From an uncultured Candidatus Saccharibacteria bacterium (lineage in GTDB: Bacteria > Patescibacteriota > Minisyncoccia > UBA6257 > 2-01-FULL-56-20): a stretch of DNA of 64,000 nt. The position numbers were made by a program, and so were the translations under genes. The notes below the pieces were generated by a model. That model had not been told where the DNA came from. It saw nothing but the letters and a program-made list of their open reading frames with translations, and made no database searches. Where the stretch lies: the NCBI GenBank assembly GCA_964416665.1, contig CAYQFA010000001.1, positions 40,082-104,081 on the forward strand, written 5' to 3'. Positions 1 through 64,000 of the stretch are shown here, piece by piece (positions within the stretch are counted from its first letter, which is position 1; the number at the start of each line of letters is the position of its first letter).

Positions 1-1212
1 GATGAGTTTGATGTCGCCCTTGGGGGCATGGCCGGAAGAGTGGATGTCCACAAGCGCCGAGTGGAAGACGATCGCGCCCTGGCGCGCCAGATTGTCCTTC
101 ACGGTCTGCACGCTTTTCTCATTGCCCGGAATGACGGATGACGAGAGCACGAACGTGTCGCCCGGCTTGATCTTGATGTGGCGGTGCTCGCCGTTTATGA
201 TTTTCATAAGGCCGGCGTTCGATTCGCCCTGGGCGCCGGTGGAAAGGATCATTACTTTATCATCTTTGAATTTACTGACCTCCTCCACGGAGATGAGCGT
301 GCCCTCTTTCGCCTTCACAAAGCCGAGGTTCTGCGCGATCTGGATGTTCGTCTTCATTGAGTAGCCGTTCAGCGCGACCTTGCGGCCAAGTTTCTCGGCG
401 ATCTTGATGATCTCCGCGATGCGCGTGATGAGAGAAGAGAACGTCGCCACGACGATGCGGCCCTCGGCAGCCCTGAATATCTCTTCGAGATTTTTCTCCA
501 CGGTTTTTTCCGAGACCGAATGGCCGGGCTTCTCTGCATTCGTGCTGTCCACCATGAAGGTGTGCACGCCCATTTTGCCGAGCTTTTCGAACTCCTCGAG
601 GCCGTGCGGGTTGCCTTCGTCATCGTAGTCAAGACGGAAGTCCGCGAAGTGGACGATGTTGCCGATCGGCGTCTTCATCATTACGCCGGTCGTTTCCGGG
701 ATCGTATGCGGTACGCCGAAGAACAGCGCAGTGAAGTTGTTCGAGAGTTTCATTTCGTCGCCATTTTTGACGATCTGGATATTCATTTTCGGCGCGTTCG
801 GAAAATCGTCGGCGCGCTTTTCGATGATCGCCTTTGTGATGGATGTCGCGTAGATCGGAGGATTGCCGAGCCGGCCGAGCACGTGCGGCAGTGCGCCAAT
901 GTGGTCATAGTGGCCGTGCGTCAGAATGATGGCGGCGATGTTTTGTTTCCTTTTTTCGAGATAATCGACGTTTGGGATGATGTAATCGATTCCCGGGGTT
1001 TCTTCTTCGGGGAACTGCAGACCCATATCAATGATCACGATCTCATTCTTGTACTCCAGAAATGAGCAGTTGCGGCCGACCTCTTCAAGCCCACCAAGCG
1101 GCACAAGGCGCACCGCGTCCGGGTTGGATCTTTCATTGGGATCGCGGGCGACCATCGGCTTCGGACCCAGTTTCGAGTTTGGCACATTGATGACGCCTGG
1201 CCGTGGGCCCAT
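1..1212 (-). CDS. rnj: ribonuclease J (metallo-beta-lactamase / beta-CASP family); the C-terminal end lies beyond the window edge
   Basis: The minus-strand frame ending at nt 1 translates to MGPRPGVINVPNSKLGPKPMVARDPNERSNPDAVRLVPLGGLEEVGRNCSFLEY...ILTHGHYDH...GDIKLI. The HxHxDH zinc motif is encoded at 901-918 (reverse complement). It is absent from the ORF track because no stop codon falls inside the window. The ATG at 1212 is tentative, since the frame stays open further upstream. Confidence 0.75.
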   Translation of the reverse strand, partial: MGPRPGVINVPNSKLGPKPMVARDPNERSNPDAVRLVPLGGLEEVGRNCSFLEYKNEIVIIDMGLQFPEEETPGIDYIIPNVDYLEKRKQNIAAIILTHGHYDHIGALPHVLGRLGNPPIYATSITKAIIEKRADDFPNAPKMNIQIVKNGDEMKLSNNFTALFFGVPHTIPETTGVMMKTPIGNIVHFADFRLDYDDEGNPHGLEEFEKLGKMGVHTFMVDSTNAEKPGHSVSEKTVEKNLEEIFRAAEGRIVVATFSSLITRIAEIIKIAEKLGRKVALNGYSMKTNIQIAQNLGFVKAKEGTLISVEEVSKFKDDKVMILSTGAQGESNAGLMKIINGEHRHIKIKPGDTFVLSSSVIPGNEKSVQTVKDNLARQGAIVFHSALVDIHSSGHAPKGDIKLI

Positions 1213-1639
1213 CGCTCGCGGCGAGGCGGAACGCGGACCTCGCGGCCGATCTCCATGTTCGCGGTGCTCACGTGTCCCCGGCGCTTGGCGTGAGGCCTGG
1301 CCGTGGTTATTATGCGCCGGCGTCGGTGCTGCCATCGGCATCGCCATTGATGGCCGCATCGCCGGGCCTGTCGGTGCCGGCCGTCGGCGTATTTCCGGCG
1401 GCTTTATCCTGGGCCGCTCGGTTGGTTTTTGATTTTCGTTTTTCTTTATCATTTGTTTCTTTTATTTTTAATGTTTAATTTTTTTTATTTAAAATGCTTA
1501 CGTTTTCTGTTTTTTTGTTTAGTTTGTTTTTGTCGCCTAAAATCCGGCCGGAGTTCATCGGCGCGATGTCTTACGATGCTTGACTATGAGGTCTGACATG
1601 AAATGCAATTTGCCATTGTCGCGATGCTTTTTCGATCTG

Positions 1640-1723
1640 TGCCCTCCAGAGGATTTGAACCTCCACGGGATTGCTCCCACAGCGACCTGAACGCTGCGCG
1701 TCTGCCGGTTTCGCCAGGAGGGC
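1640..1723 (-). tRNA. tRNA-Leu(CAG), class II with a long variable arm; CCA not encoded
   Basis: The reverse complement folds as a cloverleaf. Acceptor stem GCCCTCC/GGAGGGC; anticodon stem CAGCG/CGCTG with loop TTCAGGT (anticodon CAG, G37); variable arm GGGA-GCAA-TCCC; T arm GGAGG-TTCAAAT-CCTCT. Confidence 0.8.
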
Positions 1724-1831
1724 AGAACAATCCACTTCTCCGTCACTTTAGAAGGAGTAACCGTCTTAGTGCTTCCAGTATACCACGGCGGTCGTCCTTT
1801 GGTCAATCAGCGCTTTGTCCTGCCCGAGTAG

Positions 1832-3490
1832 TCACTTCAAGACCCGCGCAGTATCAAGATACCAGCCACTGATATCACGGAAGCGATCGGAGGGATCGAT
1901 GAGGAGGCTGCTGGTCGTGATGCCCTGTACGTTGTTGTTGGCAATATAGAGATAATCTGGCGAGTAGAGGAATGTTGCGGGGTAGCCTGCAACGATCTCG
2001 TTTTGCGCCGCCGTCATCTCTTGCGAGGTCGTCGCGCTCTCCGGGGCCTGTCGTGCCGATTCGATCAGTGAATCGGCGGCGCCGTCATCATAGATGGCAA
2101 GATTGAGACCGGGATAGAAACGTTGCGACGAGTCCCAGAAGGAGTAGAGGTCGGAGCTCGGGCCGAGAACATTGCCGAAGAGCAGCGCTTCATAGTCGCG
2201 GTTTTTTATGGCATTCGCAACAATGTCGCTTGGCGAGTCGGTGGTGATGTTCACCTGCACGCCGATCGTCTGCCACGCGACCTGAAGGGCGTTCGCGGTT
2301 TTCTCCAAAAAATCGATCTGCGGTACCGTGAGATTTATAGTGAGCGGGATATCGCTCCCTTTGATGGTCTTCGAACGGAAAGTACTTGAACCGAGGGTCC
2401 ATCCGGCGTTGTCCAGAAGATCTTCGGAAAATTGGGCTGACGAAGTGGTCGGCGTCGGTGCGTAGTAGGCGGCATTTTCCGGGATCGGTCCGTATTCCGG
2501 CGTTGCTTTTTGCGCGGTGCTGCCATCGCCGAAGGTTTGATCGATAAGATCGTTCCTGTCGATGGCTGCCGAAAGCGCCTCGCGCACCGCCGGATCCTGT
2601 AGTGCGATATTCTTGCTTTGGTTGAAAAAGACCGCATAGTATCCTGCCGTCCGCCATGAGAAGATATCATACGGTCGCGCAATTTCGGAGACGTCCTCGG
2701 GCGAGGCGTTGCCGAAGCCGTCGATCTGTCCGGCGTTGAAACTTTTTACAAGGGCGTTCTCGTCGTTGAAAAACTTAAAATCGAAATCTTGGATGAGCGG
2801 CTTGGCGTCGCTGGTGCCGTTCCATGCGGTGAGATCATATGAAGAGATGAAGCCGTCCGAATCCTTATTATAAGAGACAAATTTATACGGGCCGCTGCCT
2901 ACCGGTTTCAGGTTGTAGTCGGAAAGCCGCCAATTGCCCGGCGGGGTATCCGCAAAAATGTGCTTCGGCAGGATGTAGAGATTTTTAAGGTTGCTACCGA
3001 AGAAGGCGTATGGCGCCGCGAGCGTAAACTGCACCTCCAATTCGCTCGAGCGGCTCACCGTCACGCCTTGCCACATTTGGTAGAGCGGCGAGTTGGCATC
3101 GGGATTTTGGATGGATTGCACCGTGAACACGACGTCATCAGCCGTCAGCTTCGCGCCATCCTGCCAAAAAAGGTTATCTTTAATGCGGACCGTCCACGTT
3201 TTCAGGTCCGGCGACGCCGTGACGCTGTCGGAAAGATCCGAAAGATTGTCGTATACCAACTTTGTGAGTCCCAGGTCCGTTTCCGAGGAAGCAATGACGG
3301 GGTTGACGTACTCGGGCTGCCCGACGACCCCTTCGGTGTATTCGCCGCCTGCCTCAGGAACGGCCTTGGTGATCTGCGCGATGACGATGCCCATGACGAC
3401 GGCGAAACTTACGATCGCCCCCGCGGCGGCACAAAGGAACGTTATGCGTTCTTTTTTCGTGAACGCGTCAAATATTTTTTTAAACCACAT
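1832..3490 (-). CDS. ABC transporter substrate-binding protein, family 5 (peptide/nickel/OppA-DppA-like); orphan, no permease genes nearby
   Basis: 552-aa ORF with ATG start and an N-terminal signal/TM segment. Overall SBP_bac_5-like sequence character (…WQDGAKLTADDVVFT…, …GSGPYKFVSY…). Confidence 0.55.
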   Translation of the reverse strand: MWFKKIFDAFTKKERITFLCAAAGAIVSFAVVMGIVIAQITKAVPEAGGEYTEGVVGQPEYVNPVIASSETDLGLTKLVYDNLSDLSDSVTASPDLKTWTVRIKDNLFWQDGAKLTADDVVFTVQSIQNPDANSPLYQMWQGVTVSRSSELEVQFTLAAPYAFFGSNLKNLYILPKHIFADTPPGNWRLSDYNLKPVGSGPYKFVSYNKDSDGFISSYDLTAWNGTSDAKPLIQDFDFKFFNDENALVKSFNAGQIDGFGNASPEDVSEIARPYDIFSWRTAGYYAVFFNQSKNIALQDPAVREALSAAIDRNDLIDQTFGDGSTAQKATPEYGPIPENAAYYAPTPTTSSAQFSEDLLDNAGWTLGSSTFRSKTIKGSDIPLTINLTVPQIDFLEKTANALQVAWQTIGVQVNITTDSPSDIVANAIKNRDYEALLFGNVLGPSSDLYSFWDSSQRFYPGLNLAIYDDGAADSLIESARQAPESATTSQEMTAAQNEIVAGYPATFLYSPDYLYIANNNVQGITTSSLLIDPSDRFRDISGWYLDTARVLK

Positions 3491-3510
3491 AAGCTGAAAA
3501 CTAAGCTAGG

Positions 3511-3732
3511 TTAGTGCGTCTGTGCGTAAAGCTGATACACGGCGAGCCCGACGAATATCACACAAAGCACGATCGTCGAATAAAAGATCATTTTTTCCAT
3601 TCCGCGGCGCGCCTGATAATAGCCGCTGCTGTCGCCACCCAAAAGCCCGGACATGCCGGACGAGCGTTCCTGAAGCAGGATGAGCGTGATGATGAGCGCT
3701 GAAATGATGACTTGGATGATGGCGATGGTCAT
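3511..3732 (-). CDS. secG: preprotein translocase subunit SecG
   Basis: 73 aa with two TM helices and the SecG-like core LLQERSSGMSGLLGGDSSG (LLQ.gKg.Gl..fGg). Confidence 0.6.
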   Translation of the reverse strand: MTIAIIQVIISALIITLILLQERSSGMSGLLGGDSSGYYQARRGMEKMIFYSTIVLCVIFVGLAVYQLYAQTH

Positions 3733-4097
3733 AATGCGAGATGAATGACGAAATTGATGACGCTCACGATGAGCGTCGCGAAGAAAAGCGCCGGAATGCT
3801 CTGTATCATAATGCTTCCGCGCAGAAAGTCAATGTGATTCGCGACGATGGGCAGGAGATAGAGGATAAGCGCATTCACGACGATGAGGCCGAGGCCGAGC
3901 GTGAGAATTATGACCGGGCCGAGCACAAGCGTGAGGACGGGCTTCAGGAGGAAATTCAGTAACGAGAGGATGAGTGCGACCAGAACGATCGCTACCCAGT
4001 TGCCGTGCAGCGCAAAACCGGGAACGTATTGGTTCGCAAGCCACAACGCGAGGGCGTTGCCTCCTATCATGAGAATTGCCCGTCCAAGCCAGTTCAT
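3729..4097 (-). CDS. small 4-TM membrane protein (DUF360 / phage-holin-superfamily-IV-like)
   Basis: 122 aa, four hydrophobic helices. Its stop overlaps the secG start by 4 nt, indicating translational coupling. Confidence 0.4.
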   Translation of the reverse strand: MNWLGRAILMIGGNALALWLANQYVPGFALHGNWVAIVLVALILSLLNFLLKPVLTLVLGPVIILTLGLGLIVVNALILYLLPIVANHIDFLRGSIMIQSIPALFFATLIVSVINFVIHLAL

Positions 4098-4115
4098 AGT
4101 TCCATTGTACCAGAT

Positions 4116-5651
4116 TTACATCAACCCATCCAGAATGCTCCTACCGGTCATCTCTTCGGGCTTCGGGATCCCCATAAGCTCAAGCATGGTCGGCGCGACA
4201 TCGGCAAGGGAGCCGAGCGTCTCGATTGCCAGATCGTTGACGTTGACGAACTTCCGCCCTTTGAGTTGCTCGCTCACGAGATAGAGTGGGACGGGGCTCG
4301 CGACGTGCTGGCTTTCAGGAAGGCCGGTCACTTCATTGATCAACTCTTCTATGTGGCCATGATCGGAGGTGATAACAAGGAGGACATCAGGGCTATCCAC
4401 GGTTTTTATGACGCGGGAGATCTCGCGATCGATGACTTTTACCACTTCGATGCTCGCTTCGTAGTTTGCGGTGTGGGCGATCGCGTCGGGGTTCGCATAA
4501 TTTACCAGAATGAAATCGAATGCCCTGCTTCGGATGGCTTCAATAAGGCGGTCGGTGACCGCAGTCGCCATCATTTCCGGATGTTCTTCGGGATGGAGGC
4601 CCGAGGCCGAAGGGATGAGCGCGCGGAATTCTCCGGGAAACGGTTGTTCGCGAAGGCCGTTGAAGAAATAAGTGACGTGGGCATATTTATAGCTTTCGGC
4701 GATGCGGATCTGGGTAAGCCCCCTGTCGCTCAATACTTTTCCTATCGGATTTTCCACGATGTCCGCGGGGAAGGCGACCGGGACGGAGAATGCGTCGTTG
4801 TAATGTGTCATGGTCGCGACAAAAAGATCTTTGAACGGAAGAATTGGGAATTTGTCGAAACCCGGCGTGATGAAGGAGGATGCGAGTTGCTGAATGCTGT
4901 CTTCGCGATAATTAAAAAAGAACAACGAATCGCCGTCCTGGATCTTTCTATCTTCGGCAAAGCGCATCGGCGAAAGATATTCCTCGGTTTGGCCTTGTTT
5001 ATAGGTCGCTTCCACAATAGGCGCGAAATCGGCGACGATCTGTCCGGATTGCCCCGTCATGGTCTGATAGGCCGTTTCGGTGAGCTGCCAGTTTCCCTCG
5101 CGATCCATTGCGTAATAGCGTCCAATGAGCGATGCGAGATATTCTGTAGGGATCTGCTTGAGGAATCCCTCAAGAGTGTGCGGTGCGCTGTCTTTCCCGT
5201 CGGCGAAAAGATGGAGGTTTATTTTGGGCACTTTTTCATCTTTCGCCATTTTAACGAGCGCTACAATATGTTCCAAAGCGGCGTGGACGTTGCCTTTCGA
5301 GAGCAGTCCCGCGAAATTGATCGCCGAGTTGCGTTCTCGCGCGTGGGCACAGGCATCTTTAAGGACCTTGTTCTCAAAGAAGGTACCATCGTGGATCGCC
5401 ATTGTTATCTTCGGATAGTACTGGTAGAGCACCTTTCCGGCGCCGAGCGTCAAGTGTCCCACTTCGCTGTTGCCGACCTCGCCCCACGGCAGGCCAACCG
5501 AAATGCCCGACGCCTGAAGGCTCGTGGTCGGATAATTATCCTGGAGCCACTGGAAGATCTGTGGCTTCACGACGTAGATCGGATTTGATTCGTTGTTGTG
5601 CCCGATACCCCAGCCGTCGAGAACGATAAGGACGGCGATTTTCTTTGCCAT
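4116..5651 (-). CDS. gpmI: 2,3-bisphosphoglycerate-independent phosphoglycerate mutase
   Basis: 511 aa. Metal-binding and catalytic motifs of iPGM are present: LIVLDGWGIG, SEVGHLTLGAG and ITSDHGHIEE. Confidence 0.85.
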   Translation of the reverse strand: MAKKIAVLIVLDGWGIGHNNESNPIYVVKPQIFQWLQDNYPTTSLQASGISVGLPWGEVGNSEVGHLTLGAGKVLYQYYPKITMAIHDGTFFENKVLKDACAHARERNSAINFAGLLSKGNVHAALEHIVALVKMAKDEKVPKINLHLFADGKDSAPHTLEGFLKQIPTEYLASLIGRYYAMDREGNWQLTETAYQTMTGQSGQIVADFAPIVEATYKQGQTEEYLSPMRFAEDRKIQDGDSLFFFNYREDSIQQLASSFITPGFDKFPILPFKDLFVATMTHYNDAFSVPVAFPADIVENPIGKVLSDRGLTQIRIAESYKYAHVTYFFNGLREQPFPGEFRALIPSASGLHPEEHPEMMATAVTDRLIEAIRSRAFDFILVNYANPDAIAHTANYEASIEVVKVIDREISRVIKTVDSPDVLLVITSDHGHIEELINEVTGLPESQHVASPVPLYLVSEQLKGRKFVNVNDLAIETLGSLADVAPTMLELMGIPKPEEMTGRSILDGLM

Positions 5652-5679
5652 TGCTTCATTCTAACAGATTTTGCTTTTA

Positions 5680-5708
5680 TTGACCGCCGCGCCATTTCAC
5701 GGTATCAT
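5680..5708 (+). promoter_or_regulatory. sigma70-like promoter for rny
   Basis: TTGACC (5680-5685), 17-nt spacer, TATCAT (5703-5708). Lies in the divergent gpmI/rny intergenic region, ~63 nt upstream of the rny ATG. Confidence 0.4.
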
Positions 5709-5771
5709 AAGAACAATTAAAACGTCATTAAATGAGCTCTAAAAATTTAGGGATTACCTATAACAACTATT

Positions 5772-7298
5772 ATGGAAAGTTCTACAGCGCTTATCGCCGC
5801 TCTCTTTCTCGTGATTGGGGCAGCAGTCGGTTACTTTACGCGGGGTTCCTGGGCAACTAAAAAACAGGGTGAGGTCGAGGAGAAAATAAAAAAGAGCATC
5901 GCCGAGGCGGAGACAAAGGCGAAGGAGATAGTGATAGACGCCAAGGAAAAGGCGGCGTCGCTTTTGGTCGAGATAAAGAATGATGAGCGGGATCGCCGGA
6001 AGGAGATCGAGTCGCTCGAATCGCGCATATTACATCGCGAAGAGTCGCTCGACAAGAAGTTGACCGACCTTGCAGCCGAGGAAACAAAGCTGAAGACGAA
6101 AGATCAACAGCTGAAGGAGAAGGAGGAGTTGGTGGCCAAGAAAGAAGGGGAGATCGACGGGCGCCTAGAAAAGATAGGCAACCTTTCAATAGCGGAAGCA
6201 AAAGAGGAGATTTTGCGCCGTGCGCGCGAGGATCGTGCGCAGGACCTTGCCCAGAGCATCCAAAAGATCGATCGCGAGAACCGCGACGACGTCGAAAAGC
6301 GTGCGAATGACATCATTACGATAGCGCTCCAGCGTTATGCGCGTTCGCATGTCGCCGAAATGACCACCACGCTTTTCCCGCTTGGGGACGAGGAATTCAA
6401 GGGGAAGATCATTGGTCGTGAGGGGAGGAATATCCGCGCGCTTGAGCGTGCGACCGGCGTGGAGTTCATTATTGATGAGGCTCCGGATGCGATCATCATC
6501 TCGTCGTTCGACCCGTATCGCCGCGAGACCGCGCGGCTGGCGCTCGAAAAACTCATTAAAGACGGCCGTATTCAACCCGCGAAGATCGAGGAAAAGGTGG
6601 AAGAGGCGAAGTCCGAGCTCGTAAAGCGCACACAGGAGATCGGCGAGAGTGCGGCGCAGGATCTCGGCGTTTACGATCTTCCGAAAGAATTGCTTCAACT
6701 TATCGGTCGGCTCCATTTCCGCACAAGCTACGGTCAGAACGTGCTCACCCACTCGGTGGAAATGGCGTATATTGCCGAGATGATGGCGCGCGAGCTTGGT
6801 TTGAATTCCGAAGTTGCGAAGAAAGGCGCGTTGCTCCACGACATCGGCAAAGCCGTCGATCAGGAGGTGGAAGGCACGCATGTCGATCTCGGCATGAAAC
6901 TGCTCAAAAAATATAATATAGATGAACGCGTGATCGAGGCGATGCAATCGCATCACGACGATTATCCGTATGCGCGCCCCGAGGCCTACGTGGTGACGGC
7001 GGCGGACGTGCTTTCGGCGGCGCGCCCGGGCGCGCGGCGTGGGACCCTCGAAAATTACGTAAAGCGCCTTGCCGACCTTGAGAAGATCGCGGGCGAGTTT
7101 CAGGGCGTTAAGAGCGCCTACGCGATCGCCGCCGGACGCGAACTCCGCGTGTTCGTGATCCCCGAAAAGGTGGACGACTTCCGCGCGCTCGAACTTGCCC
7201 GTGAGATTGCCAACCGCATCCAATCGGAGTTAAAATATCCTGGTGAAATAAAAGTGAACGTCATTCGGGAAATGAGGGCTGTGGAATACGCCCGCTAG
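5772..7298 (+). CDS. rny: ribonuclease Y
   Basis: 508 aa. N-terminal TM helix, a long coiled-coil, a KH domain (IIGREGRNIRALE) and an HD domain (LLHDIGKA…). Confidence 0.85.
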   Translation: MESSTALIAALFLVIGAAVGYFTRGSWATKKQGEVEEKIKKSIAEAETKAKEIVIDAKEKAASLLVEIKNDERDRRKEIESLESRILHREESLDKKLTDLAAEETKLKTKDQQLKEKEELVAKKEGEIDGRLEKIGNLSIAEAKEEILRRAREDRAQDLAQSIQKIDRENRDDVEKRANDIITIALQRYARSHVAEMTTTLFPLGDEEFKGKIIGREGRNIRALERATGVEFIIDEAPDAIIISSFDPYRRETARLALEKLIKDGRIQPAKIEEKVEEAKSELVKRTQEIGESAAQDLGVYDLPKELLQLIGRLHFRTSYGQNVLTHSVEMAYIAEMMARELGLNSEVAKKGALLHDIGKAVDQEVEGTHVDLGMKLLKKYNIDERVIEAMQSHHDDYPYARPEAYVVTAADVLSAARPGARRGTLENYVKRLADLEKIAGEFQGVKSAYAIAAGRELRVFVIPEKVDDFRALELAREIANRIQSELKYPGEIKVNVIREMRAVEYAR

Positions 7299-7332
7299 CA
7301 AACGATCATAACTTGGAATATAATTACCTCAT

Positions 7333-8826
7333 ATGAACACTGATACCGTTTTTGCCCATCCGGTGACCACCGCTGTCATCGCTGCGTTTCTCCTTGTCGG
7401 CATCGTCGGCAAGCTCATGAAGGTTTCCTTCGAAAGGATCGCGCAGTGGTACCTGTATATTTCGGCCTTTTCCGTTCTTGTGGTGATGAACTCAATATTC
7501 TTTCCCTTCATTGGCGGAAAGGATTATTTTTTCAGGTTCGCGATAGAATTGGCCCTGATCTGTGTGTTGCTGTGGTGGGGATTTGAGGCGAAGTCCGGAG
7601 ATCTTAAGCGCCGGCTGGCAATTATGTTTAAAAAGCCGCTTGTCATCGCGACGACCGTATTCGCGGTCGTGTTCGAGCTTGCGTGCCTTTTTGCCTACGA
7701 TATGCATGCGGCATTCTGGTCAAATTATGAGCGCGGGGAAGGCGGGTTCCAGATGCTTCACTACTATCTCTTTTTCCTGCTTTTGGTGTTCCTTTTCACC
7801 GAAGAAAAACAATGGAAAAATCTTTTCAATTTTTCTCTGGTTTCGGCCGGGCTCATGATTCTTTACGGCCTCGCCGGAAATTATTCGTTGAACGGCTTCA
7901 TTGGTCCGTATGCGGGGGGAACAGCGCCGACGAATTGGTGGCACGAACTGATCGACGGCAGATTCCAGGGAACGCTTGGCAACCCGGCGTACGTTGACCC
8001 CTATTTCATCTTCTCCATGTTTTATGTCGGTTATCTTTGGACATCGGCGAAGATCGCCGGAAAGTCCCTGAAAGTTTGGGGATGGGTCTACGCCGCGCTT
8101 ATCGCTATCTTCTCAATCTTCTTTGTTTTGGGGCAAACGCGTGGCGCTTTCCTGGGACTTGGAGCGGGCGTTCTTGCATTCCTTATCTATCTGATCTTTT
8201 CCTCAAGTCGCAAGGTCCAAAAGTGGTCATCGCTCGCGCTCGGCATCCTTATCATCCTTGGTATTGGCCTGTATGCGGTGCGGAACACTTCCTACGTGCA
8301 GAATTTGCCCGAGGGGAGGTTGTTACAGATCAGCCTTTCCGACACGACTGCCCAGACGCGTTTCTGGGTCTGGGGTGAGGCATGGAAAGGATTCCTTGAT
8401 AGGCCGATCCTCGGCTGGGGTCCCGAGAATTTCACCACGGTCTTTGATAAATATTTCAATCCGAACTTCTACATTCCCGGCCAAAATTCGGAAACGTGGT
8501 TCGATCGGGCGCATAGCATTTACTTCGATTATCTTGTCGAGACCGGCATCATCGGGTTGATCAGCTATTTGGCGATATTCGCGGTTTTCTACTGGAGCCT
8601 TGGCAAAAAAATATTGAAACACCGGAAGGCGTCGCACGAATCCCAGCCGGAAGTGCATCACAAGACGGCGCTCAATATCCAGATCGGCCTGTTGCTCGCG
8701 ATCCCGCTTGCGTATCTTGTCCAGGGTGTTGCAATATTCGACGTGTTCCCGATGTACATCTGCCTGTTCACCCTTTTTGCGTTCGGAACTTATTACACTA
8801 ATAACTATGGCAACCATGGAAGATAG
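7333..8826 (+). CDS. O-antigen ligase / Wzy_C family polytopic membrane protein (candidate polymerase or O-oligosaccharyltransferase)
   Basis: 497 aa, about 12 TM helices. Carries the Wzy_C signature loop RFWVWGEAWKGFLDRPILGWGPENF. Confidence 0.7.
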   Translation: MNTDTVFAHPVTTAVIAAFLLVGIVGKLMKVSFERIAQWYLYISAFSVLVVMNSIFFPFIGGKDYFFRFAIELALICVLLWWGFEAKSGDLKRRLAIMFKKPLVIATTVFAVVFELACLFAYDMHAAFWSNYERGEGGFQMLHYYLFFLLLVFLFTEEKQWKNLFNFSLVSAGLMILYGLAGNYSLNGFIGPYAGGTAPTNWWHELIDGRFQGTLGNPAYVDPYFIFSMFYVGYLWTSAKIAGKSLKVWGWVYAALIAIFSIFFVLGQTRGAFLGLGAGVLAFLIYLIFSSSRKVQKWSSLALGILIILGIGLYAVRNTSYVQNLPEGRLLQISLSDTTAQTRFWVWGEAWKGFLDRPILGWGPENFTTVFDKYFNPNFYIPGQNSETWFDRAHSIYFDYLVETGIIGLISYLAIFAVFYWSLGKKILKHRKASHESQPEVHHKTALNIQIGLLLAIPLAYLVQGVAIFDVFPMYICLFTLFAFGTYYTNNYGNHGR

Positions 8827-9463
8827 AACCTATCACAAAGTAGCGGCAATAGTCCTTTCGATCGCGATCCTCGGCGTCGCGCTTTACGGCTCGTACCTTC
8901 CGATGAGGAAAGCGCAGATGTTCATCGCCACGTTACAGAGCCTCCAGACCACTCCCGCGACATCATTGTCGGATCTTAAATCTCGCCTTTCTATACCGCT
9001 CGATTATCCTTCGCCGATCGGTCAGGAAGAACTCGTGCGCAACCTGGCGAACAGCGTCCTTTCATTCATACAGCAAGGCGCCGACCCCTCCTCGACCGCC
9101 CAGCTCATGAGTTTCTTGAACAGCTACTACAATCCGATTTTAAATACCGGCAAGGGCATGAGCTTTGGGCAGGATGTTTATCTTGAGGGCGCCATCAACG
9201 AGATAGCGTTTGCCGAGACCGGCGATCAGTCGTATCTTGCTGCCGCCAAGCAGTGGTATCTGGAGGCACGTCAACTCGGTCCCAATCGCCCACAGTCGCT
9301 TTATGGTCTGTTCGATGTTTATCGCGCCGCGAACGACGCGCCGGACACTATCGCGATAGGGGGGCAAATCATCGCCAATTGGCCGAGTGATGCCCGCATT
9401 CAGATGGCACTCCAGCAGTTTATGGCAGCTCAATCTTCGACAGCGACCTCGACGGGGAAGTAG
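8807..9463 (+). CDS. hypothetical membrane-anchored protein (N-terminal TM, helical/TPR-like C-terminal region)
   Basis: The ATG at 8807 (MATMEDRTYHK…) overlaps the end of the Wzy_C gene by 20 nt. The track ORF actually begins further upstream in the same frame. No recognisable catalytic motif. Confidence 0.4.
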   Translation: MATMEDRTYHKVAAIVLSIAILGVALYGSYLPMRKAQMFIATLQSLQTTPATSLSDLKSRLSIPLDYPSPIGQEELVRNLANSVLSFIQQGADPSSTAQLMSFLNSYYNPILNTGKGMSFGQDVYLEGAINEIAFAETGDQSYLAAAKQWYLEARQLGPNRPQSLYGLFDVYRAANDAPDTIAIGGQIIANWPSDARIQMALQQFMAAQSSTATSTGK

Positions 9464-9528
9464 GACGCGGCGATACAATAGAAATCGTAAAAAAGTACTT
9501 GCTCCCTGTGAGGATGGCGGTCGTCTTG

Positions 9529-9558
9529 TTGACTGGCACTGTCAATAAATTGTAATAT
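9529..9558 (+). promoter_or_regulatory. promoter heading the + strand glycan gene block (rfbF … hddC)
   Basis: TTGACT (9529-9534), ~18 nt, TAATAT (9553-9558). The -10 ends only 6 nt before the rfbF ATG, suggesting a leaderless transcript. Confidence 0.4.
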
Positions 9559-9564
9559 CATACC

Positions 9565-10347
9565 ATGAAAGTCGTGATTCTATGCGGTGGCTACGGTACG
9601 CGAATAAGGGACGTAGCCGATGATATCCCGAAGCCGATGATCCCGATCGGGGATCGGCCCATCGTGTGGCACATCATGAAGTATTATTCCACCTTCGGGC
9701 ATAATGATTTTGTTTTATGCCTTGGATATAAGAGTGAGGTGATCAAGAATTACTTCGTGAATTACGAAGCCCGGGCCAACGACATCCAGATAACGCTGGG
9801 AAAAGACAGTGGCGTCGGTTATGCCACGGCTCACGACGAAGCGGGTTGGAAGATCACAATGGCCGAAACGGGTTTGAACGCTCTGACCGGCGCCAGGATA
9901 AATCGGATCAAAAAATATATAGGAGACGATAAATATTTTATGCTGACCTACGGCGATGGCGTCGGCGATGTCGATATTGATGCTCTTTTGGCTTTCCATA
10001 AATCTCACGGTAAAATAGCGACCTTGACCGGAGTGCGGCCGCCGGGTCGTTTCGGTGAGCTTGAGATAGGCCCCAACAAGGAAGTTTTGGGGTTCAACGA
10101 GAAGCCGCAGGCGAGCGCCGGGCGGATCAATGGAGGTTTCTTTATTCTGAACACCGAGGTTTTCGATTATCTTTCCGACGACGAGAGATTGATGTTCGAG
10201 CAGGAACCGATCAAAAAATTGGTGGCTGACGGCCAGTTGATGGTCTTTGAGCACGATGGGTTTTGGCAGCCGATGGACACATCGAGGGATTATGCGCTGT
10301 TGAACGGTCTTTATAATGATAAAAAAGCGCCATGGATAAAGTGGTGA
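9565..10347 (+). CDS. rfbF: glucose-1-phosphate cytidylyltransferase
   Basis: 260 aa. Nucleotidyltransferase N-terminus MKVVILCGGYGTRIR and RfbF-like body (…YGDGVGDVDIDAL…). Confidence 0.8.
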   Translation: MKVVILCGGYGTRIRDVADDIPKPMIPIGDRPIVWHIMKYYSTFGHNDFVLCLGYKSEVIKNYFVNYEARANDIQITLGKDSGVGYATAHDEAGWKITMAETGLNALTGARINRIKKYIGDDKYFMLTYGDGVGDVDIDALLAFHKSHGKIATLTGVRPPGRFGELEIGPNKEVLGFNEKPQASAGRINGGFFILNTEVFDYLSDDERLMFEQEPIKKLVADGQLMVFEHDGFWQPMDTSRDYALLNGLYNDKKAPWIKW

Positions 10348-11456
10348 GCAGGAAAAAATTATTTGGGGGTGTTTACCAAGGGAAGAAGGTGCTTGTCACC
10401 GGGCACACGGGATTCAAGGGAAGCTGGCTGACGGCCTGGCTTCTGCAGCTTGGAGCGGACGTGTATGGGATATCGAACGGTATTCCAACCAAGCCGTCTC
10501 ACTTCGAGGAATTAGGGTTGAGAAAAAAAATCGTCCATTTCGAGGAGGATGTGCGCGATCTGGACGTCATGGTAAAGATCGTGAAGAAGGTCAAGCCTGA
10601 TTTTCTGTTCCACCTTGCGGCGCAACCCATCGTGTCTTTGTCATACACCGATCCGATAAAGACCGTCACCTCGAATGTCGTCGGAACCGCCAATATATTG
10701 GAGGCTTTGCGTTTGGCCGATCGAAAATGTGTCGCGGTCATCATCACGAGCGATAAATGCTACGACAACGTAGAACAGATCTGGGGGTACAAAGAAGGCG
10801 ATACTTTGGGAGGAAAAGATGTCTATAGCGGATCCAAGGGAGCTGCCGAGCTTATTTGCAAATCGTATTATCATTCATTTTTCAAGAACAATAGTCCCGT
10901 CCGCATGGCTACCGCGAGAGCGGGAAATGTCATAGGTGGCGGCGATTGGGCGGCTGACCGGATCGTGCCCGATTGCATGAGGGCATGGTCAAAAAATAAA
11001 ACTGTCGCGATCCGCAGCCCGAAGGCAACAAGGCCGTGGCAACATGTTTTGGAGCCGCTGAGCGGATATTTATTGTTGGGAGAAGCGTTGCTGGGCGACG
11101 CTTCATTGTCCGGTTCAAGCTTCAACTTCGGGCCGAGGTCCGATTATACGCAGACGGTGCAAACGGTTTTGGAAGATCTGAGCGCCTGCTGGCAGTTTTC
11201 TTCCCCGAAGGAAGCTTATGCGGTCGTCGATGGGACGAAGTTCCACGAGGCCGGACTGCTGAAACTGAATTGTGAAAAGGCGGCATACTATTTAAAATGG
11301 TCTCCCGTTCTTGATTATAAAACCTGTGTTGATTTTACCGGAAAATGGTACTTTTCTTTCTATAAGAAAAAAGAGGATATGATGGATTACACCCTGAACC
11401 AGATAAAAGAGTATGAGCGGCTGGCCGCCGCCATGAAACTGCCATGGACAAATTGA
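10332..11456 (+). CDS. rfbG: CDP-glucose 4,6-dehydratase
   Basis: 374 aa SDR-fold protein with VLVTGHTGFKGSWL and the catalytic YSGSKGAAE motif. Overlaps rfbF by 16 nt. Confidence 0.8.
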   Translation: MDKVVSRKKLFGGVYQGKKVLVTGHTGFKGSWLTAWLLQLGADVYGISNGIPTKPSHFEELGLRKKIVHFEEDVRDLDVMVKIVKKVKPDFLFHLAAQPIVSLSYTDPIKTVTSNVVGTANILEALRLADRKCVAVIITSDKCYDNVEQIWGYKEGDTLGGKDVYSGSKGAAELICKSYYHSFFKNNSPVRMATARAGNVIGGGDWAADRIVPDCMRAWSKNKTVAIRSPKATRPWQHVLEPLSGYLLLGEALLGDASLSGSSFNFGPRSDYTQTVQTVLEDLSACWQFSSPKEAYAVVDGTKFHEAGLLKLNCEKAAYYLKWSPVLDYKTCVDFTGKWYFSFYKKKEDMMDYTLNQIKEYERLAAAMKLPWTN

Positions 11457-11878
11457 TCTCGGGGGTCGTTCTTACTCCACTCAAGGTCATCGCCAATCCG
11501 CTTGGGGACGTGTACCACGGCATGAAAAAATCCGATCCCGGTTTCGCCGGCTTTGGAGAGGCTTATTTTTCCACCGTTAATAAAGGTGATATCAAATCTT
11601 GGAAAAAACATACTTCGATGACCTTGAACCTCGTCGTACCCGTCGGGGCGATTCGTTTTGTCGTTCATGATGACAGGGAGGGGAGCGAGACCAAAGGTTT
11701 ATTCAACGATTTCACGCTTTCTCTGGATAATTATCAACGGCTCACGGTGCCACCGGGAGTGTGGATGGCCTTTCAGGGCGTCGGTGAGAAAAATCTTTTA
11801 TTGAACGTTGCCAATTTGGAACACGTGCCGGAGGAGGGCGCCCGCGTCGAGCTCGGAACATTTCCTTATCGCTGGTAA
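11444..11878 (+). CDS. RmlC-like cupin sugar-nucleotide 3,5-epimerase/isomerase
   Basis: 144-aa cupin. Has the RmlC-family layout (…FGEAYFSTV…VPPGVWMAFQ…). Overlaps rfbG. Confidence 0.55.
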   Translation: MDKLISGVVLTPLKVIANPLGDVYHGMKKSDPGFAGFGEAYFSTVNKGDIKSWKKHTSMTLNLVVPVGAIRFVVHDDREGSETKGLFNDFTLSLDNYQRLTVPPGVWMAFQGVGEKNLLLNVANLEHVPEEGARVELGTFPYRW

Positions 11879-11879
11879 T

Positions 11880-12860
11880 ATGCGGATATTCATTACCGGG
11901 GCAAGCGGATATCTGGGAGCGCGGATCAGTAAGTTTTTCGCAGATAGGGGAGATCAGGTCTTTACGCTATGTTTTTCTGCGATTCCCGACGATCCGGAGT
12001 GGGTGAATGCCATGGAGGAGGTTCTTGTTGGCGATGTCCGCGATGAGAACTTAATGAAGGAGGTCGCCAACAAAAAGATGGACGCCATTATACACTTGGT
12101 GTCCCTGGACCAGAAACAATCCGGTGGGTTGCCGTCGTTCGTGTCATCCGTCAACGTGGCGCCGACATGGAGTTTGCTTGACGTCTTTTCCGGGCAGGGA
12201 CTCAAGCAATTCATCTATTTTTCCACCGTCCATGTCTACGGCAACCTCGACGCGTTGGGCGGCGAAACCATAACGGAGAGCAGGGAATTGGATTGCAAAA
12301 ATCCTTATGCCCTCACGCATGCGTTGGGCGAGGAGATCTGCGATTATTATGCTAAGACGTCGGACACGGCTTGCACGATTCTCAGACTATCGAACAGCTA
12401 TGGAAGTCCCGTGCTCCTGAACGCCAATTGTTGGCAACTCGTAGTGAACAATCTATGCAAGAGCGCTTTTGAAAAAAAGAAGATTGAATTGTCGGGGGAT
12501 GGTTCTTCGATGAGGGATTTCATCCACGGGGACGATGTTTGCCGGGCCGTCGAGGCCGTGATGGATCGGTCGGCCGTTCGTGCTCCCGCCGCGGATATCT
12601 TCAATGTCTCCTCCGGCACGGCCCTCACGGTATTGGAGCTCGCTGGGGTGGTACGAGAAGAATATCAAAGGCGTTACGGAGAGAACATTCCCGTATCAAC
12701 ATCAAACGGCGCTTGCGATAATTTTGATTTGTTCAAGGACAAAGCGAAGTACACTATTTCAAACACCGGTCTGAAAAATATAGGTTTTGTGCCAAAAAAC
12801 GACTTGAAAGACGGTATCAATGGCCTCTTTTCTTTCTTAGAGCTGAACAATAAAGCGTGA
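11880..12860 (+). CDS. NAD-dependent epimerase/dehydratase (SDR); likely 4-reductase/epimerase of the CDP-6-deoxyhexose branch
   Basis: ATG at 11880 directly after the upstream stop (MRIFITGASGYLGARI…). YxxxK-type SDR features are present. Confidence 0.6.
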   Translation: MRIFITGASGYLGARISKFFADRGDQVFTLCFSAIPDDPEWVNAMEEVLVGDVRDENLMKEVANKKMDAIIHLVSLDQKQSGGLPSFVSSVNVAPTWSLLDVFSGQGLKQFIYFSTVHVYGNLDALGGETITESRELDCKNPYALTHALGEEICDYYAKTSDTACTILRLSNSYGSPVLLNANCWQLVVNNLCKSAFEKKKIELSGDGSSMRDFIHGDDVCRAVEAVMDRSAVRAPAADIFNVSSGTALTVLELAGVVREEYQRRYGENIPVSTSNGACDNFDLFKDKAKYTISNTGLKNIGFVPKNDLKDGINGLFSFLELNNKA

Positions 12861-12872
12861 TACAATGTGGGG

Positions 12873-13781
12873 ATGGCTCGCAAAATAACCGTTCTTCTTA
12901 TGGGTGGGTTGGGCAATCAGATGTTCCAGTATGCGGCCGGTTTTAGCCTTGCAAAAAAGAACAACGCGCAGCTTTTCCTCGACACGACGCTTCTCAACGA
13001 CCGTTTTCCGCGGAAGGAATTTACCTTTCGCACACTGGATCTTGATATTTTTGGCATCGCGCCGAATTTTACGACGTTTTCGAAGGTCTCTCAAGCGATG
13101 CCGATTCCCGGCGTCTGGCTCGGCATAGATTATTCGTTGATAAAAGCGAGGGATGTTCTCGGGATCCAAAAAACGATAAAAGAGCGATCTCCCGTGTTCG
13201 ACCCCGATATTTTCAATATGGAAAGTAACGCTCTCTTGTTCGGATATTGGCAAAGCGAAAAATATTTTGAAAACGTAAAGGACGACCTTCGCGCCGTCTT
13301 CGATTTCAAGATCCCGCTTGCAGGCGTAGCAAAAGAAATCGCGGAAAAGATAAAAAGTACCAACTCAGTCGCACTTTTTGTGCGCCGCGGGGATTACGTT
13401 AACTTTGCGCGTGTGCGCGCGGAAATGGGCGATACCAACATAACGTACTATAAAAATGCCATTACTTACATCGCGGAACGCGTCAATAATCCCGCGTTCT
13501 TTATCTTTTCGAACGATATCGAGTGGTGCAGGGACAATTTGAAAATTCCTTTTCCTGCCATGTATATAGACAACGATCCGGCGAAGGTCGGCCCCAAGTT
13601 CTCTTATCAATTGCAGCACATGTCCCTTTGTAAGCACAATATCATCGCGAACAGCACGTTTCCCTGGTGGGGTGCGTGGTTGAATCCGAACCCACAGAAA
13701 ATAGTGATCGCGCCGCGCCAGTGGAACCTTCTTTTGCCGAGTGGGCAGGGTCCGGTACCTTCAGACTGGATAAAAATGTAG
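12873..13781 (+). CDS. glycosyltransferase family 11 (alpha-1,2-fucosyltransferase-like)
   Basis: GT11 motifs are present: N-terminal GGLGNQMFQYA and the HVRRGDY-type motif (LFVRRGDYVNF). The track start at 12867 is GTG; the first ATG is at 12873. Confidence 0.7.
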   Translation: MARKITVLLMGGLGNQMFQYAAGFSLAKKNNAQLFLDTTLLNDRFPRKEFTFRTLDLDIFGIAPNFTTFSKVSQAMPIPGVWLGIDYSLIKARDVLGIQKTIKERSPVFDPDIFNMESNALLFGYWQSEKYFENVKDDLRAVFDFKIPLAGVAKEIAEKIKSTNSVALFVRRGDYVNFARVRAEMGDTNITYYKNAITYIAERVNNPAFFIFSNDIEWCRDNLKIPFPAMYIDNDPAKVGPKFSYQLQHMSLCKHNIIANSTFPWWGAWLNPNPQKIVIAPRQWNLLLPSGQGPVPSDWIKM

Positions 13782-13786
13782 CATCC

Positions 13787-14815
13787 ATGAAGAAGTATTT
13801 TTATATTCTGAACCATCCTCTTTGTCCGACCCCGTATACCCACCGTTTTTTTGTCGAGAAATTCGCTTCGGGTTTCACCTACCATGGCTATGAGGTGAAG
13901 CTGATCTCGTCACCGCAGGAGATCGTGGGCCCGGGCGTGATGATGATCTACGATGCCGGATTTTATTTCTATTGGAACGATGGCATAAGGAATCTTCGTC
14001 GGGATTTTTTCATCATTGTCGACAGGGCTTTCAAAGCGCTGAAGTTAACGTGGTTCTCCGATCTCTGTTGGCATCTTCGCAAGAAGGCGATCATGCAATT
14101 TGCCCCGACGTTGAAAGAAAAGAATGTGGTATTGTTGGGATGGTTCTGGTTCTGGCAGAAGAAATTTTTCGACGACAACAGCATAAAGATCGTCTACACC
14201 GGTGAATACTTCTATCGAGAACCGGTTCACCGGCATCGTAAGGCGTGGTGGCATTTTTATACTGAGAATCGTGAGGGCCATGCGTTACCCATCCAGTTCG
14301 CCGCCGCGATGGATCCTCTCGTCGTAGGGTCGGATCCGGAAGCGAAAAGGGATATTATGGTATCATTCGTAGGGGAGCGAAAGTATAAGCCCGACTGGCA
14401 GGCCCTGTTCAATAAGCGGTCGGACTGTCGGATCGTGCCTACTCCTCCCTACATTCCCGAACTCGAGCGAATTGATATTTATAAGAGAAGTCTTGTTTCC
14501 TTAGGGCTTGAAGGATGTCCTCTTATAAGAGATGGGCTTGTGACGGAAAGGATTTTTGAGGCCTTGGCATACGGGGCCGTGTGCATTACCAACCATGATG
14601 AAGCCGTTGAAGCGACGAACGGCGCCGCGGTCTTTGCAAAGGATGCAAACGATGCGGAGGAGAAGGTGAAATATTTTTCCGCCGATAGGGCCGCAGCGAC
14701 GAGGCAGAGGGCGTTGGGATTTCGGTTTGTGAAAGAACAGGGGACATATGCTCATCAGGCAGGGAAATTCATTGCACTTATAGAAGGCGGTGTTCAGCAA
14801 AATTCTCATTTGTAA
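13787..14815 (+). CDS. putative glycosyltransferase (GT1/GT4-like C-terminal domain)
   Basis: ATG at 13787 (MKKYFYILNHP…) follows the upstream stop at 13781. The C-terminal region ERIFEALAYGAVCIT resembles the GT-B donor-binding fold. Confidence 0.4.
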   Translation: MKKYFYILNHPLCPTPYTHRFFVEKFASGFTYHGYEVKLISSPQEIVGPGVMMIYDAGFYFYWNDGIRNLRRDFFIIVDRAFKALKLTWFSDLCWHLRKKAIMQFAPTLKEKNVVLLGWFWFWQKKFFDDNSIKIVYTGEYFYREPVHRHRKAWWHFYTENREGHALPIQFAAAMDPLVVGSDPEAKRDIMVSFVGERKYKPDWQALFNKRSDCRIVPTPPYIPELERIDIYKRSLVSLGLEGCPLIRDGLVTERIFEALAYGAVCITNHDEAVEATNGAAVFAKDANDAEEKVKYFSADRAAATRQRALGFRFVKEQGTYAHQAGKFIALIEGGVQQNSHL

Positions 14816-14817
14816 CA

Positions 14818-15486
14818 ATGGACATAAGAAAAAAATTTTTAGGTGTCGGTAAGACCATCAGGGATGCTATTCTTTACGATAAGTATCAAAAGATACACTT
14901 ACAATTTCTCAAAGATTTTGGGGAGGACACCTTGCGTCTTGATTACGACTTTCTTACCGAAGATTCGGTGGTCTTTGATTTAGGTGGCTATCGCGGGCAG
15001 TCGACAAGCGATCTGTTCTCGAAATATGGGCCGAATATGTATGTTTTTGAGCCAGTCGAGGAGTATGCTGATTTTCTTCGCAAAAGATTTGCGAGGAGGA
15101 GCAACAAGATAAAAATATTCCAATTTGGACTTGGCAGTAGGACCGAAGAACAAACAATAAAGCTCGAGGCCGAAGGGTCAAGTACTTATAAATCGGCAGG
15201 CGACACTTCTATACATATCGAGGATTTTATGGAATTTGTAAAAAGGGAAAAAATTGAAAAGATCGACCTCCTGGAGATAAATATCGAAGGTGGAGAATAT
15301 GATGTGCTGCCATATTTAATAGAGACGGGATATATTAAAAACATACGTGCGTTACAGATACAATTTCACAACTTAATGAAAGACGCGCCGCAAAGGGTTG
15401 CCAAGATAAGGGAGGGGCTCGCAAAGACCCATGTTTGTGATTATAGCTACGATTTTAGCTGGGATGGTTGGACGTTGAAAAAATAA
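14818..15486 (+). CDS. FkbM-family SAM-dependent methyltransferase
   Basis: FDLGGYRGQST…VFEP…IDLLEINIEGGEYDVL, the FkbM-domain signature. Confidence 0.65.
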   Translation: MDIRKKFLGVGKTIRDAILYDKYQKIHLQFLKDFGEDTLRLDYDFLTEDSVVFDLGGYRGQSTSDLFSKYGPNMYVFEPVEEYADFLRKRFARRSNKIKIFQFGLGSRTEEQTIKLEAEGSSTYKSAGDTSIHIEDFMEFVKREKIEKIDLLEINIEGGEYDVLPYLIETGYIKNIRALQIQFHNLMKDAPQRVAKIREGLAKTHVCDYSYDFSWDGWTLKK

Positions 15487-15508
15487 AGATGGATAGAATT
15501 TCAACGCT

Positions 15509-16285
15509 ATGGATTATATATTGAAAAAGATAAGATTTTTATATAAAGAGCAGGGGATACTCGGCCCAACCCGCGCGCTTGGTCGGAAGATCTATTATTA
15601 TGGTATCCGAATTCCCGGACATTTTTTTTCCTACCTTTGGGCAGTGACGATAAGGAGGAAGAGATTTCCAACATTCGCCTTTGAGGGGAAGACCTACGAC
15701 TATCTTTGCAGCTATAAGAATTTTGCGTGGCTGTCGGAAAGGACAGCCGAGGTTCCCATCGCCGCCGGGTATATGCGGGACGCGCTCGCGAAGGGGAGTC
15801 GGGTTTTGGAGGTTGGCGATGTTCTCCGGCAGTATACCGGCCTGCGCGCGCAAGACATTGTCGATAAGTATGAGTATCGCAAAGGTATTATTAACGAGGA
15901 TATCGAAGAATTTGTGCCCAAGGAGCGCTATGATTTCATTGTGAGCGTTTCCACCATGGAACACGTGGGTTGGGATGCGCCGGATATTCGCGATCCCGAA
16001 AAATCCGCCCGTGTGATGCGCCTGTTCAAAGATAAATTCCTTACCCCCGGAGGAATGGGCGTCATCACGCTTCCCGTGGGTCAGAATCCCGAGCTTGATA
16101 AACGCCTGCGTGCCCACGCCCTTCCTTTCACAGAAACCTATTTTTTGAAGAGGATATCGAAAGAGAACGAATGGGTGGAAACCGACGAGGCTGACGCGTT
16201 CACGAAAAAATATCACTCGCCTTTTCCCAACGCGAACGCCATTGTTATTGGTATTATTCGGGCAGAAGGGAAAGACAAGGCATGA
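15509..16285 (+). CDS. class I SAM-dependent methyltransferase-like protein
   Basis: VLEVGDVL…FIVSVSTMEHVG resembles methyltransferase motifs I and post-I. Confidence 0.4.
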   Translation: MDYILKKIRFLYKEQGILGPTRALGRKIYYYGIRIPGHFFSYLWAVTIRRKRFPTFAFEGKTYDYLCSYKNFAWLSERTAEVPIAAGYMRDALAKGSRVLEVGDVLRQYTGLRAQDIVDKYEYRKGIINEDIEEFVPKERYDFIVSVSTMEHVGWDAPDIRDPEKSARVMRLFKDKFLTPGGMGVITLPVGQNPELDKRLRAHALPFTETYFLKRISKENEWVETDEADAFTKKYHSPFPNANAIVIGIIRAEGKDKA

Positions 16286-17352
16286 TAAGAATATTCTCCA
16301 TAAAACCATTTTCGGGGAGTCCCACCGATGGCATTGATAATGTGAATAGTGCCGTATTCAAGCGTCTTGATCTTGCGCGCATAGAATTCCACTCTGAAAT
16401 GGCAGACGGCATTTTGGAAGAGGGGAGCATAAAAAAGTTGGCGATGGGGCCACGCGGGGGGATAAGGAAGATCATTCATAAAATAATCTTGCTGCGGCGC
16501 ATGAATCCCGAATATTTATTTGGGATAGGGACCGTCTCCGACGTCGTCTTTATATTGGCGAAACCTCGCCGGACGAAATATGTGATCGCATGGCACACCG
16601 TCCTTTTTAAGAATAGCTCGTCATGGCGCGTTCGTACGCCCTGGTTCTTGAGGGTTTTCATTTTCAATCGCGCAGACTTTATTATCACCGTCTCTACGTT
16701 TTCGGCTGACGCAATACGACATTTTTTCCCACACAAGAAAGTCATTGTTATATTAAACGGCGTGGATGTAACTCTTTTCGACACCGTCCGGGGAGATCAG
16801 GGTTATTTGCACGAAAAATATCACATCGATTTTTCGAAGCCAGTTATGGTATTCGTGGGCGCCATGAGCGAGAGAAAGCGGCCGGATATCTTCTTCAAGC
16901 TCTCGGAGGACTTTCCGGGGGCAAACTTCGTTGCAGTCGGAAGGGATCCCGTGGGTTGGGATTTTCTCCGCTCTCCGCGCTCCGCTCATTTTCAGTGGAT
17001 AGAGTCGATGCCCCGCGAAGATATCGCCCGTCTTTTTGCGGCGAGTAGAATATTTGTTTTTCCCAGCCTGAACGATGCTTCGGCAGCGGTTATTTTGGAG
17101 GCGATGGCATCCGGGTGCGTCCCCATCGTTTCGAGAAGCGGGGGGAGCCCGGAATTCTTTAAGGAGGGTGTTAGTGGATTTTCCATTCCTGTAGACGACG
17201 AGGAAATAGCGGCCTTCTCTCAGAGAATAAAGCTACTTCTCGGCGATGCCGTTTTCGACCCAGCGCGATTGATGGCGCGAAAAGAGGCGGAACAGCACTC
17301 CCTGGACGCTGTTGCCAAGCAATACGAAAAAATTTTTGAAGAAAATGTCTAA
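16282..17352 (+). CDS. glycosyltransferase family 4 (GT-B, Glycos_transf_1)
   Basis: C-terminal EAMASGCVPIVSRSGGSPEF and an EX7E-like motif. ATGA overlap with the upstream gene. Confidence 0.75.
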   Translation: MIRIFSIKPFSGSPTDGIDNVNSAVFKRLDLARIEFHSEMADGILEEGSIKKLAMGPRGGIRKIIHKIILLRRMNPEYLFGIGTVSDVVFILAKPRRTKYVIAWHTVLFKNSSSWRVRTPWFLRVFIFNRADFIITVSTFSADAIRHFFPHKKVIVILNGVDVTLFDTVRGDQGYLHEKYHIDFSKPVMVFVGAMSERKRPDIFFKLSEDFPGANFVAVGRDPVGWDFLRSPRSAHFQWIESMPREDIARLFAASRIFVFPSLNDASAAVILEAMASGCVPIVSRSGGSPEFFKEGVSGFSIPVDDEEIAAFSQRIKLLLGDAVFDPARLMARKEAEQHSLDAVAKQYEKIFEENV

Positions 17353-18220
17353 TCAAGACACCGAGCGGCAGTGTTTAGCCTTAGTCTCGATCATTATCCC
17401 CTCGTACAACTCCGCGGCATATGTCCGGGAGGCGGTGGATTCGGCTCTTGGGCAGACGTACACGAAAAAGGAGGTGATCGTCGTTGACGACGGCTCGACG
17501 GACGATATTGCCGAGATCCTCCAACCCTATGTTCGTGAGCAAAAAATAATTTATATCCATCAGGAGAACAAGGGATTGCCGGCGGCACGGAATACGGGGA
17601 TAAAGGCTTCGCATGGCGAGTTCATCGCGCTTCTCGATTCGGACGATATTTTCTTGCCGAACAAGATCGAGCGGCAGGTCGCGTATCTTCGGCAGCATCC
17701 TGATTGCGGCGTGTGCTATTGCGACATGTACCAGTTTTACGAAGAGGAGCCGGAAAGGCTGCTAAAATTGGACTATACCTATTACTCGGGTGACGATGTT
17801 TTTCCGAACCTCCTCCGCATGAATTTCATAGGTCCACTTACGGTGGTTTTGCGCAAGAGCGAGATTGATCGGGTCGGTCTTTTTGATGAGACATATCGTC
17901 GTTCCGAGGATTGGGAATATTGGGTACGACTGGCGCAACATGGCGTGCGGTTCGAACATCTTCCCGAGATGCTTGCGAAATATCGTATGCGCAGGATGAG
18001 CGCATCCCACGATTGGAAATCCGAGATCCAGAGGAAGGCGACGACCTTGCAGATCATCGAGGCTGCAAATGCGGCAATGACGTCGGAGGAGCGGCGGAGG
18101 TACGGCATGACGGCGATACTCCGCATGCATCGTGGTAAACTATGGTATGCGTACGCGGGAACGTATTTCCCGCCGTTGCGATGGTTGCTCACATGGAGAC
18201 AAAAAAACCGCCTCAAGTAA
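17345..18220 (+). CDS. glycosyltransferase family 2
   Basis: SIIIPSYNSAAYVREAVDSALGQTY…VIVVDDGSTDD…LDSDD. The ATG at 17345 overlaps the upstream stop. Confidence 0.75.
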   Translation: MSNQDTERQCLALVSIIIPSYNSAAYVREAVDSALGQTYTKKEVIVVDDGSTDDIAEILQPYVREQKIIYIHQENKGLPAARNTGIKASHGEFIALLDSDDIFLPNKIERQVAYLRQHPDCGVCYCDMYQFYEEEPERLLKLDYTYYSGDDVFPNLLRMNFIGPLTVVLRKSEIDRVGLFDETYRRSEDWEYWVRLAQHGVRFEHLPEMLAKYRMRRMSASHDWKSEIQRKATTLQIIEAANAAMTSEERRRYGMTAILRMHRGKLWYAYAGTYFPPLRWLLTWRQKNRLK

Positions 18221-19029
18221 GTATAATATTGCCGACCTACAATCGTTCCGTGCAGTTGCGCCGTGCGATTGGGAGTGTCCTTGAACAAAGTTTTACCGAC
18301 TGGGAGCTCATCGTGGTTGATGACGCTTCGACTGATGATACCCCGGCGGTAGTGCGTGCGATCAGCGCGCACGATTCGCGGGTGGTGTATGTTCGCAACG
18401 AGAAGAACAACTATCCCGATATCGCGCGAACGCTCAATCGCGGCATCGAATACGCGCGCGGCTCGCTGATCGCGCGCATTGATGACGATGATTATTGGAT
18501 AGATGATGACAAGCTCGAAAAGCAGGTCTCATTTTTTGAGCGTCACTCCGACTGCGCGGTGGTCGGGAGCGGCATGGTGCTGGTCGATCCCAACGGACAC
18601 GAGATCGCGCGGTATTTAAAAAAAGAGACCGATCAGGAGATCAGAAAGACGGCGTTATTCGCCAACCCGTTCTCGCACACCACCGTCATGTTTCGCGCCG
18701 ATCTCGCGCGCAAGGTCGGGGGGTATGGTGATTGGCGCTACGCGGAGGATTGGGACCTCTGGCTTAAAATGGGCTGCGTCGGCACACTCTATAATTTTCC
18801 GGAATATTTTGCGGCCTATACGGTGAGCGGCAAGAACAAGTCGTTCGTCTATCTTCGTGCGCAGACGAAAATGAACTTCAAATTCCTTGCGCTTCACAAG
18901 AACGAATATCCCGGCTATACGAAGGCCTACGTGATCAACCTGCTGCAATATATCTACTCCTTCCTTCCCGTCGCACTGCGACGACGCTTTCAGTCGGTGC
19001 TGTCGAATCTAAAACGGCGTCTGTTCTAA
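18193..19029 (+). CDS. glycosyltransferase family 2
   Basis: SIILPTYNRSVQLRRAIGSVLEQSF…LIVVDDASTDDT…IDDDD. The ATG at 18193 overlaps the upstream gene. Confidence 0.75.
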   Translation: METKKPPQVSIILPTYNRSVQLRRAIGSVLEQSFTDWELIVVDDASTDDTPAVVRAISAHDSRVVYVRNEKNNYPDIARTLNRGIEYARGSLIARIDDDDYWIDDDKLEKQVSFFERHSDCAVVGSGMVLVDPNGHEIARYLKKETDQEIRKTALFANPFSHTTVMFRADLARKVGGYGDWRYAEDWDLWLKMGCVGTLYNFPEYFAAYTVSGKNKSFVYLRAQTKMNFKFLALHKNEYPGYTKAYVINLLQYIYSFLPVALRRRFQSVLSNLKRRLF

Positions 19030-19087
19030 CGGTCGCCTGCGCAGATGCGCAGTTGACGTTTGGGCCATATTCTAGGAGAATTAAGAC

Positions 19088-20104
19088 ATGATTGTTTCAC
19101 GTGCGCCGATGCGCGTCAGTTTTGTTGGGGGAGGCACCGACCTTCCTGATTTTTATAAACGCTATCCCGGGCGGGTTATTTCGACGAGCATCGACAAATT
19201 CGTCCATGTGGTGCTGAACCGCACGCCGCTCATCGACAAGATCTCTGCCCGTTATAATATCGCGGAAACCGTTGACTATCCGAGCGAACTTAAGCATACG
19301 AGGATCAAGGCGGCCCTGCTCGATCTTGAAATCACAAAGGGCCTTGAGATCGGTTCTTTCGCAACACTTCCGCAGAGCACCGGCATGGGTTCATCGTCCA
19401 GTTTTTCTGTGGCGCTTATCAAGGCGCTTTATGCCTATCAGGGAAAAAGGATAGGAAAGCGCGAGGTTGCCGAGGCGGCGTCGCGCTTGGAGATCGAATT
19501 GGTAGGCGAGCCGATCGGGAAACAGGACCAGTACGCCGCCGCATTCGGCGGATTCAACATCTTTCAATTCAACGCCGACGGAACGGTGGACGTGAAGCCG
19601 ATCCTTCTTGACTACAAGAAGTCGTTTGATTTCCAGAACCATATTCTGGTGTTCTTCACGGGTGTCACGCGTTCGGCCTCAAGTGTTCTCACCGAGCAAA
19701 AGAGCAATATTGATAAAAAATTCGAGACGCTCAAAGAGATGTCGGATTCCGTTCCGGAGTTTGAGGCGCGTCTTTTGAAGGGCGACATAAAGGGCCTGGG
19801 AGGCATGTTGCATGATGGGTGGGTCAAGAAAAAAACACTGTCGTCCAACGTTTCGAATTCCGTCATCGATGGCCTTTATGAGGCCGGTATGGCGAACGGC
19901 GCGTGGGGCGGAAAGGTGCTTGGGGCAGGCGGCGGAGGCTGCGTCATGTTCGTTGTTCCCCCCGAGAAACGCGCAGCTGTTCATTCCGAGCTTATAAAAA
20001 AGGCCGCCGGGCTCGATCTGGCGGGTGCGAAGGAGATACCGATCGGCTTCATCCAATCGGGCGTCGAGATTGTGCACAACAGCGACAAAAATATCTCACT
20101 CTAA
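19088..20104 (+). CDS. hddA: D-glycero-alpha-D-manno-heptose 7-phosphate kinase (GHMP kinase)
   Basis: N-terminus MIVSRAPMRVSFVGGGTDLPDFY plus the GHMP ATP-binding loop PQSTGMGSSSSFSVA. Confidence 0.75.
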   Translation: MIVSRAPMRVSFVGGGTDLPDFYKRYPGRVISTSIDKFVHVVLNRTPLIDKISARYNIAETVDYPSELKHTRIKAALLDLEITKGLEIGSFATLPQSTGMGSSSSFSVALIKALYAYQGKRIGKREVAEAASRLEIELVGEPIGKQDQYAAAFGGFNIFQFNADGTVDVKPILLDYKKSFDFQNHILVFFTGVTRSASSVLTEQKSNIDKKFETLKEMSDSVPEFEARLLKGDIKGLGGMLHDGWVKKKTLSSNVSNSVIDGLYEAGMANGAWGGKVLGAGGGGCVMFVVPPEKRAAVHSELIKKAAGLDLAGAKEIPIGFIQSGVEIVHNSDKNISL

Positions 20105-20111
20105 AAAAACC

Positions 20112-20717
20112 ATGGAAGACTTCATTAAAGATTTCGCGCGGAAGGTTGAGGATTGCCTGGAGAATCTTCCCGCCGAAGAGATCGCGAAAGCGATCAATAT
20201 CATTCAGGCTTGCTACGAGCGCGATGGGAGGATATATATCTTCGGCAACGGCGGCTCGCTCGCCATCGCCACCCACTGGGTGTCCGATATCAACAAGACC
20301 ATTTTCAGCCATCATCTTGACCATCCGGGTCGGCGATTCCAGGCAATCCGCCTGCCCTCCACAGAATCGGAGATCACCGCATGGGCGAATGATGTCGGTT
20401 ATGACATGGTCTTCGCCGGTCCGCTTAAGAACTATCTTCAGGAAACTGACGTCATCATTGCTATTTCGAGTTCGGGGAATTCCGAAAACATCGTAAAGGC
20501 GGCGCAGTTCGCCAAGGAGCAGAATGTTCCGATCATCGGCCTTTCGGGTTTCGACGGCGGCAAACTGAACGAGCTTTCCGACGCAAAGATATTGGTGAAA
20601 ACGGAAAAAGGGGAATATGAAGTGGTGGAAAGCGCGCACGGGACGATCATGCATCTCATCGTAAAATATTTCAAAAATTATTTCGATCATCTTGTCGAAC
20701 ACCGTGCCGCGAAGTAA
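20112..20717 (+). CDS. gmhA: phosphoheptose isomerase (SIS domain)
   Basis: RIYIFGNGGSLAIATHW…AISSSGNSENIV SIS motifs. The ATG at 20112 sits 8 nt after the hddA stop. Confidence 0.8.
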   Translation: MEDFIKDFARKVEDCLENLPAEEIAKAINIIQACYERDGRIYIFGNGGSLAIATHWVSDINKTIFSHHLDHPGRRFQAIRLPSTESEITAWANDVGYDMVFAGPLKNYLQETDVIIAISSSGNSENIVKAAQFAKEQNVPIIGLSGFDGGKLNELSDAKILVKTEKGEYEVVESAHGTIMHLIVKYFKNYFDHLVEHRAAK

Positions 20718-21282
20718 CCTCAAAAAAACGAGAGCTGTTTTTCTCGATCGCGACGGCGTGATCAACCGTGAGGTCGGCATTTTGAGCTCGGTACAACAGC
20801 TCACGATCCTTCCGAAGGCCGCCGCTGCGATAGCGGCCATCAACAAGCTGGGATTCCTTGTGGTGGTCGCCACCAATCAGCCCGTCATCGCGCGCGGACT
20901 GATCTCAGAGCCCGAGCTCGATGCGATCCACGCGGTCATGGTCAGCCGTCTTGCGCGTCACGGCGCGAAGATCGATGCCATTTATTATTGTCCGCACCAT
21001 CCCGATGCGAACCTCAAAAAATATCGCGTGCGGTGCCGGTGCCGTAAGCCCAACATCGGTCTCATCATGCGGGCGGTAAAGGAGCACGGCATCGCGCTCG
21101 ATAAAAGCTTTCTCATCGGCGACCGGACGGTGGACATCGTGGCGGGCAAGAAAGCCCGCGTTCGTACCATTCTCGTGAGAACCGGTTTCGGCGGGAAGGA
21201 TGGGAAGTTCGATGTCGCTCCTGATTTCACTGCAAAAGATCTTGGTGCTGCCGTAAGAATAATAAAAAAATATGCAAAATAA
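20692..21282 (+). CDS. gmhB: D,D-heptose 1,7-bisphosphate phosphatase (HAD family)
   Basis: HAD motif I FLDRDGVIN plus the CxHx…CxC zinc site (YYCPHHP…CRCRKP) typical of GmhB. Confidence 0.75.
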   Translation: MSNTVPRSNLKKTRAVFLDRDGVINREVGILSSVQQLTILPKAAAAIAAINKLGFLVVVATNQPVIARGLISEPELDAIHAVMVSRLARHGAKIDAIYYCPHHPDANLKKYRVRCRCRKPNIGLIMRAVKEHGIALDKSFLIGDRTVDIVAGKKARVRTILVRTGFGGKDGKFDVAPDFTAKDLGAAVRIIKKYAK

Positions 21283-22015
21283 GATCACGCAGGCCGTCAT
21301 TTTGGCAGCCGGTCTCGGCACGCGTCTGCGGCCGCTTACCGACACCGTGCCGAAGGTGATGGTCCCTATCGCGCCGGGCAAACCGCTTCTTGAGCATATC
21401 GTCGAGCTTCTGCGTGGCCAGGGCATCACGGACTTTATTGTCAATGTCCATTATCTGCCGGAAGTGATCACTTCGTATTTTGGCGACGGAACAAAATGGG
21501 GCGTGCGCATTCGCTACAGTGATGAGCGCGATCGACCGCTTGAGACCGCAGGTGCGATGAAAAAAATGGAGTCGATGCTGGACGATAATTTCCTTTTTCT
21601 CTACGGCGATACGCTTCATTTTCTCGATTTCGAACCGCTCATTGAGGAGCATATGGAACACGGCGCCATTGGAACGCTTGTTCTCAAGAGATCCGATTAT
21701 CCGAAGGACGGCGATATCGGCGAGTTCGATGTAGCGACCAAAAAGATCATCCGATGGCACACGCGCCCGCACGACATCACCGTGCTCGGTCCGAACATGC
21801 TGGTGAATGCCGGTCTCTACGCATTTTCAAAAAAAATAGCCGATTATATTCCTTCCGGCGTCCCCGTGAAGCTTGATGGCGAGGTCATTCCCAAGGCGAT
21901 GGCGGCCGGCGAGCCGCTCTACGCCTATCCTACCGACGAGATCATCTGGGATATCGGCAGACCGGAAAAATATGAAAAGGCGAAAGAGTATTACGCGAGC
22001 CGGATGAAAAACTAA
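21272..22015 (+). CDS. hddC: D-glycero-alpha-D-manno-heptose 1-phosphate guanylyltransferase
   Basis: Nucleotidyltransferase N-terminus AVILAAGLGTRLRPLT. Sits in the hddA-gmhA-gmhB context. Confidence 0.65.
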   Translation: MQNKITQAVILAAGLGTRLRPLTDTVPKVMVPIAPGKPLLEHIVELLRGQGITDFIVNVHYLPEVITSYFGDGTKWGVRIRYSDERDRPLETAGAMKKMESMLDDNFLFLYGDTLHFLDFEPLIEEHMEHGAIGTLVLKRSDYPKDGDIGEFDVATKKIIRWHTRPHDITVLGPNMLVNAGLYAFSKKIADYIPSGVPVKLDGEVIPKAMAAGEPLYAYPTDEIIWDIGRPEKYEKAKEYYASRMKN

Positions 22016-22062
22016 AACCCGCACCATGGTTGTGGCGCGGGGCTGTCTTTCTTTGCCGCTTT
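22016..22062. terminator. bidirectional intrinsic terminator between convergent hddC and the P-loop kinase gene
   Basis: Hairpin CCCGC-A-CCA[TGGTTG]TGG-C-GCGGG, flanked by an A-run on the 5' side and a T-rich tract on the 3' side. Confidence 0.45.
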
Positions 22063-22066
22063 TCGG

Positions 22067-22633
22067 CTAGGAAAGGATGTATTTGATTGCCTCATCAACG
22101 CAGTTTTCGACCGTGTTCGGTGGGGAGGTGTCGAGCGTGAGATGTTCAACGGGCGGTATCTCGAAGCGGGCTTTCACTTCGTGGTAGCGTTCAAGCGAAT
22201 TGACACTTGACCAGCAGTTTACGCCGAATTGTCGGCTCGCGAGACGGCGAGCGATCTCCTCGTCGCTGTCGTTCTCCGGCTTGCACCAGATCACTCGTAG
22301 GTTCGGAGAGAGCCTGGCGGCAATGAGTATCTCCAGGAAGTTGTCCCAGTAGCTTGTTCGGGAGAATGTTGCCGTCACAATGAGCCTCCGGCCCATCGCC
22401 ATATTTGCGGTGATGGAGGAATAGAAAAGGTCGTAAGCGCCTTTCATTTCCCTGCGATCCTTTTCCATCTCCTGTTGTGAGACGGGGTGAGGGTTGGGCG
22501 TGCCAAAATTCAATACTCGCACGGCGTCGATATCCAACCAATGGATGTTGAGCTGCTTTGCGATCGCCGCCGCGAGAGTGTCTTTACCTGCGACAGCCCA
22601 CCCACAAAGTACGATCAATTCGCCGTCGTTCAT
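22067..22633 (-). CDS. P-loop NTPase / small-molecule kinase (AAA_33-like; weak adenylylsulfate-kinase-like motifs)
   Basis: Start MNDGELIVLCGWAVAGKDTL (Walker A), followed by LDIDAVRVLNF, which resembles the APS-kinase LDGDNVRHGLN. The ATG overlaps the upstream stop in an ATGA arrangement. Confidence 0.45.
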   Translation of the reverse strand: MNDGELIVLCGWAVAGKDTLAAAIAKQLNIHWLDIDAVRVLNFGTPNPHPVSQQEMEKDRREMKGAYDLFYSSITANMAMGRRLIVTATFSRTSYWDNFLEILIAARLSPNLRVIWCKPENDSDEEIARRLASRQFGVNCWSSVNSLERYHEVKARFEIPPVEHLTLDTSPPNTVENCVDEAIKYILS

Positions 22634-23445
22634 ATTACACTTCCTTTCAGGAGTTTCAGGATAGCCCTTTGGTCGGTTCCGTTTCCCGAAGCAACGATGT
22701 TCCGGGAATTTTCGAAGGTCGGCCAGTCGCCATTCCAGTCGGTGACGATCCCTCCCGCTTCTTGAGCAAAGATGATCGCCGGAAGGTTGTCCCACGGGGC
22801 GTTGTCCACCGACACCAGGGCACCTACATGACCTTGCGCCAGGGCGGTTGCCGCGACACAACTCGAAAAGCTTGGTCGTACAGTAAGAGTTTTTCCAAGC
22901 TCGGATACCTGCGGCGATTTGAAGAACTTCTTCGATGAGCCCTCAAGCATCACGGTCAGCCGTTCGAGTTGGCCTTCGCGCGCCACGTGGAGTTGATGAT
23001 ACAATTGGTGTTCCTCGCACCATTGCCAGGCTCCTCGTCCGTTCTCCGCGTAGAAAAACCCATTTCCGCGGAGCGTTTGGTCGACGGGCCTGAAGATTGC
23101 GGCATAGAGCACGTCATCTCCTTGCCTTCTCGAGATAGCGGCGCCATAAGAGTTGAGTCCCATGCGTCGGTTTCCCGTTCCATCGAGTCCGTCGAGATAC
23201 CATTCCGGGCGTTCGCCGTGGTTCTCATCCTTGATGTTGTCTTCCTCACCGACGGTGCTGTCGGCAGGGAAATAGTTGTGAACTACTTCACGCAGTTTTG
23301 CGAGCGCCAAGTGGTCAAGGCTTCCGACGGGAGTTCCGTCGCCCTTGATCTTGTCGCCTAACTGCTCATGTGCTGTGCCGATGTAATTCGGGAGAAGGCT
23401 GAGGAACAGCCCTCGCAGCGCCGTAGTGAATGCTTCATAGCCCAT
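22630..23445 (-). CDS. inositol-monophosphatase / CysQ-family phosphatase
   Basis: IMPase-family motifs WYLDGLDGT and WDNLPAIIFAQEAGGIVTD. The ATG at 23445 (MGYEAF…) is preceded by a strong SD, GAAGGAGG, 8 nt upstream. The longer track ORF starting at 23517 lacks an SD. Confidence 0.6.
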   Translation of the reverse strand: MGYEAFTTALRGLFLSLLPNYIGTAHEQLGDKIKGDGTPVGSLDHLALAKLREVVHNYFPADSTVGEEDNIKDENHGERPEWYLDGLDGTGNRRMGLNSYGAAISRRQGDDVLYAAIFRPVDQTLRGNGFFYAENGRGAWQWCEEHQLYHQLHVAREGQLERLTVMLEGSSKKFFKSPQVSELGKTLTVRPSFSSCVAATALAQGHVGALVSVDNAPWDNLPAIIFAQEAGGIVTDWNGDWPTFENSRNIVASGNGTDQRAILKLLKGSVI

Positions 23446-23533
23446 CGCGGGCCTCCTTCTTTCTTTTCCGAAATCTCTCAGACCAAAATTTGTGAAGGTC
23501 TGGGCATATAATAACACATATCTAGCACTAAAG

Positions 23534-23706
23534 TCAACTCACACGCCATCCCGCAGCTTGGTAGAATTTCTTATGTTTTAGTTGGTATGGGCTGCTCTCA
23601 GGAATCGATTTAATGACCTCTTCCAGAAGAGGCTCTTTGAGCATCTTCAAGGCGGCAAAATATACCAGTGCGCCGAGCGCAATGTATGGGTATATAATGG
23701 GTGCTT
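23534..23706 (-). pseudogene. 3'-terminal remnant of a Wzx-type flippase gene (about 57 codons, no start codon)
   Basis: The in-frame peptide …IYPYIALGALVYFAALKMLKEPLLEEVIKSIP…* matches the C-terminus of the intact wzx (…VIYFLILKILKEPLLEEVFSLIP…). Over the core, 26 of 29 nt are identical (23615-23643 vs 24630-24658). Confidence 0.5.
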
Positions 23707-23773
23707 CTATTGAAGGGATAGTTCGGTTATAATGAGGTCAGGAGCTATGAGATGGTGACCCCTTGAATCAGGC

Positions 23774-23796
23774 CAGCGGTCCGCTGCCTCTTTTTT
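23774..23796 (+). terminator. intrinsic terminator / attenuator-like hairpin immediately upstream of the FkbM gene
   Basis: CAGCG-GTC-CGCTG followed by CCTCTTTTTT. It is preceded by a TATAAT box (23728-23733) and two 3-4 codon mini-ORFs. Confidence 0.35.
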
Positions 23797-23817
23797 ATGG
23801 GGTTCTTATAAAAATCA

Positions 23818-24585
23818 ATGGAAAAGATTTTCAAGCAATTTCAAGGGTTGAGACAATACGGGTTGAAATACACCCCATTTATTCTTGCTCGCCTCGGCCT
23901 TAAAAGATCCGGCGAGATCACGGTAAAATTTTTCTGGGGTAAGACAGTGAAGCTGCCGTTCAACGCCGTAACGACGGAGCTGTATTATTTGCAAGCCGTG
24001 CCGGAGCCCAGGCTGATAGATTTCCTATCGAAGACATTAAAGGAAGGTGATGTCTTTTATGATATCGGAGCGAATTATGGCTTTTATTCTTTCCTCGCTA
24101 GTCATTTGCGCGCGAAGGTATTCCTCTTTGAACCTATAGCGGAAAATTGTAAGGCTATCAGAAAAAATATCTCTCCTGCGGAAGATATTTCCGTGAATGA
24201 GGTGGCCGTTGGGGAGGTTGCGAATGAACAGATCCCGTTTTATGAGGCGACGATACGAAATTCACAGAGTAGCGCCGACTCAAAGGCGGTCGAGGGAGTC
24301 AAAACCAGAAAGGTTTTGGCCAAAACGGAGTCCATTGATAACTTTGTGCTTACCCATCCAAAACCCACAGTTCTTAAAATAGATGTTGAAGGCTTTGAAG
24401 AGAAAGTCATAAAAGGGGGATCCACTTTTTTCCGCGATAACTTCCCCGTGATTATCATGGAGGCGTGGGGTGGAGAGAAGGGAGAACAATTTGCGCCGCC
24501 AGCGATAACATATCTCAATTCGCTCGGTTACAAAATTCGAGAGAATCTCGATGGCAACAATGTGTTCAGAAAAGTGAGCGCGTAA
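23818..24585 (+). CDS. FkbM-family SAM-dependent methyltransferase (second copy)
   Basis: FYDIGANYGFYS…LFEP…LKIDVEGFEE FkbM signature. Own -10-like TATAAA box 5 nt before the ATG. Confidence 0.65.
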   Translation: MEKIFKQFQGLRQYGLKYTPFILARLGLKRSGEITVKFFWGKTVKLPFNAVTTELYYLQAVPEPRLIDFLSKTLKEGDVFYDIGANYGFYSFLASHLRAKVFLFEPIAENCKAIRKNISPAEDISVNEVAVGEVANEQIPFYEATIRNSQSSADSKAVEGVKTRKVLAKTESIDNFVLTHPKPTVLKIDVEGFEEKVIKGGSTFFRDNFPVIIMEAWGGEKGEQFAPPAITYLNSLGYKIRENLDGNNVFRKVSA

Positions 24586-24591
24586 ATCGCT

Positions 24592-26067
24592 CTATCCAAC
24601 CAATGGGTTCTTCCGTGGGATCAAACTGAAAACCTCTTCCAAAAGAGGCTCTTTAAGGATTTTTAATATTAGGAAATAGATGACGCAGCTAATGGATATA
24701 TTGACGATGACGTTGATGTGGAGAAAAAGGAAAATCGTTGTGAAAATCCCCATAACAACGCTCGCGAGAGCTATGTTTTTAAGCCGTGTTATTACGGTGA
24801 ATCTATTTATTTTTTTCATAGCCCACCACAGGTAGCCGTTATTTACGGCCTGGGCGATGAGCGTGGCCACCGCCGAACCGGCGATGCCGAAGAACGGAAT
24901 CAGGGCAAGATCGAGGCCGACGTTCACTATGCCGCCGAGCGTGGAAGAAACAATGAGGCTCTTTTGGTGGTCATAGGCGAAGAGCGCGTTGATGATGATG
25001 GATGCGGGAAAGTCGAAGATGAGCGTCGCCGCGAGGATTTTGAAAGCGAGGCCTCCCGCTGCGTAGGGCGCGCCGAATACGAAGCCCATGATTTGCGTAC
25101 CAAGTACGACCCCGCCGATAGACAGCGGGAAGGAAGCAAGGAATACCATGCCGAGCGTGCGTTCGAAAGTGCTGCGAAATCGCTCGTTGTCGTGCTTCGC
25201 AAGGCGTGAAATGAGCGGGAGGGTGGCGAATTGTATGATGCTTGGTACAAGATAGAACATCTGGATGATGCGGATGGCTGCGGAATAGACGCCGACATCT
25301 GAGGCCGATCGCATCCAGCTGATGATGAGGATATCGCTGTTTGTAAAGAGCAGGCCGAGCGCGCCACTGATTGCAAATGGCCATGCTGCCCTAAGGATCG
25401 GCATGATACGCTCCGGCTCGAAACCCGAGAATATTTTTTTGAAGTAACCACGCAAGGCTATCACTGAAGCCGCAGTGCCGACGGCGTCGCCGGCAACATA
25501 ACCCCAACTGAATGCCTGTACGTTCGCTGCATAGGCGAGGAAGATGAAGCCGAACACGACGATGCCGAGGTTGGTGAGAAGGAACAACCCCGCCTCCCAC
25601 TCCATCTTTTCCATGGCGCGGAAGAGCGACAAAAAGAATTCACGCATAGTATCGAAAGCGAGCACAAGAGCGACAATAGGAATCAGAACCTTGGCTCCCG
25701 GGAGTGTGGTGAAAAGAGGGGCGACAAACAGGATGCCCATGACGCCGACGAGTAAAAGCACGATCTTTATCGCGAACATCGTCCCGAACATCGCGCGGCG
25801 TTCCTTTTCATCAACCTTCCCCGCATCGCGGATAAGGATGCCATTGATGCCAGGATCCATAAGAAGTGTGAGGAACCCGGCGAGTGTGATGACGTAGGAA
25901 AAGACGCCGTAGCCGTCGGTGCCCAAGATACGCGCGGCATAGATGATGATGACCGCCTTAATGAGTCGCCCGCCGAAATTCGACACCGAGAGCCAGAACG
26001 TATTTTTTACCACGGTCTGTTTGGCGCTTGTGTTCTTAAAAAGGAAGGCTTTTATTTTTTTGAACAT
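24592..26067 (-). CDS. wzx: oligosaccharide flippase (Wzx, MOP superfamily)
   Basis: About 12-14 TM helices with polysaccharide-biosynthesis-protein family character. ATG at 26067 (MFKKIKAFLF…); the track ORF starts at a GTG at 26130. Confidence 0.7.
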   Translation of the reverse strand: MFKKIKAFLFKNTSAKQTVVKNTFWLSVSNFGGRLIKAVIIIYAARILGTDGYGVFSYVITLAGFLTLLMDPGINGILIRDAGKVDEKERRAMFGTMFAIKIVLLLVGVMGILFVAPLFTTLPGAKVLIPIVALVLAFDTMREFFLSLFRAMEKMEWEAGLFLLTNLGIVVFGFIFLAYAANVQAFSWGYVAGDAVGTAASVIALRGYFKKIFSGFEPERIMPILRAAWPFAISGALGLLFTNSDILIISWMRSASDVGVYSAAIRIIQMFYLVPSIIQFATLPLISRLAKHDNERFRSTFERTLGMVFLASFPLSIGGVVLGTQIMGFVFGAPYAAGGLAFKILAATLIFDFPASIIINALFAYDHQKSLIVSSTLGGIVNVGLDLALIPFFGIAGSAVATLIAQAVNNGYLWWAMKKINRFTVITRLKNIALASVVMGIFTTIFLFLHINVIVNISISCVIYFLILKILKEPLLEEVFSLIPRKNPLVG

Positions 26068-26123
26068 TGAGGTTATACTTGACTCATACAGGATAGCCGA
26101 AAAAACGGCTTCCGTAAATTGAT

Positions 26124-26627
26124 ATGACACCCAAAAAGAAATTGGCGAGGCGCGTTAAAAAAGATCCCAAAAAAGTCGTGGTTGCGGTCTCCGGCGGATT
26201 CGATCCGATCCACATCGGCCATGTGCGGATGTTCGAGCGGGCCAGATCGCTCGGCGATGAGCTGGTCGTGATTTTGAATAATGACAATTGGCTCAAAAAG
26301 AAAAAAGGGTATGTGTTCATGCCGGAGCGGGAGCGGAAGGAGGTGATCGAAGGGCTCCGCGCGGTGGACCGTGTGGTCGTCACCAAGCATAAGCCGGACG
26401 ACAACGATGTAAGTGTGTGCCGTGAACTTCGCGCGATCAAGCCCGACGTCTTCGCTAATGGCGGCGACAGGAAATTCGATAATACCCCCGAGGTCGCCGT
26501 CTGTGATGCCATTGGATGCGCGATGGTGTTCAATGTCGGCAAGGGCGGGAAGATACAATCCAGTTCATGGCTGCTGAAGAACCACGCCAATCACATTGCC
26601 GGAAAGAGCGGAAAGAAAGCGCAGTGA
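26124..26627 (+). CDS. cytidylyl/adenylyl-transferase-like nucleotidyltransferase (RfaE domain II / TagD-like HxGH fold)
   Basis: VVAVSGGFDPIHIGHVRMFERARSLGDELVVILNND…ERKEVIEGLRAVDRVV matches the (H/T)xGH cytidylyltransferase core of the HldE C-terminal domain. Confidence 0.55.
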   Translation: MTPKKKLARRVKKDPKKVVVAVSGGFDPIHIGHVRMFERARSLGDELVVILNNDNWLKKKKGYVFMPERERKEVIEGLRAVDRVVVTKHKPDDNDVSVCRELRAIKPDVFANGGDRKFDNTPEVAVCDAIGCAMVFNVGKGGKIQSSSWLLKNHANHIAGKSGKKAQ

Positions 26628-26636
26628 TAGAACGGG

Positions 26637-27563
26637 TCAGACTTTAATCGTCTCAAGCGTTTTCCGGATACCTTCCCTCAATTTTATCGTCGGCGTCCAC
26701 CCAAGAACTTTTTTCGCCTTGCCTGCCTTGATGGATATCTGATAGACCTCTCCTTTTCGATACGCCGCAAAGACGGGTTTTTCGGGATAGCCGGTGCTTG
26801 CGGCAATCTCATCGAATATCATCCTATCGGTGACCGTCTTGCCCCAGCCGAGGTTGACGATATCATTACGGCCCTTCTTGAGCGCAAGGACGTTCGCGTG
26901 CACCACATCGTGGACGAAGGTGTAATCGCGTGCTTTCGTACCATCGCCAAAAATGGTGGGCCGTTTTCCGGATTTCATGAGGCCGCCAAAGATGGCGACC
27001 ACGCCGGCCTCGCCTTTCGGATTTTGGCGTGGGCCATAGACGTTCGGATAACGGAAAATGAGGTAGGTAAAGCCGTACTGGCGGGCGTAGAAGGTGATCA
27101 CTTCCTCGCCGAGCAGTTTGGAAAGTCCATAGGGGGAAAGCGGGGCTGCGGTGGTGGATTCGTCGGCGGGGATCTTTTTGGGTTCGCCATAGATCGCGCC
27201 GCCCGTGGAAGAGAATATGAATTTCCTGTTCTTTCCCTTCCCGTGATGTCCGAATGCGAGCAGTACGTTCGTTGTACCGAGCACATTCACCTGGAGGGTC
27301 GGTATGGGGTCGCGCAGCGATTTGACCACTTCCGCGATTGCCGCATGGTGGTTCACGACCTCAGGCCTTTCCTTTTTGAATATCCTTTCCATCGCCGCCG
27401 CATCGCGGATATCGGCTTTGTAGAACGTCGCTTTCGGGTTGACGTTCTTTCTGAACCCGGTGGAAAGGTCGTCAATGACCGCCACGCGATGACCGGCTTT
27501 TATATAAGCGTCAACGATGTGCGACGCGATGAACCCCGCTCCGCCCGTAACGATGATTTTCAT
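26637..27563 (-). CDS. UDP-glucose 4-epimerase family NAD-dependent epimerase
   Basis: MKIIVTGGAGFIASHIVD…YGLSKLLGE (YxxxK) SDR epimerase motifs. Confidence 0.7.
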   Translation of the reverse strand: MKIIVTGGAGFIASHIVDAYIKAGHRVAVIDDLSTGFRKNVNPKATFYKADIRDAAAMERIFKKERPEVVNHHAAIAEVVKSLRDPIPTLQVNVLGTTNVLLAFGHHGKGKNRKFIFSSTGGAIYGEPKKIPADESTTAAPLSPYGLSKLLGEEVITFYARQYGFTYLIFRYPNVYGPRQNPKGEAGVVAIFGGLMKSGKRPTIFGDGTKARDYTFVHDVVHANVLALKKGRNDIVNLGWGKTVTDRMIFDEIAASTGYPEKPVFAAYRKGEVYQISIKAGKAKKVLGWTPTIKLREGIRKTLETIKV

Positions 27564-27614
27564 AGTGCCTTTATTATAGCAAAAAGCCGGATCATGTGAA
27601 TCCAGAGCCTCCTG

Positions 27615-28952
27615 CTACTCTGGATTCACAAAGAGCGACTTGATCGTCTTGAGAATGATGGCCCAATCCAAAATCGGCGAGCGGTTCTTGAGGTAGTAGA
27701 TATCGTATTGCAGTTTTTCCACGACGTCGGCATCGGTGAGATCGGCGCGATGATGGATCTGCGCCCACCCCGTGATCCCGGGCTTGATAAAGAGCCGCGC
27801 TTCATAATAGGGGATCCGCTCCTCGAGCTTTGCCACGAACTCAGGCCGTTCCGGTCGTGGGCCGACAAAAGAAAGGTCACCGCGGATGATATTCCAAAGC
27901 TGTGGTAATTCGTCGAGGTGGGATTTGCGGAGGAACCCGCCGATGGGCGTCGTGCGTCGATCGTTCTTTGCCGCCCATTGCGCACCGTCCTTTTCCGCGT
28001 CCACGCGCATGGTGCGGAATTTATAGAACATGAACTCTTTCCCTTTCTCGCCGACGCGGACCTGTTTGTAAATGATGGGGCCGCGCGAGGTGAGCCTTAC
28101 GAGCAGGGCGATGATGATCTCGATAGGGATGAGAACGATGCCAAGCACGAGCGCCTCGATCAGCTCTGATGCCCTTTTAAGGGGATCATAAAAACGCGTG
28201 TCTCTGGCTATGTTCTCCAGGAACCAGGTCTCTTTGATCTCGGTAAGCGGGACCTTTCGCATGATAAGTTCATAGAGGCTTGTCATATCGGTTACGAGGA
28301 CGCCGCCGCCAAAGAGCTCGTAAAGCACGGCGACCAGTTTCGGCTCCTGCTTGAGATGGCTGGAAATGACGATGAGATTGATATGCTCACGCCGCGCGAT
28401 CGTTTTTATTTCCTCCGGCGTCGCGTACGCGGTCTTCTCTTCCACGTCTGCTTTGATGGCGTAGCCAAGCTGGGGATTCTCGGTGATGGTCTTTTTTATT
28501 TCTGCCGCGATCGTCCCGTCGCCGATGATGAGGGTTCGGTTGGGCGCTTCGCCGAACGCCATGGCGCGGTTCAAGGATCGGCGCCAAAATATTTCAATGA
28601 TCGTAAAAATGACGGCGAACAGCAGGAGGTTGGTCTTTGGCGCGATGCCGAACGCGGGAATGAGGTAGAAGAGTGATATCGCGAGGGCGGTATTCACTCC
28701 GATGCACAAGAAGAGCGTTTTGATGAAGTCCAGATTATTGCGAAGGCGACGCAGATCATAGAGTCCTGCGATATAGAAAACGGCGATCCATAGGACGAAG
28801 ATGGCGGTAAAGGGGAGCGCGTGCGCATCGCGGAATTGTGCGTAAAATCCGGAACCGTATCTGATGATAAGCGTGAGGAAGAGCGCCGCATAGAGTGCGA
28901 CGGCGTCTGCAATGACGAACAAAAAAGCCTTTAATTTATGGACGGCATCCAT
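27615..28952 (-). CDS. polyprenyl-phosphate hexose-1-phosphate transferase (WbaP/WcaJ-like initiating sugar transferase, Bac_transf)
   Basis: N-terminal TM block, then a C-terminal Bac_transf domain: DELPQLWNIIRGDLSFVGPRPERPEF…PGITGWAQI. Confidence 0.75.
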   Translation of the reverse strand: MDAVHKLKAFLFVIADAVALYAALFLTLIIRYGSGFYAQFRDAHALPFTAIFVLWIAVFYIAGLYDLRRLRNNLDFIKTLFLCIGVNTALAISLFYLIPAFGIAPKTNLLLFAVIFTIIEIFWRRSLNRAMAFGEAPNRTLIIGDGTIAAEIKKTITENPQLGYAIKADVEEKTAYATPEEIKTIARREHINLIVISSHLKQEPKLVAVLYELFGGGVLVTDMTSLYELIMRKVPLTEIKETWFLENIARDTRFYDPLKRASELIEALVLGIVLIPIEIIIALLVRLTSRGPIIYKQVRVGEKGKEFMFYKFRTMRVDAEKDGAQWAAKNDRRTTPIGGFLRKSHLDELPQLWNIIRGDLSFVGPRPERPEFVAKLEERIPYYEARLFIKPGITGWAQIHHRADLTDADVVEKLQYDIYYLKNRSPILDWAIILKTIKSLFVNPE

Positions 28953-28964
28953 GGCATCCTTGTT

Positions 28965-29843
28965 TTACCACGTTTTGACGAAATAGGCGATGGTCGCGGC
29001 GAGCAGGAAAAAACAAACAAGGGCGCCTGCCGCGATGGCGAATTCCCTGGTTTTGCTCTCCGGTTTGCAGATGCCGCTCTGGCCATCCGCGAAGCGCACT
29101 TCCGTTGACACCGTGGTGAACGGCCGGTTGAAGAGCGTGATCCAAAAATAATTGAGCGTATAACGTACCCCCATGGTAAAAACACCCTCCTTCGCGATCC
29201 TTCGCCCCGACGAGCGCAGGGAAAACCGGAATGAGAAGACCACCTTTCCGATCTTATTGAGCCGCTTTGCAAGATCGGCATCATCGCCGTAAAACTTGAG
29301 ATCGACGTTGTGTCCGCCGATTTTGCGCAGGGCCGATGAGCGCACCACCGCACCGCCGCCTTGGATCGCTGATGTGGTATGGAGGATGAACCGGTTTGTG
29401 AAGTAAACCAGCCAGGAGAGACAATCAAAGGTTCTTGTGAGGATGCGCATCGCGACGGGTAGGTCATAAAAAACGAACGGACCGCTCACGCAGACCAGTT
29501 TCGGGTCGAGTGCAAATTCCCCCTCGACTCGCGCGATCCAGTCGGGGACGACTTCGGTATCGGAGTCGAGAAAAGCGACGAGGTCGCCATGCGAAGCCTC
29601 GAAACCGGTCTCCCGCGCGCGATTTGCGCCGCGCCGCGGCTCGCGGAGGAGCGTTACGTGATGGTATCTTCCGACGACTGCCGCGGTGCCGTCCGTAGAG
29701 TTGTTGTCCACTACGATGACCTCGTAGTTGGCATCCTTGCCTATCGCATAATCCGGTCCGCCGATTGCGGCAGTGATCATATCAAGACAATGAGCGATAT
29801 AATGCTCTTCGTTGTACGCGGGGATGATAAAGCTGAGTTTCAT
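28965..29843 (-). CDS. glycosyltransferase family 2 (with C-terminal TM helix)
   Basis: LSFIIPAYNEE…VIVVDNNSTDGT…LDSDT. Start ATG at 29843 (ATGA overlap) or 29858. Confidence 0.7.
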   Translation of the reverse strand: MKLSFIIPAYNEEHYIAHCLDMITAAIGGPDYAIGKDANYEVIVVDNNSTDGTAAVVGRYHHVTLLREPRRGANRARETGFEASHGDLVAFLDSDTEVVPDWIARVEGEFALDPKLVCVSGPFVFYDLPVAMRILTRTFDCLSWLVYFTNRFILHTTSAIQGGGAVVRSSALRKIGGHNVDLKFYGDDADLAKRLNKIGKVVFSFRFSLRSSGRRIAKEGVFTMGVRYTLNYFWITLFNRPFTTVSTEVRFADGQSGICKPESKTREFAIAAGALVCFFLLAATIAYFVKTW

Positions 29844-30559
29844 CGTATTTGTTTCCATTCACTGCTGTACGACCGGTGAAAGTGTTTTACGTAAAAATTA
29901 TTCAGGAACCATTGGAGCCAGAGCCGGGGCCAGCCGATCTGGTGGGCGCGACGGCCGGTATGGTATACCGTGAGCCGCCATTCCATCAGCGTCCTCCCGA
30001 TGGTCGCAAGCCGCACGAACATATCCTCATCTTCCGCCGCCGCGAGATTTTCCTGGAAGCCGTGCAGTTTTTCGAATGCGTCGCGTCGGATCATTTCGAT
30101 CTCGCCGGAAGCGCTTCCCACGTGGCGCGTATTGTTCCGCCGTCGATGACGGAGGTTCGTAAGGCCGAACACAATATTATCGAGCCACGTCGCGTCTTCG
30201 GGGAAGACATTGAGTTGCGTGGTGACGCCGACAAGATTTGGGTCGGCAGCAAAGTCATCGACGACGATCTTGAAAAAATGGTTGGGATCGGGAACGAATA
30301 CGTCGGCATCGATGAAGATGAGAAAATCTCCCCGCGCCGCCGCCGCGCCCTGATTCCGATTCCAGCCGATCGTATGGTGCCTTTTGGTGATGATCACTCT
30401 CGCGTAGGCGCGGGCGATCTCGGCGGTCCGGTCGTCGCTTTCACTATCGGCGACGATAAGTTCGTAGGGGTATGCCGTGAGATTGTCGTGGATCTGCTTG
30501 AGTGTTTTCTCGATGGCGAGCTCTTCGTTCAGCGTGGGGACAACAATGGAGAGTAGCAT
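29840..30559 (-). CDS. glycosyltransferase family 2
   Basis: ATG at 30559 (MLLSIVVPTLNEE) lies 7 nt downstream of the dedA stop. LIVADSESDDRT…IDADV motifs. The longer track ORF starts at a TTG inside dedA. Confidence 0.65.
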   Translation of the reverse strand: MLLSIVVPTLNEELAIEKTLKQIHDNLTAYPYELIVADSESDDRTAEIARAYARVIITKRHHTIGWNRNQGAAAARGDFLIFIDADVFVPDPNHFFKIVVDDFAADPNLVGVTTQLNVFPEDATWLDNIVFGLTNLRHRRRNNTRHVGSASGEIEMIRRDAFEKLHGFQENLAAAEDEDMFVRLATIGRTLMEWRLTVYHTGRRAHQIGWPRLWLQWFLNNFYVKHFHRSYSSEWKQIR

Positions 30560-30566
30560 GGTATTC

Positions 30567-31160
30567 CTAGAGTTTAGCATTAAATCGGGTGCGCATAAAC
30601 TTCCCAAAGCCGAAAAGGCCGAACGCGGCAACGACGATAAGGGAGATAACAAATGCCCATCGCAGGCTTTTGTCCACCCAGGTGTAGAAATTGCCGAGGA
30701 AGAAACCGGCGGCGAGCAGTATTCCCGTCCAGATGAACTGGCCGAATAGGTTTATGGTGAAATACTTTTTGAACGGGACTTTCGCCATACCGGCGGCGAC
30801 GAGCGTCGCGAGCGCGAAGCCGAGTCCCATGGTGATTTTTGAGATAAAAAGGATCTTTATCTGGTGGTCCTTAAAAAACCCTTCGGCACGTTCGACGTTC
30901 CCTTCGGTAAGATTGACGAAGCGTCCATACTTTTCGATGAGCGGCCGTCCGCCGTTCCGTCCGACGAAATACCAGAAAACGTCTCCCGTGAGGTCGCCGG
31001 CCATCAGAATGAGATAGATCGGCCAAAAACTGAAAAAGCCGATCCGGATCAGGAAGCCGGAAAGCAGCATCACAAGCGGCCCTTCGACGATGGCAAGCGG
31101 AAAGGCGATCGGGTAGCGGAACGTGAGCAGCCAGGACACCAGTGGGATGTTCAGAAACAT
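30567..31160 (-). CDS. DedA / VTT-domain family membrane protein
   Basis: 197-aa polytopic protein with the DedA-like core …GRNGGRPLIEKYGRF… and an extended -10 (TACTATAAT) 7 nt upstream of the ATG. Confidence 0.6.
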   Translation of the reverse strand: MFLNIPLVSWLLTFRYPIAFPLAIVEGPLVMLLSGFLIRIGFFSFWPIYLILMAGDLTGDVFWYFVGRNGGRPLIEKYGRFVNLTEGNVERAEGFFKDHQIKILFISKITMGLGFALATLVAAGMAKVPFKKYFTINLFGQFIWTGILLAAGFFLGNFYTWVDKSLRWAFVISLIVVAAFGLFGFGKFMRTRFNAKL

Positions 31161-31260
31161 GGGATAGATTATAGTATAACCGATTTCGGGGACGATAGGG
31201 CTTGCGACCGCACTCTATCGCTTCTTGAATAAAATCCGCTCGCGCGATAAAATTATTGCT

Positions 31261-32097
31261 ATGGAAGAACAAAAACAAGAAAATGGTGCGGAGGAAATGG
31301 AGATCGTGGTGCGTGATGGGAAAAAGAGGGACATCATCCTTCCTGTGAGCATCATCGTTGCCGCCATCATGATCGGCGGTGCCATTATCTTTATGACCCT
31401 TTATAAGGGCGGTTCTGCCCCCGGGGGGATGGCGAACAATCCCGCCGCCGCTGGTGGCGGTAATATTGCCGTTGCCACCAATACGGTTCCGTCATCGGCC
31501 TCGACGAGCGCGATCCTTGCCCTTGGCCCGCGCGATGCCGTTCTGGGCAATAAGAATGCGCCGGTGACGGTCATCGAATATGGCGATTATCAATGTCCGT
31601 TTTGCGCGCAGTATTTTCAGAATGTCCAGCCGACGATTTCTCAGCAGTATATTGATACCGGGAAAGTGAAAATGGTATTCAGAAACTTCGCATTTCTCGG
31701 CCCCGAATCGATAGCTGCCGCCGAGGCCGCAGAGTGCGCGGAAGACCAGAACCAGCTTTGGCCCTATCATGACGCGCTCTACAGCGCGAAACTCGCGGAC
31801 GATAATAAGGGTGGTACCGAAGATGACGGTGTGCTCAATCGGACCTTGTTCTTAGGCATCGCAAAGCAGCTCAATTTGAACATGGGGGATTTCACAAGCT
31901 GTCTTGATACTAATAAATACGCATCTTTGGTGGCCCAAGAAAAAGCCGACGGCGCGGTGCTTATTACGACGCTTGGTATTGCATCTACTCCCGCGACGCT
32001 GGTGAATGGCGTGTTGGTGACCGACAGCACCGGTAACAGCGTTGGCGCCGATCCGACCTTGGTTTTGACCGCGATCGCAAACGCCGTTGCAAAATAA
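31261..32097 (+). CDS. DsbA-family thiol:disulfide oxidoreductase (membrane-anchored, thioredoxin fold)
   Basis: CPFC active site (YGDYQCPFCAQYF) after a TM anchor. ATG at 31261; the track ORF begins at an upstream TTG. Confidence 0.65.
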   Translation: MEEQKQENGAEEMEIVVRDGKKRDIILPVSIIVAAIMIGGAIIFMTLYKGGSAPGGMANNPAAAGGGNIAVATNTVPSSASTSAILALGPRDAVLGNKNAPVTVIEYGDYQCPFCAQYFQNVQPTISQQYIDTGKVKMVFRNFAFLGPESIAAAEAAECAEDQNQLWPYHDALYSAKLADDNKGGTEDDGVLNRTLFLGIAKQLNLNMGDFTSCLDTNKYASLVAQEKADGAVLITTLGIASTPATLVNGVLVTDSTGNSVGADPTLVLTAIANAVAK

Positions 32098-32131
32098 ACT
32101 TGGATTGACTTCGATTATTTCGGCCTCTACA

Positions 32132-32368
32132 ATGGAGAGAGTGAAAGAGCACTGGATCGAACTTATGGTCGGAGCATTTGTTCTTGTGTCCCCGTGGTTC
32201 CTTGGTTTCTCGGATATTACGCTTGCGCGGTGGGGTAATGTGATATGCGGCCTCATCCTCATCCTTGTGAATATCTGGGCGATATGCGGGGATTCTCCGG
32301 TTCCTACTCTCACGGAAAACGTTCGTACGAAAAAATTAAAGAACAGCAAAAGCCGGGAAACCAATTAA
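32132..32368 (+). CDS. SPW-repeat small membrane protein
   Basis: Two hydrophobic helices, each with an SPW motif (VLVSPWFLGFS…). Confidence 0.45.
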   Translation: MERVKEHWIELMVGAFVLVSPWFLGFSDITLARWGNVICGLILILVNIWAICGDSPVPTLTENVRTKKLKNSKSRETN

Positions 32369-32387
32369 TACATTTTTTACAATCACT

Positions 32388-32624
32388 ATGGCAAAAGTAA
32401 CCATTTACAGCACTCCGGTCTGTGTCTACTGCAAGATGACGAAGGAATTTTTCGCGAAGAACAATATCAAGTACGACGAATTCAATGTGGCATCGGATCT
32501 GAAGGCCCGGGAGGAAATGGTGGGCAAGTCCCATCAACTTGGCGTTCCCGTCATTGATATTGATGGTACGATCATCGTTGGGTTTGATCAAAAGAAGCTC
32601 GAGGCGGCGCTTGGCCTGAAATAG
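32388..32624 (+). CDS. glutaredoxin / NrdH-like redoxin
   Basis: 78 aa with a CVYC active site in a thioredoxin fold (VTIYSTPVCVYCKMTKEFF). Confidence 0.7.
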   Translation: MAKVTIYSTPVCVYCKMTKEFFAKNNIKYDEFNVASDLKAREEMVGKSHQLGVPVIDIDGTIIVGFDQKKLEAALGLK

Positions 32625-32647
32625 CGACCAATTAAAATTTCATCAAT

Positions 32648-33568
32648 ATGATGTACGACGTCATTATCATCGGTGGCGGTCCCGGCGGCATCGCTGCCGG
32701 GGTTTACGCTGCGCGAAAAAAGATGAAGACGCTCTTGATCACCGACAGTTTCGGCGGACAGTCGCTGACGTCCGCGGGGATCGAGAATTGGATCGGCATA
32801 AAATCGATCTCGGGCTACGACCTCGCGAAGATGCTTGAGGAACATTTGCGTGCGCAGCAGGGTATCGAGATCGTTGATAACGACCTTGTGAGCGGCGTCA
32901 CAAAAAAGGATGGCGGTTTTGATGTTGTTACAAAGGGTGGTAAAACGTTCGAGACGAAATACATCCTTATGGCTTCGGGGAGCAGGAGAAAAAAGCTCGG
33001 TATTCCCGGCGAAGCGGAATTTGACGGCAAGGGCGTGGTGTATTGCTCGACGTGCGACGCGCCGATCTTCGGCGGTAAGACCGTGGTGGTCGTAGGCGGT
33101 GGAAATTCTGCGCTCGAATCGGTCGTCGATCTTCTGCCCTATGCGTCAAAGATCTATTTGATGGTTCGCAGTGACGTCATGCGGGGTGATCCTGTCACGC
33201 AGGAAAAATTGAAGAGTCATCCGCAGGTGGAGATTCTTTTCAATGCGGCGCCGCAGGAAGTAATTGGAAAAGATTTTGTGACCGGTTTGCGCTACAAAGA
33301 CGCGAAGACCGGCGAGCAAAAGGAATTGGCGCTCGACGGCGTCTTTGTCGAGATCGGTCTCGTGCCGAATTCCGATTTTGTAAAAGACCTCGTGACGCTG
33401 AACGAATTTGGCCATGTGATCGTCGATCACAAAACACAGCAGACGTCCTGCCCCGGCATCTGGGCCGCAGGCGACGTAAGCGACGTGCTCTACGACCAGA
33501 ATAATATCTCCGTAGGCGACTCTATCAAGGCAGTGTTGAATATCTACGACAGGGTGAAGAAGGATTAG
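32648..33568 (+). CDS. trxB: thioredoxin-disulfide reductase-like FAD/NAD(P) oxidoreductase
   Basis: FAD site DVIIIGGGPGGIAAG, redox-active CSTC, NAD(P) site VVVVGGGNSALE, and C-terminal GIWAAGDV. Confidence 0.7.
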   Translation: MMYDVIIIGGGPGGIAAGVYAARKKMKTLLITDSFGGQSLTSAGIENWIGIKSISGYDLAKMLEEHLRAQQGIEIVDNDLVSGVTKKDGGFDVVTKGGKTFETKYILMASGSRRKKLGIPGEAEFDGKGVVYCSTCDAPIFGGKTVVVVGGGNSALESVVDLLPYASKIYLMVRSDVMRGDPVTQEKLKSHPQVEILFNAAPQEVIGKDFVTGLRYKDAKTGEQKELALDGVFVEIGLVPNSDFVKDLVTLNEFGHVIVDHKTQQTSCPGIWAAGDVSDVLYDQNNISVGDSIKAVLNIYDRVKKD

Positions 33569-33683
33569 GAACGCAAGGTACTCTTTGTTTTGGAGGTCGC
33601 GTCGTTTTCTGCTGAAAACGCGCTACGCCTCGGCGCCTACGCGCCTCCGGCATACCTCCAAAACAAAGAGTACCTTGCGTTCC
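33568..33683 (+). repeat. 116-nt compound palindromic element: perfect 29-bp inverted repeat enclosing two internal hairpins
   Basis: Outer arms GGAACGCAAGGTACTCTTTGTTTTGGAGG (33568-33596) and CCTCCAAAACAAAGAGTACCTTGCGTTCC (33655-33683). The interior contains CGTTTT-CTGCTG-AAAACG and a GC-rich hairpin. Starts at the last base of the trxB stop codon. Confidence 0.6.
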
Positions 33684-33752
33684 TAATCCTTCTTCAGTTA
33701 GCCAGAATCAAGATTAATCCCCAGAGGGAAAGCCAAATAGCAAGGGTACGCA

Positions 33753-33791
33753 CTTTTGCGGCCTGCTGCGAAGACGCAACGGCCGCAAAAG
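33753..33791 (+). repeat. conserved-loop hairpin family member A
   Basis: Stem CTTTTGCGGCC/GGCCGCAAAAG (11 bp); 17-nt loop TGCTGCGAAGACGCAAC. Confidence 0.6.
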
Positions 33792-33837
33792 CATGTGCCC
33801 TTGCTATTTAGCCCAACTTGATGTATCATAATCCATA

Positions 33838-34104
33838 ATGCTTACTAAAAGAGTGAAATCCCGCATCGTCGGGGAACATAAAACGAGCGAAAAAGACACG
33901 GGTTCCGCCCAGGTTCAGGTTGCCATGCTTTCGCGTCAGGTTGGCGAACTCGCCACCCATCTCAAGAAAAATCCGAAGGATAACCATTCTCGTCGCGGGT
34001 TGTTAAAGATGGTCTCCAAGCGCAGGAAACTTCTGTCGTATCTGAAGAAACACGAGCCAGCCTCGTATGAAAAGTTGATCAAGAAGCTTGAACTTAAAAA
34101 ATAA
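33838..34104 (+). CDS. rpsO: 30S ribosomal protein S15
   Basis: 88 aa: MLTKRVKSRIVGEHKTSEKDTGSAQVQVAMLSRQVGELATHLKKNPKDNHSRRGLLKMV…. Confidence 0.9.
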   Translation: MLTKRVKSRIVGEHKTSEKDTGSAQVQVAMLSRQVGELATHLKKNPKDNHSRRGLLKMVSKRRKLLSYLKKHEPASYEKLIKKLELKK

Positions 34105-34775
34105 TGAAGCAAGGAACAAATTATTCCAACCAGCGAGTTGGGATTTTTGTTGATGTGTCGAATCTGTACCACTCAGCAAAAAATCTTTATCAGGGGCGCG
34201 TGAATTACGCCGAGCTCATCAAGCATCTTGTGGGCGGGCGCCAGCTCATTCGCGCCGTGGCGTACGTGGTGCGGAGCGAGGGCGTGGAACCGCAACAGCC
34301 GCGCGGGCATATGCGCATGGCCGAGAAGGACCAGGCTGCGGCAGTCTCGATCGTTCCGGCATCCGCGAACGCGAATGGATCGAATGGTACCGGCGACGGC
34401 GCGAACGGGGGTATGTCCTCCGAAGCGAGTTTCTTTGAAGCGCTCGAGAAAGCCGGACTTGAGCTTCGCATGAAGGACCTTCAGATCTACGCGGGCGGGC
34501 TTAAGAAGGGCGATTGGGATGTCGGCCTCACTGTGGACGTCATCCGCATGATGCCGTTCCTCGATGTCATTATTCTGGTCACTGGCGACGGCGATTACAT
34601 TCCGCTGGTCAATTATGTGAAATGGGCAGGAGGGCGAGTGGTCGAGATCGCCTCGTTTCGAAGGAGCGCATCGTCAAAACTGGTGGAGGCGGCGGACGAG
34701 TTCATAAACATAGAGGCTCTTCCGCGGGCGATCATGAAGTCGCGGTATGTCGCAAGGACGAAAAGGCCGCAGTAA
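34104..34775 (+). CDS. NYN-domain (LabA-like) predicted ribonuclease with an internal low-complexity insert
   Basis: VGIFVDVSNLYH…VILVTGDGDYIPL NYN/PIN-like motifs. The ATG overlaps the rpsO stop by 1 nt (TAATG). Confidence 0.6.
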   Translation: MKQGTNYSNQRVGIFVDVSNLYHSAKNLYQGRVNYAELIKHLVGGRQLIRAVAYVVRSEGVEPQQPRGHMRMAEKDQAAAVSIVPASANANGSNGTGDGANGGMSSEASFFEALEKAGLELRMKDLQIYAGGLKKGDWDVGLTVDVIRMMPFLDVIILVTGDGDYIPLVNYVKWAGGRVVEIASFRRSASSKLVEAADEFINIEALPRAIMKSRYVARTKRPQ

Positions 34776-34843
34776 ACGTACAGCAAGTAGCAGTCGGTAA
34801 AAGATCAAAAATAAATTAACTAACCGAAGCGCGATAAAGGGGA

Positions 34844-34919
34844 TGTCATTCCGAGCTTTGCGCGAGATCCGTCAAAACGGCATGGGCCGCAGCGATCTTT
34901 CTCAAAGCTCAGGATGACA
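34844..34919 (+). promoter_or_regulatory. long imperfect hairpin in the pnp 5' leader (candidate RNase III / autoregulatory site)
   Basis: Arms TGTCATTCCGAGCTTTGCGCGAGATC and GATCTTTCTCAAAGCTCAGGATGACA (26 nt, a few mismatches) around a 24-nt loop, 35 nt upstream of the pnp ATG. Confidence 0.4.
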
Positions 34920-34954
34920 AGACTCCCTCCGGTTCGCGGTTCAAAATTAAAAAT

Positions 34955-37060
34955 ATGTTGCAAAAAAAGGAATTTTCCACGGAAATTGCGGGTAAAAAAT
35001 TAACAATCGAGATTTCGGCGCTCGCGGAGCAGGCCAACGCCGCGGTGATCGCGAAGTACGGCGAGACGGTGATATTGGCGACCGCTGTCATGGGTCGCAA
35101 AGATATCGAGCTTGATTATCTTCCTCTTAAGGTTGATTACGAAGAGAGGTTCTACGCCGCGGGCAAGATACTCGGCAGCCGTTATGTCCGTCGCGAAGGC
35201 CGCGCTTCCGAAGAGGCGATACTGGCCGGTCGGCTCATCGACCGCACCATCCGCCCGCTTTTCGATAACCGCATGCGCCGTGATATCCAAGTGGTCGTCA
35301 CTGTGTTGCAGATCGACGAGGAAAACACGCCGGAGTTTGTCGGTTTGCTCGGCGTTTCCACGGCGTTGTTCATCTCCGACATTCCATGGGGCGGTCCGGT
35401 CGCCGGCGTCCACGTCGCGCAGTTCGCGGACGGCTTCAAGGTCAATGCGGACAAATCATCGATCGCGAAAAATGAACACGTCTTCGAATCGTTCGTCTCG
35501 GGTTCCCGTGATCGCATCAATATGATCGAGCTTGGCGGACTGGATGCACAGGAAAAAGACGTCGTTGAAGGATTCAAGCTTGCGCAGCAGGAGATCAACA
35601 AACTCATTGCGTTCCAGGAAACGATACAAAAGGAGATCGGCAAAGCGAAGGCCGAGGTTGCACTCGTTGAGCCCGATCCGGAACTCAAGGCGGAAGTGAC
35701 GGCATTCTTGGCAGACAAGTTGGAGGATGCGATATACAAGCCGACGAAAGTGGAGCACACGACCGCGGTGGGCGCGTTGAACCATGAACTCAACCTTCAC
35801 CTTAAGGAAAAATTCGCGGAAACGAAAGAAAAGATAAACTGGAAGGCGGTGGAATCGCTTTTTGAGGAGATGGTGAATGACCTCGTTCATAAGAATGTTT
35901 TGGAAAAGGAAAGGCGTCCTGACGGCAGGAAGCTTGACGAGGTTCGCGCACTTGATGGTCAGGTGGGCCTGTTCTCCCGCGTCCACGGTTCCGCGTTCTT
36001 CTCACGCGGGAACACGCAGGCGCTCGCGATAACGACGCTTGGCGTTCCGGGTTCCGAGCAGCTCATTGAAAGTATGGAAACCAATGAGAAGCGTCGCTTC
36101 CTTTTGCACTATAATTTCCCGCCGTATTCCGTCGGCGAGGTCGGCAACTTCCGCGGGCCGGGCCGTCGCGAGATCGGTCATGGTAATCTGGCGCGCAAAT
36201 CGCTCGAGCGGTTGCTCCCTTCGAAAGAGGAGTTTCCGTACACCATCCGCGTGGTTTCTGAGATCATGTCATCGAACGGATCGTCTTCGCAGGCGACCGT
36301 GTGCGCCTCCGCGCTCTCGATGATGGACGCTGGCGTACCGCTCAAAAAGCCGGCAGCAGGCATTGCGATGGGGCTCATGATGAGCGATGTCGACCACTAC
36401 AAAGTGCTGACCGATATCCAGGGACCGGAAGATCATCATGGCGACATGGACCTTAAGGTTGCAGGGACCGATGATGGCGTAACCGGCATGCAGATGGACG
36501 TCAAAGTGGACGGGCTCACGATCGAAATTCTGGCCGCGGCATTCGAACAGGCAAAGCAGGCGCGTATCCACATCTTGAAGACTGTGAAGGCGATCCTCCC
36601 GATGCATCGCGATAAACTTTCGCCGTTCGTTCCGACCATCCGTCAGTTCAAGATCGATCCGTCAAAGATCGGTACGGTCATTGGCCCTGGCGGCAAGATG
36701 ATCAACGGTCTTATCGCGAAATACGAATTGGCTGGCATTGACATTGAAGAGGACGGCGGCGTTTTCGTTTCCGGTACCGACCTTGCAAAAGTCGAGGCGG
36801 CGGTTGCGGAGATCATGGGAATGACCAAGGAATATAAAGTTGGCGAGATCGTAGAGGGCACTATCGTGAAGATCCTTGAATTCGGCGCGATCGTCGATAT
36901 CGGCGGTGGCCGTGATGGCATGATCCACGTTTCGGAGCTTCGGCAGGGGTTCGTGAAGAACGTCGAAGACGTGGTGAAACTTGGCGATTTCGTCCGCGCG
37001 AAGATCATCAAGGCCGAAGACGGCAAGATAGGCCTTTCGTTGAAACAGATGGAAGGGTAA
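34955..37060 (+). CDS. pnp: polyribonucleotide nucleotidyltransferase (PNPase)
   Basis: 701 aa with two RNase PH domains, a KH domain and an S1 domain (…GPGGKMINGL…, …VEGTIVKILEFGAIVDIGGGRDGMIHVSEL…). Confidence 0.9.
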   Translation: MLQKKEFSTEIAGKKLTIEISALAEQANAAVIAKYGETVILATAVMGRKDIELDYLPLKVDYEERFYAAGKILGSRYVRREGRASEEAILAGRLIDRTIRPLFDNRMRRDIQVVVTVLQIDEENTPEFVGLLGVSTALFISDIPWGGPVAGVHVAQFADGFKVNADKSSIAKNEHVFESFVSGSRDRINMIELGGLDAQEKDVVEGFKLAQQEINKLIAFQETIQKEIGKAKAEVALVEPDPELKAEVTAFLADKLEDAIYKPTKVEHTTAVGALNHELNLHLKEKFAETKEKINWKAVESLFEEMVNDLVHKNVLEKERRPDGRKLDEVRALDGQVGLFSRVHGSAFFSRGNTQALAITTLGVPGSEQLIESMETNEKRRFLLHYNFPPYSVGEVGNFRGPGRREIGHGNLARKSLERLLPSKEEFPYTIRVVSEIMSSNGSSSQATVCASALSMMDAGVPLKKPAAGIAMGLMMSDVDHYKVLTDIQGPEDHHGDMDLKVAGTDDGVTGMQMDVKVDGLTIEILAAAFEQAKQARIHILKTVKAILPMHRDKLSPFVPTIRQFKIDPSKIGTVIGPGGKMINGLIAKYELAGIDIEEDGGVFVSGTDLAKVEAAVAEIMGMTKEYKVGEIVEGTIVKILEFGAIVDIGGGRDGMIHVSELRQGFVKNVEDVVKLGDFVRAKIIKAEDGKIGLSLKQMEG

Positions 37061-37066
37061 AACAAC

Positions 37067-37139
37067 AAAACAACCCCACCCTCTTTTGAAAACCTGCTGT
37101 GCGGACACAACGGTTTTCAAAAGAGGGTGGGGTTGTTTT
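37067..37139 (+). terminator. pnp terminator; also conserved-loop hairpin family member B
   Basis: Perfect 28-bp stem AAAACAACCCCACCCTCTTTTGAAAACC/GGTTTTCAAAAGAGGGTGGGGTTGTTTT around loop TGCTGTGCGGACACAAC, followed by TTTTGTTTCTCTT. Confidence 0.65.
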
Positions 37140-37165
37140 GTTTCTCTTGTGCTAGAATAAAACAA

Positions 37166-37528
37166 ATGGAAAATACTTCTAACTTTCAAGGTAGTATTCC
37201 CGGCGCACCGCCACCTCCATCGGAAGTGAAAGTCCGCACCATGCGCAGCGATTTGGAATCTATGACGAGAAGCGGCGGTGGTGCACCGCGCTTCGAGAAC
37301 GTGGCGGTCACGGGGCTGACCATGCAGGACGGAGCGCCACAGGCGGCAGAAACCGCCGGGGGACAAAGCGGTGCCGTTGGCACATCATTGCGATCGCTTT
37401 TGGGACCTGTTTTGGTCATAATCGTCGCCCTCGTCGCCCTCGCAGTCGTAGGGTATTTTGCATACACCGTTTTTAATTCTTCCGCGAGCCAAACGCCGGC
37501 ACCCGCGGCAACTCCAACGACCCCGTAG
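37166..37528 (+). CDS. hypothetical protein with a C-terminal TM helix (Pro/Ala-rich)
   Basis: ATG at 37166 (MENTSNFQ…). The upstream GTG of the track ORF lies inside the terminator stem. No homology recognisable. Confidence 0.3.
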   Translation: MENTSNFQGSIPGAPPPPSEVKVRTMRSDLESMTRSGGGAPRFENVAVTGLTMQDGAPQAAETAGGQSGAVGTSLRSLLGPVLVIIVALVALAVVGYFAYTVFNSSASQTPAPAATPTTP

Positions 37529-37563
37529 CCGGTCATCGTCCGCGGCTGCGCTTTATGTGCGCT

Positions 37564-38619
37564 TTACTCTCCTTCCGGTCCAGCGACCTCTCCGACGGGA
37601 GTTTCCGCGATCTTCTTTTTTATCGCGCTGAGCAGCTTCTTATCTTCTTTGAGCTTTGTCCGCGCGTTTTCAAATCCAACACCAAGCCGCTCGCCTTCGA
37701 AGCTGAAACTTGATCCCGCTTTTTTTACCACGCCGCGGTTGACCGCTGCATTCAAAACATCGCCCTCATAGGAGATGCCTTCGTTGAAAAGAATATCGAA
37801 CTCCGCAAATTTGAACGGCGCGGCGACTTTATTTTTTACCACCTTCGCTTTCACGCGGTTACCGACGACATTCTCACCCCTCTTCACCTGCGCAATTCTG
37901 CGGATATCGATACGCACCGAGGCAGCAAAAGGGAGCGCCCGACCACCCGGGGTCGTTTCCGGATTACCGAACATGATGCCGATCTTCATGCGAAGCTGGT
38001 TGATAAAAATGACGAGCGTCTGGCTGGTCGCCGCGATCGCTGTGAGTTTGCGGAGCGCCTGACCCATCATGCGTGCCTGGCGTCCCACATGCTGCTCTCC
38101 CATTTCACCCTCGAGTTCTGCGCGCGGTACGAGCGCTGCGACGGAGTCCACAACGACCACCGATATCATGCCGGAGCGCACCAAACTTTCGAGAATATTC
38201 AAAGCTTCCTCGCCGCTGTCCGGCTGGGAAATAAGCAGCTCGTTCACGTTCACGCCCAGTTTCGCCGCGTATTGAGGATCCATGGCATGTTCCGCGTCAA
38301 TGAATGCCGCCGTTCCGCCCTGTTTTTGGGCCTGCGCGACGACGTTCAGGGCGAGGGTGGTCTTACCGCTGGATTCGGGGCCGAATATCTCGACGACGCG
38401 CCCGCGTGGAAGTCCGCCAACGCCGAGGGCAAGGTCGAGAGAGAAGGATCCGGTGGAGACTACGGAAACGTCCACTTTACTTACTTCGCCAAGACGCATG
38501 ATTGATCCTGCGCCAAATTTTTCCTGCATGGACGAAAGGAGATTCTCAAAATCCTTCGGGCTGGTTTGTTTGGCGGCTTTTGAAGGCGCCGCTCCTTTAT
38601 GCTTTTTTATAGGTGTCAT
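37564..38619 (-). CDS. recA: recombinase RecA
   Basis: Walker [13 protein letters not shown]; …[10 protein letters not shown]…; …VVVDSVAAL…. An extended -10 TGGTATAAT sits on the minus strand (38626-38634), 6 nt upstream of the ATG. Confidence 0.9.
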
Positions 38620-38653
38620 GGGTTCATTATACCAGAAGACACATTAAAAAAAT

Positions 38654-39415
38654 CTAAAGTCGGGTCGAGGTGGCGGTGCCGGTGGTAGTGCTTGCGCCAG
38701 GCCCGGAAACCGGGGTTGATGTGGCAGTTGTGGAATTATTGACGCTTCCCGTTGCGTTCGTGTTTGTATTGACGATCTGTTCGATAACATCCGTCTCGCC
38801 GCCGAGGAATTTTTTAGCGGCTATTTTGAACGAATTCAAGCCGCTTCCGAGCAACACCGGCTCCTGCCACGACCCATCCGAAGCGACGGCTATCTCCTGG
38901 CTATCGCTCGCTTCCTGATTATCGCCTACCAAATAAAGCGAATCGGCGTTTGTGACGGTGCCTTCAAGAACGAACGTGCTTGAAGAGGTGGTGTACGGAC
39001 TTTGATCGGGGGACGTGATGGCGATCGATGGTTTTCCTAAAATGCGCGGAAGTTGAAACGCGAGATAGATCAAAACGATCACCGCCACGCCGATCGCCCA
39101 TAAATATTTTGGCGGCGATTGTTTGATGAAACGATTGCGCGGAAGCGTGTCGAGCTCGCCGGAATTTTTGACGACGCCTTCCTTTTTCAATTTCATCCAC
39201 CACGCTTCGCCGTCGAAATCGAGGGCGTTGCCGAGATGGACGAGGTACCCATGGAAATACGGCGCCGACGGCATGCTTTCGTAATCCCCGCGCAGCAGGC
39301 TTTCAATATGTGTCGGGGCAATGCCTGTTATATCGGAGAGCTTTTTAAGGGAAATGCCTCGTTCTTTTATCTTTTCCGCAAAGAATTGCTCGAATGGTGT
39401 GTCGTTTGGGCTCAT
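38654..39415 (-). CDS. RodZ-like HTH (XRE) domain membrane protein
   Basis: N-terminal HTH (ISLKKLSDITGIAPTHIESLL), a single TM helix, and a Ser/Thr-rich C-terminus. -10 TAGAAT 8 nt upstream of the ATG. Confidence 0.55.
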   Translation of the reverse strand: MSPNDTPFEQFFAEKIKERGISLKKLSDITGIAPTHIESLLRGDYESMPSAPYFHGYLVHLGNALDFDGEAWWMKLKKEGVVKNSGELDTLPRNRFIKQSPPKYLWAIGVAVIVLIYLAFQLPRILGKPSIAITSPDQSPYTTSSSTFVLEGTVTNADSLYLVGDNQEASDSQEIAVASDGSWQEPVLLGSGLNSFKIAAKKFLGGETDVIEQIVNTNTNATGSVNNSTTATSTPVSGPGASTTTGTATSTRL

Positions 39416-39453
39416 ATGTCCTGATTCTAAGGCGCATCGCGAAATTAGTCCAC

Positions 39454-41604
39454 TTACGACAGCCGTTCTTCTATCTTTTCGATATTCACATCGCGTGCTT
39501 TTGCGCCATCACCGGGGCCAATGAGGTCAGCGGCTTCCATAAGGTCGAGCAGGCGCGCCGCGCGGGCATAACCGACTTTAAGGCGACGTTGGAGGAGCGA
39601 AGCGGAAGCTTTCTTTGCTTCGGCGACAACGGCGATCGCCTCATCAAAGAGATCGTCTTCATCCTCATCGTTGCCGCCTCCGCTTCCGCCATTAGCAACA
39701 AATGCCTCGAATGTTTGCGGCGTGATGCCCGCATGAGTCTCTATATTATCACTTTCGGTTTCCACCACCTGTACTTTGTTGTTCTCTTTTATGAAGCTCA
39801 CCACGCTCTTTAATTCCTCTTCGGTGATGTATGAACCCTGGATGCGCTTCGGCTTGGAAAGCTCCGCCGAGAGGAAGAGCAGGTCGCCGTGGCCAAGAAG
39901 CTTTTCCGCGCCGGCGGTGTCGAGGATGGTGCGCGAGTCGATTTGGCTGGCGACCTGGAGGGCCACGCGCGTCGGGATGTTTGCCTTGATAAGGCCCGTG
40001 ATCACCTCCACCGAGGGCCGTTGCGTCGCGAGGAGCAGGTGGATGCCGGTCGCGCGCGCCATTTGCGCCAAGCGTACGATGGCGCCTTCAACTTCGCGGC
40101 CAAAAGAGCTCATGAGGTCCGCCATTTCGTCGATACCGATGAGGATGAAGGGAAGCGCCTCGGTCGGGTTGGCTTTGTTATAGCTTGAGATGTCGCGACA
40201 ACCCGCTTTTTGCAGCACCTCATAACGGTGGTCCATTTCCGAGATCGCCCACTTCAGGACACTCAACGCCTTTTTATTTTCGGTGATCACCGGCGTGATC
40301 AGGTGGGGGATGCCGTCATACATGGAAATCTCGACGCGTTTCGGATCGATGAGTGCGAGCTTCAGTGGTTGCGGCGAATTTTTGAAAAGCAGTGAGGTGA
40401 TGAGCGAGTGGACGAGGATCGATTTGCCCGCACCGGTCGCGCCGGCGACCAGCATGTGCGGCATTTTCTCGATGTTCGCGAACACCGGTTGGCCGGAAAC
40501 ATCACGGCCAAGCACGAAGCCGAGCGGTCCTGAGGCCTGGAATTCCGGATAATGCATCAGGCTGCCGAGGCGCACGAGCGCAGCGGCGCGGTTCGGCACC
40601 TCGATGCCGACGAGCGACTTGCCCGGGATCGGCGCCTCGATGCGAATGGGATGTGCAGCGAGCGCGAGCGCGAGGTCGGAGCTCAGGGCGGTGATACGCG
40701 AAAGTTTCATGCCTTCGGCGGGCTTTAATGTGTAGCGCGTGACGGCAGGACCGACGTTGATCTCGCCCATCTCGACCGAGATGCCGAAGCTCTCGAGCGT
40801 ACGCTTGATGACGTTCGCATTCGCAAGGAGGTCGCCGGTGGTCGGCTTGCTCATATCCGAGTTCAAAAGCGAGAGCGGCGGTGGAACATAGTTCGCGAAG
40901 ACCGGCATTTTTGTCTTTTTCAGCTTTCCGGCGCCCTTTTCATCTTTTTGGTGGACGACCTCTATGTCATCAACCATCTTTTCTCCTCCTTTTTTATCTT
41001 TCTCCGGCGCCGTTTTTTCTTCCTCCAATTTTTCCACATCACCACCCGCTTCCGTCACCATGACAGGCGCCTCCTTTTCTTTCTTTTCCGGCCACTTGAA
41101 TTTTACGGGAATGTTCGCGGTGATGATGACGGAGATGATGAGGATGAAGATATCAATTACGAGAGCGGCGATGGTACCGAACGGGACCTTGAGCGATCCC
41201 AAAACCAAACCGAGCCATCCGCCGTTGCCGGGCGAAAGGATGTCGATAAAACCGAGGAACGAAAGGATCAGGAGTACCGCCCCAAGGAGAGTGATTCCCA
41301 AGATCTTTTTGCGTCCTGAAAATAAAAGGACGATTGCGGTAAAAAGGAGGGTCGCCGGCAGGATAAAGTAACCCCATCCCAGGAGGGTATTGAGGCCGTT
41401 GAAGATCGCCACGCCCGCCGGGCCCGCCAGTGCGAAATTCGCCAAAACGAGCACGATGGCCACGCAAATGAAGCTGATGGCCCAAATGCTGTTGGCTGCG
41501 TCGGGATGGAGGAGGGGTTCTTTGGCGGGAGCCGGGCTTCTTTTCTCTTTTTTGCCGTTGCTGTCGTTCTTCACGCTCTTCTTAACACCGTTCTTTTTTG
41601 CCAT
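39454..41604 (-). CDS. ftsK: DNA translocase FtsK/SpoIIIE
   Basis: N-terminal TM domain, low-complexity linker, and motor domain with Walker A VAGATGAGKS plus a gamma-domain-like C-terminus. Confidence 0.85.
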   Translation of the reverse strand: MAKKNGVKKSVKNDSNGKKEKRSPAPAKEPLLHPDAANSIWAISFICVAIVLVLANFALAGPAGVAIFNGLNTLLGWGYFILPATLLFTAIVLLFSGRKKILGITLLGAVLLILSFLGFIDILSPGNGGWLGLVLGSLKVPFGTIAALVIDIFILIISVIITANIPVKFKWPEKKEKEAPVMVTEAGGDVEKLEEEKTAPEKDKKGGEKMVDDIEVVHQKDEKGAGKLKKTKMPVFANYVPPPLSLLNSDMSKPTTGDLLANANVIKRTLESFGISVEMGEINVGPAVTRYTLKPAEGMKLSRITALSSDLALALAAHPIRIEAPIPGKSLVGIEVPNRAAALVRLGSLMHYPEFQASGPLGFVLGRDVSGQPVFANIEKMPHMLVAGATGAGKSILVHSLITSLLFKNSPQPLKLALIDPKRVEISMYDGIPHLITPVITENKKALSVLKWAISEMDHRYEVLQKAGCRDISSYNKANPTEALPFILIGIDEMADLMSSFGREVEGAIVRLAQMARATGIHLLLATQRPSVEVITGLIKANIPTRVALQVASQIDSRTILDTAGAEKLLGHGDLLFLSAELSKPKRIQGSYITEEELKSVVSFIKENNKVQVVETESDNIETHAGITPQTFEAFVANGGSGGGNDEDEDDLFDEAIAVVAEAKKASASLLQRRLKVGYARAARLLDLMEAADLIGPGDGAKARDVNIEKIEERLS

Positions 41605-41656
41605 GATGCAATCATTTTACCACCACTTTTCCGCCCACGCGATAGTGTCGCTCGGG

Positions 41657-43474
41657 TCAGAGGATATTGATGGTGATATTGGAGAGAATATCTTCGAATA
41701 CTTTTACCGCTGCTTCCTCTATAAGCTTCGCTTCCTCCTCGGTTTGCTCCTTTGTTTTCGCGCGGAGATCGCCTTTCACGGCGGTGTAATATTTCATTTT
41801 CGGTTCTGTACCGGAAGGCCGCACATGAAGGGAATTTCGCTCGTCGTCGTTAAAGAAAAACGAGAGCATGTCTCCTCTATCCCAATTCCTTGTCTCGATA
41901 AGCGTTCCGGTTTGTCCGTCTTTCACTTCGCCAGTAAGCCGGTCGATGACCTTGACGACTTTTCGTCCGCCGATCTCCCGCGGCAGATCTCCCCGAAGCT
42001 GTTTCATAGCATCATTCATTCGTTCAAAAGCTCCGAGACCTTCGATCGAGCGATAATAGAGGCGTTGGGCGTAGTAACCATATTTTTGGTAAATGGACTC
42101 AAGAAGCCTTTCTGGGGTCGTGCTGTTCGCCTTGCACCATGCTGCCATTTCAGCTGCCACGACCGCCGGCGTTTCCGCTCCTTTGTCCCGATAGGCGTCA
42201 CCAAAAAGATAGCCGCAGCTTTCCTCGCATCCCATGATAAAGTGCTTTTCCTCCGGCAGGTGTTGCAGGCGGTCGCCGATGAATTTGAATCCGACCAAAA
42301 GATCGCCGATGACCTCAGCGCCGAAACTTTCCGCGATATCGCGTACCAGTTCGGTGGTGACGGAGGTCTTTATCACGACGGGGTTGCTCGGCATGGCCTT
42401 TGCCTCGTAAAGGGCGTTCATATAGAAATATTCCAAGAGTGCAGCGCTCTGATTTCCGCTCAGAGGCCCCCAGGCCCCGCTTCTATCAGCGATCGCTATT
42501 CCTAACCGGTCCGCATCGGGATCTGAAACAATGGCGATGTCGGCGGCGATCTTTTCGGCCAACGCGATCGGTTTTTCGTACACCGCCAAAAGCTCCGGGT
42601 TCGGAAAATGATCCTTCACGGTGGGAAAATCCCCGTCCAGCGTCATCTGTTCCTCAACGACGGAAATATTTTTGAAGCCGATGCCTTGCAAAACGGGAAG
42701 CACCGATTGTGACCCAACGCCGTGAAGGGGAGAAAAGGCAATGGTGGTATCCCGTCCTGGGTAGACGGAGATATTCCTCGCCGCCGCTATGAAGGCCGCG
42801 TCAACCTCGTCGTTGATATAATGTATCGCCCCGCTCGCGATCGCTTCATCGAAGGAAATTTTCTTGATCTCTTTAATGCCGTTGAATTCCATCTCAATGA
42901 GCTTTCCGGCCTCTGGAAGTACCTGCACGCCGTTGGAATCATAGACTTTATACCCATTGAACTCCGGGGGATTATGGCTTGCAGTGATGACGATGCCGCC
43001 GGCGAGCTTCAGGTGGCGCACCGCGAAGGAAAGTTCCGGCGTTGCGCGATAATACTTGAAAATATGGACCGGGATGTTGTTTGCTGCGAGCACCCGGGCA
43101 GTTTCCTTCATGAACTCATCTGAATGATGTCGGCTGTCGTACGCGATGGCGACGCCTCGCGCAGCCGAATCAGGCTGGTATTTTATAAGATATTGCGCAT
43201 ATGCCTGGGAGGCCCAGCGTATCGTGTAGTTGTTGATGCGGTTGGTCCCGACATCCATCACCCCCCTGATCCCTCCCGTGCCAAACATAACGATCCGGTA
43301 GAACGCGTCCATGAGCATGGCCCAATCGCCGCGCTGTATCTTTTCCGTGAGGATCGGGGCGAACTCCTCGAATTCTTTTTCGGTCATCCAGCGCGTTATC
43401 TCGTCGTGGGCGGTCCGGTTCAGTTTTTTCTCCCGGAGCGCTGTCGCCAATTTCTCTTGTATGATGTTGTCCAT
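41657..43474 (-). CDS. phosphoglucomutase / phosphomannomutase family (alpha-D-phosphohexomutase)
   Basis: Active-site loop GIVITASHNPPEFNGYK and the metal-binding DPDADR motif. Confidence 0.8.
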   Translation of the reverse strand: MDNIIQEKLATALREKKLNRTAHDEITRWMTEKEFEEFAPILTEKIQRGDWAMLMDAFYRIVMFGTGGIRGVMDVGTNRINNYTIRWASQAYAQYLIKYQPDSAARGVAIAYDSRHHSDEFMKETARVLAANNIPVHIFKYYRATPELSFAVRHLKLAGGIVITASHNPPEFNGYKVYDSNGVQVLPEAGKLIEMEFNGIKEIKKISFDEAIASGAIHYINDEVDAAFIAAARNISVYPGRDTTIAFSPLHGVGSQSVLPVLQGIGFKNISVVEEQMTLDGDFPTVKDHFPNPELLAVYEKPIALAEKIAADIAIVSDPDADRLGIAIADRSGAWGPLSGNQSAALLEYFYMNALYEAKAMPSNPVVIKTSVTTELVRDIAESFGAEVIGDLLVGFKFIGDRLQHLPEEKHFIMGCEESCGYLFGDAYRDKGAETPAVVAAEMAAWCKANSTTPERLLESIYQKYGYYAQRLYYRSIEGLGAFERMNDAMKQLRGDLPREIGGRKVVKVIDRLTGEVKDGQTGTLIETRNWDRGDMLSFFFNDDERNSLHVRPSGTEPKMKYYTAVKGDLRAKTKEQTEEEAKLIEEAAVKVFEDILSNITINIL

Positions 43475-43510
43475 ATCACAAAGTTTAGCACTAGATGAAA
43501 AAGATATTAA

Positions 43511-43539
43511 ATTGACACTTGCGCGTCCCGAAGGTAAGA
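43511..43539 (+). promoter_or_regulatory. sigma70-like promoter for the exonuclease-iscS-htrA block
   Basis: TTGACA (43511-43516), 17 nt, TAAGAT (43534-43539). The leader contains hairpin TTCCGG-ATAACATA-CCGGAA. Confidence 0.4.
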
Positions 43540-43583
43540 TGCGGCTAACATCGGAGTTTTCCGGATAACATACCGGAAGCGTC

Positions 43584-44180
43584 GTGTATTATCTATATAT
43601 GGCCCTCGACACCCTCGTTTTCGACATAGAAACACAGAACTTTTTCACCGACCCCGACGTGGGCTGGGATAATTACGCCGCGCTCAAGATCTCCGTCGTC
43701 GCGGTCTATTCCTACCTTCAGGGCCGCTATTTTTGCTATGAGGAGAACGAGATGGATAAGCTGGTGGAACTTTTTGAGGACGCGCGGCGCATCGTCGGGT
43801 TCAGTATGAATCGCTACGACATCCCGGTACTTAACCAATATTTTCAAAAGATAAAAGGCGCGCCGCGGCTTTGGGAAATGGAACGCGTCGATCTATTGGA
43901 GGAGATAGAGATGTCCGCTGGCCAACGGGTGAGCCTGAACCGTCTTGCCGAGTTGAACCTTGGCGAAAAGAAGACGCATCATGGCTCGGAGGCGATCACA
44001 CTCTATCGCGACGGTAAAATGGACGAACTGAAGGAATATTGCATCAACGACGTCAAACTCACCAAGGGCCTTTACGACCTTTATCGCAAACAGAATTACT
44101 TGATGATGCCGGACAAAAAAACAGGAGAGATCATCAAGGTTGAATTTGCGAATTTGTCGATAACCCCGGCGCTCTTATAA
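43584..44180 (+). CDS. RNase H-like 3'-5' exonuclease (DEDD / PolB-exo-like)
   Basis: LVFDIETQNFF (Exo I) …YDIPVLN…; alternative start at 43599. Confidence 0.5.
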   Translation: MYYLYMALDTLVFDIETQNFFTDPDVGWDNYAALKISVVAVYSYLQGRYFCYEENEMDKLVELFEDARRIVGFSMNRYDIPVLNQYFQKIKGAPRLWEMERVDLLEEIEMSAGQRVSLNRLAELNLGEKKTHHGSEAITLYRDGKMDELKEYCINDVKLTKGLYDLYRKQNYLMMPDKKTGEIIKVEFANLSITPALL

Positions 44181-45356
44181 ATGAAGCACATATATTTTGA
44201 TTACGCTGCATCAACGCCGCTTGATATACGCGTAGAGCGGGCCATGCGGCCTTATTTTTTAAAACATTTCGGTAACCCGGGATCACTGCACTATTTTGGG
44301 CAGGAGGCGATCGCTGCGGTTGACGCGTCGCGTGAAAAACTCGCGCGGCTGATCAATGCCGATTTTCGCGAGGTCGTCTTTACCGGTTCTGCGACGGAGG
44401 CCAATAACTTGGCGCTTCGTGGGGCGGTGCGGGCATGGCAGGAACAACACATCGGGGTTCAGCCGCGCGTGGTTGTCTCCGCGATCGAACACGAATCCGT
44501 GCTTGAGACGGTGCGCGATCTGGCGCGCGATGGCGTCGAGGTGGTTTATCTTCCGGTAGACCGCGCCGGAGTTGTCAGCCTTACGGCGCTTCGTAGCGCG
44601 TTCAACGAGCGGACGGTCATCGTCTCCATCATGTATGCCAATAATGAGATCGGCGTGGTTCAGCCGGTGGTGGAAATCGCCAAGATCATCGCTGAGTTCA
44701 AAAAAACCGCGCGTTATCCATTGTTTCATGCCGACGCCGTTCAGGCCTTCCAGTTCTTGAACTGCGACGTCCGCGTGCTCGGTGTCGATATGATGACGCT
44801 CTCGGCGCACAAAATTTACGGCCCCAAAGGGATTGGTCTTCTTTACGCCAAAAACGCGACGGCCGAGCCCTCCTATATAAGAGGCGAGATCGCGGGCGGC
44901 GGTCAAGAGTTCGGTTTGCGTTCGGGAACCGAGAATGTTCCGCTGATCGTGGGGTTCGCCAAGGCGGCGGAGATTGCGCTTGCGGTGCAGAAAAAAGAAG
45001 CGAAGCGCACCCTCATCATTCGCAATTACCTCCTGAAGAACATTAAAAAAATATTTCCCGCAGCCGAGGTCAACGGGGGAGTCGATGATAACGCCGCCGT
45101 CGCGACACTGCCCAACATCCTCAATGTTTATATTCCTGACCATACTGCCGAAGACATGGTGGTGAAGTTGGATCTGGCGGGCATCGCCGTTTCTGCGGGA
45201 TCGGCGTGCCGCGCCCGCGCGTTGACGTCGTCACACGTCGTTGAAGCGCTCGGCTATGCAAAAGAGCGGGCAAAATCCAGCCTACGGTTCAGTCTTGGGC
45301 GTCAAACAAAAAAAGAGGAGGTGGTGAAACTTTTTGACCGGCTCGTCGGTATATAA
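44181..45356 (+). CDS. cysteine desulfurase (class V aminotransferase, IscS/NifS-like)
   Basis: …VVFTGSATEANNLAL…, PLP-lysine region SAHKIYGPKGIG, and the catalytic-loop cysteine AVSAGSACRAR. Confidence 0.8.
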   Translation: MKHIYFDYAASTPLDIRVERAMRPYFLKHFGNPGSLHYFGQEAIAAVDASREKLARLINADFREVVFTGSATEANNLALRGAVRAWQEQHIGVQPRVVVSAIEHESVLETVRDLARDGVEVVYLPVDRAGVVSLTALRSAFNERTVIVSIMYANNEIGVVQPVVEIAKIIAEFKKTARYPLFHADAVQAFQFLNCDVRVLGVDMMTLSAHKIYGPKGIGLLYAKNATAEPSYIRGEIAGGGQEFGLRSGTENVPLIVGFAKAAEIALAVQKKEAKRTLIIRNYLLKNIKKIFPAAEVNGGVDDNAAVATLPNILNVYIPDHTAEDMVVKLDLAGIAVSAGSACRARALTSSHVVEALGYAKERAKSSLRFSLGRQTKKEEVVKLFDRLVGI

Positions 45357-45373
45357 TAGTAAGAGAAGTACCT

Positions 45374-46663
45374 ATGACGAGAACAAGAAAAGCAACCATC
45401 ATTGCGATTGTCGTTGTTATTGTGGTGGTTTTTGGTGTCTGGTTGCGCAAGCCACACATCCCCGCCGCAGTAAGCAATCCTTTTATCACCTTTTGGCATG
45501 ACATCCGTTCGCCGCTCGTACCAAAGGGAGGTCGGAGTGTTTTATCTAATAATTCGTCGTCCTCCGCCACCGTCCTTTACCAACCCGACAATGATTATGA
45601 GGCGGCAGTGATCGCCGCAGTACAAAAGGCGTCGCCCGCCGTGGTCTCGATCACCGTTTCCGAGAATGTTCCCATTATAGAGAACTGCCCCGACAATTCT
45701 TTCGACCTTAACGGCCTTGACCCCGAATTCCAGCAACTTTTCGGAGACATTCTTCCGACATCAACGCCCTGCGACAGTGGAAAAACAGAATTTCAGGAAG
45801 TTGGCGGCGGAAGCGGCTTTATCATCTCTCCCAACGGACTGATCCTCACCAACAAACACGTGGTTTCGGACACGAATGCGTCCTATTCGGTGCTCACGAA
45901 CGACGGCAAGACCTACACTGCGAAAGTGCTCGCGCGCGATTCCAATCAGGACCTTGCCATTCTCAAGATCAATGCGACGGGATTGCCGACCGTGACGCTT
46001 GGTGACTCGAACGGCTTGCAGCTCGGCCAGACGGCGATTGCGATCGGCAATGCGCTTGGCCAGTTTTCCAACACCGTCTCGGTCGGCGTCGTTTCCGGAC
46101 TTTCCCGAACGGTCACTGCGGCTGCGCCCGATAGCGATATTCCGGAGACCATCACGGGCGTCATCCAGACCGATGCTGCCATCAATCCCGGCAATTCTGG
46201 CGGCCCACTGCTCGACCTGCGCGGCGAGGTGATCGGCATCGATACCGCTATCGCTTCCGATGCGCAAGATATCGGCTTTGCCATCCCCATCGATCAGGCG
46301 AAATCGGCCATAAGCTCAGTAGAAGCAACAGGGCAGATCCAGGTTCCCTATCTTGGCGTGCGATATGTTCCGGTGGATGCCGATCTTGCCACAAGCCAGA
46401 AGCTGCCGATAGCGTACGGCGCCCTCATCCGCGGCGACGCCGACGGTCCTGCGGTTGAGCCGGGATCACCGGCGGCAAAAGCCGGCATTCAGACCGGGGA
46501 CATCATTGAATCGGTGAGCGGGGAGAAGATCGACGCGGATCACGACCTCGGGAACATCATCGACCAATATAATGTGAGCAGTACGGTCGTTCTGGTGATC
46601 AACCGAAAGGGTAAGGAGATGACCATGCCGGTGGTCTTGGCCAAGCGGCCTGCCGGAATATAG
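45374..46663 (+). CDS. HtrA/DegP-family serine protease with PDZ domain
   Basis: Catalytic triad context TNKHVV…DLAILKI…GNSGGPLLD, an N-terminal TM anchor, and a C-terminal PDZ-like region. Confidence 0.8.
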   Translation: MTRTRKATIIAIVVVIVVVFGVWLRKPHIPAAVSNPFITFWHDIRSPLVPKGGRSVLSNNSSSSATVLYQPDNDYEAAVIAAVQKASPAVVSITVSENVPIIENCPDNSFDLNGLDPEFQQLFGDILPTSTPCDSGKTEFQEVGGGSGFIISPNGLILTNKHVVSDTNASYSVLTNDGKTYTAKVLARDSNQDLAILKINATGLPTVTLGDSNGLQLGQTAIAIGNALGQFSNTVSVGVVSGLSRTVTAAAPDSDIPETITGVIQTDAAINPGNSGGPLLDLRGEVIGIDTAIASDAQDIGFAIPIDQAKSAISSVEATGQIQVPYLGVRYVPVDADLATSQKLPIAYGALIRGDADGPAVEPGSPAAKAGIQTGDIIESVSGEKIDADHDLGNIIDQYNVSSTVVLVINRKGKEMTMPVVLAKRPAGI

Positions 46664-46695
46664 CGGGGTGGGTGATTAGCAATCTAGTGCTTCGA

Positions 46696-46724
46696 TTGAC
46701 AATGGGGTGCGACGAACCTATAAT
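46696..46724 (+). promoter_or_regulatory. perfect-consensus sigma70 promoter for clpB (leaderless)
   Basis: TTGACA (46696-46701), 17 nt, TATAAT (46719-46724). The clpB ATG at 46731 is only 6 nt downstream. Confidence 0.55.
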
Positions 46725-46730
46725 AACCTT

Positions 46731-49382
46731 ATGCCAAACTTTCACCGTTTTACTATAAAAGCACAGGAAGCGTTGCAGAATGCGCAAGAGATCGCGGCAA
46801 AAAAGAACCACGGCGAGCTGAAATCGCTTCATCTTCTGGCGGCGCTTTTGGAAGACGAGCAGTCGCTGGTCATTCCGGTGCTTGAGCGCTCCGGAGTCGA
46901 CCTTTCCAAACTCGATGAGCAAATAGAGGTGGAGCTCGACCGCATTCCTCCCATTCTTGCCAATTCTTCCGTCGGCCAATTGTATCTTTCTCAGGAGTTG
47001 ATGAAAGTGCTTGATCAGGCGGCAAAAATTGCCGCCCAGCAGAAAGACGAATTCGTTTCGTGCGAGCACCTTCTTTTGGCGTTGCTCGACGTCCAGGGTC
47101 CGACGAAATCTCTTTTGGAAAAATTCGGCGCAAAGCGCGAGCAGGCGTTTCGTGTTCTGGCCCAACTCCGCGGTTCGGTGCGTGTCACGGACGAGACGCC
47201 GGAGAGCAAGTTCCAGGTGCTTGAAAAATATGCGATCAACCTGAGCGATAAAGCGAAGGCCGGCCAGCTTGACCCGGTGATCGGCCGCGAGGAGGAACTG
47301 CGGCGGCTTATGCAGGTGCTTTCGCGCCGCACGAAGAACAATCCGTGCCTCATTGGTGAGCCGGGCGTCGGCAAGACCGCCATCGTGGAAGGCCTGGCCC
47401 AGCGTATCGCTTCCGGCGATGTTCCGGAGCTTTTGAAAGGTAAACAGGTTTTGATGCTCGATTTGGGATCTCTTATCGCCGGAACGAAGTTCCGTGGCGA
47501 GTTCGAGGACCGTTTAAAGGCTTTTGTAAAAGAAGTGAAGAACGCTGCCGGACAGATCATCTTGTTTATAGATGAAATTCACACCATCGTTGGTGCCGGC
47601 GCCGCTGAAGGTGCGATCGATGCCTCGAACTTATTGAAGCCCGCGCTCGCGCGTGGCGAATTGCATGCCATCGGCGCAACCACCATTCGTGAATATCAGA
47701 AATATATAGAGAAGGATCCCGCGCTTGAGCGGCGCTTCCAGCCGATCACCGTCGAAGAGCCTTCTATTGAGGACTCCATCGCCATTTTGCGTGGTCTTAA
47801 GGAAAAATATGAGATCCATCACGGCATGCGCATCAGCGACGAGGCGATCATCGAGGCGGTCAATCTTTCTGCGCGGTATATCACCGATCGCTTTTTGCCC
47901 GATAAAGCCGTTGACCTCATAGACGAGGCCGCTGCTGCACGAAGATTGGAATCGGAAAGTTTGCCGAAGGAGATCGACAGGATTCGTCGTGAGATAACGC
48001 GGTTGGAGGTGGAGAAACAATCGCTTTCAAAGGAAGGGCAAAAAAGCGTTGCGCGCTTGAAGGAGATCGATGGCCACCTTGCGAAGCTGAAAGAGGAAAA
48101 CGACGAGCTTTCAAGTAAATGGCATTCGGAGAAAATAAAATTCGAGACCCTGCATCAGCTTCGCCAGAAAGTTGATAATTTGAAGCGCGAGGCGGAAGTT
48201 GCCGAGCGCGAGGCGAACCTTGAGCGCGTGGCAGAGATCATTTACGGCGAGTTGCCTGCGGCGGAAAAGGATTTCCAGATATTTGAAAAGAAAAACTTCG
48301 GCGCTACCGCCACCAAGCGGGCCCGGGCCGGTGGTAAAGTTCCGGATGATCGCTTCCTTAAGGAGGCGGTGGACAAGGAGGATGTTGCGGCGGTGGTCGC
48401 CGTGTGGACTGGCATCCCACTGAAGCGGATGCTTGAGACGGACACTGAAAAGCTTATTCACATCGAGGAGGTGTTGCACGAACGGGTGGTCGGACAGGAA
48501 GAGGGGATCGGCGCCGTTGCGTCCGCACTCCGCCGTGCACGGGCAGGGCTTTCTGACGCCAATCGTCCCATTGGATCGTTCATGTTCCTCGGTCCTACGG
48601 GCGTTGGTAAGACCGAGCTTGCCCGCGCCCTCGCGGAATTGATGTTCAACGACGAAAAGGCCCTTATTCGCGTGGACATGTCCGAATATATGGAACGTCA
48701 CGCGGTCAGTCGCCTTGTCGGTTCGCCGCCTGGCTATGTGGGACACGAGGAAGGCGGCCAGCTTACCGAAATGATCAGGCATCGTCCTTATAGCGTCATT
48801 CTTTTTGATGAGATCGAGAAGGCCCATCCCGAAGTATTCAATTTACTTTTGCAGGTGCTTGATAACGGCCGCCTCACCGACAGCAAGGGCAAAACGGTGA
48901 ACTTCAAGAATTCCATCATCATTATGACCTCGAACGTCGGCAGCGAATATTTGAAGGCGATGTCCCGCATCGGATTCAGCACTGACGGCGGTGATGCTTC
49001 CCATCAGGAGAGCGATTATCGGGAGAAGGTCATGGAAGCGCTCAAATCGGGTTTCCGGCCGGAGTTTTTGAACCGCATCGACGAGATCGTTATATTCAGA
49101 CCCCTTCGCAAGGCGGACATTGAGAAGATCGTGGATATCCAGATCAAGCTTATCGAAAGCCGCCTTGCCGAGCGGAATATCAAGCTTGCCATCGAACCCG
49201 CCGCCCGTGCTTATCTCTCCAAAGAGGGATTCAGCGCCGAATTCGGTGCCCGACCCTTGAAGCGTCTCATCCAGAAGGTTATCCTTGATAGGTTGGCGGA
49301 CAAGATCATTCGTGGGGAATTCAAAGACGGGGGGAGGGTGAAGGTGAATTTCAAAGCGAATGCGCTTACGTTCACGCCGTAA
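46731..49382 (+). CDS. clpB: ATP-dependent chaperone ClpB
   Basis: Two AAA+ modules ([15 protein letters not shown] and [15 protein letters not shown]) and a long middle coiled-coil. ATG at 46731 (MPNFHRF…). Confidence 0.9.
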
Positions 49383-49385
49383 ATA

Positions 49386-50129
49386 ATGCCACTGCGCAAA
49401 CTGCGGGCGCTAAAATCCAAGGCGATCTCCATGCGCGGCTCCCTTATAAGGGCCGGCGTCTTTGCGGTCGCCTGGATGATCCTCCCGTGGTGGCTGTTCA
49501 TCCCCGTTGCGCTCTACCTCTATTTCGTCCCCTTATCCCAGGCAAAGATCGCGGTCGCGCCATTTATTACCCTCTTAGCGCTTTGTTTTGTTCAGCCGAC
49601 AGGATGGTGTGCCGCCGTCATCTTCGGCGTCATCTTTTTATATGTTCTCCTCATCAAAGACCTCTATATCATTAACAGGAAGTCCGCTTATGAGATGCTC
49701 TCGCTTATCCTTATGTTCCTTCTCGTGAGGATTTTTTATCTTGATATGGCTGGGCAGGCCGGAGTCTTTTCCATTTTGTGCGCGTTTGTTGTTGCGGCGC
49801 TGTTCGCAAGCCTCGTCAGTGGCTTTGTAAGCCATTTTTCTCCCGACGCCGGGGCGCCGGTAGCGGATGCGACCACGCAAAAACCCCTTCGGCGCACCAC
49901 AACGCTCATTGCCCTTCTTCTCTTCTTCCAATTTCTTATCGTAGGACTTTTCCTTCCGCTGGATTTCATTTATCAATCGGTGGTCGTCTTTCTGATCGGT
50001 ACGCTCATCATCGAGTTCTTCCCGTATTACCTTTTCGGAACCTTTTCGCGTACCAAGCTGCTTACCACCTCAAGCGTCGTATTCACTTTGCTTGTGCTGG
50101 TACTTGGCTCAGCTCGCTGGGGATTGTAG
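49386..50129 (+). CDS. hypothetical polytopic membrane protein
   Basis: About 7 hydrophobic helices, no recognisable motifs. The ATG lies 3 nt after the clpB stop. Confidence 0.35.
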   Translation: MPLRKLRALKSKAISMRGSLIRAGVFAVAWMILPWWLFIPVALYLYFVPLSQAKIAVAPFITLLALCFVQPTGWCAAVIFGVIFLYVLLIKDLYIINRKSAYEMLSLILMFLLVRIFYLDMAGQAGVFSILCAFVVAALFASLVSGFVSHFSPDAGAPVADATTQKPLRRTTTLIALLLFFQFLIVGLFLPLDFIYQSVVVFLIGTLIIEFFPYYLFGTFSRTKLLTTSSVVFTLLVLVLGSARWGL

Positions 50130-50138
50130 AATAGAGAT

Positions 50139-50945
50139 ATGAAAAAAATCACCAAATTGGTACTGCCCATTGCCGGGCTCGGCAAACGCCTGCTTCCTCT
50201 TACTGCGATAACTCCAAAGAATCTCATTCCCGTGAATGGCAAACCCATTTTGGAGTATGTCCTTGAAGAGGCGGTTGCGAGCAAGATAAAAGAGGTGATA
50301 CTTATCATCAATCCCAAACACCTTAAGGATTTCAAGGCGTATCTTGCAAAGAACAAGAAGCGGTTTCCCACGCTTACGTTCCATATCCGCATCCAGGAAA
50401 CGCCGGGCGGAAATGGCCATGCGATCGCTCAGGCTTATGATCTCGTGAAAGGCGAGCCTTTCGCGGTACGTTTCTGTGATGATGTGCTTTCGGGCGAGCC
50501 GGCTGCACTTCCGGCGCTCCTTGAGATCTTCAAAAAATATCAGGCGTCGGTGGTGCTTCTGGAAGCGGTTCCCAAGGCTGATGTCTCGCGGTTCGGGGTC
50601 GTTGGGTTTGAAAAGGGGAAGGCGGCAACGGCCTCCTTCGCTGGCGGGACCATTTATAAAATAAACAAGATAATTGAAAAGCCAAAAACGAAAGACGCAC
50701 CTTCGAATTTGATCATCGTCGGCGGTTATGTGCTTACCCCGGACATACTCCGCAATCTAAAAATGGTTGCCGATACTTTGCCGGTCGTTGCCGACGATGC
50801 GTTGCCGCTCGCGGTGGCGCTGCAGATCGAATTGATCGTTAAGGGCAGAATTTATGGCTGGGAATTTCCCGGCAAGCGCCTTGATTGCGGCACGTTGGAA
50901 AAGTTGCAGCAAACGGAAGAATACCTGAGAAACAACAAGCAGTAA
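50139..50945 (+). CDS. galU: UTP-glucose-1-phosphate uridylyltransferase-like nucleotidyltransferase
   Basis: N-terminus KLVLPIAGLGKRLLPLTAITPKNLIPV and a GalU-like body. Confidence 0.65.
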   Translation: MKKITKLVLPIAGLGKRLLPLTAITPKNLIPVNGKPILEYVLEEAVASKIKEVILIINPKHLKDFKAYLAKNKKRFPTLTFHIRIQETPGGNGHAIAQAYDLVKGEPFAVRFCDDVLSGEPAALPALLEIFKKYQASVVLLEAVPKADVSRFGVVGFEKGKAATASFAGGTIYKINKIIEKPKTKDAPSNLIIVGGYVLTPDILRNLKMVADTLPVVADDALPLAVALQIELIVKGRIYGWEFPGKRLDCGTLEKLQQTEEYLRNNKQ

Positions 50946-51026
50946 TCCGGCAAAACAAAACAGTCCCTTTCCGGCTCGTGATGAGAATAATTCGCCGGAA
51001 AGGGACTGTTTTGTTTTGCCGGATTA
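50941..51026 (+). repeat. perfect 34-bp palindrome IR1 with an asymmetric 18-nt centre
   Basis: GTAATCCGGCAAAACAAAACAGTCCCTTTCCGGC - TCGTGATGAGAATAATTC - GCCGGAAAGGGACTGTTTTGTTTTGCCGGATTAC. The first arm contains the galU stop codon. Confidence 0.7.
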
Positions 51027-51089
51027 CTGCTTTATTTTCTTTAGGTTCTTCCGTTTGCTGCAACTTTATCTTTCCGGCAAAGCCATACG

Positions 51090-51179
51090 GCAATTGCAGG
51101 ATAGCAAGGAGAATGGCTTTCCGGCGAATTATTCTCATCACGAGCCGGAAAGCCATTCTCCTTGCTATCCTGCAATTGC
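51090..51179 (+). repeat. perfect 36-bp palindrome IR2 with the same 36-nt core as IR1 in opposite orientation
   Basis: GCAATTGCAGGATAGCAAGGAGAATGGCTTTCCGGC - GAATTATTCTCATCACGA - GCCGGAAAGCCATTCTCCTTGCTATCCTGCAATTGC. The centre is the reverse complement of the IR1 centre. Confidence 0.7.
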
Positions 51180-51181
51180 TA

Positions 51182-51190
51182 TGGTATAAT
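51182..51190 (+). promoter_or_regulatory. extended -10 element (TGGTATAAT) 6 nt upstream of the regulator ATG
   Basis: TGGTATAAT followed by CCGGCA-ATG. It is identical to the box upstream of recA. Confidence 0.4.
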
Positions 51191-51196
51191 CCGGCA

Positions 51197-51862
51197 ATGC
51201 TAGAGAACGGCAAGGATCGCTTTATTTTTACGAAATCTTATGAGATTGCTTACGCCTTGTTTCGTATGGCAGGGCAAATTGAAGAAAAGGATTTTTCCGA
51301 AAGGCTGAGGGTGCTTGGGGGATCGTTGCTTCAGGCTTCGGCAGGGCAGGATTACGTCGAGGCGAGCAAATCATTGCAAATGATCGAGTGTCTGGCAAAG
51401 TTCGCGGGAGATGTGAACATAATTAGCTCGGCGAACTCTAATATCTTCCTTGGGGAGATATACACACTCGATGCGGCAATTATAGAGTACCGCAATGCGG
51501 CAAATAACGACCGGCTGAACTTGTCGGATATCTTTTCCAAAACCGAACCGGAAGTGACCCCTCCGCCGGTGGTTTATGATAATCCGGCAAACAATAATCC
51601 GGCAATGGAAATTGCCGCAAGCGAGATGCCGGTAGCCGATAGTGCGGCAAATAATATGAAAGCGGAAATGCGGCAATCTACCATCGTGGAAAGAATCCGG
51701 CAATCCGGCAATTGCCGCTTGAAGGATATCAGGGAACTTTTGCCGGATACCAGCGAGCGGACCATCCGATATGACCTTCAATCCCTTCTCGAGAAGAACC
51801 TTATCGAGCGGGTAGGGGATGGAGGGCCGTCGGTGTTTTATCGGTTGCGGGAGTTGGCATAG
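51197..51862 (+). CDS. putative transcriptional regulator: N-terminal helical domain, low-complexity linker, C-terminal DeoR-type winged HTH
   Basis: The C-terminus STIVERIRQSGNCRLKDIRELLPDTSERTIRYDLQSLLEKNLIERV is DeoR-HTH-like. ATG at 51197; the track ORF starts earlier, inside the palindromes. The linker DNA carries the AATCCGGCAA repeats. Confidence 0.45.
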   Translation: MLENGKDRFIFTKSYEIAYALFRMAGQIEEKDFSERLRVLGGSLLQASAGQDYVEASKSLQMIECLAKFAGDVNIISSANSNIFLGEIYTLDAAIIEYRNAANNDRLNLSDIFSKTEPEVTPPPVVYDNPANNNPAMEIAASEMPVADSAANNMKAEMRQSTIVERIRQSGNCRLKDIRELLPDTSERTIRYDLQSLLEKNLIERVGDGGPSVFYRLRELA

Positions 51863-51916
51863 GGGCAGTTTCGGCGGTAACTTTTTATTTTCCGCCGCGT
51901 TGTATATAATGATTCA

Positions 51917-52026
51917 AGGTTCGGTGTGAGGCTGAACCGCCAGTGTTTTCCATTGATCGCAACCGCCTGTTTTTCGTAGTGGTATTGCGCTCATAATTCA
52001 GCCTCGCCCAAAAGCGAGTTTTTTCT
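51917..52026 (+). ncRNA. candidate ~110-nt small RNA or structured 5' leader upstream of the giant surface-protein gene
   Basis: TATATAAT -10 box at 51903-51910 (TATAAT hexamer 51905-51910). Internal hairpin GGTTCGGTGTGAGGCTGAACC. Intrinsic terminator CTCGC-CCAAAA-GCGAG followed by TTTTTTC at 52001-52026. Confidence 0.3.
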
Positions 52027-52205
52027 TTATTTAGCTATAACCCCGTTTTCTGCGCACTCTCCGTTTGCAACCCTCACTTGCGAATTGAGCGATGCGCCGG
52101 CAACGGCGCCCAGAATAAAATTGGTATACGGAAAGGTCGACGGCTAAAGAATTCGGAAAAGAATTCTTAGGTCGATAACTTAAAAAAATCGAAATAAAAA
52201 TTAAA

Positions 52206-55200
52206 ATGAGCATAAATAAAAAATTGGTTTCAGCAGTTCTTACTGCCACCACGATTTCGTGGGCGGTCGGTATCGCTGCGTTGCCTCTCGCTCAAGCACA
52301 GACCACGACGAGCCTTCAGTCTCAGATCGCAGCCTTGCTTGCGCAGATCCAACAGCTTCAGGGCCAATTGAATTCTTCGGGAACGCCGGCAATGGCGACG
52401 ACCTCGTATGCCTTCACCAAAAACCTCACAGTTGGTTCGAAGGGTGCGGACGTCACAGCGCTCCAGCAGATTTTGATCAATGGCGGATACTTGACAGCGG
52501 TCTCAGCTCCGACCGGATACTTCGGGTCAGCGACCCAGAAGGCTTTGGCGGCGTTCCAGGCTGCGAAGGGTATCACCCCCTCAGCAGGTTATTTCGGTCC
52601 TAAGACCATGGCGTATCTTGCGTCCAATGGTACGACGACCACAACGACGACGACAACCACGACAGGTGGTACGACGACCACAACGACGACAGGAACCGGT
52701 ACGACAGTTGTCGCTCCGGCAACTGGCATGTCGGTCAGCTTGGCTTCCACCAATCCGGCCGCCGGCTCTTTGATCTCAAGCGCAAGCGCGGGATCATCGC
52801 GCGTCCCGGTTTTGGCAGTGAGCTTCACTGCAGGAACCGCGGGTCCGGTAACCCTCTCTAGTGTGAGCTTCCAGAAGACTGGAGTTCTTTCTGATAGCGC
52901 AGTCGCTGGCGCCTACCTTACCCAGAACGGTCAGGTTCTCGCCCAGTACAACTCGCTTAACTCGGGCTTGTTGAGCTTCTCCGGTTTGAACTTGTCGATT
53001 CCGGCAGGTCAGACGGTAACTCTCACGCTCGCGATCGACGTTTCTGCAAATCTTTCCGCGGGTAACACCACTGGCTTCGCTTTAGAGAGCGCGTCGGCGA
53101 TTTCCGCGTTTGATAGCAATAACGCCGCGGTCACTCCGGCCGGTTCGTTCCCGTTGACGGGCAGTACCTTCACGGTGACGAGCGTAACGAATCCTTCCCT
53201 TGCATACGTGACGATCGCCTCGTCCTCAATTGGAACGACGGTGACGGCTGGTACGCAGGGAAACATCGTTGGTTCTTGGAACTTTACGGTGAACAACAGC
53301 CCTGTCTACCTTCAGAATCTTAACTTCCACGTTATTGGTTCCGCGAATGTCACGAACATTCAGAACGTGAAGTTGATGGTGAACGGTACGCAGGTTGGTC
53401 AGACATTGTCTTCGGTCCCGGCATCGGGCTTGGCCGACTTCAGTGCAACGGGTTCAGCGATCAAGTTGAACACGGGTTCGAACAATGTTCAGGTTGTGGC
53501 TGATGTCACAGGATCCCCGAGCGACTACTTCCAGTTCGAGATCTTGAACGGATATGACGTCTTGGCAATCGACAGCCAGTACAACGTCCCCATCTCGGTA
53601 ACGAACAATGGTGGCGTCGGTACGCAGGTTGCGATCCAGGTCGGTCAGATCACGATCAACCAGGATGCAAATACCCCGACGGGTAACATTGCAAAGGGCC
53701 AGTCCGCGGTAGTGTTGGCTAAGTACGACATCTACGCAGCGGGCGAGCCGGTCAAGGTGAAATTCCTCGACTTCAACATCGTATTGGGTGGTGCGAGCGG
53801 TCAGGCTCTCAGCAATGAGATCCAGAACGTCGCCATCACGGATGATGCGGGTAACCAGGTGGGCACCAGCATCAACCAGCCTCCGTCCAGCAATGTTTGT
53901 CAGGCTACGAACGCCGTTGCATCGTATAACACGGTCAGCGACACGTACTCCGACTGCTTTGGTACGCCGTCTTCGCCGATCAATTACATTGTTCCGGCGA
54001 ACACGACCCGCATCCTTAGCTTGAAGGCTGACATCCAGACTGGCGCGAGCTTCAATACCATCACTGCGAACTTGTCGGGTGATACCGGCAACTTGCAGGG
54101 TATGACGTCAAGCCAGATCGGTAACACCGCTGGTGCTACCGGTGTCTCCTTGACACTCGTTTCTTCGAGCTTGTCGGTATCTCAGAACAACGCTTTGGGA
54201 ACCCAGAGCGTCTCTGCTGGTACGACGAACCTCAAGATCGGTTCATATGCGTTCAGCGCTTCTTCGGCTGAAGGCGTAAATGTGAACACGGTCACCGTCA
54301 AACTCACCCCGGACAGCACCTTGTCTGCTTTCCAGAATCTCAAACTTTTTGTGAATGGAACGCAGTTTGGTACGACCCAGGGTGTGTTGAGCGGTGAGAC
54401 GAACTATGCGTTCTCTGGTACGGCGTTCAATGTTCCGGCCGGTCAGACCGTGAATGTTGACGTGTATGCCGACACCTTGTCCGCTGCAACGGGTACCTAC
54501 ACCCCTGCGACGAGCTTGGTTGGCTACTCGGGTACTGGCGCGACATCGTTCACTTCGGTGAACATTCCTGCCAACACCACGTACACTGGCCAGACGGTGA
54601 ACTTCAGCGGTCAGCCCGCCATCACGATTGCTGCAGACTCGAGCAATCCTCCGGCTGGTATCATCGTTCAGAACACCTCGGGCAATACGCTTGCGGTCTT
54701 CCGCTTCACGGAAACCTCGAACGTTGAGAACGTGAAAGTCACGCAGTTGAATGTCTTGGACAAAGTCCAGACGACCTCGCTTCTCGGAAATGGCCAGTCG
54801 AAGACCTTGGCCGCGTTCAGCAATGTCAGCTTGTGGAATGGTTCACAGGAACTCGGCACTGCCGCTTCGCCGGTCTGGGATGCTTCGAATGGCGGTTACG
54901 ACTACAACTTCAACAGCTTCACCAATGCGTTAGTGGTTCCGCAGGGCAATTCGGTCTCGCTCACCCTTAAGGGCGATGCAGGATCGTACACCAACGGTTC
55001 ACTCTCCGATAACACCACCTCGACCTTCGAGATCGTGCAAACGGGCGCTGGCAGCAACTATGTTGCTGCGACAGCGGCATCAAGCACCCTTACGGTCAAT
55101 ATGCCGTCATTGCTTGCTGCGGGTAACTACTCGTATTACGTGACTGTCAACGGAATAACGTCTCCGGCTCAGACCTTTACGGCTGCTGGCGTTTCGTCAA

Positions 55201-56036
55201 CTACAGATGCGACGACGTTGGCAAGTGACATCGTAACCACACTGACGGGGAACTTGTCTGCTTTCGGTCTTACCGGAGCGACGATTTCTTCCAGTGGTAA
55301 TGTTGTTACCATCGTTTCTACGCACACCGCAAGTTTGGGCGCTTCGGCTGCCCTCTGGGGTGCATCGACTGTTTCGATCGCGGCCGTTAACAACGCCGGT
55401 GCCGCTGGAAGCGGTACCGCAACCACGCAGAACGTGATTGCACGCGGTGCGACGTCGAACAAGACTGCCAATGTGGCGCTCTCAAATGCGACGGGTAACC
55501 CCCAGACCACTTTGAGGACGTTGCTCGGTGTAGCGGCGACCCCTGTGACCACCTTGCCTCCGGCAAGCTTCTCGCAGATCGGTTCGCTTACCTTCACCGC
55601 GAACAGTTCTGGTGATGCGGAGCTCAATAACTTGACGCTCACGTTCAACACCACGAGCACGGCGTTCATGAACACCGTAGCCTTGCATGACCCGAGCGGT
55701 AATGACATCTACACCGTCGACCACTTTGCGACCTCCACGGTTGCGACCTCCACGACCACTGCCACAGGCACAATCACGTGGGTGTTCGCTACATCAACCA
55801 ATCCGCTTGATGTGACCGCCGGCAGTTCGTACACCTTGTCGATCTGGGGCAATTTGGCGACGATCCCGACTGTCGCAAGTCAGGGTCTGTCCCTCACTGC
55901 AACGATTGTCAACAATACCGACTTTGGCTATCTTGATGGCTCGAGTGGTACTCCGGCATTGATCAACTTGACGACGAGTCAGGCAAATACCTTGACCCCT
56001 GTAAATCTACAGTCGGGTGCGGGCTTGCCTCTCTAG
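52206..56036 (+). CDS. giant secreted cell-surface protein: signal peptide, PG_binding_1 domain, poly-Thr linker, about 1100 aa of Thr/Ser/Asn/Gly-rich beta-repeat region
   Basis: N-terminal signal peptide; peptidoglycan-binding domain GSKGADVTALQQILINGGYL…GYFGSATQKALAAFQAAKGI; TTTTTTTTTTTGGTTTTTTTGTGTT linker; degenerate internal repeats (GQTVTLTLAIDVSANLSAGNT… / GQTVNVDVYADTLSAATGT…). Confidence 0.8.
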   Translation: MSINKKLVSAVLTATTISWAVGIAALPLAQAQTTTSLQSQIAALLAQIQQLQGQLNSSGTPAMATTSYAFTKNLTVGSKGADVTALQQILINGGYLTAVSAPTGYFGSATQKALAAFQAAKGITPSAGYFGPKTMAYLASNGTTTTTTTTTTTGGTTTTTTTGTGTTVVAPATGMSVSLASTNPAAGSLISSASAGSSRVPVLAVSFTAGTAGPVTLSSVSFQKTGVLSDSAVAGAYLTQNGQVLAQYNSLNSGLLSFSGLNLSIPAGQTVTLTLAIDVSANLSAGNTTGFALESASAISAFDSNNAAVTPAGSFPLTGSTFTVTSVTNPSLAYVTIASSSIGTTVTAGTQGNIVGSWNFTVNNSPVYLQNLNFHVIGSANVTNIQNVKLMVNGTQVGQTLSSVPASGLADFSATGSAIKLNTGSNNVQVVADVTGSPSDYFQFEILNGYDVLAIDSQYNVPISVTNNGGVGTQVAIQVGQITINQDANTPTGNIAKGQSAVVLAKYDIYAAGEPVKVKFLDFNIVLGGASGQALSNEIQNVAITDDAGNQVGTSINQPPSSNVCQATNAVASYNTVSDTYSDCFGTPSSPINYIVPANTTRILSLKADIQTGASFNTITANLSGDTGNLQGMTSSQIGNTAGATGVSLTLVSSSLSVSQNNALGTQSVSAGTTNLKIGSYAFSASSAEGVNVNTVTVKLTPDSTLSAFQNLKLFVNGTQFGTTQGVLSGETNYAFSGTAFNVPAGQTVNVDVYADTLSAATGTYTPATSLVGYSGTGATSFTSVNIPANTTYTGQTVNFSGQPAITIAADSSNPPAGIIVQNTSGNTLAVFRFTETSNVENVKVTQLNVLDKVQTTSLLGNGQSKTLAAFSNVSLWNGSQELGTAASPVWDASNGGYDYNFNSFTNALVVPQGNSVSLTLKGDAGSYTNGSLSDNTTSTFEIVQTGAGSNYVAATAASSTLTVNMPSLLAAGNYSYYVTVNGITSPAQTFTAAGVSSTTDATTLASDIVTTLTGNLSAFGLTGATISSSGNVVTIVSTHTASLGASAALWGASTVSIAAVNNAGAAGSGTATTQNVIARGATSNKTANVALSNATGNPQTTLRTLLGVAATPVTTLPPASFSQIGSLTFTANSSGDAELNNLTLTFNTTSTAFMNTVALHDPSGNDIYTVDHFATSTVATSTTTATGTITWVFATSTNPLDVTAGSSYTLSIWGNLATIPTVASQGLSLTATIVNNTDFGYLDGSSGTPALINLTTSQANTLTPVNLQSGAGLPL

Positions 56037-56083
56037 TCTTGCGATCAATACCTTCGCGCGTCGCTTGTGACCTCGCGTGATAG

Positions 56084-56119
56084 AAAACTCCCCGGCGAAA
56101 GCCGGGGAGTTTTTGTTTG
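56084..56119 (+). terminator. intrinsic terminator of the giant surface-protein gene
   Basis: AAAACTCCCCGGC-GAAA-GCCGGGGAGTTTT followed by TGTTTG. Confidence 0.7.
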
Positions 56120-56132
56120 CCGCCCCCTTGTG

Positions 56133-56159
56133 TTGATTTTCCCCTGATTTTGCTATAAT
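56133..56159 (+). promoter_or_regulatory. promoter of the HU gene with extended -10
   Basis: TTGATT, 15 nt, TGCTATAAT (TG at 56151-56152, TATAAT at 56154-56159). Confidence 0.4.
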
Positions 56160-56171
56160 AATAAGGAACGA

Positions 56172-56483
56172 ATGGGCAAAGGTCGGAAAAAGCATCAACG
56201 AAAAATTATGAATAAAAAAGGATTAATCGAAGCGGTGATGAAGGCGACGGGTATCGAGACGAAGGCGGCTTCGGAACGGGCCGTCGATGCAGTGTTCGAT
56301 ACCATCGTGAAAACGATGAGTCGCGGCGAAGAAGTGGCGATCGCAGGATTCGGCACGTTCCGCGTGGCAAAGCGCGCAGCACGCGAGGGCCGCAACCCGG
56401 CGACCGGAGAGAAGATCCAGATCAAAGCTTCCATCAAACCGAAGTTTCGCGCTGGAAAGCTCCTCAAAGAAGCTGTTTTGTAA
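56172..56483 (+). CDS. hup: DNA-binding protein HU
   Basis: MNKKGLIEAVMKATGIETKAASERAVDAVFDTIVKTMSRGEEVAIAGFGTFRVAKRAAREGRNPATGEKIQIKAS…. An ATG at 56172 with a good SD (AAGGA) would add a basic 12-aa N-terminal extension. The canonical start is at 56208. Confidence 0.8.
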   Translation: MGKGRKKHQRKIMNKKGLIEAVMKATGIETKAASERAVDAVFDTIVKTMSRGEEVAIAGFGTFRVAKRAAREGRNPATGEKIQIKASIKPKFRAGKLLKEAVL

Positions 56484-56514
56484 CCATTGGAAAAGGATCC
56501 TTTTTCTAATACCA

Positions 56515-56540
56515 ATCCCGCCACCCGGCGGGATTTTGGT
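56515..56540 (+). terminator. intrinsic terminator after hup
   Basis: AATCCCGCC-ACCC-GGCGGGATT followed by TTGGTTTG. Confidence 0.6.
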
Positions 56541-56566
56541 TTGTGATCTGTGGTACAATAAAGGCA

Positions 56567-57034
56567 ATGGCAAAATTCGAGATCAAGTGGGACGCTCCGG
56601 AGTATGAACATCGTGAAAAGGATGCTTCGTGGTACTGGGCATCCATCATCATCGCCGCGGCCATCATCGTGTTCGCGGTATGGCAAAAGAATTATCTCTT
56701 CGGCATCTTCATCGTCATCGCGGAAGTGCTTTTCATCCTGTGGGGAAGCCGTCCGCCGCGCGTCCTCAATTTCGTGCTGACCGATGAGGAGCTTTCCATC
56801 CACGAGCAAAAGATACATTCGCTCAAGGAGTTTGAAAGCTGGAGCGTGAACAAGAACGATGCGACGTGGGCCGATCTCCATTTTTATTTTCGCGCGCGGT
56901 TGAAGACGCCGCTCCGGGTGATCGTTCCGATCGCGCGTCTTGATGAGGTTCGCTCGGATCTGAGGCCGGTGCTTCGGGAGATCGAGCACGAGGTGTCTCT
57001 TATTGATTCCATTGAAAAATTCCTCGGGTTCTAG
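56567..57034 (+). CDS. hypothetical 2-TM membrane protein
   Basis: ATG at 56567 (MAKFEIKWDAPEYEH…), two central hydrophobic helices, no known motifs. Confidence 0.35.
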   Translation: MAKFEIKWDAPEYEHREKDASWYWASIIIAAAIIVFAVWQKNYLFGIFIVIAEVLFILWGSRPPRVLNFVLTDEELSIHEQKIHSLKEFESWSVNKNDATWADLHFYFRARLKTPLRVIVPIARLDEVRSDLRPVLREIEHEVSLIDSIEKFLGF

Positions 57035-57042
57035 TATCGTTG

Positions 57043-57123
57043 AGCAGGAGATTAGGTTGTGCCATTTTATGACCTGCTGCGCAGACGCAACGGTCATAAA
57101 ATGGCACGACCTAATCTCCTGCT
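57043..57123 (+). repeat. conserved-loop hairpin family member C
   Basis: 32-bp stem (one G-U pair) AGCAGGAGATTAGGTTGTGCCATTTTATGACC/GGTCATAAAATGGCACGACCTAATCTCCTGCT; loop TGCTGCGCAGACGCAAC. Confidence 0.65.
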
Positions 57124-57273
57124 TCTCGTCTTTGTAAGAGCGGGGAGCGTGGGGTAAGGAGAACCCCTTACCTCACACGACGAGCCCTCGTCGTTCAACG
57201 GATAGGACGCAAGATTGCGGATCTTGTAATCGAAGTTCGATTCTTCGCGGGGGCACAAAACAGAAAGACAAAA

Positions 57274-57326
57274 CCCTCTTCTTTTCGACCGAATCGCGCG
57301 GACGCTAAAGGTCGAAAAGAAGATGG
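57274..57326 (+). repeat. divergent hairpin family member E
   Basis: Stem CCCTCTTCTTTTCGACC/GGTCGAAAAGAAGATGG (one mismatch); loop GAATCGCGCGGACGCTAAA retains the apical GCG-CGGA-CGC mini-helix. Confidence 0.45.
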
Positions 57327-57348
57327 CATTACTTGCTCTGTCCGTCAG

Positions 57349-57376
57349 TTGAAAATGGCCAGCGATAGGCTATAAT
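57349..57376 (+). promoter_or_regulatory. promoter for tRNA-Gly
   Basis: TTGAAA (57349-57354), 16 nt, TATAAT (57371-57376), about 35 nt upstream of the mature tRNA 5' end. Confidence 0.5.
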
Positions 57377-57410
57377 AGGAACTAGTTTTCTGCGCCTTGG
57401 GCGCAATGCC

Positions 57411-57482
57411 GCGGGTATCGTATAGCGGCTATTATGTAACCTTGCCAAGGTTAAGATACGGGTTCGACTCCCGTTACCCGCT
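57411..57482 (+). tRNA. tRNA-Gly(GCC); CCA not encoded
   Basis: Acceptor stem GCGGGTA/TACCCGC, anticodon loop TTGCCAA (anticodon GCC), T arm ACGGG-TTCGACT-CCCGT. Confidence 0.85.
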
Positions 57483-57484
57483 CA

Positions 57485-57579
57485 CAGACAGAACAAGCCA
57501 GAACAGAATACTCTTTTTCGACCTGCTGTGATTACACAACGGTCGAAAAAGAGTATTCTGTTCTGGCTTGTTTTGTCTG
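57485..57579 (+). repeat. conserved-loop hairpin family member D (39-bp stem), on the tRNA-Gly 3' trailer
   Basis: Arms CAGACAGAACAAGCCAGAACAGAATACTCTTTTTCGACC and GGTCGAAAAAGAGTATTCTGTTCTGGCTTGTTTTGTCTG. Loop TGCTGTGATTACACAAC. Starts 3 nt after the tRNA 3' end and is followed by a T-rich tract. Confidence 0.65.
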
Positions 57580-57613
57580 GTCTGGTTGCGGCCGAAATGG
57601 TAGAATTTTCCGC

Positions 57614-58471
57614 ATGGGAATTCTTCTCGCGCTTGTCGCGTTGCTCTCATGGGGCTTGGGAGATTTTTTGATCCAAAGGAGCACGAGAAAATTTGGGGAT
57701 TGGGTCGCTCTTTTTTACATCACGGCATTCGCGTCAATCGTTCTGCTCCCTTTTGTTTATAAGGACATCGCTCGTTCATTGGACGCTCATGGGATGTTGT
57801 TGTGGTTTGCGAGCTTCGCGATCCTGTTCGCCGGTCTTTTGGATTTCGAGGCGCTCCGGGTGGGAAAAATTTCGGTGGTAGAACCGATCTATGCGTTGGA
57901 AATTCCCGTAGCGGCCATTCTGGCGGCGTATATCATTCACGAACGGCTTAGTGTTTTGCAGATCGTTTTCGTGGCAATCCTTATGGTCGGCATTTTTCTT
58001 ATTGCCACGACGTCGTTCCAGCGGCTTAAAAAGATCAGCGCGGAACGCGGCGTGTGGCAGGCGGTTTTGGGGACCATTGCCGTGGGTATCGTGAATTTTC
58101 TGTTCGGCGTGGGATCGCGGGAAACGAGCCCGCTCATGATAAATTGGTTCACCAGTATTTTTATTGCGCTGGTCGCCCTTATTTATTTGGCCTCGACCTC
58201 GCGATTGCATGAACTTGGCGGCAACTTCAAAAACGGGAAAGCGCTCATTCTGAGCGTCGGGTTTTTTGATAATCTTGCATGGGTGACGTTTTCATACGCC
58301 ATGCTTTATATTCCAATTGCGATAGCGACCGGTATCAGCGAAGGATATATCGCTTTTGCCGGAGCGCTGGGGTTGTTCTTCAATAAGGAAAAGCTGCGCC
58401 GCCATCAATGGGCCGGTTTCTTTTTAGTGGTGATATCAGTTGTGCTATTAGCGTTCGTCACAAAGGATTGA
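57614..58471 (+). CDS. EamA/DMT-family transporter
   Basis: Ten TM helices with a duplicated EamA-like architecture. Confidence 0.6.
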   Translation: MGILLALVALLSWGLGDFLIQRSTRKFGDWVALFYITAFASIVLLPFVYKDIARSLDAHGMLLWFASFAILFAGLLDFEALRVGKISVVEPIYALEIPVAAILAAYIIHERLSVLQIVFVAILMVGIFLIATTSFQRLKKISAERGVWQAVLGTIAVGIVNFLFGVGSRETSPLMINWFTSIFIALVALIYLASTSRLHELGGNFKNGKALILSVGFFDNLAWVTFSYAMLYIPIAIATGISEGYIAFAGALGLFFNKEKLRRHQWAGFFLVVISVVLLAFVTKD

Positions 58472-58479
58472 GATAACAT

Positions 58480-58537
58480 AAACACCCCCTTCTTCAAAAG
58501 CATTATTCTTATCATGCTTTTGAAGAAGGGGGTGTTT
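58480..58537. terminator. bidirectional intrinsic terminator between convergent EamA gene and glmS; overlaps the glmS stop codon
   Basis: Perfect 24-bp stem AAACACCCCCTTCTTCAAAAGCAT/ATGCTTTTGAAGAAGGGGGTGTTT with a 10-nt loop, flanked by an A-run on one side and a T-run on the other. Confidence 0.7.
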
Positions 58538-60380
58538 ATTCTACCGTTACCGATTTCGCCAGATTTCGTGGCTTGTCCACATCGCATCCGCGCGCGACGG
58601 CAACGTGATAGGCGAAAAGATAAACGGGGATCGCGGCGAGGATAGGCATGAGCGCCTCGTGGCAATCGGGGATAGCGATGACGTCGTCGGTCCAGGCGCG
58701 CAACTCGGCTGCGGCAGCGCCAGCGGTCGTGAGCGCGATGACCGGCCCGCCGCGCGCCTTCACTTCTTCGAGGTTCGATTTGGTTTTCTCGTAGGTCTTG
58801 TCTTGGGGAATGATAAAGAACGTCGGCGTCTGTGCATCGATCATCGCGATCGGCCCATGTTTAAACTCGCCCGCGGCGCACCCTTCGGCATGCAGATAGC
58901 CGACCTCCTTCAGTTTGAGCGCGCCCTCAAGCGCGATAGGGAAGTTGTGGTTGCGTCCGAGGAAGAACATGTGCTGGACATGCGCGTATTTTTCCGCGGT
59001 TGCTTTTATTGTCGGTTCCTGTTCGAGGACTTTTTTGAGGAGCATCGGCAGAAGTTCAATTTCTAAAGATATCTTTTCCGCTCCAACGGCGTTTTCGTTT
59101 TCGCGCCGCCGCGCCATTTCCGCTGTGATCAACGTGAGCACGGTGAGTTGCGAGATAAACGCCTTCGTCGAAGCGACGCTGATCTCCGGTCCTGCGTGGT
59201 TATAGATGACGGCGTCGGTTTCCCGCGCGATGGTCGATCCGACCGTGTTCACGATGCCGAGCGTGCGCGCGCCACGCCGCTTTGCTTCGCGGATCGAGGC
59301 CAGCGTGTCTGCGGTCTCGCCTGACTGCGAGATGGCGATGGCGAGCGTTTTGGGGCGGAGCGGCGCCTTCCGATAGCGAAATTCGGAGCCGATATCAACT
59401 TCGACGGGGATATTGGCGTAGGCTTCAAGAAGGTATTTCCCGACGTATCCCGCGTGCGCCGCGGTGCCGCAGGCGACGATCGTGATATTCTCGATATCAT
59501 GCATGGCTTCGACGGCTGCGCCGAGCGTTTTGCCGTTCGCGCGCAGCGCGTTCACGACCACATCCGGCGCCTCAAAGATCTCTTTGTGCATAAAATGAGG
59601 GTGGCCATTTTTTCCCGCGTCCTCGAGGGTGACGGTCAGCGTCCGTACCGCATGCTCAACCTTTTTTCCATCAAGCGTTTCGATGGCAAGATTACCAGCT
59701 CCGACTTCAGCGATTTCTCCGTCATCGAGATAGATGACTTTTTTGGTGCGACTTAGGATCGCCGATGCATCCGAGGCGATGATGTTCTCGCCGTCGCCCA
59801 CGCCGATGATGAGCGGGCTCGCGCTTCGCGCGCAGACGATCGTTTTCGGATCGTTCGCGGCGATCGCGGCGATCGCGTAAGTGCCGCGTATTTCTTTAAG
59901 GGCACGCTGTGCGGCGTGGAAGAGTCCATGCTCGTCGCCCTCGTCATCCTCCGATTTTTTGCGATGATATTTTTCGATCAGGTGCGCGAGGACTTCCGTG
60001 TCGGTGTCCGAAGAAAATCGGTGCCCGTCGGATATCAGGTCTTTCTTGAGCTCCGCATAATTTTCGATGATGCCGTTATGGACGACAAGAATGGTGCCGC
60101 TGCAGTCGGCGTGAGGATGCGCGTTCCTTTCTGACGGCGCACCATGGGTCGCCCAACGTGTGTGCGCAATACCGATATGGGCCTTTTGTGCGCCGCCGTT
60201 ATCGCTGAGCTTCGCTTCCAGATTTGCGACCCGTCCGGCGGCGCGGATCCAAAGAACTTTGCCGTCGGTTATCGCTGCGACACCCGCTGAATCGTAGCCT
60301 CGATATTCAAGCCGCTTCAAACCGTCCACCAGAATGGGGATCACGTTCTCGTCGCCGATGTAGCCGATGATGCCGCACAT
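58536..60380 (-). CDS. glmS: glutamine--fructose-6-phosphate aminotransferase
   Basis: N-terminal MCGIIGY (Ntn glutaminase), two SIS domains, and C-terminal …KSVTVE. The ATG at 60380 gives the canonical Cys2 start; the track ORF starts 8 codons upstream. Confidence 0.9.
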   Translation of the reverse strand: MCGIIGYIGDENVIPILVDGLKRLEYRGYDSAGVAAITDGKVLWIRAAGRVANLEAKLSDNGGAQKAHIGIAHTRWATHGAPSERNAHPHADCSGTILVVHNGIIENYAELKKDLISDGHRFSSDTDTEVLAHLIEKYHRKKSEDDEGDEHGLFHAAQRALKEIRGTYAIAAIAANDPKTIVCARSASPLIIGVGDGENIIASDASAILSRTKKVIYLDDGEIAEVGAGNLAIETLDGKKVEHAVRTLTVTLEDAGKNGHPHFMHKEIFEAPDVVVNALRANGKTLGAAVEAMHDIENITIVACGTAAHAGYVGKYLLEAYANIPVEVDIGSEFRYRKAPLRPKTLAIAISQSGETADTLASIREAKRRGARTLGIVNTVGSTIARETDAVIYNHAGPEISVASTKAFISQLTVLTLITAEMARRRENENAVGAEKISLEIELLPMLLKKVLEQEPTIKATAEKYAHVQHMFFLGRNHNFPIALEGALKLKEVGYLHAEGCAAGEFKHGPIAMIDAQTPTFFIIPQDKTYEKTKSNLEEVKARGGPVIALTTAGAAAAELRAWTDDVIAIPDCHEALMPILAAIPVYLFAYHVAVARGCDVDKPRNLAKSVTVE

Positions 60381-60494
60381 GATTCGAGCATACCCGAAAA
60401 TCATTGCGAGCGCCTTTCACAGCACCGCGTGCGGCAACCGACTTCGGTGGGGATAATTTGACCATCCGCGTAAAGCACAATACAATCAGGAGTA

Positions 60495-61088
60495 ATGATC
60501 CTCTCCGACCGCGATATTAAAAAGTCATTAAAGGAGGGCCGTATTGTCATCGACCCGATGTTTCCGGGCTCGCTCCAGCCGGCATCGGTCGATCTGCATC
60601 TTGGCGGCAACTTTCTCGTTTTCAGGACCGATAATCATGTCTGCATCGATCCAAAAGAGCCAATCGACCACATGATGGAACCCGTGAAGATCGATGCCAG
60701 GAGACAGTTCGTCATCCACCCCGGCGAATTCAGCCTGGGCATGACCTACGAAACGGTCGGCGTCGCCGACGACATGGTCGGGCGGTTGGAAGGGAAGTCC
60801 TCTCTCGGCAGGATGGGCCTTATCATTCACGCGACGGCAGGATATTTAGATCCCGGAAACAAACTTAAGATGACGCTTGAATTCCATAATATTTCTCCGT
60901 TGCCGATCAAGCTTTATTACAAGATGCCGATCGCACAAATATCGTTCACGCCGCTTTCCTCGCACGCCGATCATCCGTATGGAAGATCGAAGCTTGGCAG
61001 CAAATATTTCGGCGATACGAAGCCGCAGGCGTCTCACTATTGGAGAAATTTCAAAAAGAACAACGATTGGATGACCTTCGGAAAATAA
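60495..61088 (+). CDS. dcd: dCTP deaminase
   Basis: MILSDRDIKKSL…PASVDLHLG…GKSSLGRMGL, the dCTP deaminase/dUTPase-fold signature. Confidence 0.8.
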   Translation: MILSDRDIKKSLKEGRIVIDPMFPGSLQPASVDLHLGGNFLVFRTDNHVCIDPKEPIDHMMEPVKIDARRQFVIHPGEFSLGMTYETVGVADDMVGRLEGKSSLGRMGLIIHATAGYLDPGNKLKMTLEFHNISPLPIKLYYKMPIAQISFTPLSSHADHPYGRSKLGSKYFGDTKPQASHYWRNFKKNNDWMTFGK

Positions 61089-62776
61089 TGTCGGAAAACG
61101 ATATTATCGCCTATAAGCCGGATTTTCCCGCCGAGGAGTGGTCGGCCGAGGAGCGGTTTTTGTTGTCTCCTTTTGCAAGCGATCTTGACGGATTTATTTC
61201 CGTCATGCGCAATCTTCCGCCGGAGATCGTCGGCGCGTTGTGCTCGCGCGCGAGTCGCGCATCGGGATCGCTGGTCCGCATTCTGCACGACGAATATTTT
61301 CAGCCGATCCTTCAGGGCGATCCTGCGCTCGCGCAGGAACTGCGCGATACGATCGCCTTCATCGGCGAGCACGGGTTCAAGAACATTTTGAACAACCAAC
61401 GCGCGCAATCATTCTACGCGAAATGGCTTTCGCAATACGGCGACGATTCCATCGCGCAGATGACAGGCACCCACGTGATCTTCTGGGGGATCTCACAGGT
61501 TGCCATGAAGTATATCGAGGACCAGCGCGTAGGGCTCGAGCCGATCGAAAAATCGACGCGATACGTCGCATTCGGCAAAAAGATCGGCGGCAATTATCTT
61601 TACTACACCCCGAAGCCGGACCTCGAGAAGCTGGGACTCCTTGAAAATTATCGCGCGGTTCTGGACGGATTGTTCGATGAATATGCCGCGTTGGTGGAGG
61701 AGATGAAGGCCTGGTTCAAGGCGAACTACGACGAAAAGGATGGCGTGCTCGAGAAGAAGGCATTCGACACCCTGCGCGGCATGCTTCCGATGGCGACGCT
61801 CGGGCAGGTGGCGTTCCGCGGCAATGCGCAGGCGCTTGAATATGCGATAAACCGCACGGCACAGCATGAGCTTGGCGAATTCCGCTGGATCGCCCATACC
61901 CTCAAGCAGGAACTTGATAAGGAGATCCCGTCGCTTTTGCTCAGGGCGAACGATGAGAAAACGAAACGGTACCAGGGATATCTCGCCGGACGGACGGCGG
62001 CCGTGCGCGAGGCGATAAAAAAGACCGCGCCGGAACTTTTTGCCGACGAGGTTCCGCCGACGCATCCGGTGGTCGAGCTGACGGAATACGATCACGATGC
62101 GGAAGATAAAGTGCTCGCCGGTATTTTATATGCCTCAAGCAACCACGGTTGGAGCGAGTGCCTGGCGAAGGCAAAGAGGTTTTCTCCCGAAGAAAGATCC
62201 GGCACGCTCAACGCCTATCTTTCCGGCCGTGATGCGCGTTGGCAAAAGATTGGCCGTGCTTTCGAAAATGCTTTTGTACGTTTCGATATTCTTATGGATA
62301 TCGGGTCGTACCGCGACCTTCATCGCCATCGTATGATGACGCAGGAGCGCCAACTCTTTTCCGTAAGGCACGGCTATGATGTACCAAAGGAGGTCATTGA
62401 TGCCGGATTCGAGAAGCGTTATCGCGCCGCGCTCGATTCGGTCAAGCCTCTTTTTGCCGCGATCGAAAAGAACTCGCCCCAACTCGCGCAATATCTTGTT
62501 CCTCTCGCGTACCGCGTGCGCTTCTATCAATATGAAAATCTGCGCCAGTTCTTTTGGGAAGCTGAATTACGCACCGGTCCGCAGGGCCATCCGAGCTATC
62601 GTTTCATTGAACAGGAAAAATATCGTCTTCTTAAGGACAAGCTGCCCCTCATCGGTAAATTCATGCTGGTTGATATGAACAACTACGACTTCGCGCGCCG
62701 CGGCACCGAAGAGGCGATAGCGGCGAAGGAAGAAAAGATCAAGCAACGACTTCAGGAACGTTCGGAGCAGGGATAG
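61088..62776 (+). CDS. thyX: FAD-dependent thymidylate synthase ThyX, long form (C-terminal ThyX domain with about 330-aa N-terminal extension)
   Basis: ThyX RHR motif DLHRHRMMTQERQLFS sits in the C-terminal third. The ATG at 61088 overlaps the dcd stop (TAATG). Confidence 0.55.
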   Translation: MSENDIIAYKPDFPAEEWSAEERFLLSPFASDLDGFISVMRNLPPEIVGALCSRASRASGSLVRILHDEYFQPILQGDPALAQELRDTIAFIGEHGFKNILNNQRAQSFYAKWLSQYGDDSIAQMTGTHVIFWGISQVAMKYIEDQRVGLEPIEKSTRYVAFGKKIGGNYLYYTPKPDLEKLGLLENYRAVLDGLFDEYAALVEEMKAWFKANYDEKDGVLEKKAFDTLRGMLPMATLGQVAFRGNAQALEYAINRTAQHELGEFRWIAHTLKQELDKEIPSLLLRANDEKTKRYQGYLAGRTAAVREAIKKTAPELFADEVPPTHPVVELTEYDHDAEDKVLAGILYASSNHGWSECLAKAKRFSPEERSGTLNAYLSGRDARWQKIGRAFENAFVRFDILMDIGSYRDLHRHRMMTQERQLFSVRHGYDVPKEVIDAGFEKRYRAALDSVKPLFAAIEKNSPQLAQYLVPLAYRVRFYQYENLRQFFWEAELRTGPQGHPSYRFIEQEKYRLLKDKLPLIGKFMLVDMNNYDFARRGTEEAIAAKEEKIKQRLQERSEQG

Positions 62777-62780
62777 TCTT

Positions 62781-63470
62781 TTAGTGCGTGTCGTTCAAAA
62801 CCTTTTGCGCTACCGCCCAAACTTTCTCGTGCACTTCCTCGATCGAAAGCAGTTTTCCGTTTTCCACGCACTCGATAAAAAAGTAATCATCCGGGAAAAG
62901 CACCGCAAGCCGCCGGTATACCCCCTCCGATCTTTTAAGGTGATTGATATCGGCTTCGTGCACGTCGCGTTTTTTGCCGGCCAAATATTTGCGTTCGTTC
63001 TTTCGGTCTACAAGTCCCTGCGCGATCTCCGCGGGCACATGCAGGATGATGTTCAGATCCGGCTTCGGGATCTTATTGATGGCATATTCCAATTCATGAT
63101 CCCATTCAAAATATTTCCTTTGTTCGTCCTCGTCCTCGTATTTCGCTCCTTGGTGGCCAAGATTTGAGGCAACGTAACGATTCGATATTACGATGGCGCC
63201 GGAAACGAGTGCTGCACGGATGGCCGGTGCCGCGGCGTAGCGGTCAAGGGCGTAGAAGAGCGATGCGGTCTTCGGCCCCACTTCTTGCAGTGTCCCAAAA
63301 TTTCCGTTCAGATACTCTTTTATGAACCAGGATGACGGCTCATCGTAGCGGGGGAAATCGAAGGGGGCGACGTCCCTCCCCGAATCCTTTATCCGTTTCA
63401 CGAGCCGGATGGTCTGCTCTCCCTTGCCGGATCCGTCACTGCCCTCGATAACGATGAATTTTCCAACCAT
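62781..63470 (-). CDS. tmk: thymidylate (dTMP) kinase
   Basis: P-loop FIVIEGSDGSGKGEQ and a Tmk-like body. ATG at 63470 (MVGKFIVIEG); the track ORF starts 16 codons upstream. Confidence 0.75.
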   Translation of the reverse strand: MVGKFIVIEGSDGSGKGEQTIRLVKRIKDSGRDVAPFDFPRYDEPSSWFIKEYLNGNFGTLQEVGPKTASLFYALDRYAAAPAIRAALVSGAIVISNRYVASNLGHQGAKYEDEDEQRKYFEWDHELEYAINKIPKPDLNIILHVPAEIAQGLVDRKNERKYLAGKKRDVHEADINHLKRSEGVYRRLAVLFPDDYFFIECVENGKLLSIEEVHEKVWAVAQKVLNDTH

Positions 63471-63639
63471 GATACGGAAAGTATACCTTTTGACGCTCGC
63501 CTTTAAAAGGGCTACCATTAAGGGATGGTGCCCCGGCTGAGGGCATTTTTAGTAAGAAATCGCCGAGGCCCGCGCGTCGTAAATCACCAGTAAAAGCCGA
63601 ATTTAAACCAGTAACTTATCCACAGATAATACGTTTTCT

Positions 63640-64000
63640 ATGTTAGACGGCGAAGAGCAATTGATCAAACGGGCCGTTAGGGGCGATTCCTCGGCTTTTG
63701 GCTCCCTTTATGACCATTATCAGGCGATGATCTATCGTTTTGTGGTGATCAAAGTAGGTAGCCGTGAGGAAGCCGAGGATATCACCCATCAGGTGTTCCT
63801 GTCGGCATGGCAGAAGGTGGGGTCCTACAAGCATCGCGGACATCCGTTCTCGAGTTGGCTTTATCGGATAGCCCGCAACCAGGTCATCGACCACTATCGT
63901 GCGAAGAAGGGCGAGGTAAGCATCGAAAAGATCGATCCGGAGCTTTTCGCCACAGCGGAGCGTGAGTCGGACGACCTTGCAAGAAAATTCCAGTTGGAAG
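63640..64000 (+). CDS. ECF-subfamily RNA polymerase sigma-70 factor; the C-terminal end lies beyond the window edge
   Basis: MLDGEEQLIKRAVRGDSSAFGSLYDHYQAMIYRFVVIKVGSREEAEDITHQVFLSAWQKVGSYKHRGHPFSSWLYRIARNQVIDHYR is a sigma-70 region-2 signature. Not in the ORF track because no stop codon falls inside the window. Confidence 0.75.
   Translation, partial: MLDGEEQLIKRAVRGDSSAFGSLYDHYQAMIYRFVVIKVGSREEAEDITHQVFLSAWQKVGSYKHRGHPFSSWLYRIARNQVIDHYRAKKGEVSIEKIDPELFATAERESDDLARKFQLE

Follow-up and report, generated by a model that had tools for sequence, protein, structure and literature searches.

A 142-nt palindrome with a conserved two-hairpin core at the trxB-rpsO junction of an uncultured CPR bacterium

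Anatomy of the trxB-rpsO junction

The DNA analysed here, referred to as the window, is a 64,000-nt stretch from an uncultured Candidatus Saccharibacteria bacterium (GCA_964416665.1), in which genes for glycosyltransferases, a VTT-domain protein, DsbA-like and SPW proteins, glutaredoxin, TrxB, ribosomal protein S15, an NYN protein, PNPase and RecA are neighbours. The window lies within a 119.5-kb JGI metagenome contig, and its best TrxB matches in GTDB place the source among the Patescibacteria / Candidatus Paceibacterota. On the plus strand, trxB encodes a thioredoxin-reductase-like protein of 306 aa (32648–33568; Pfam Pyr_redox_2) and rpsO encodes S15 (88 aa, 33838–34104; Pfam Ribosomal_S15). 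The spacer between them (33569–33837) is filled throughout, as an initial sequence-only reading had claimed, by a long palindrome, a 35-nt linker (33697–33731, plus strand), a hairpin of a recurring family, here hairpin A of type 1 (33732–33812, plus strand; loop TGCTGCGAAGACGCAAC), and a promoter-like site for rpsO, TTGCTA-17-TATCAT (33801–33829, plus strand), whose -35 box lies within the right arm of hairpin A and which is followed by the rpsO ATG at 33838.

A repeat search of the window delimited the palindrome as an inverted repeat of two 43-nt arms (33555–33597 and 33654–33696) that are 100% complementary, against 84% for the arms of hairpin A, and that enclose 56 nt, giving a total of 142 nt (33555–33696) directly at the trxB end. 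The bases next outside the arms, G33554 and G33697, are unpaired. The perfect repeat proposed from the sequence is therefore real, but its 29-nt arms (33568–33596 and 33655–33683) are only the inner subset of the true ones; likewise, the palindrome does lie at the trxB stop codon, but rather than abutting it, it contains the last four sense codons together with the TAG (33555–33568). The left arm consists of 14 nt of trxB (TGAAGAAGGATTAG) and 29 nt of 3' flank, and the right arm is its exact reverse complement, so that its outer 14 nt are the trxB end inverted. Hairpin A, previously placed 70 nt downstream, begins 36 nt after the true right arm. Arms and spacer each occur once within the 64-kb window, and a contig of a second sample, in an independent JGI assembly (L002), carries the whole 142-nt sequence without a single difference. 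No target-site duplication was found, the flanks (..ACAGGG and GTTAGC..) having no common direct repeat.

Folded as RNA, 33555–33696 is predicted to form a 43-bp stem closed by two hairpins in a three-way junction (-103 kcal/mol, z = -19.66, equalled by 0 of 200 shuffles), and the 56-nt spacer folded alone is also significant on both strands (z = -3.35 on the plus and -4.33 on the minus strand). The two enclosed hairpins had been noticed from the sequence and are borne out: inner hairpin 1 (33599–33623, plus strand) pairs GCG-U-CGUUUUC with GAAAACG-CGC around the loop UGCU, and includes CGTTTT-CTGCTG-AAAACG at 33603–33620, whilst inner hairpin 2 (33627–33651, plus strand) pairs GCC-UC-GGCGC with GCGCC-UCC-GGC around CUAC and carries a UCC bulge on its 3' side. 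Several features separate the palindrome from an intrinsic terminator. On both strands the arms have the wrong polarity, being rich in U on the 5' side and in A on the 3' side; no U-tract lies 3' of the palindrome, where the right arm is followed by GTTAGCCAGAATC; and a consensus scan returned no terminator-like site spanning it. The same type of scan detected no promoter-like site in the 56-nt spacer in either orientation. A JGI-called 73-aa ORF (33590–33811), which spans both hairpins, was rejected as coding sequence, as it has no Pfam match, is absent in relatives and would require a peptide conservation incompatible with helix-preserving changes such as CGUUUUC/GAAAACG to CCGGCC/GGCCGG.

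A conserved core within unrelated arms

The spacer of the palindrome (33598–33653, plus strand), which we term an S-type apex module or core, has homologues on three other contigs. A fragment search of the loci uncovered a 56-nt core in L187 (116–171) that is 88.7% identical to that of the window over 62 nt and lies downstream of a gene with the C-terminus ..LLPYVRK*, which we take to be ribosomal protein S18 (rpsR). A long-hairpin scan of contigs with family hairpins added two further cores of the same design in L140 (2464–2526; 27-bp arms) and L116 (5597–5667; 34-bp arms). The three homologous cores (56–71 nt), all on Paceibacteria contigs, sit on mutually unrelated arms of 10 bp (L187), 27 bp and 34 bp. 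All four cores fold as a basal stem with two hairpins, and common to them are a hairpin-1 loop UGCU or UACU closed by a C-G pair, a hairpin-2 loop CUUC or CUAC, and the UCC bulge. The TGCTG remarked upon from the sequence as an echo of the loop of the hairpin family is thus a trait of all four.

A covariance model of the four cores (R1) scored them at 80–92 bits, and its scan of 1.2 Mb of related loci returned nothing beyond these four. In the R1 alignment, 14 of 28 core pairs are changed on both sides, values that 0 of 500 shuffles reached, although no more than four cores were compared, in an alignment fitted to the structure model; these include six pairs of inner hairpin 1 (helix 2) and three pairs of helices 3 and 4 in inner hairpin 2. 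Paired cells made up 89% of the alignment, against 38–49% with slid partners. Both inner helices are in this way backed by compensatory changes in L187, L140 and L116, and judged by this alignment the three-way junction, put forward from the sequence as a possible RNA fold and recovered here as the predicted minimum, is more than a single-sequence prediction. Core pairs in the window and L187 are all Watson-Crick, and hence hold no G-U clue to the strand.

Database comparisons returned no known family. Within the window, only tRNAs exceeded the Rfam gathering thresholds, and relaxing the search of the element to E values up to 10 produced only the miRNA hairpins mir-942, mir-5595 and MIR7510 (26–43 bits against thresholds of 93–100; best match 42.6 bits, gathering score 100) and no match to an S15 leader. 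The element had no blastn match among phages and plasmids. On viral contigs, the core fragment had no match, and a degenerate core pattern gave 15 matches, approximately the chance number as estimated by hand, none of which was scored by R1.

Related loci and the origin of the arms

Comparison with relatives indicated that the palindrome is confined to the lineage of the window. In L226 and L231 (TrxB 91% and 92% identical), the trxB-rpsO spacer is only 100 nt and is filled by one type-1 hairpin, orthologous to hairpin A, whose left arm holds the trxB stop (GGCTAAATAGCAAGGG..) and whose right arm holds the rpsO -35 box. Six pairs are changed on both sides in a compensatory manner among hairpin A and these two orthologues (three sequences), and the 17-nt loop of hairpin A is reverse-complemented between the window and L226/L231. 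The hexamers and spacing of the rpsO promoter are identical upstream of rpsO in L089, L226, L227 and L231. Other relatives have a different junction: L089 (TrxB 93%) carries an inserted RelB/ParE pair with a Vgb_lyase-like gene, and L227-229 (TrxB 90%) carry a Methyltransf_21 gene. The spacer of the relative P0004 (TrxB 96%) is 209 nt long. No long inverted repeat like that of the window was detected at the trxB-rpsO junction of L089 or L227-229. With five different arrangements among close relatives, the junction is rearrangement-prone. Homology between L089 and the window ends at 33551 and restarts at 33824, which, together with the arrangements in other relatives and the 100-nt single-hairpin spacer of L226 and L231, identifies the palindrome and its linker as a lineage-specific gain. 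The suggestion that the palindrome might be a conserved RNA of the trxB-rpsO locus was accordingly not supported, the element being missing in the closest relatives compared at the DNA level (TrxB 90–93%). More distant comparisons added little, since the best TrxB matches in GTDB were Paceibacterota MAGs of only 72–78% identity, in which no match to rpsO, NYN or pnp followed trxB, and these are uninformative for the locus.

The composition of the arms points to their source. The C-terminus of TrxB in the window (..NIYDRVKKD*) aligns to its very end with those of relatives (..NIYDRVKKH*, ..QVKKG* and ..KIKKS*), so that the outer 14 nt of the left arm (TGAAGAAGGATTAG) are native coding sequence, from which their reverse complement at 33683–33696 must derive. 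Judged from this alignment, the two 43-nt arms arose in the DNA, by inverted duplication of the end of trxB. Selection on an RNA tolerates G-U pairs and mismatches and would therefore leave the perfection of the arms unexplained. A MITE with its own terminal repeats was considered and rejected, as the arm is native trxB coding sequence.

Traces of the ancestral arrangement may also persist downstream. Beyond the stop codon, the left arm is similar to the left arm of the ancestral hairpin as seen in L226 and L231, and the 3' end of the linker with the start of hairpin A (AAAGCCAAATAG) resembles the ancestral trxB stop region (..AAAGGCTAAATAG); local alignment of this boundary to the trxB end and left arm of L226 scored 36, against a shuffle maximum of 26. 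We infer that AAAGCCAAATAG is a decayed relic of that stop region. The two putative duplicate copies within the window have no significant similarity to each other.

Orientation, turnover and assembly evidence

Relative to local genes, the core lies in sense orientation in the window and L187 and in antisense orientation in L140 and L116. Orientation also varies at the trxB locus. Contig L008 consists of the reverse complement of 33555–33729 followed by 33697–34126, placing an exactly reverse-complemented spacer between identical arms, and L004, from another sample and another assembler, joins 23 nt of reverse-complemented core (33598–33620) to the right arm, with a pyrG promoter before it. 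The spacer-inverted state is seen in these two short contigs, of which L008 begins with a palindromic fold-back that may be an assembly or amplification artefact. L004 has a second junction, to pyrG, and may be either a true rearrangement or a chimera; the PyrG encoded there shares 93% identity with its counterpart in the L226 species, and the pyrG promoter keeps its native sequence as far as CCCC. As two independent assemblies agree on the adjacency of reverse-complemented core, arm and rpsO, the spacer has probably flipped within the population of the window.

The right arm was found in four further assemblies; L004, L005 and L008 carry it. An exact scan for the arm in JGI metagenome contigs, a collection that excludes the source sample, gave no match, and exact NYN and glutaredoxin searches recovered no further contig spanning the palindrome. 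Turnover of such elements is also evident elsewhere: L116 is syntenic with the window at 1–7 kb, but no element occupies the corresponding position in the window. Variable orientation of the core speaks against an RNA whose function depends on sequence and is in keeping with an element that acts at the DNA level or is selfish. The proposal that the palindrome works as an RNA is weakened accordingly by the two sense and two antisense loci, and by the reverse-complemented core beside rpsO in two assemblies. The palindrome is better described as an unstable extragenic element than as a conserved RNA gene.

A family of gene-end apex modules

The S-type core is the rarer and larger member of a set of modules that occupy hairpin apices. 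A metagenome scan with the family loop yielded more than 117 stretches, approximately 33 of which have near-perfect, locus-specific stems of 19–41 bp and an apical mini-stem whose Y and R positions always pair; the remainder are chance matches with stems of at most 9 bp. With the family loop as query, viral contigs yielded chance-like matches only (stems of at most 7 bp). Among 37 type-1 hairpins (34 from the metagenome and relatives, three from the window), the gene end usually falls between -15 and +8 nt from the stem, and the hairpins abut or overlap stop codons, often on both sides and often between convergent genes. The lower stem of many type-1 relatives combines an A-tract, a GC stem and a U-tract, like bidirectional terminators. 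Further apex loops, TCGTGATGAGAATAATTC and TTTAGCGTCCKCGCGAYYC at the least, occur repeatedly and have copies in the window as well. At least four module types have common CTTTT../..AAAAG flanks at hairpin apices. In 20 of 25 contigs of at least 3 kb, the type-1 loop is oriented in accordance with positive GC skew, a relationship confounded with gene direction. Our literature search found no paper describing such CPR hairpins.

One speculative extension, which we regard as doubtful, is that the S-type core and the 17–20-nt apex loops (types 1–3) form a CPR-specific module system that occupies gene-end hairpin apices and is recognised by a dedicated factor, either a nuclease or transposase acting on hairpins of single-stranded DNA, by which modules are moved and flipped, or an RNA-binding termination or processing protein. 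The trxB palindrome would then be a recently seeded, actively flipping member of the system, with both states in one population.

Comparison with known systems

Resemblances to described elements are partial in each case. REP, BIME and REPIN elements of Proteobacteria are, like the palindrome, small structured modules at gene 3' ends, found in either orientation and dispersed at low to moderate copy number; for them, too, a contribution to mRNA stabilisation or termination has been proposed, and their orientation bias is compatible with handling as single-stranded DNA. The palindrome shares their extragenic gene 3'-end position, following and overlapping the trxB stop. It differs in that the apex alone is conserved and the long arms are locus-specific, in that the core is a two-hairpin junction rather than a single imperfect stem, and in copy number, REP/BIME palindromes being 20–40 nt long and present many times per genome whereas one S-type core was found in 64 kb and four in 1.2 Mb of related DNA. 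At one end, REP/BIME elements bear a tetranucleotide tag, GTAG or CGTC (PMC3733652). The palindrome lacks such a conserved tag, CGTC being present in the core of the window (33600–33603) and absent from those of L187, L140 and L116, and no gene for a RAYT, the Y1 HUH transposase associated with REP/BIME elements, was identified among the Pfam-annotated neighbours in the 64 kb.

The MITEs of Neisseria (Correia/CREE) and enterobacteria (ERIC/IRU) resemble the palindrome in being intergenic, 100–150 bp long and bounded by long inverted ends, as well as in being co-transcribed with genes as potential RNase III-type substrates. In Correia and ERIC elements, however, the terminal repeats are conserved, recognised by a transposase and flanked by target-site duplications, whereas the arms of the palindrome are unique, hold the host stop codon and have no duplication, the centre being conserved instead. 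No relationship links the arms of one S-type element to those of the other three, and shared terminal repeats of the kind that define a MITE are thus lacking. The element also shares with bidirectional intrinsic terminators, and with the long stem-loops without a U-tract of Actinobacteria, a position against stop codons, often of convergent genes, but its U-rich 5' arm, missing U-tract and several-fold greater energy set it apart from ordinary terminators, in which a conserved apex is no feature. Leaders of rpsO offer a three-way junction beside the same gene. The palindrome, by contrast, precedes the promoter, is not conserved together with rpsO, has homologues beside other genes and has no Rfam match.

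Quasipalindrome template-switch mutations (the Ripley model) would account for arms without mismatches that reach into coding sequence and for the inverted spacer and loops. They constitute a mutational mechanism rather than a functional class, and the described cases mostly have 5–20-bp arms with spacers of a few bases, compared with 43 bp and 56 nt here. We would class the palindrome as a variant among extragenic palindromic elements, probably shaped by a known mutational mechanism.

Alternative explanations

The principal rival to a role as a 3'-end barrier is a selfish, REP-like module. Under this explanation, the core would spread between hairpin apices as a small mobile palindrome, for example as single-stranded DNA through a nuclease or transposase, with no function for the host and with the long arms as a mutational by-product. 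Several observations agree with such mobility: the presence or absence of elements at non-orthologous sites (the trxB locus compared with L226/L231, and L116 compared with the window), the existence of at least four module types with the same apex flanks, the occurrence of both orientations, and a core that is 88.7% identical between contigs otherwise alike at the DNA level only in a 21-nt type-1 module match. The association of type-1 loop orientation with GC skew (20 of 25 contigs) is also as expected for elements that use lagging-template single-stranded DNA, although gene direction confounds it. Against it, Pfam annotation revealed no transposase or recombinase within about 5 kb, there is no target-site duplication, arms differ between copies, and the copy number is very low, with four cores in 1.2 Mb; moreover, an orthologous type-1 hairpin has been kept with compensatory changes in three species, suggesting host benefit. 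The combination of a locus that is unconserved and a core that is dispersed at low copy, both raised beforehand as grounds for doubting a functional RNA, is in this instance accompanied by no IS-like features. We consider a purely selfish module unlikely overall, although it is the alternative with the most in its favour. Less probable still is a structured RNA, in which the three-way junction would be the functional unit of a protein- or ligand-binding 3'-UTR or intergenic RNA of several Paceibacteria. Covariation in both inner helices and the conserved loops (UGCU, CUUC/CUAC) and UCC bulge are what such an RNA would display, but the core is antisense at two of the four loci, flipped within a population and missing at trxB-rpsO of the closest relatives; it belongs to no Rfam family, having only sub-threshold miRNA-hairpin matches, and the exclusively Watson-Crick pairs of the window and L187 do not identify a transcribed strand by G-U.

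The remaining explanations concern the flip, the neighbouring gene and the assembly itself. Perfect inverted repeats around a segment found in both orientations in one population would suit an inverton, in which flipping of the 56-nt segment toggles expression of rpsO-NYN-pnp or the trxB 3' end; this is very improbable, however, given a spacer without a promoter-like site in either orientation, an rpsO gene with its own conserved promoter downstream, no invertase among the neighbouring genes, and folds that are equivalent in both orientations. Moreover, 56 bp is very short for protein-mediated inversion. An autoregulatory S15 leader that mimics the three-way junction of 16S rRNA was considered because a three-way junction lies directly upstream of rpsO, a design also known for S15 leaders in some Firmicutes and in Thermus. 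The palindrome nevertheless lies upstream of a conserved, leaderless-type rpsO promoter, is absent upstream of rpsO in L226, L231, L227 and L089, shares its core with unrelated genes and matches no Rfam leader at E values up to 10, leaving this the least credible of the explanations weighed here. Palindromes are prone to chimeric reads and to errors in the assembly graph, a fold-back opens L008, and contigs L005, L093 and L094 end at or before the palindrome, all of which could signal a fold-back chimera introduced by library preparation or assembly. Such an artefact is nonetheless scarcely compatible with the recovery of an identical 142 nt both from the interior of the 119.5-kb contig, which is known from two samples, and from a 2.6-kb contig assembled separately for a different sample, with the right arm in four further assemblies, or with the natural homologues of the core elsewhere.

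Proposed origin and function

The explanation we favour, with somewhat better than even confidence, is that of a young, lineage-specific extragenic palindrome, in which a conserved two-hairpin apex core of approximately 56 nt is mounted on 43-nt arms made of the trxB end and its inverted copy, with the arms homogenised and extended by template switching and the whole serving as a probable barrier at the transcript 3' end. The ancestral spacer would have held a single hairpin, with the trxB stop in its left arm and the rpsO -35 box in its right arm. In the lineage of the window, we infer that this hairpin region was duplicated locally, after which the upstream copy would have gained an S-type core, and replication template switching or conversion between its arms would have made these identical and lengthened them into trxB. 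Such a process would also reverse-complement the spacer, which would explain why both orientations occur. Template switching between inverted-repeat arms has been described to homogenise arms, to lengthen them (from 5 to 16 bp in one case) and to invert the spacer (PMC8604942, PMC8794818, PMC13100816). Such signatures are present here as perfect arms that run into trxB, an inverted spacer (L008, L004) and an inverted hairpin-A loop (L226, L231), and template switching is a plausible cause.

With regard to function, single-stranded palindrome, most plausibly at the 3' end of the trxB-operon transcript, would fold into the very stable three-way junction, which could stop both 3'-to-5' exonucleases and read-through just before the rpsO promoter. 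The palindrome may in this manner supply a second barrier, without a U-tract, in addition to hairpin A. A 3'-end barrier or insulator before the rpsO promoter is the function we favour, and a probable one, the RNA role being read from position only. The core within it may bind some factor or may be a mere selfish passenger.

Implications

CPR (Patescibacteria) have tiny genomes whose non-coding DNA is almost unstudied. Within these genomes, a conserved and covarying two-hairpin module that is absent from Rfam caps long hairpins at gene ends, and hairpin arms appear to be built from adjacent functional sequence, including stop codons and a -35 box, by inverted copying. If a specific factor does recognise these modules, they would offer a handle on termination, on RNA decay or on a new type of mobile element in an uncultured phylum. 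Otherwise, the trxB palindrome would constitute a clean natural case of template-switch evolution leading to a 43-bp perfect palindrome that overlaps coding sequence.

Variation at the trxB–rpsO junction

In the window's own population and in relatives whose TrxB is 90-96% identical, the trxB–rpsO junction is a hot spot for change. The interval consists of a bare 100-nt hairpin in L226 (1066-1165) and a 209-nt spacer in the ERZ1426829 contig, and is occupied by a Methyltransf_21 gene in L227 (4486-5421) and by a RelB/ParE toxin-antitoxin pair together with a Vgb_lyase-like gene in L089 (5919-8309), whilst in L004, another assembly of the window's population, pyrG instead of trxB adjoins rpsO. 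At this L004 join (987-1062), the native pyrG promoter region is fused to the reverse complement of window 33598-33620 and the right arm of the palindrome that follows trxB. The join, which reads ..AAAACG/GCAT/GATTT CCCC.., with GCAT identical to the final bases of the palindrome spacer, looks like either a real rearrangement broken within the palindrome or a chimera.

The JGI annotation places a 73-aa gene at window 33590-33811, where the reading frame crosses the core and right arm of the palindrome as well as hairpin A, the family hairpin preceding rpsO. With no Pfam match and no such gene in the relatives, this ORF is almost certainly a spurious call.

Organization of the rpsO, NYN and pnp genes

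Upstream of rpsO, a promoter-like TTGCTA-17-TATCAT (window 33801-33838) was retained in four relatives, among them L089 (8270-8312), L226 (1130-1168) and L227 (5385-5424). Because the rpsO ATG lies only ~8 nt 3' of the -10 element, leaving no space for a Shine-Dalgarno sequence, the rpsO mRNA is probably leaderless in the window's lineage. Between rpsO and pnp lies an NYN-domain gene encoding a predicted ribonuclease (window 34104-34775), with orthologs at the same position in L089, L226, L227 and L231. Its conservation between the two genes and the overlap of its start with the rpsO stop (an ATGA-type junction) suggest that rpsO, NYN and pnp form one RNA-metabolism operon.

Other long hairpins and their apparent dispersal

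A second compound palindrome was observed at window 50900-51182, where a 22-nt perfect repeat (50900-50921 / 51046-51067) surrounds a hairpin with a 53-bp stem, followed by a second hairpin with a 36-39-bp stem; both are capped by the identical 18-nt loop, TCGTGATGAGAATAATTC, which is oppositely oriented in the two hairpins and is of a type also found in L106, L177 and L173. Long hairpins also lie on both sides of tRNA-Arg and of tRNA-Gly (window 57043-57579), comprising type 1 hairpins at 57043-57123 and 57485-57579 and, at 57274-57326, a third loop type (the reverse complement of TTTAGCGTCCGCGCGATTC) that recurs in L163 and L203. Between convergent genes, a perfect 29-30-bp hairpin (58474-58543) has the stem style of the family (ACACCCCCTTCTTCAAAAGC..) yet lacks a conserved apex module.

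Beside the S-type element of L116, which is syntenic with window 1-7 kb, lie ~550 nt (5702-6256) without counterpart at the window's orthologous site. A canonical terminator (AAAAAACCCGTTGCCGGGCTTTTTGTTT) falls within this stretch, as does structured, GC-rich sequence that may represent a small RNA or gene missed by annotation.

On the reverse strand of L176, two type 1 hairpins (1678-1760 and 2174-2268), 500 nt apart, have ~25 nt of arm sequence (AACAAAAGACCCCTTCTTTTCGACC) in common, and similar arm motifs occur at window 57274 as well as in L212, L140 and L129. It therefore appears that duplication or dispersal has affected some entire hairpins, beyond the apex loops alone.

What the first reader, a model, noticed from the sequence alone, without database searches (positions are those of the whole stretch)
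33753..57579. Family of very long + strand hairpins with a conserved 17-nt loop and covarying apical mini-helix
Four elements (A 33753-33791, B 37067-37139, C 57043-57123, D 57485-57579) share an identical top architecture. A fifth, divergent copy is E (57274-57326). The shared top is …ACC/GCC - TGCT - G(C/T)G - NNNN - C(G/A)C - AAC - GGT/GGC…. That is an asymmetric internal loop (TGCT / AAC) closing a 3-bp helix whose two strands covary (GCG/CGC in A, C, E; GTG/CAC in B, D), capped by a variable tetraloop (AAGA, CGGA, CAGA, ATTA). The supporting stems are unrelated in sequence but perfectly or near-perfectly paired over 11-39 bp. All copies have the same loop polarity on the + strand and sit in 3' positions of + strand genes (trxB, pnp, a membrane-protein gene, tRNA-Gly). 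B and D are followed by T-tracts. Same-orientation bias plus covariation argues for a transcribed RNA motif, for example a terminator with a protein-recognition loop or an RNase processing/stability determinant. A DNA-level REP-like element seems less likely; no RAYT or IS200-like transposase is present in the window. A partial relic of the loop (CCTGCGCAGATGCGCAG, next to AACGGTC) lies at 19030-19062 between a GT2 gene and hddA.
Basis: seen in the sequence. Interest (0 to 1): 0.78.

Follow-up and report, generated by a model that had tools for sequence, protein, structure and literature searches.

The report
Repeat-capped giant terminator palindromes in CPR bacterium
A tiny-genome (CPR/Minisyncoccota) bacterium ends many genes and tRNAs with very long, perfectly paired DNA palindromes, each built from its own flanking sequence and capped by one of several conserved ~40-nt repeat modules; the reported motif is one such cap, and this architecture appears to be undescribed.

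Summary
Four exact + strand copies of TGCTGYGNNNNCRCAAC sit at the tips of 29-39-bp hairpins, against 0.01 expected by chance. The same motif caps 35 more hairpins in related peat and bog-lake metagenome contigs. The "17-nt loop" is actually a near-palindrome: a bulged T, a C·A mismatch, a 4-6-bp mini-helix that covaries, and a tetraloop. About 11 bp of inner stem (CTTTTnnnACC) also belongs to the repeat, so the repeated unit is a REP-like palindrome of about 40 nt. Element E belongs to a sister family. At least four other cap families occur, three of them in this window.

The outer arms behave as DNA palindromes, not RNA helices:
- Pairing is 98.8% Watson-Crick with no excess of G·U pairs.
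- Arms are inverted copies of adjacent coding ends or promoters.
- Arms diverge 14-34% between relatives, yet both arms change together.
- Caps of different families replace each other at orthologous sites.

The hairpins abut stop codons and tRNA 3' ends. I read them as terminator-position palindromes that grow and stay perfect through replication template switching, each capped by a selected repeat module. The orientation bias is weak once orthologous copies are collapsed. The RNA-recognition reading is not excluded. This is a new variant of REP-type repeats.

The parts
33735..33809 (+). Hairpin A. The F1 cap module is 33753-33791 and its core is 33764-33780 (TGCTGCGAAGACGCAAC). A 7x7 internal loop separates the module from 12-bp outer arms. 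The right arm holds the TTGCTA -35 box of the rpsO promoter.
   Evidence: (57.3 bits)
37064..37142 (+). Hairpin B. F1 cap (core 37095-37111) on 31-bp perfect arms. It starts 3 nt after the pnp stop codon. The outer arm resembles a C-rich stem plus T-tract terminator.
   Evidence: (64.2 bits)
57043..57123 (+). Hairpin C. F1 cap (core 57075-57091) on 32-bp arms with one U·G pair. It starts 8 nt after the stop of a 155/163-aa gene of unknown function. F1 hairpins occupy the same site in L147, L153 and L141.
   Evidence: (65.7 bits)
57485..57579 (+). Hairpin D. F1 cap (core 57524-57540) on 39-bp arms with one G·U pair. It starts 1 nt after tRNA-Gly(GCC).
   Evidence: (69.3 bits)
57274..57326 (+). 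Hairpin E. It has a 19-nt cap from the sister family F5 (GAATCGCGCGGACGCTAAA, the reverse complement of TTTAGCGTCCGCGCGAYYC). Its inner stem cttttcgacc is like that of F1. It lies 20 nt after tRNA-Arg(GCG).
33555..33696 (+). F3 hairpin. It has 43-bp perfect arms. The left arm includes the last 14 nt of trxB with its stop codon. The apex is a 56-nt structured element with three helices, and the same apex family occurs in six other loci.
50900..51067 (+). F2 hairpin 1. The cap is TCGTGATGAGAATAATTC (50976-50993). The arms are 39 bp perfect (50937-51032) and extend to about 75 nt with mismatches. The left arm is the last ~45 nt of the NTP-transferase coding sequence, and the right arm is its inverted copy.
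   Evidence: (-118 kcal/mol)
51090..51179 (-). F2 hairpin 2. It has the same 18-nt cap in reverse orientation (51126-51143) on 36-bp perfect arms. The right arm carries the -35 box of a TTGCTA-N17-TATAAT promoter for the HTH_DeoR gene. The orthologous hairpin in L153 carries an F1 cap instead.
58478..58539 (.). Cap-less long palindrome with 26-bp perfect arms and a unique 10-nt loop. It fills the gap between the convergent EamA and glmS genes. It shows that long perfect arms occur without a cap module.

Best explanation
What F1 is. F1 is one of at least five families of REP-like mini-palindromes about 40 nt long. Its form is inner stem CTTTTnnnACC, then an asymmetric core (T-bulge, C·A mismatch, GYG/CRC helix, tetraloop), then GGTnnnAAAAG. 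These modules cap long locus-specific DNA palindromes at the 3' ends of genes and tRNAs in a clade of Minisyncoccota (CPR) bacteria.

Proposed mechanism.
(a) A cap module is present at, or copied into, the tip of a hairpin next to a gene end. How it gets there is inferred, not shown.
(b) The arms are built and lengthened by replication template switching, which writes an inverted copy of the adjacent flank (coding 3' end or promoter) onto the other side. The comparative pattern supports this.
(c) The same process removes any new arm mismatch far faster than point mutation creates one. The two arms therefore drift in sequence together and stay Watson-Crick perfect. The pattern supports this too.
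(d) The arms stop growing where selection stops them, at or a few codons into the coding sequence, or at the tRNA 3' end.
(e) The resulting hairpins serve as transcription terminators or 3'-end barriers that are largely independent of orientation. This rests on position only and has not been shown.
(f) The ~17-20-nt asymmetric core lies inside the zone that fold-back copying cannot reach. It is held constant by selection, most likely as a folded recognition structure for an unidentified protein, on single-stranded DNA or on RNA.
For: Family and unit. There are 42 covariance-model hits above 48 bits in 308 kb of clade DNA. The conserved inner stems fall into subfamilies that are shared between non-orthologous loci.

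Arms behave as DNA palindromes. Of 39 F1 hairpins, 29 are perfect. Among 1154 arm pairs there are 14 mismatches: 6 G·T-type, 7 A·C-type and 1 transversion.

Arms are copied from flanks.
- The trxB stop region lies inside a 43-bp arm, and ~45 nt of NTP-transferase coding sequence is mirrored downstream of that gene.
- The left arm of hairpin A mirrors the rpsO -35 region, which is present without any hairpin in L155.
- At the tRNA-Gly 3' end, three genomes show an F1 hairpin, a different 14-bp hairpin and no hairpin, all around the same T-rich trailer.

Concerted arm evolution. Orthologous arms are only 58-86% identical between genomes and include indels, yet each is 97-100% self-complementary.

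Cap turnover at orthologous sites. The pnp 3' end carries F1 in the window, L155 and L129, an F2-like cap in L126, and no hairpin in L124. The NTP-transferase site carries F2/F2 in the window and F5/F1 in L153.

Loop sizes. Hairpins with 17-20-nt loops number 61 of 97 and nearly all belong to recurrent families. Cap-less hairpins have unique loops of 3-10 nt.

Position. Nineteen of 37 hairpins start within -11 to +14 nt of the stop codon of a co-oriented ORF. Others directly follow tRNA genes: Gly, Arg, Pro, Val, Ile and Lys. Six to eight fill the gap between convergent genes and overlap both stop codons.

Core under constraint. The 13 specified core positions are retained at orthologous sites while the arms turn over. 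An intact core goes with perfect arms: 27 of 33, against 1 of 7 for variant cores (p=0.0014).

Internal control. The pnp leader hairpin has conserved imperfect arms.

Literature. Template switching is documented to create, extend and homogenise inverted repeats (PMC8794818, PMC13100816, PMC5941160).
Against: - No transposase, HUH enzyme or other partner protein was found, so the way caps spread is unexplained.
- Copies within one genome all differ in inner stem and tetraloop, so there is no sign of recent transposition bursts.
- If template switching symmetrises arms, the strictly conserved bulge and mismatch need an extra assumption: selection, or a zone that copying cannot reach.
- U-tracts after the hairpins are inconsistent. 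The mean is 4.1 T in 10 nt, and the excess of downstream T over upstream A gives p=0.09. Termination is therefore not demonstrated.
- A raw sense-orientation excess (19:5) exists. Tandem hairpin pairs between co-directional genes are always + then - at three sites. A purely orientation-blind DNA model does not explain this polarity rule.
- The F1 metagenome sample was collected with a pattern that required TTTT and AAAA, which inflates the apparent conservation of the inner stem.
Confidence: 0.55

Rival explanations
1. RNA-level motif. The cap is a protein-recognition or RNase-processing and stability determinant at the tip of terminator hairpins. It works in the transcript of the upstream gene. 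The long stems are selected as double-stranded RNA.
For: - The core is conserved at orthologous sites and the mini-helix covaries.
- There is a raw sense bias of 19:5.
- Hairpins abut stop codons and tRNA 3' ends.
- A T-rich tract tends to follow on the sense side: 21 cases against 11.
- The F3 cap is a three-helix fold with 14 of 23 pairs showing compensatory changes.
- The genome encodes RNase Y, RNase J, PNPase and an NYN-domain nuclease.
Against: - The arms show no G·U enrichment and no strand asymmetry in their mismatches.
- The arms extend into coding sequence and promoters.
- Unrelated cap families are interchangeable at one site.
- Reversed copies upstream of promoters and behind opposite-strand genes keep intact cores and perfect arms.
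- The orientation bias falls to 13:7 (p=0.26) once orthologous copies are collapsed.
- The cap pairs better on the antisense strand.
- A genuine RNA hairpin nearby behaves differently.
Confidence: 0.2
2. Classical REP or MITE-type mobile DNA. The ~40-nt module is cut and pasted as a folded single-stranded DNA hairpin by a trans-acting HUH/Y1 (RAYT-like) or other transposase encoded elsewhere in the genome. It inserts preferentially into the exposed tips of existing hairpins.
For: - The unit is a REP-sized imperfect palindrome with a conserved extrahelical base and a mismatch. These are features typical of hairpins read by Y1 transposases and integron integrases (my own knowledge of IS608, REP and attC).
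- Caps are replaced at orthologous sites, and A looks like a nested insertion: the module sits inside a 7x7 internal loop.
- The elements have a narrow lineage distribution.
- Insertion sequences that target REP loops are known (IS1397; my own knowledge).
Against: - No Y1 or RAYT gene, or any transposase, is present in the window or in 536 kb of clade DNA. That test was weak, because the queries were recalled from memory.
- There is no GTAG or CGTC tag.
- There are no clear target-site duplications. The only candidate is a 3-nt CTC at one junction, which equally fits a slippage deletion.
- Copies within a genome are all different.
- Opposite polarities occur within 60 nt of each other, which argues against a simple rule tied to the lagging-strand template.
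Confidence: 0.15
3. The cap is a double-stranded DNA binding site for a dimeric protein, such as a nucleoid, segregation, uptake or regulatory factor. The palindromic context would be incidental.
For: The module is nearly two-fold symmetric, with the halves GCTGTG and GTTGTG and with TTTT and AAAA about 15 bp either side of the centre. Function that does not depend on orientation would fit the reversed copies.
Against: - Several unrelated cap sequences occupy the same sites.
- The variable tetraloop and covarying helix point to a folded strand rather than a duplex site.
- Copies are found only at hairpin tips at gene ends.
- The density, 4 per 64 kb, is far below that of uptake sequences (my own knowledge).
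Confidence: 0.05
4. The pattern is chance or an assembly artefact, for example fold-back chimeras.
For: The source is a metagenome assembly, and inverted repeats can arise as artefacts.
Against: - Expected matches by chance are 0.01, against 4 observed.
- Identical hairpins occur in independent assemblies from three samples.
- Orthologous hairpins occur in diverged genomes.
- The hairpins are precisely placed at gene ends.
Confidence: 0.01

Closest known systems
REP / BIME / REPIN elements (repetitive extragenic palindromes, mobilised by RAYT transposases)
   Same: Both are dispersed imperfect palindromes of 20-40 nt in extragenic DNA. Both lie mostly at 3' ends of genes and between convergent genes. 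Both show compensatory variation in the stem, sometimes occur as inverted doublets, and are thought to act as terminators or mRNA 3' stabilisers.
   Different: - F1 has no GTAG or CGTC tag, and no RAYT was found.
- The conserved part here is the tip of the hairpin, not the whole stem.
- Each copy is nested in 20-40 further bp of perfectly paired stem that is specific to its locus and copied from the flanks.
- Several unrelated cap families share the same architecture and replace one another.
Inverted repeats created by template-switch mutation, and quasipalindrome correction (PMC8794818, PMC13100816, PMC5941160)
   Same: Both involve inverted copies of adjacent sequence created in one step. 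In both, arms are homogenised and expanded, producing perfect stems without G·U intermediates.
   Different: The described cases are isolated events. Here the process appears to act systematically at gene ends across a genome. It is centred on a conserved repeat core, which template switching alone does not explain.
Intrinsic (Rho-independent) terminators, including bidirectional ones and uptake-sequence pairs in Neisseria and Haemophilus (PMC1852404)
   Same: Both are hairpins immediately downstream of stop codons and tRNAs. Both can have A-tract/T-tract symmetric outer stems, and single hairpins can be shared by convergent genes. In both, a repeated sequence is embedded in the terminator.
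   Different: - Stems here are 25-75 bp rather than 5-15 bp.
- The U-tract is inconsistent.
- The repeated sequence forms the tip rather than the stem.
- Termination is untested.
Integron attC sites and IS200/IS605 end hairpins (folded single-stranded DNA substrates)
   Same: Both are hairpins whose recognition depends on conserved extrahelical bases or mismatches rather than on stem sequence. attC sites also lie at the 3' ends of genes with a fixed polarity.
   Different: - There are no R/L boxes at the outer ends.
- No integrase or TnpA is linked.
- The host genes are housekeeping genes, not cassettes.
- Polarity is not fixed.
Selfish palindromic repeats of organelle genomes (Volvox, Lobosphaera; PMC2670323, PMC4524435) and yeast mitochondrial GC clusters
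   Same: Both are short hairpin-forming repeats that proliferate in intergenic DNA of small genomes without an obvious transposase.
   Different: Those repeats are conserved over their whole length, are not confined to hairpin tips, and are not embedded in flank-derived arms.

Membership tests
REP elements (RAYT-associated) | Dispersed extragenic imperfect palindrome of about 20-40 nt | tested here: met
   The conserved unit is ~39-45 nt. There are 42 strong hits in 308 kb, all intergenic or at gene ends.
REP elements (RAYT-associated) | Conserved GTAG or CGTC tetranucleotide at one end (PMC3733652) | tested here: not met
   In alignment A1 the unit ends in CTTTT and AAAAG, with no GTAG or CGTC at either end.
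REP elements (RAYT-associated) | A RAYT (Y1 HUH transposase) gene in the same genome | tested here: inconclusive
   None appears among the Pfam-annotated genes of window 332-59000. tblastn with remembered IS608 and IS200 TnpA sequences found nothing in 536 kb. The complete genome is not available.
MITE | Terminal inverted repeats with target-site duplication, and a related autonomous insertion sequence | tested here: inconclusive
   The only candidate duplication is a 3-nt CTC at the pnp site, which equally fits a slippage deletion in L124. No autonomous element was found, and viral scans gave only chance hits.
Intrinsic terminator | Hairpin directly downstream of a stop codon or RNA gene end | tested here: met
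   Nineteen of 37 start within -11 to +14 nt of the stop codon of a co-oriented ORF. Others follow tRNA genes at 0-7 nt.
Intrinsic terminator | GC-rich stem followed immediately by a U-tract | tested here: inconclusive
   The mean is 4.1 T in the 10 nt after the stem, against 3.4 A before it (p=0.09). Some copies, such as B, have the T-tract inside the outer arm.
Intrinsic terminator | Transcripts end at the element | not testable with these tools
   No transcript data are available.
Integron attC | RYYYAAC ... GTTRRRY boxes at the outer ends of the hairpin, cassette context and an IntI integrase | tested here: not met
   The outer arms are specific to each locus. The neighbouring genes are housekeeping genes (trxB, rpsO, pnp, tRNAs). 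No integrase lies near the window copies.
Any Rfam RNA family | A match at the gathering threshold | tested here: not met
   Only two tRNAs reach the gathering threshold. Lenient searches give generic miRNA-precursor hairpin models on both strands, all below threshold.
Template-switch-generated inverted repeat | One arm is ancestral local sequence, the other is its inverted copy, and the copy is absent from relatives | tested here: met
   This holds for the trxB and NTP-transferase coding ends, the rpsO promoter and the tRNA-Gly trailer.

The most novel reading that the evidence does not exclude
The caps would be recognition hairpins of an undescribed system specific to CPR bacteria. A protein would read the asymmetric tip (bulged T, C·A mismatch, mini-helix) on single-stranded DNA or nascent RNA. 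It would then either drive the building and perfecting of giant palindromes from flanking DNA, or define transcript and tRNA 3' ends in organisms with a reduced termination and repair toolkit. Under this reading, the several interchangeable cap families and the rule that tandem pairs are always + then - would reflect a real polar mechanism rather than drift.
Probability: 0.2. Interest if true: 0.85.

Novelty: new variant of a known kind. Interest (0 to 1): 0.62.

Why it matters
These bacteria are uncultured, have genomes of about 1 Mb, and their signals for ending transcription are essentially unknown. The finding matters in four ways.
- It points to a genome-wide architecture for gene ends: very long perfect palindromes capped by a small set of repeat modules.
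- It gives an unusually clear natural example of replication template switching building, extending and homogenising hairpins. Such a process could create terminators from scratch and overwrite intergenic DNA, even the last codons of genes.
- It provides markers, in the form of covariance models for the caps, that can be used to annotate transcription-unit ends in CPR metagenome bins.
- It defines a short, strongly constrained asymmetric hairpin tip that can be used as bait to find the protein that reads it.

Tried and rejected
1. The genome-contig scan with CCTGCTGYGNNNNCRCAACGG returned 120 loci, all chance matches in GC-rich coding DNA and none with flanking arms.
2. Viral-contig scans for the F1, F2 and F5 cores gave only chance matches without hairpins. 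The stricter F1 pattern found nothing. There is no phage link.
3. Rfam searches at gathering and at lenient thresholds found no known family.
4. tblastn with IS608 and IS200 TnpA sequences found nothing. The queries were recalled from memory, so this is a weak test.
5. The 'relic' at 19030-19062 was rejected as a family member.
6. E as a degenerate F1 copy was rejected. It belongs to the sister family F5.
7. I tested whether hairpin 51090-51179 ends a minus-strand gene, which would have explained its reversed cap. It does not: the next gene is on the + strand (HTH_DeoR) and the arm holds its promoter.
8. I tested orientation against replication strand using GC skew of the loci. Short loci confound this with gene orientation, so it was uninformative.
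9. I considered a K-turn or C-box reading of the F2 cap (GUGAUGA), uptake sequences, attC sites and recombinase core sites, judging from sequence and from my own knowledge. None fits the spacing or context.
10. Near-identical strains have no differences inside the hairpins, so no recent event was caught.
11. Literature searches found no description of such hairpins in CPR or Patescibacteria.

Full report
1. THE OBSERVATION

The motif TGCTGYGNNNNCRCAAC occurs exactly four times in the window, at 33764, 37095, 57075 and 57524, all on the + strand. Shuffled sequence gives 0.01 matches. Each match is the 17-nt spacer of a long inverted repeat. A is 33735-33809 with 29-nt arms, 25 paired, and an 11-bp perfect inner stem. 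B is 37064-37142 (31/31). C is 57043-57123 (31/32). D is 57485-57579 (38/39). Folding energies are -49 to -72 kcal/mol, with z-scores of -9.7 to -18.3. Independent assemblies from three samples are 99.96% identical to the window and carry the same hairpins, so these are not assembly artefacts.

2. THE ORGANISM

The closest PNPase relatives that carry a name (84% identity or less) are labelled Minisyncoccia or Candidatus Paceibacterota. These belong to the CPR/Patescibacteria group. The window is part of a 119.5-kb JGI metagenome contig with ordinary chromosomal genes: trxB, rpsO, an NYN-domain gene, pnp, recA, ftsK, clpB and glmS. It also encodes RNase Y and RNase J. No transposase is called anywhere between 332 and 59000.

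3. THE FAMILY BEYOND THE WINDOW

A first scan of reference genomes with the bare core returned only chance matches in GC-rich coding DNA. A stricter metagenome scan required TTTT and AAAA around the core. It found 26 contigs from peat and bog-lake samples, carrying 33 further F1 hairpins. A covariance model built from 37 distinct copies finds 42 hits above 48 bits in 308 kb of clade DNA. It finds exactly the four known copies in the window.

4. ANATOMY, REVISED

The 17 nt are not an open loop. They fold as a bulged U, a G-C pair, a C·A mismatch, a UGYG/CRCA helix and a tetraloop that almost always ends in A. On the opposite strand the mismatch becomes G·U and only one A is bulged. The middle pair of the mini-helix is U-A in 28 copies, C-G in 8, U-G in 1 and C-A in none (Fisher p=2e-7). 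Both helix types occur with the same tetraloops (CGGA and CAGA), which suggests more than one switch.

The ~11 bp next to the core (CTTTTnnnACC/GGTnnnAAAAG) are also conserved. They fall into subfamilies that non-orthologous loci share. The repeated unit is therefore an imperfect palindrome of about 40 nt, which is REP-sized. Only the outer 10-30 bp of each arm are specific to the locus.

5. OTHER CAP FAMILIES

E (57274-57326) scores no better with the F1 model than antisense shadows do. Its loop is the reverse complement of a separate recurrent 19-nt family, F5 (TTTAGCGTCCGCGCGAYYC), which is seen in L143, L147 and L153.

The window also holds two hairpins with an 18-nt cap, F2 (TCGTGATGAGAATAATTC). 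One is at 50976 and its exact reverse complement is at 51126. A third kind, at 33555-33696, has a 56-nt structured cap, F3. Six other loci share this cap. It forms three helices, and 14 of its 23 pairs show compensatory changes.

Relatives add F4 (GTCCCGGAGGGYGTCTT) and some caps seen only once. Of 97 long hairpins in 400 kb, 61 have loops of 17-20 nt, and nearly all of these belong to recurrent families. Cap-less hairpins have unique loops of 3-10 nt but can still have perfect arms of 15-27 bp. Long perfect arms and cap modules are therefore two separate phenomena.

The supposed relic at 19030-19062 is an ordinary small hairpin after a stop codon.

6. POSITION AND POLARITY

Nineteen of 37 F1 hairpins begin within -11 to +14 nt of the stop codon of a co-oriented ORF. 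Others begin 0-7 nt after tRNA genes. Six to eight exactly fill the gap between convergent genes and overlap both stop codons.

Relative to the abutting gene, 19 copies are sense and about 5 antisense (p=0.007). Many sense copies are orthologues of one another, however. After collapsing these and counting the reversed promoter-proximal copies, the ratio is 13 to 7 (p=0.26). T-richness on the sense side is a weak trend only.

Where two hairpins stand in tandem between co-directional genes, the first is + and the second is -. This holds at three sites and with mixed families: window F2/F2, L153 F5/F1, L147 and L153 F1/F5, and L141 F1/F1. The second hairpin is not behind a minus-strand gene. The next gene is on the + strand, and the right arm of the hairpin carries its -35 box (TTGCTA-N17-TATAAT). 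This polarity rule is unexplained.

7. THE ARMS BEHAVE AS DNA PALINDROMES

Of 39 distinct F1 hairpins, 29 are perfect. Among 1154 arm pairs there are 14 mismatches. Six would be G·U on the sense strand, seven would be G·U on the antisense strand, and one is a transversion. An RNA helix under selection would accumulate G·U pairs on one strand, and this does not happen here.

Arms run into functional sequence. The trxB hairpin includes the last 14 nt of the gene. The F2 hairpin mirrors about 45 nt of NTP-transferase coding sequence into the spacer. That coding sequence is conserved in L153, but the mirror copy is absent there. The right arm of A is the ancestral rpsO promoter region, which is present without a hairpin in L155. 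The left arm of A is its inverted copy.

After tRNA-Gly, three genomes share a T-rich trailer. Around it, one has built a 95-nt F1 hairpin, one has a different 14-bp hairpin, and one has nothing.

Orthologous arms are only 58-86% identical between genomes and include indels, yet each is 97-100% self-complementary. The two arms therefore evolve in concert.

The pnp leader hairpin (34844-34919) serves as an internal control for an RNA-level structure. Its imperfect arms, including a C·A mismatch and a U·G pair, are conserved in sequence across relatives, while its loop varies. That is the opposite pattern.

8. CAP TURNOVER

At the pnp 3' end the cap is F1 in the window, L155 and L129. In L129 it is degenerate, with decayed arms. 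The cap is F2-like in L126. In L124 the hairpin is missing, leaving only the left outer arm, with a CTC at both junctions in the window. The outer arm (aaacaaaa-g-cccc-ctc) is homologous in all five genomes.

At the NTP-transferase site the outer arms are homologous between the window and L153, but the caps are F2/F2 against F5/F1. After EamA, the window has a cap-less palindrome and L147 has an F1 hairpin with unrelated arms.

Copies with an intact core have perfect arms far more often than copies with a variant core (27 of 33 against 1 of 7, p=0.0014).

9. INTERPRETATION

The best reading combines two layers.

The first layer is arm growth. Replication template switching is documented to create, extend and homogenise inverted repeats (PMC8794818, PMC13100816, PMC5941160). 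It explains several features: arms made of local flank, arms that grow until selection stops them, perfect Watson-Crick pairing, concerted divergence, and occasional collapse by slippage.

The second layer is the cap. It is a REP-like repeat whose asymmetric core is under purifying selection. It lies in the ~17-20-nt central zone that fold-back copying cannot symmetrise. This may also explain why unrelated caps have the same size, although that point is inference.

Position makes the hairpins the likely transcription terminators or 3' barriers of these genomes. This has not been shown.

How caps spread is open. Candidates are transposition by an unseen enzyme, ectopic template switching through the shared inner stems, or conversion. 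What reads the core is also open.

10. COMPARISON WITH KNOWN SYSTEMS AND VERDICT

F1 meets the REP criteria of size, extragenic location and palindromy. It fails the GTAG/CGTC tag criterion and has no RAYT in the sequence available. It is not an attC site, not a known Rfam family, and has no phage link. I found no description of such hairpins in CPR bacteria.

I rate it a new variant of a known kind: REP-type palindromic repeats at terminators. Its distinctive architecture is a conserved tip on flank-derived perfect arms, with several interchangeable cap families.

Noticed in passing
window 34844-34919: There is an imperfect hairpin in the pnp leader (26-nt arms, 81% paired, with a C·A mismatch and a U·G pair retained). 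Its arm sequence is conserved in L124, L129, L207 and L209, while its loop varies in sequence and length. It resembles the RNase III-processed rpsO-pnp leader of E. coli (my own knowledge). It served as an RNA-level control.
   Followed up: partly
window 33598-33653; also L151 3954-4009, L135 ~5604-5664, L140 2464-2526, L152 464-526, L207 14995-15055, L209 ~12161-12225: A structured element of 56-63 nt (F3) sits at the tip of perfect 27-43-bp arms. It forms three helices, and 14 of its 23 pairs show compensatory changes. An internal sub-hairpin has a variable stem and a conserved C-UGCU/UACU-G loop. It is not in Rfam. It may be a structured RNA or a single-stranded DNA motif in its own right.
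   Followed up: partly
window 51157-51190 and 33801-33829: Two strong promoter-like sites, TTGCTA-N17-TATAAT and TTGCTA-N17-TATCAT, end 6-8 nt before the ATG of the HTH_DeoR gene and of rpsO. This suggests leaderless or near-leaderless mRNAs. In both cases the -35 box lies inside the right arm of a long hairpin. The motif (T/C)TGCTAT recurs in the arms of several other hairpins.
   Followed up: partly
window 50937-51179; L153 4578-4801 and 10890-11069; L147 2051-2226; L141 ~803-951: Where two capped hairpins lie in tandem between co-directional genes, their caps always have opposite polarity (+ then -), even when the two caps belong to different families. I have no explanation for this.
   Followed up: partly
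L129/L130 4590-8559; L207 7470-8390; L209 7879-8820: In three relatives an integrase lies directly upstream of rpsO; in L129/L130 the island also carries Phage_rep_O, plus a serine recombinase in L130. This is the same intergenic region where the window carries the F3 and F1 hairpins. In L126 the same gap holds a RelB/ParE pair and a Vgb-lyase-like gene. The region looks like a hotspot for insertions.
   Followed up: no
L126/L127 19735-20079: There is a gene with a bAvd domain (the accessory protein of diversity-generating retroelements), next to a 20-bp-arm hairpin at 19686-19730. This hints at a diversity-generating retroelement in a close relative.
   Followed up: no
window 34104-34775: An NYN-domain (predicted ribonuclease) gene is inserted between rpsO and pnp. 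It is conserved at that position in all relatives examined.
   Followed up: no
window 57124-57183: Between hairpin C and tRNA-Arg the window has only a 7-bp hairpin (ggtaagg...ccttacc). L147, L153 and L141 carry a full capped hairpin at that position. It may be the remnant of a collapsed palindrome.
   Followed up: no
L145 937-1519 / L155 5843-6425: Two nearly identical F1 hairpins in direct orientation flank the small conserved gene downstream of pnp. The window has only the first of them. This looks like a duplicated terminator hairpin.
   Followed up: no

Follow-up and report, generated by a model that had tools for sequence, protein, structure and literature searches.

Introduction

Leaderless genes are a well-established feature of Actinobacteria and Deinococcus. 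In GeneMarkS-2 'group C' genomes, among them the Actinobacteria M. tuberculosis, M. smegmatis, Corynebacterium, and Streptomyces, a Pribnow box lies 6–8 nt from the starts of first genes, and a large share of the transcription units has no 5' UTR, the mRNA beginning at the start codon (PMC6028130). The other ~60% of the M. tuberculosis operons carry SD-type ribosome sites (PMC6028130). For Deinococcus deserti and Deinococcus-Thermus, de Groot 2014 (cited in PMC6028130) is reported to have found by dRNA-seq and proteogenomics that most mapped genes lack a leader and have the -10 box immediately 5' of the start. Archaeal 'group D' genomes (Haloferax, Sulfolobus) combine mRNAs that begin at the start codon and lack an SD sequence with a promoter box ~26 nt upstream. 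In Bacteroidota ('group B'), SD sequences are unused, and a motif that is not a promoter precedes first and internal genes. A full-text literature search returned no report of leaderless mRNAs or TSS mapping for Saccharibacteria, Patescibacteria, CPR, or TM7x.

Here, we analyzed a 64,000-nt stretch of DNA (the window) from a Patescibacteria (Saccharibacteria-like) MAG, i.e., from an uncultivated CPR bacterium. About 40% of the window genes, and ~60% of those without tight coupling to the preceding gene, have a -10 box placed 6–9 nt 5' of the ATG, and the mRNA 5' end is therefore expected at the start codon. We consider it likely that sigma-70-type promoters located directly at the ATG give rise to leaderless mRNAs whose 5' AUG would be bound directly by ribosomes. 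The position of the box and the predicted lack of a 5' UTR resemble Actinobacteria; however, SD motifs show no enrichment at all, in contrast to M. tuberculosis, and the -10 box, in a patescibacterial genome of ~53% GC, is near the E. coli consensus and often TGn-extended. Deinococcus likewise has its -10 box immediately before the start codon, although the phyla are unrelated and the present case is known from sequence statistics and conservation. The predicted mRNA start at the start codon without SD recalls archaea, but the only peak in the window lies at 6–9 nt and the motif is of the bacterial sigma-70 type. Unused SD sequences and A-rich sequence before the non-leaderless starts are reminiscent of Bacteroidota, whereas the TAnAAT motif of the window is promoter-like and avoids internal genes.

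The -10 box lies close to the ATG throughout the window

The original prediction placed promoters with the -10 box close to the start codon between positions 38617 and 51199. This span correctly brackets recA to the wHTH regulator, and the eight examples cited for the pattern are all present in the sequence as described, but the pattern covers the whole window, with 25 sites and 3 additional sites at alternative starts. The sites between recA and the wHTH gene are as follows (-10 hexamer with TGn extension or -35 box where present, distance to the start codon):

38617..38634, minus strand: recA, TGGTATAAT-gaaccc-ATG (TGG-TATAAT, 6 nt); the ORF has no earlier possible start than this ATG
39413..39452, minus strand: rodZ-like (HTH_25), start 39415, TGGACT-17-TAGAAT, 8 nt, ATG
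41602..41622, minus strand: ftsK, TGG-TAAAAT, 9 nt, ATG
43472..43490, minus strand: pgm, start 43474, TGCTAAACT-7-ATG (TGC-TAAACT, 7 nt)
43565..43601, plus strand: RNase_H_2-like, start 43599 (pipeline call agrees), ATAACA-16-TATTAT, 6 nt, ATG; a second promoter-like site, TTGACA-17-TAAGAT, lies 58 nt upstream
46696..46733, plus strand: clpB, start 46731, TTGACA-17-TATAAT-aacctt-ATG, 6 nt, 12/12 consensus match
50104..50141, plus strand: NTP_transferase, TTGGCT-17-TAGAAT, 6 nt, ATG, promoter within the 3' end of the upstream gene
51162..51199, plus strand: wHTH (HTH_DeoR C-terminal) regulator, start 51197, TTGCTA-17-TGGTATAAT-ccggca-ATG (TGG-TATAAT, 6 nt)

In the rest of the window, the following sites were found:

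3488..3503, minus strand: SBP_bac_5, TAGTTT (weak hexamer), 7 nt, ATG
4095..4112, minus strand: holin_4_2-like, TGG-TACAAT, 6 nt, ATG
5649..5666, minus strand: iPGM, TGT-TAGAAT, 6 nt, ATG
7319..7335, plus strand: Wzy_C, TATAAT, 8 nt, ATG
8794..8809, plus strand: hypothetical 218 aa, start 8807 inside the upstream gene, TACACT, 7 nt, ATG
9529..9567, plus strand: rfbF-like NTP_transferase, start 9565, TTGACT-18-TAATAT, 6 nt, ATG
12858..12875, plus strand: Glyco_transf_11, start 12873, TGA-TACAAT, 6 nt, ATG
15494..15511, plus strand: hypothetical 258 aa, TAGAAT, 9 nt, ATG
23807..23820, plus strand: second FkbM, start 23818, TATAAA, 5 nt (short spacer), ATG
27561..27600, minus strand: epimerase, TTCACA-16-TGC-TATAAT, 9 nt, ATG, 11/12 consensus match
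31158..31176, minus strand: dedA, start 31160, TACTATAAT-7-ATG (TAC-TATAAT, 7 nt)
31248..31263, plus strand: DsbA/Thioredoxin_4, alternative start 31261, TAAAAT, 7 nt, ATG; pipelines disagree on the start
32105..32143, plus strand: SPW protein, alternative start 32141, TTGACT-17-TACAAT, 7 nt, GTG
32633..32650, plus strand: trxB-like, TAAAAT, 9 nt, ATG
33801..33840, plus strand: rpsO (S15), TTGCTA-17-TATCAT, 8 nt, ATG
37150..37168, plus strand: hypothetical 120 aa, TGC-TAGAAT, 7 nt, ATG
56551..56569, plus strand: hypothetical 155 aa, start 56567, TGG-TACAAT, 7 nt, ATG
57598..57616, plus strand: EamA transporter, TGG-TAGAAT, 7 nt, ATG
60378..60392, minus strand: glmS, TATGCT, 6 nt, ATG-TGC (Met-Cys)
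60458..60497, plus strand: dCTP deaminase, TTGACC-17-TACAAT, 8 nt, ATG
63468..63485, minus strand: tmk, alternative start 63470, TATACT at 9 nt or TACTTT at 7 nt, then ATG

The second FkbM gene is the weakest of the examples cited originally because its hexamer lacks the final T (position 6). At 24 of the 62 pipeline starts, or 25 with the corrected wHTH start, a TANNNT hexamer ends 6–9 nt before the ATG, whereas the proximal 40 nt, dinucleotide-shuffled 1000 times, gave 5.05 ± 2.19 such cases with a maximum of 13. The -10 to ATG distance statistics suggested with the original prediction, run here on the window, show spacers of 6 and 7 nt ten times each and of 8 and 9 nt four times each among the 28 sites, and the positional profile has a sharp peak at 6–9 nt with no comparable peak elsewhere. 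Using a fixed 'first ATG' rule, hexamers with at least 5/6 matches at a spacer of 5–9 nt precede 33% of the genes, compared with 1.3% of internal in-frame ATGs and 1.9% of all ATGs. In a promoter-centric count, which is independent of gene calls, 19 of 104 TANAAT sequences have, 6–9 nt further on, an ATG that opens an ORF of 80 codons or more; this is a 10-fold enrichment over other spacers. TGNTANAAT-N6-ATG occurs 5 times (0.08 expected) and TGGTATAAT 2 times (0.19 expected). The latter does occur twice, as had been noted when it was called a reused element, but the flanks of the two copies share nothing and the 9-mer is merely the consensus extended -10; we thus rejected it as a repeat.

We regard it as barely conceivable that this peak is an artefact of AT-rich upstream sequence and of motif-biased start choice by the reader or the gene finders. 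Some starts had indeed been 'corrected' by the motif, and GeneMarkS-2-type callers are able to learn such a motif. However, the motif-blind rules (longest ORF, first ATG) yield the same peak, the shuffles of the same upstream regions never attain the observed count, and the promoter-centric count does not depend on gene calls. Moreover, at 17 of the 25 sites the used ATG is the first possible start codon of the ORF, i.e., the only upstream start available. All 25 motif-bearing starts are ATG codons, and orthologue homology starts at these ATGs.

The motif has the features of a sigma-70 promoter

Hexamer positions 4 and 5, which our filter left free, are A in 22/28 (79%) and 23/28 (82%) of the sites, respectively. 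A TGn extension is present at 10/24 sites compared with 7.8% of all TANNNT in the window (p = 6e-6), and a -35 match of at least 4/6 at 10/24 sites compared with a background of 12% (p = 2.5e-4). The top unbiased 5-mers at -17 to -5 are ATAAT, TATAA, AGAAT, TAGAA, TACAA, and TGGTA; SD 5-mers are not enriched in this interval of the window starts. A generic -35/-10 two-hexamer scan of 37–52.5 kb detected 15 matches, not significantly above the 10 ± 3 in shuffles, which indicates that the -35 boxes are weak. In extended -10 promoters, a TTGACA-like -35 box at 16–18 nt is optional. The signal resides in the -10 box and its position and not in two-hexamer matches. By these features, the motif is to be read as a sigma-70 promoter, mostly of the extended -10 type (TGnTAnAAT) with a weak or absent -35, and not as a ribosome site.

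Could TAnAAT instead serve as an A/T-rich non-SD translation signal on leadered mRNAs, comparable to the Bacteroidota ('group B') motif and unrelated to a promoter? The A-rich sequence just before the non-leaderless starts and the unused SD motifs would fit such a role, which we nevertheless find very unlikely. The invariant T1, A2, and T6, the A at positions 4/5, the TGn, and the -35 hexamers at 16–18 nt are sigma-70 features. A ribosome signal would be expected at operon-internal genes too (criterion in PMC6028130), but the motif stands before 1 of the 20 tightly coupled genes (same strand, gap of at most 8 nt) and before 24 of the 41 others (Fisher p = 5.6e-5). Finally, identical consensus promoters precede the untranslated tRNA-Gly and tRNA-Leu genes, at ordinary leader distances.

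For the promoter reading, which we favor, we infer promoter activity, exact transcription start, and translation mode as follows. The usual distance from the -10 box to the TSS is ~7 bp (PMC12641261). RNA polymerase would accordingly start ~7 bp past the -10 box, on the A of the ATG or 1–3 nt earlier, and the resulting mRNAs would carry the AUG at their 5' terminus, lack a Shine-Dalgarno sequence, and be translated by leaderless initiation, in which ribosomes bind the 5' AUG directly. The 8 sites with spacers of 8–9 nt may produce leaders of 1–3 nt instead of strictly leaderless mRNAs. By sequence prediction, 25/62 genes, or 24/41 non-coupled genes, would be leaderless, against a threshold of 25% of the transcription units for a substantial fraction. 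Widespread leaderless translation, as originally proposed, is supported for this Saccharibacteria-like MAG by every sequence-level prediction tested, with the -10 to ATG spacing, the sigma-70 signature, the ATG starts, the missing SD enrichment, the near-absence of the motif before tightly coupled genes, and the conservation all in agreement.

Shine-Dalgarno use and the remaining genes

Anti-SD pairing of -4.4 kcal/mol or stronger was found at 16% of the starts and at 19% of random positions, in a test that assumes a canonical anti-SD, as the window contains no 16S rRNA gene. This bears out the earlier remark that few genes show a convincing SD. Motif-bearing starts reach 8% and other genes 22%, so that under the same assumption SD-type ribosome sites are not enriched in leadered and internal genes either (22% vs. 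19% random). Leadered transcripts with a real SD are limited to a handful of genes (IMPase, GHMP kinase), and IMPase had rightly been named as an exception. The counter-examples to the leaderless pattern are:

23443..23543, minus strand: IMPase (predicted leadered), TTGACT-18-TG-n-TATTAT ending 62 nt before the ATG; strong SD AAGGAGG 6 nt before the ATG, -11.7 kcal/mol
45349..45376, plus strand: htrA, TATAAT 16 nt before the ATG; predicted leader of ~9 nt, conserved and purine-rich
56133..56210, plus strand: hup (HU; predicted leadered), TTGATT-15-TGC-TATAAT, ~42 nt A-rich leader, conserved ATG 56208

HU and pnp have conserved leaders without SD. The non-leaderless genes show A-rich, G-poor sequence at -10 to -1, and most of the remaining genes either follow such a stretch or overlap or adjoin the upstream stop codon, an arrangement that suggests coupling by reinitiation. 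In both gene classes, the first 40 nt carry less structure than internal windows do, and 5'-end folding thus does not discriminate between them. An Rfam search (gathering and E-value thresholds) returned only tRNAs and sub-threshold 'miRNA precursor' matches, which correspond to long hairpins.

Many of the promoters sit within the 3' end of the preceding gene, and many motif-bearing genes have a same-strand upstream gene 9–50 nt away with no terminator in between; the short same-strand gaps that lack hairpins span 9–52 nt. Read-through transcripts with an internal ATG must therefore also exist. This opens the alternative that the promoters are real but minor, that SD-independent initiation (A/U-rich, S1-type, reinitiation) on longer transcripts, read-through or polycistronic, yields most of the protein, and that leaderless mRNAs are a side product or back-up. 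The SD-less leaders of HU and pnp and the non-leaderless genes, whose initiation behind A-rich, G-poor stretches clearly needs no SD, are in line with it. However, the box recurs in ~60% of the non-coupled genes and, as described below, strong purifying selection acts on it and on its exact spacing to the ATG, which is hard to explain if leaderless transcripts are unimportant. We therefore judge the alternative unlikely.

Conservation and distribution of the architecture

In orthologous upstream regions, T1, A2, and T6 of the hexamer are 100% identical (33/33), followed by positions 3–5 (91%), the spacer (78%), and the upstream stretch (69%); the spacer length is kept in orthologues despite indels upstream. 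This gradient reflects strong purifying selection on the box and on its exact spacing to the ATG. Individual sites illustrate the pattern. The recA orthologue in locus L004 has TATAAT-7-ATG, and the TAGAAT and the 8-nt spacer of the rodZ-like gene are kept in the same locus. L089 has an identical TGGTAAAAT-9-ATG before ftsK. The NTP_transferase promoter (50104..50141) is kept in L090 and L091, the wHTH promoter, spacer, and ATG in L089, L090, and L091, and the -35 TTGCTA of rpsO together with a -10 box (TATGAT or TATCAT) at 7–8 nt in L004 and L065. Orthologues of the hypothetical 155 aa gene read TGCTATAAT-7-ATG in L089 and TGATATAAT-7-ATG in L091, with the spacing kept despite upstream indels, and the EamA transporter of L091 reads TGCTAGAAT-7-ATG.

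Five related metagenomic loci (L004, L065, L089, L090, L091) have the same architecture in 30–38% of their genes. The promoter-centric enrichment is 1.8-fold in Saccharibacteria-labelled loci and 2.6-fold in other Patescibacteria, values that do not support an extension to all CPR. The signal is thus strong in the clade of the window and weak in other sampled CPR loci, and, given its weakness in other Saccharibacteria loci, the trait would be clade-specific within the CPR. For Alphaproteobacteria and Myxococcota, values are low, as judged chiefly from the call-independent test. As a positive control, the sole actinobacterial locus (L066; 10 genes, 70% GC) gave 0 matches and is too small to validate the approach, which leaves the first-ATG pipeline not validated for high-GC genomes. 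A wider statement, namely that soil/peat/bog Saccharibacteria-like Patescibacteria (the window and L004, L065, and L089–L091) are near-wholly SD-independent, with ~60% of their transcription units leaderless via extended -10 promoters abutting the AUG and the rest initiating by stop-start coupling or behind A-rich leaders, seems to us about as likely as not.

If the prediction is true, a CPR lineage joins the short list of leaderless-rich bacteria and would be the first within the CPR shown to be leaderless-dominant, on a level with Actinobacteria and Deinococcus. SD use is apparently negligible in the lineage, which bears on the evolution of translation initiation with reduced ribosomes. Speculatively, the leaderless trait could be tied to the reduced CPR ribosome, or it could make the exchange of genes with leaderless-rich actinobacterial hosts easier. 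A simple design rule for expressing genes in Saccharibacteria-like organisms would be TGnTAnAAT, 6–7 nt, ATG.

Start-codon assignment

The -10 box offers a means to check and correct start calls in CPR MAGs of this clade. An independent anchor for the glmS start is the catalytic Cys2, an established feature of the GlmS family. For clpB, the start 46731 given earlier agrees with the pipeline call, and the N-terminus MPNFHRF is kept in L004, L005, L089, and L091. The pipeline starts of HU, tmk, and DsbA are probably wrong, and the called ORF 33590–33811 is probably not a gene. The shorter form of tmk is favored since the Pfam Thymidylate_kin domain starts at residue 24 of the pipeline protein. 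For the SPW protein, the pipeline ATG 32132 falls within the -10 box. The original prediction had offered an SD-preceded alternative start for hup; this is probably not the start, and we rejected 56172 in favor of 56208 because relatives keep only the downstream ATG, with an in-frame stop between the two in L091.

The wHTH start 51197 proposed earlier holds in three orthologous loci, in which homology starts at the ATG and stop codons interrupt the frame upstream of it. The pipeline start 51113 was rejected because it lies inside a hairpin with a 36-bp stem and the upstream frame of the orthologues is broken. The -35 box of the wHTH promoter falls in the 3' arm of the hairpin at 51090–51179.

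A −10-like hexamer lies 6–9 nt before many start codons

Mapping of public-pipeline gene calls onto the window gave 62 gene starts, 24 of which are preceded by a TANNNT hexamer ending 6–9 nt before the start codon (25 with the start of the wHTH regulator corrected). Three additional sites lie at plausible alternative starts of tmk (63470), DsbA (31261), and SPW (32141). When the proximal 40 nt of these upstream regions were shuffled 1000 times with dinucleotide content preserved, we counted 5.05 ± 2.19 matches, with a maximum of 13. All examples named in the original prediction were present with the hexamer and spacing given for them; the pattern does occur in the range 38617–51199 assigned to it but is not restricted to that range.

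Under a motif-blind rule that takes the first ATG in each ORF of our own ORF-based gene set, a hexamer match of at least 5/6 at a spacer of 5–9 nt was found at 33% of genes, compared with 1.3% of internal in-frame ATGs and 1.9% of all ATGs, and the positional peak was restricted to spacers 6–9. A promoter-centric count, for which gene calls are not needed, searched both strands for TANAAT followed by an ATG that starts an ORF of 80 codons or more: 19 of 104 boxes have such an ATG at 6–9 nt, whereas other spacers yielded ~1.8 per equivalent bin. TGNTANAAT-N6-ATG occurs five times (0.08 expected) and TGGTATAAT twice (0.19 expected).

The motif resembles a sigma-70 promoter element

At the two hexamer positions 4 and 5, both left free by our filter, A is present in 22 and 23 of 28 sites, respectively, and the site consensus is TAnAAT. 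An extended −10 element (TG one base upstream) accompanies 10/24 sites, compared with 7.8% of TANNNT hexamers window-wide (p = 6e-6), and a −35 hexamer (at least 4/6 to TTGACA, 16–18 nt upstream) is found at 10/24 against a background of 12% (p = 2.5e-4). A generic two-hexamer (−35/−10) scan of 37–52.5 kb showed no overall enrichment, a result that fits promoters with weak −35 boxes that rely on the extended −10. In an unbiased count of 5-mers at −17 to −5, the top words were ATAAT, TATAA, TAAAA, AATAA, TAATA, AGAAT, TAGAA, TACAA, ACAAT, and TGGTA; Shine-Dalgarno (SD) 5-mers were at expectation. The motif precedes 1/20 tightly coupled genes (same-strand upstream gene, gap of at most 8 nt) but 24/41 other genes (p = 5.6e-5); GeneMarkS-2 tells promoters from ribosome sites by such first-gene versus coupled-gene occurrence (PMC6028130). 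The same consensus promoters stand at 34 and 53 nt from tRNA-Gly and tRNA-Leu, respectively.

We consider it likely that these boxes give rise to leaderless mRNAs. RNA polymerase carrying the housekeeping sigma factor would bind the extended −10 box. Transcription starts ~7 bp downstream of the −10 box (PMC12641261); a 6-nt spacer would place initiation on the A of the ATG, and a 7–9-nt spacer on that A or 1–3 nt before it. In 20/28 sites a pyrimidine stands directly before the ATG, which fits a Y−1/R+1 start. The 5′-AUG mRNA would then be translated without an SD, and downstream cistrons by coupling.

Conservation and turnover among relatives

The analysis covered the 62 window genes and ~60 genes in relatives. 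Related loci with 76–88% protein identity were obtained from a genome scan (L004 and L065) and a metagenome scan (L089–L091); with the window, they form a clade from soil, peat, and bog. In ATG-anchored alignments of orthologous upstream regions, hexamer positions 1, 2, and 6 were identical in 33/33 comparisons, while identity was 91% at positions 3–5, 78% in the spacer, and 69% in the next 22 nt upstream. The distance from box to ATG is held despite upstream indels, for example at the gene for the 155-aa protein, and all six clade members carry the motif at 30–38% of genes in the same crude pipeline.

Promoters also turn over between relatives. The window's clpB gene carries TTGACA-17-TATAAT-6-ATG; its TTGACA promoter in L089 and L091 lies 31 nt from the ATG with a second −10-like box at 6 nt, and in L005, a locus labelled 'Candidatus Saccharibacteria', TGGTATAAT is found 26 nt upstream. 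The Aminotran_5 start (window 44172–44183) adjoins the upstream stop (TTATAA-ATG); its orthologues in L004, L005, L089, and L091 have TATAAT-6/7/8-ATG, and in L089 and L091 the upstream gene's stop codon falls within the −10 box.

Start codon assignment

The first possible start after an upstream in-frame stop is used at 17/25 motif-bearing starts, and for S15, rodZ, clpB, the 155-aa protein, EamA, the NTP-transferase, and wHTH, homology to the orthologues sets in at the same ATG. The glmS start, with TATGCT 6 nt upstream, encodes Met-Cys; Cys2 serves as the catalytic N-terminal residue in the GlmS family.

For wHTH, the originally proposed start at 51197 was borne out: the protein match in L089, L090, and L091 begins at that ATG, and TTGCTA-17-TG(G/C/A)TATAAT-6-ATG is kept in all three. 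The pipeline start at 51113 was rejected, as the frame upstream of 51197 contains stops in relatives (in L091 5 codons before the ATG); the extra 84 nt fall within a perfect 36-bp hairpin.

The alternative hup start at 56172, put forward as an SD exception after AAGGA, is not conserved in relatives, and in L091 an in-frame stop precedes the conserved MNKKGL start, equivalent to 56208. The pipeline form, starting at 56172, thereby has a 12-residue basic N-terminal extension, which relatives do not keep. Since 56208 is the conserved start, the HU gene is predicted to be leadered and SD-less: a conserved promoter, TTGATT-15-TGCTATAAT, is followed by a ~42-nt A-rich leader without an SD (window 56133–56210).

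In the contig gene calls, 1–1347 holds the 3′ portion of a minus-strand RNase J gene; the plus-strand ORFs 178–360 and 520–1065 from the ORF caller lie inside it and are spurious.

Genes without the motif

Roughly 20 genes overlap the upstream stop codon or lie directly against it (gaps −20 to +8 nt). Upstream of non-leaderless starts the sequence is A-rich and G-poor, with 4.05 A in −10 to −1 versus 2.36 at random positions (p = 1e-7). As anticipated, convincing SDs are few: assuming a canonical anti-SD, energies of −4.4 kcal/mol or lower occur at 16% of starts versus 19% of random positions. The predicted exception, IMPase (AAGGAGG, −11.7 kcal/mol), is the only gene with a strong SD, and has a promoter-like site 62 nt upstream. 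Clear leadered genes are IMPase and GHMP kinase (with SD), hup, pnp, and the 1276-aa PG_binding gene (with conserved upstream blocks), and htrA (conserved TATAAT 16 nt upstream).

Upstream regions
34895–34954: before pnp (start 34955), ~50 nt conserved in L004 and L065 (GCTCAGGATGACAAGACTC...GGTTCGC...)
52140–52205: before the 1276-aa PG_binding_1 gene, AAAGAATTCGGAAAAGAATTCTTAGGTCGATAACTTAAAAAAATCGAAATAAAAATTAAA, near-identical in L089, L090, and L091
23446–23817: divergent region of 372 nt separating IMPase from the second FkbM gene
23559–23567, plus strand: strong orphan extended −10 box TGGTAGAAT within that region, followed by a 2-codon ORF

The pnp gene has no −10 box at 6–9 nt before its start, and its upstream block probably forms a leader with a structured or regulatory role. 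Near-identity upstream of PG_binding_1, whose protein is only 66–74% identical in the same loci, suggests that a leader or operator is conserved there. The IMPase-FkbM region also holds two more TATAAT boxes and a mini-ORF of 3 codons with AGGAG; it may act as a leader or small-RNA region.

Host and distribution of the trait

The window (GC content ~53%) is 99.99% identical to metagenome contig JGI 3300041809 Ga0455670_0001261 (119.5 kb). The nearest RecA relatives in a species-level genome collection come from uncultured MAGs, first the L004 MAG (86% amino-acid identity), followed by L005 (70%) and several further Saccharibacteria and Patescibacteria MAGs (58–67%); MAGs of other phyla at 57–70% are mixed in from the second tier downward. 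The order clpB ... RNase_H_2 ... ftsK-rodZ-recA is common to the window, L004, and Saccharibacteria-labelled L005. Based on RecA similarity and synteny, we infer a Saccharibacteria-like member of Patescibacteria (CPR) as host.

Enrichment of spacer 6–9 in the call-independent test
Window: 10-fold
Window's clade: 11-fold
L005 and L016: 1.7-fold
Saccharibacteria-labelled loci: 1.8-fold
Other Patescibacteria: 2.6-fold
Alphaproteobacteria: 0.9-fold
One Firmicute: 0.5-fold

From these small samples (5–21 kb per locus) and a pipeline that lacks validation for high-GC genomes, the trait seems pronounced in the window's clade and weak or patchy in the rest of CPR. The predicted leaderless architecture is not a new mechanism. 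It matches GeneMarkS-2 group C, a leaderless-rich class often met in Actinobacteria (90%) and in Deinococcus-Thermus (97%) (PMC6028130), but differs in that the window's non-leaderless genes lack SDs. One study reports anti-SD loss restricted to a Parcubacteria subgroup (PMC9297842). Our full-text literature searches found no paper tying leaderless mRNAs or TSS mapping to Saccharibacteria/CPR. The finding is useful for annotation and CPR biology.

A family of long hairpins

Very long, near-perfect hairpins with 17–53-nt arms form a family in the intergenic regions of the window.

Hairpins
33555–33696
33732–33812
37064–37142
50923–51046
51090–51179 (36 bp, −75 kcal/mol, z = −12.8)
57043–57123
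57274–57326
57485–57579
58478–58539

Apex types
A: ..CTTTTnGACC-TGCTG(Y)G-NNNN-C(R)CAAC-GGTCnAAAAG..
B: TTTCCGGC-GAATTATTCTCATCACGA-GCCGGAAA, in both orientations, at 50976 and 51126
C: GACC-GAATCGCGCGGACGCTAAA-GGTC

Outer stems vary among copies, while the apical parts fall into these few conserved types; the type A mini-stem shows a compensatory change, TGTG/CACA to TGCG/CGCA. Four hairpins end 5–21 nt upstream of the −10 box of predicted leaderless genes (wHTH, S15, the 120-aa protein, and EamA), so that the −35 region lies in the hairpin's 3′ arm. The wHTH-site hairpins of the window and L091 have a common outer stem and differ in the apical core (B and A, respectively), which suggests that small elements insert into terminator-like palindromes at the loop or take the loop's place. 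For these hairpins, Rfam gave only sub-threshold miRNA-precursor matches. The pipeline ORF 33590–33811 ('hypothetical 73 aa', TTG start, no Pfam match) is nearly all covered by hairpins 33555–33696 and 33732–33812 and is probably not a gene.

Other Patescibacteria loci carry many long hairpins with a conserved apex of their own: L014 (3722–4943), L091 (2150–16255), and L076 (2756–20115), the last from a Saccharibacteria MAG with 11 long hairpins in 21 kb, 6/11 of which contain ACCCTTTGCAAAGGGT. Hairpin families of this kind may be common across CPR genomes.
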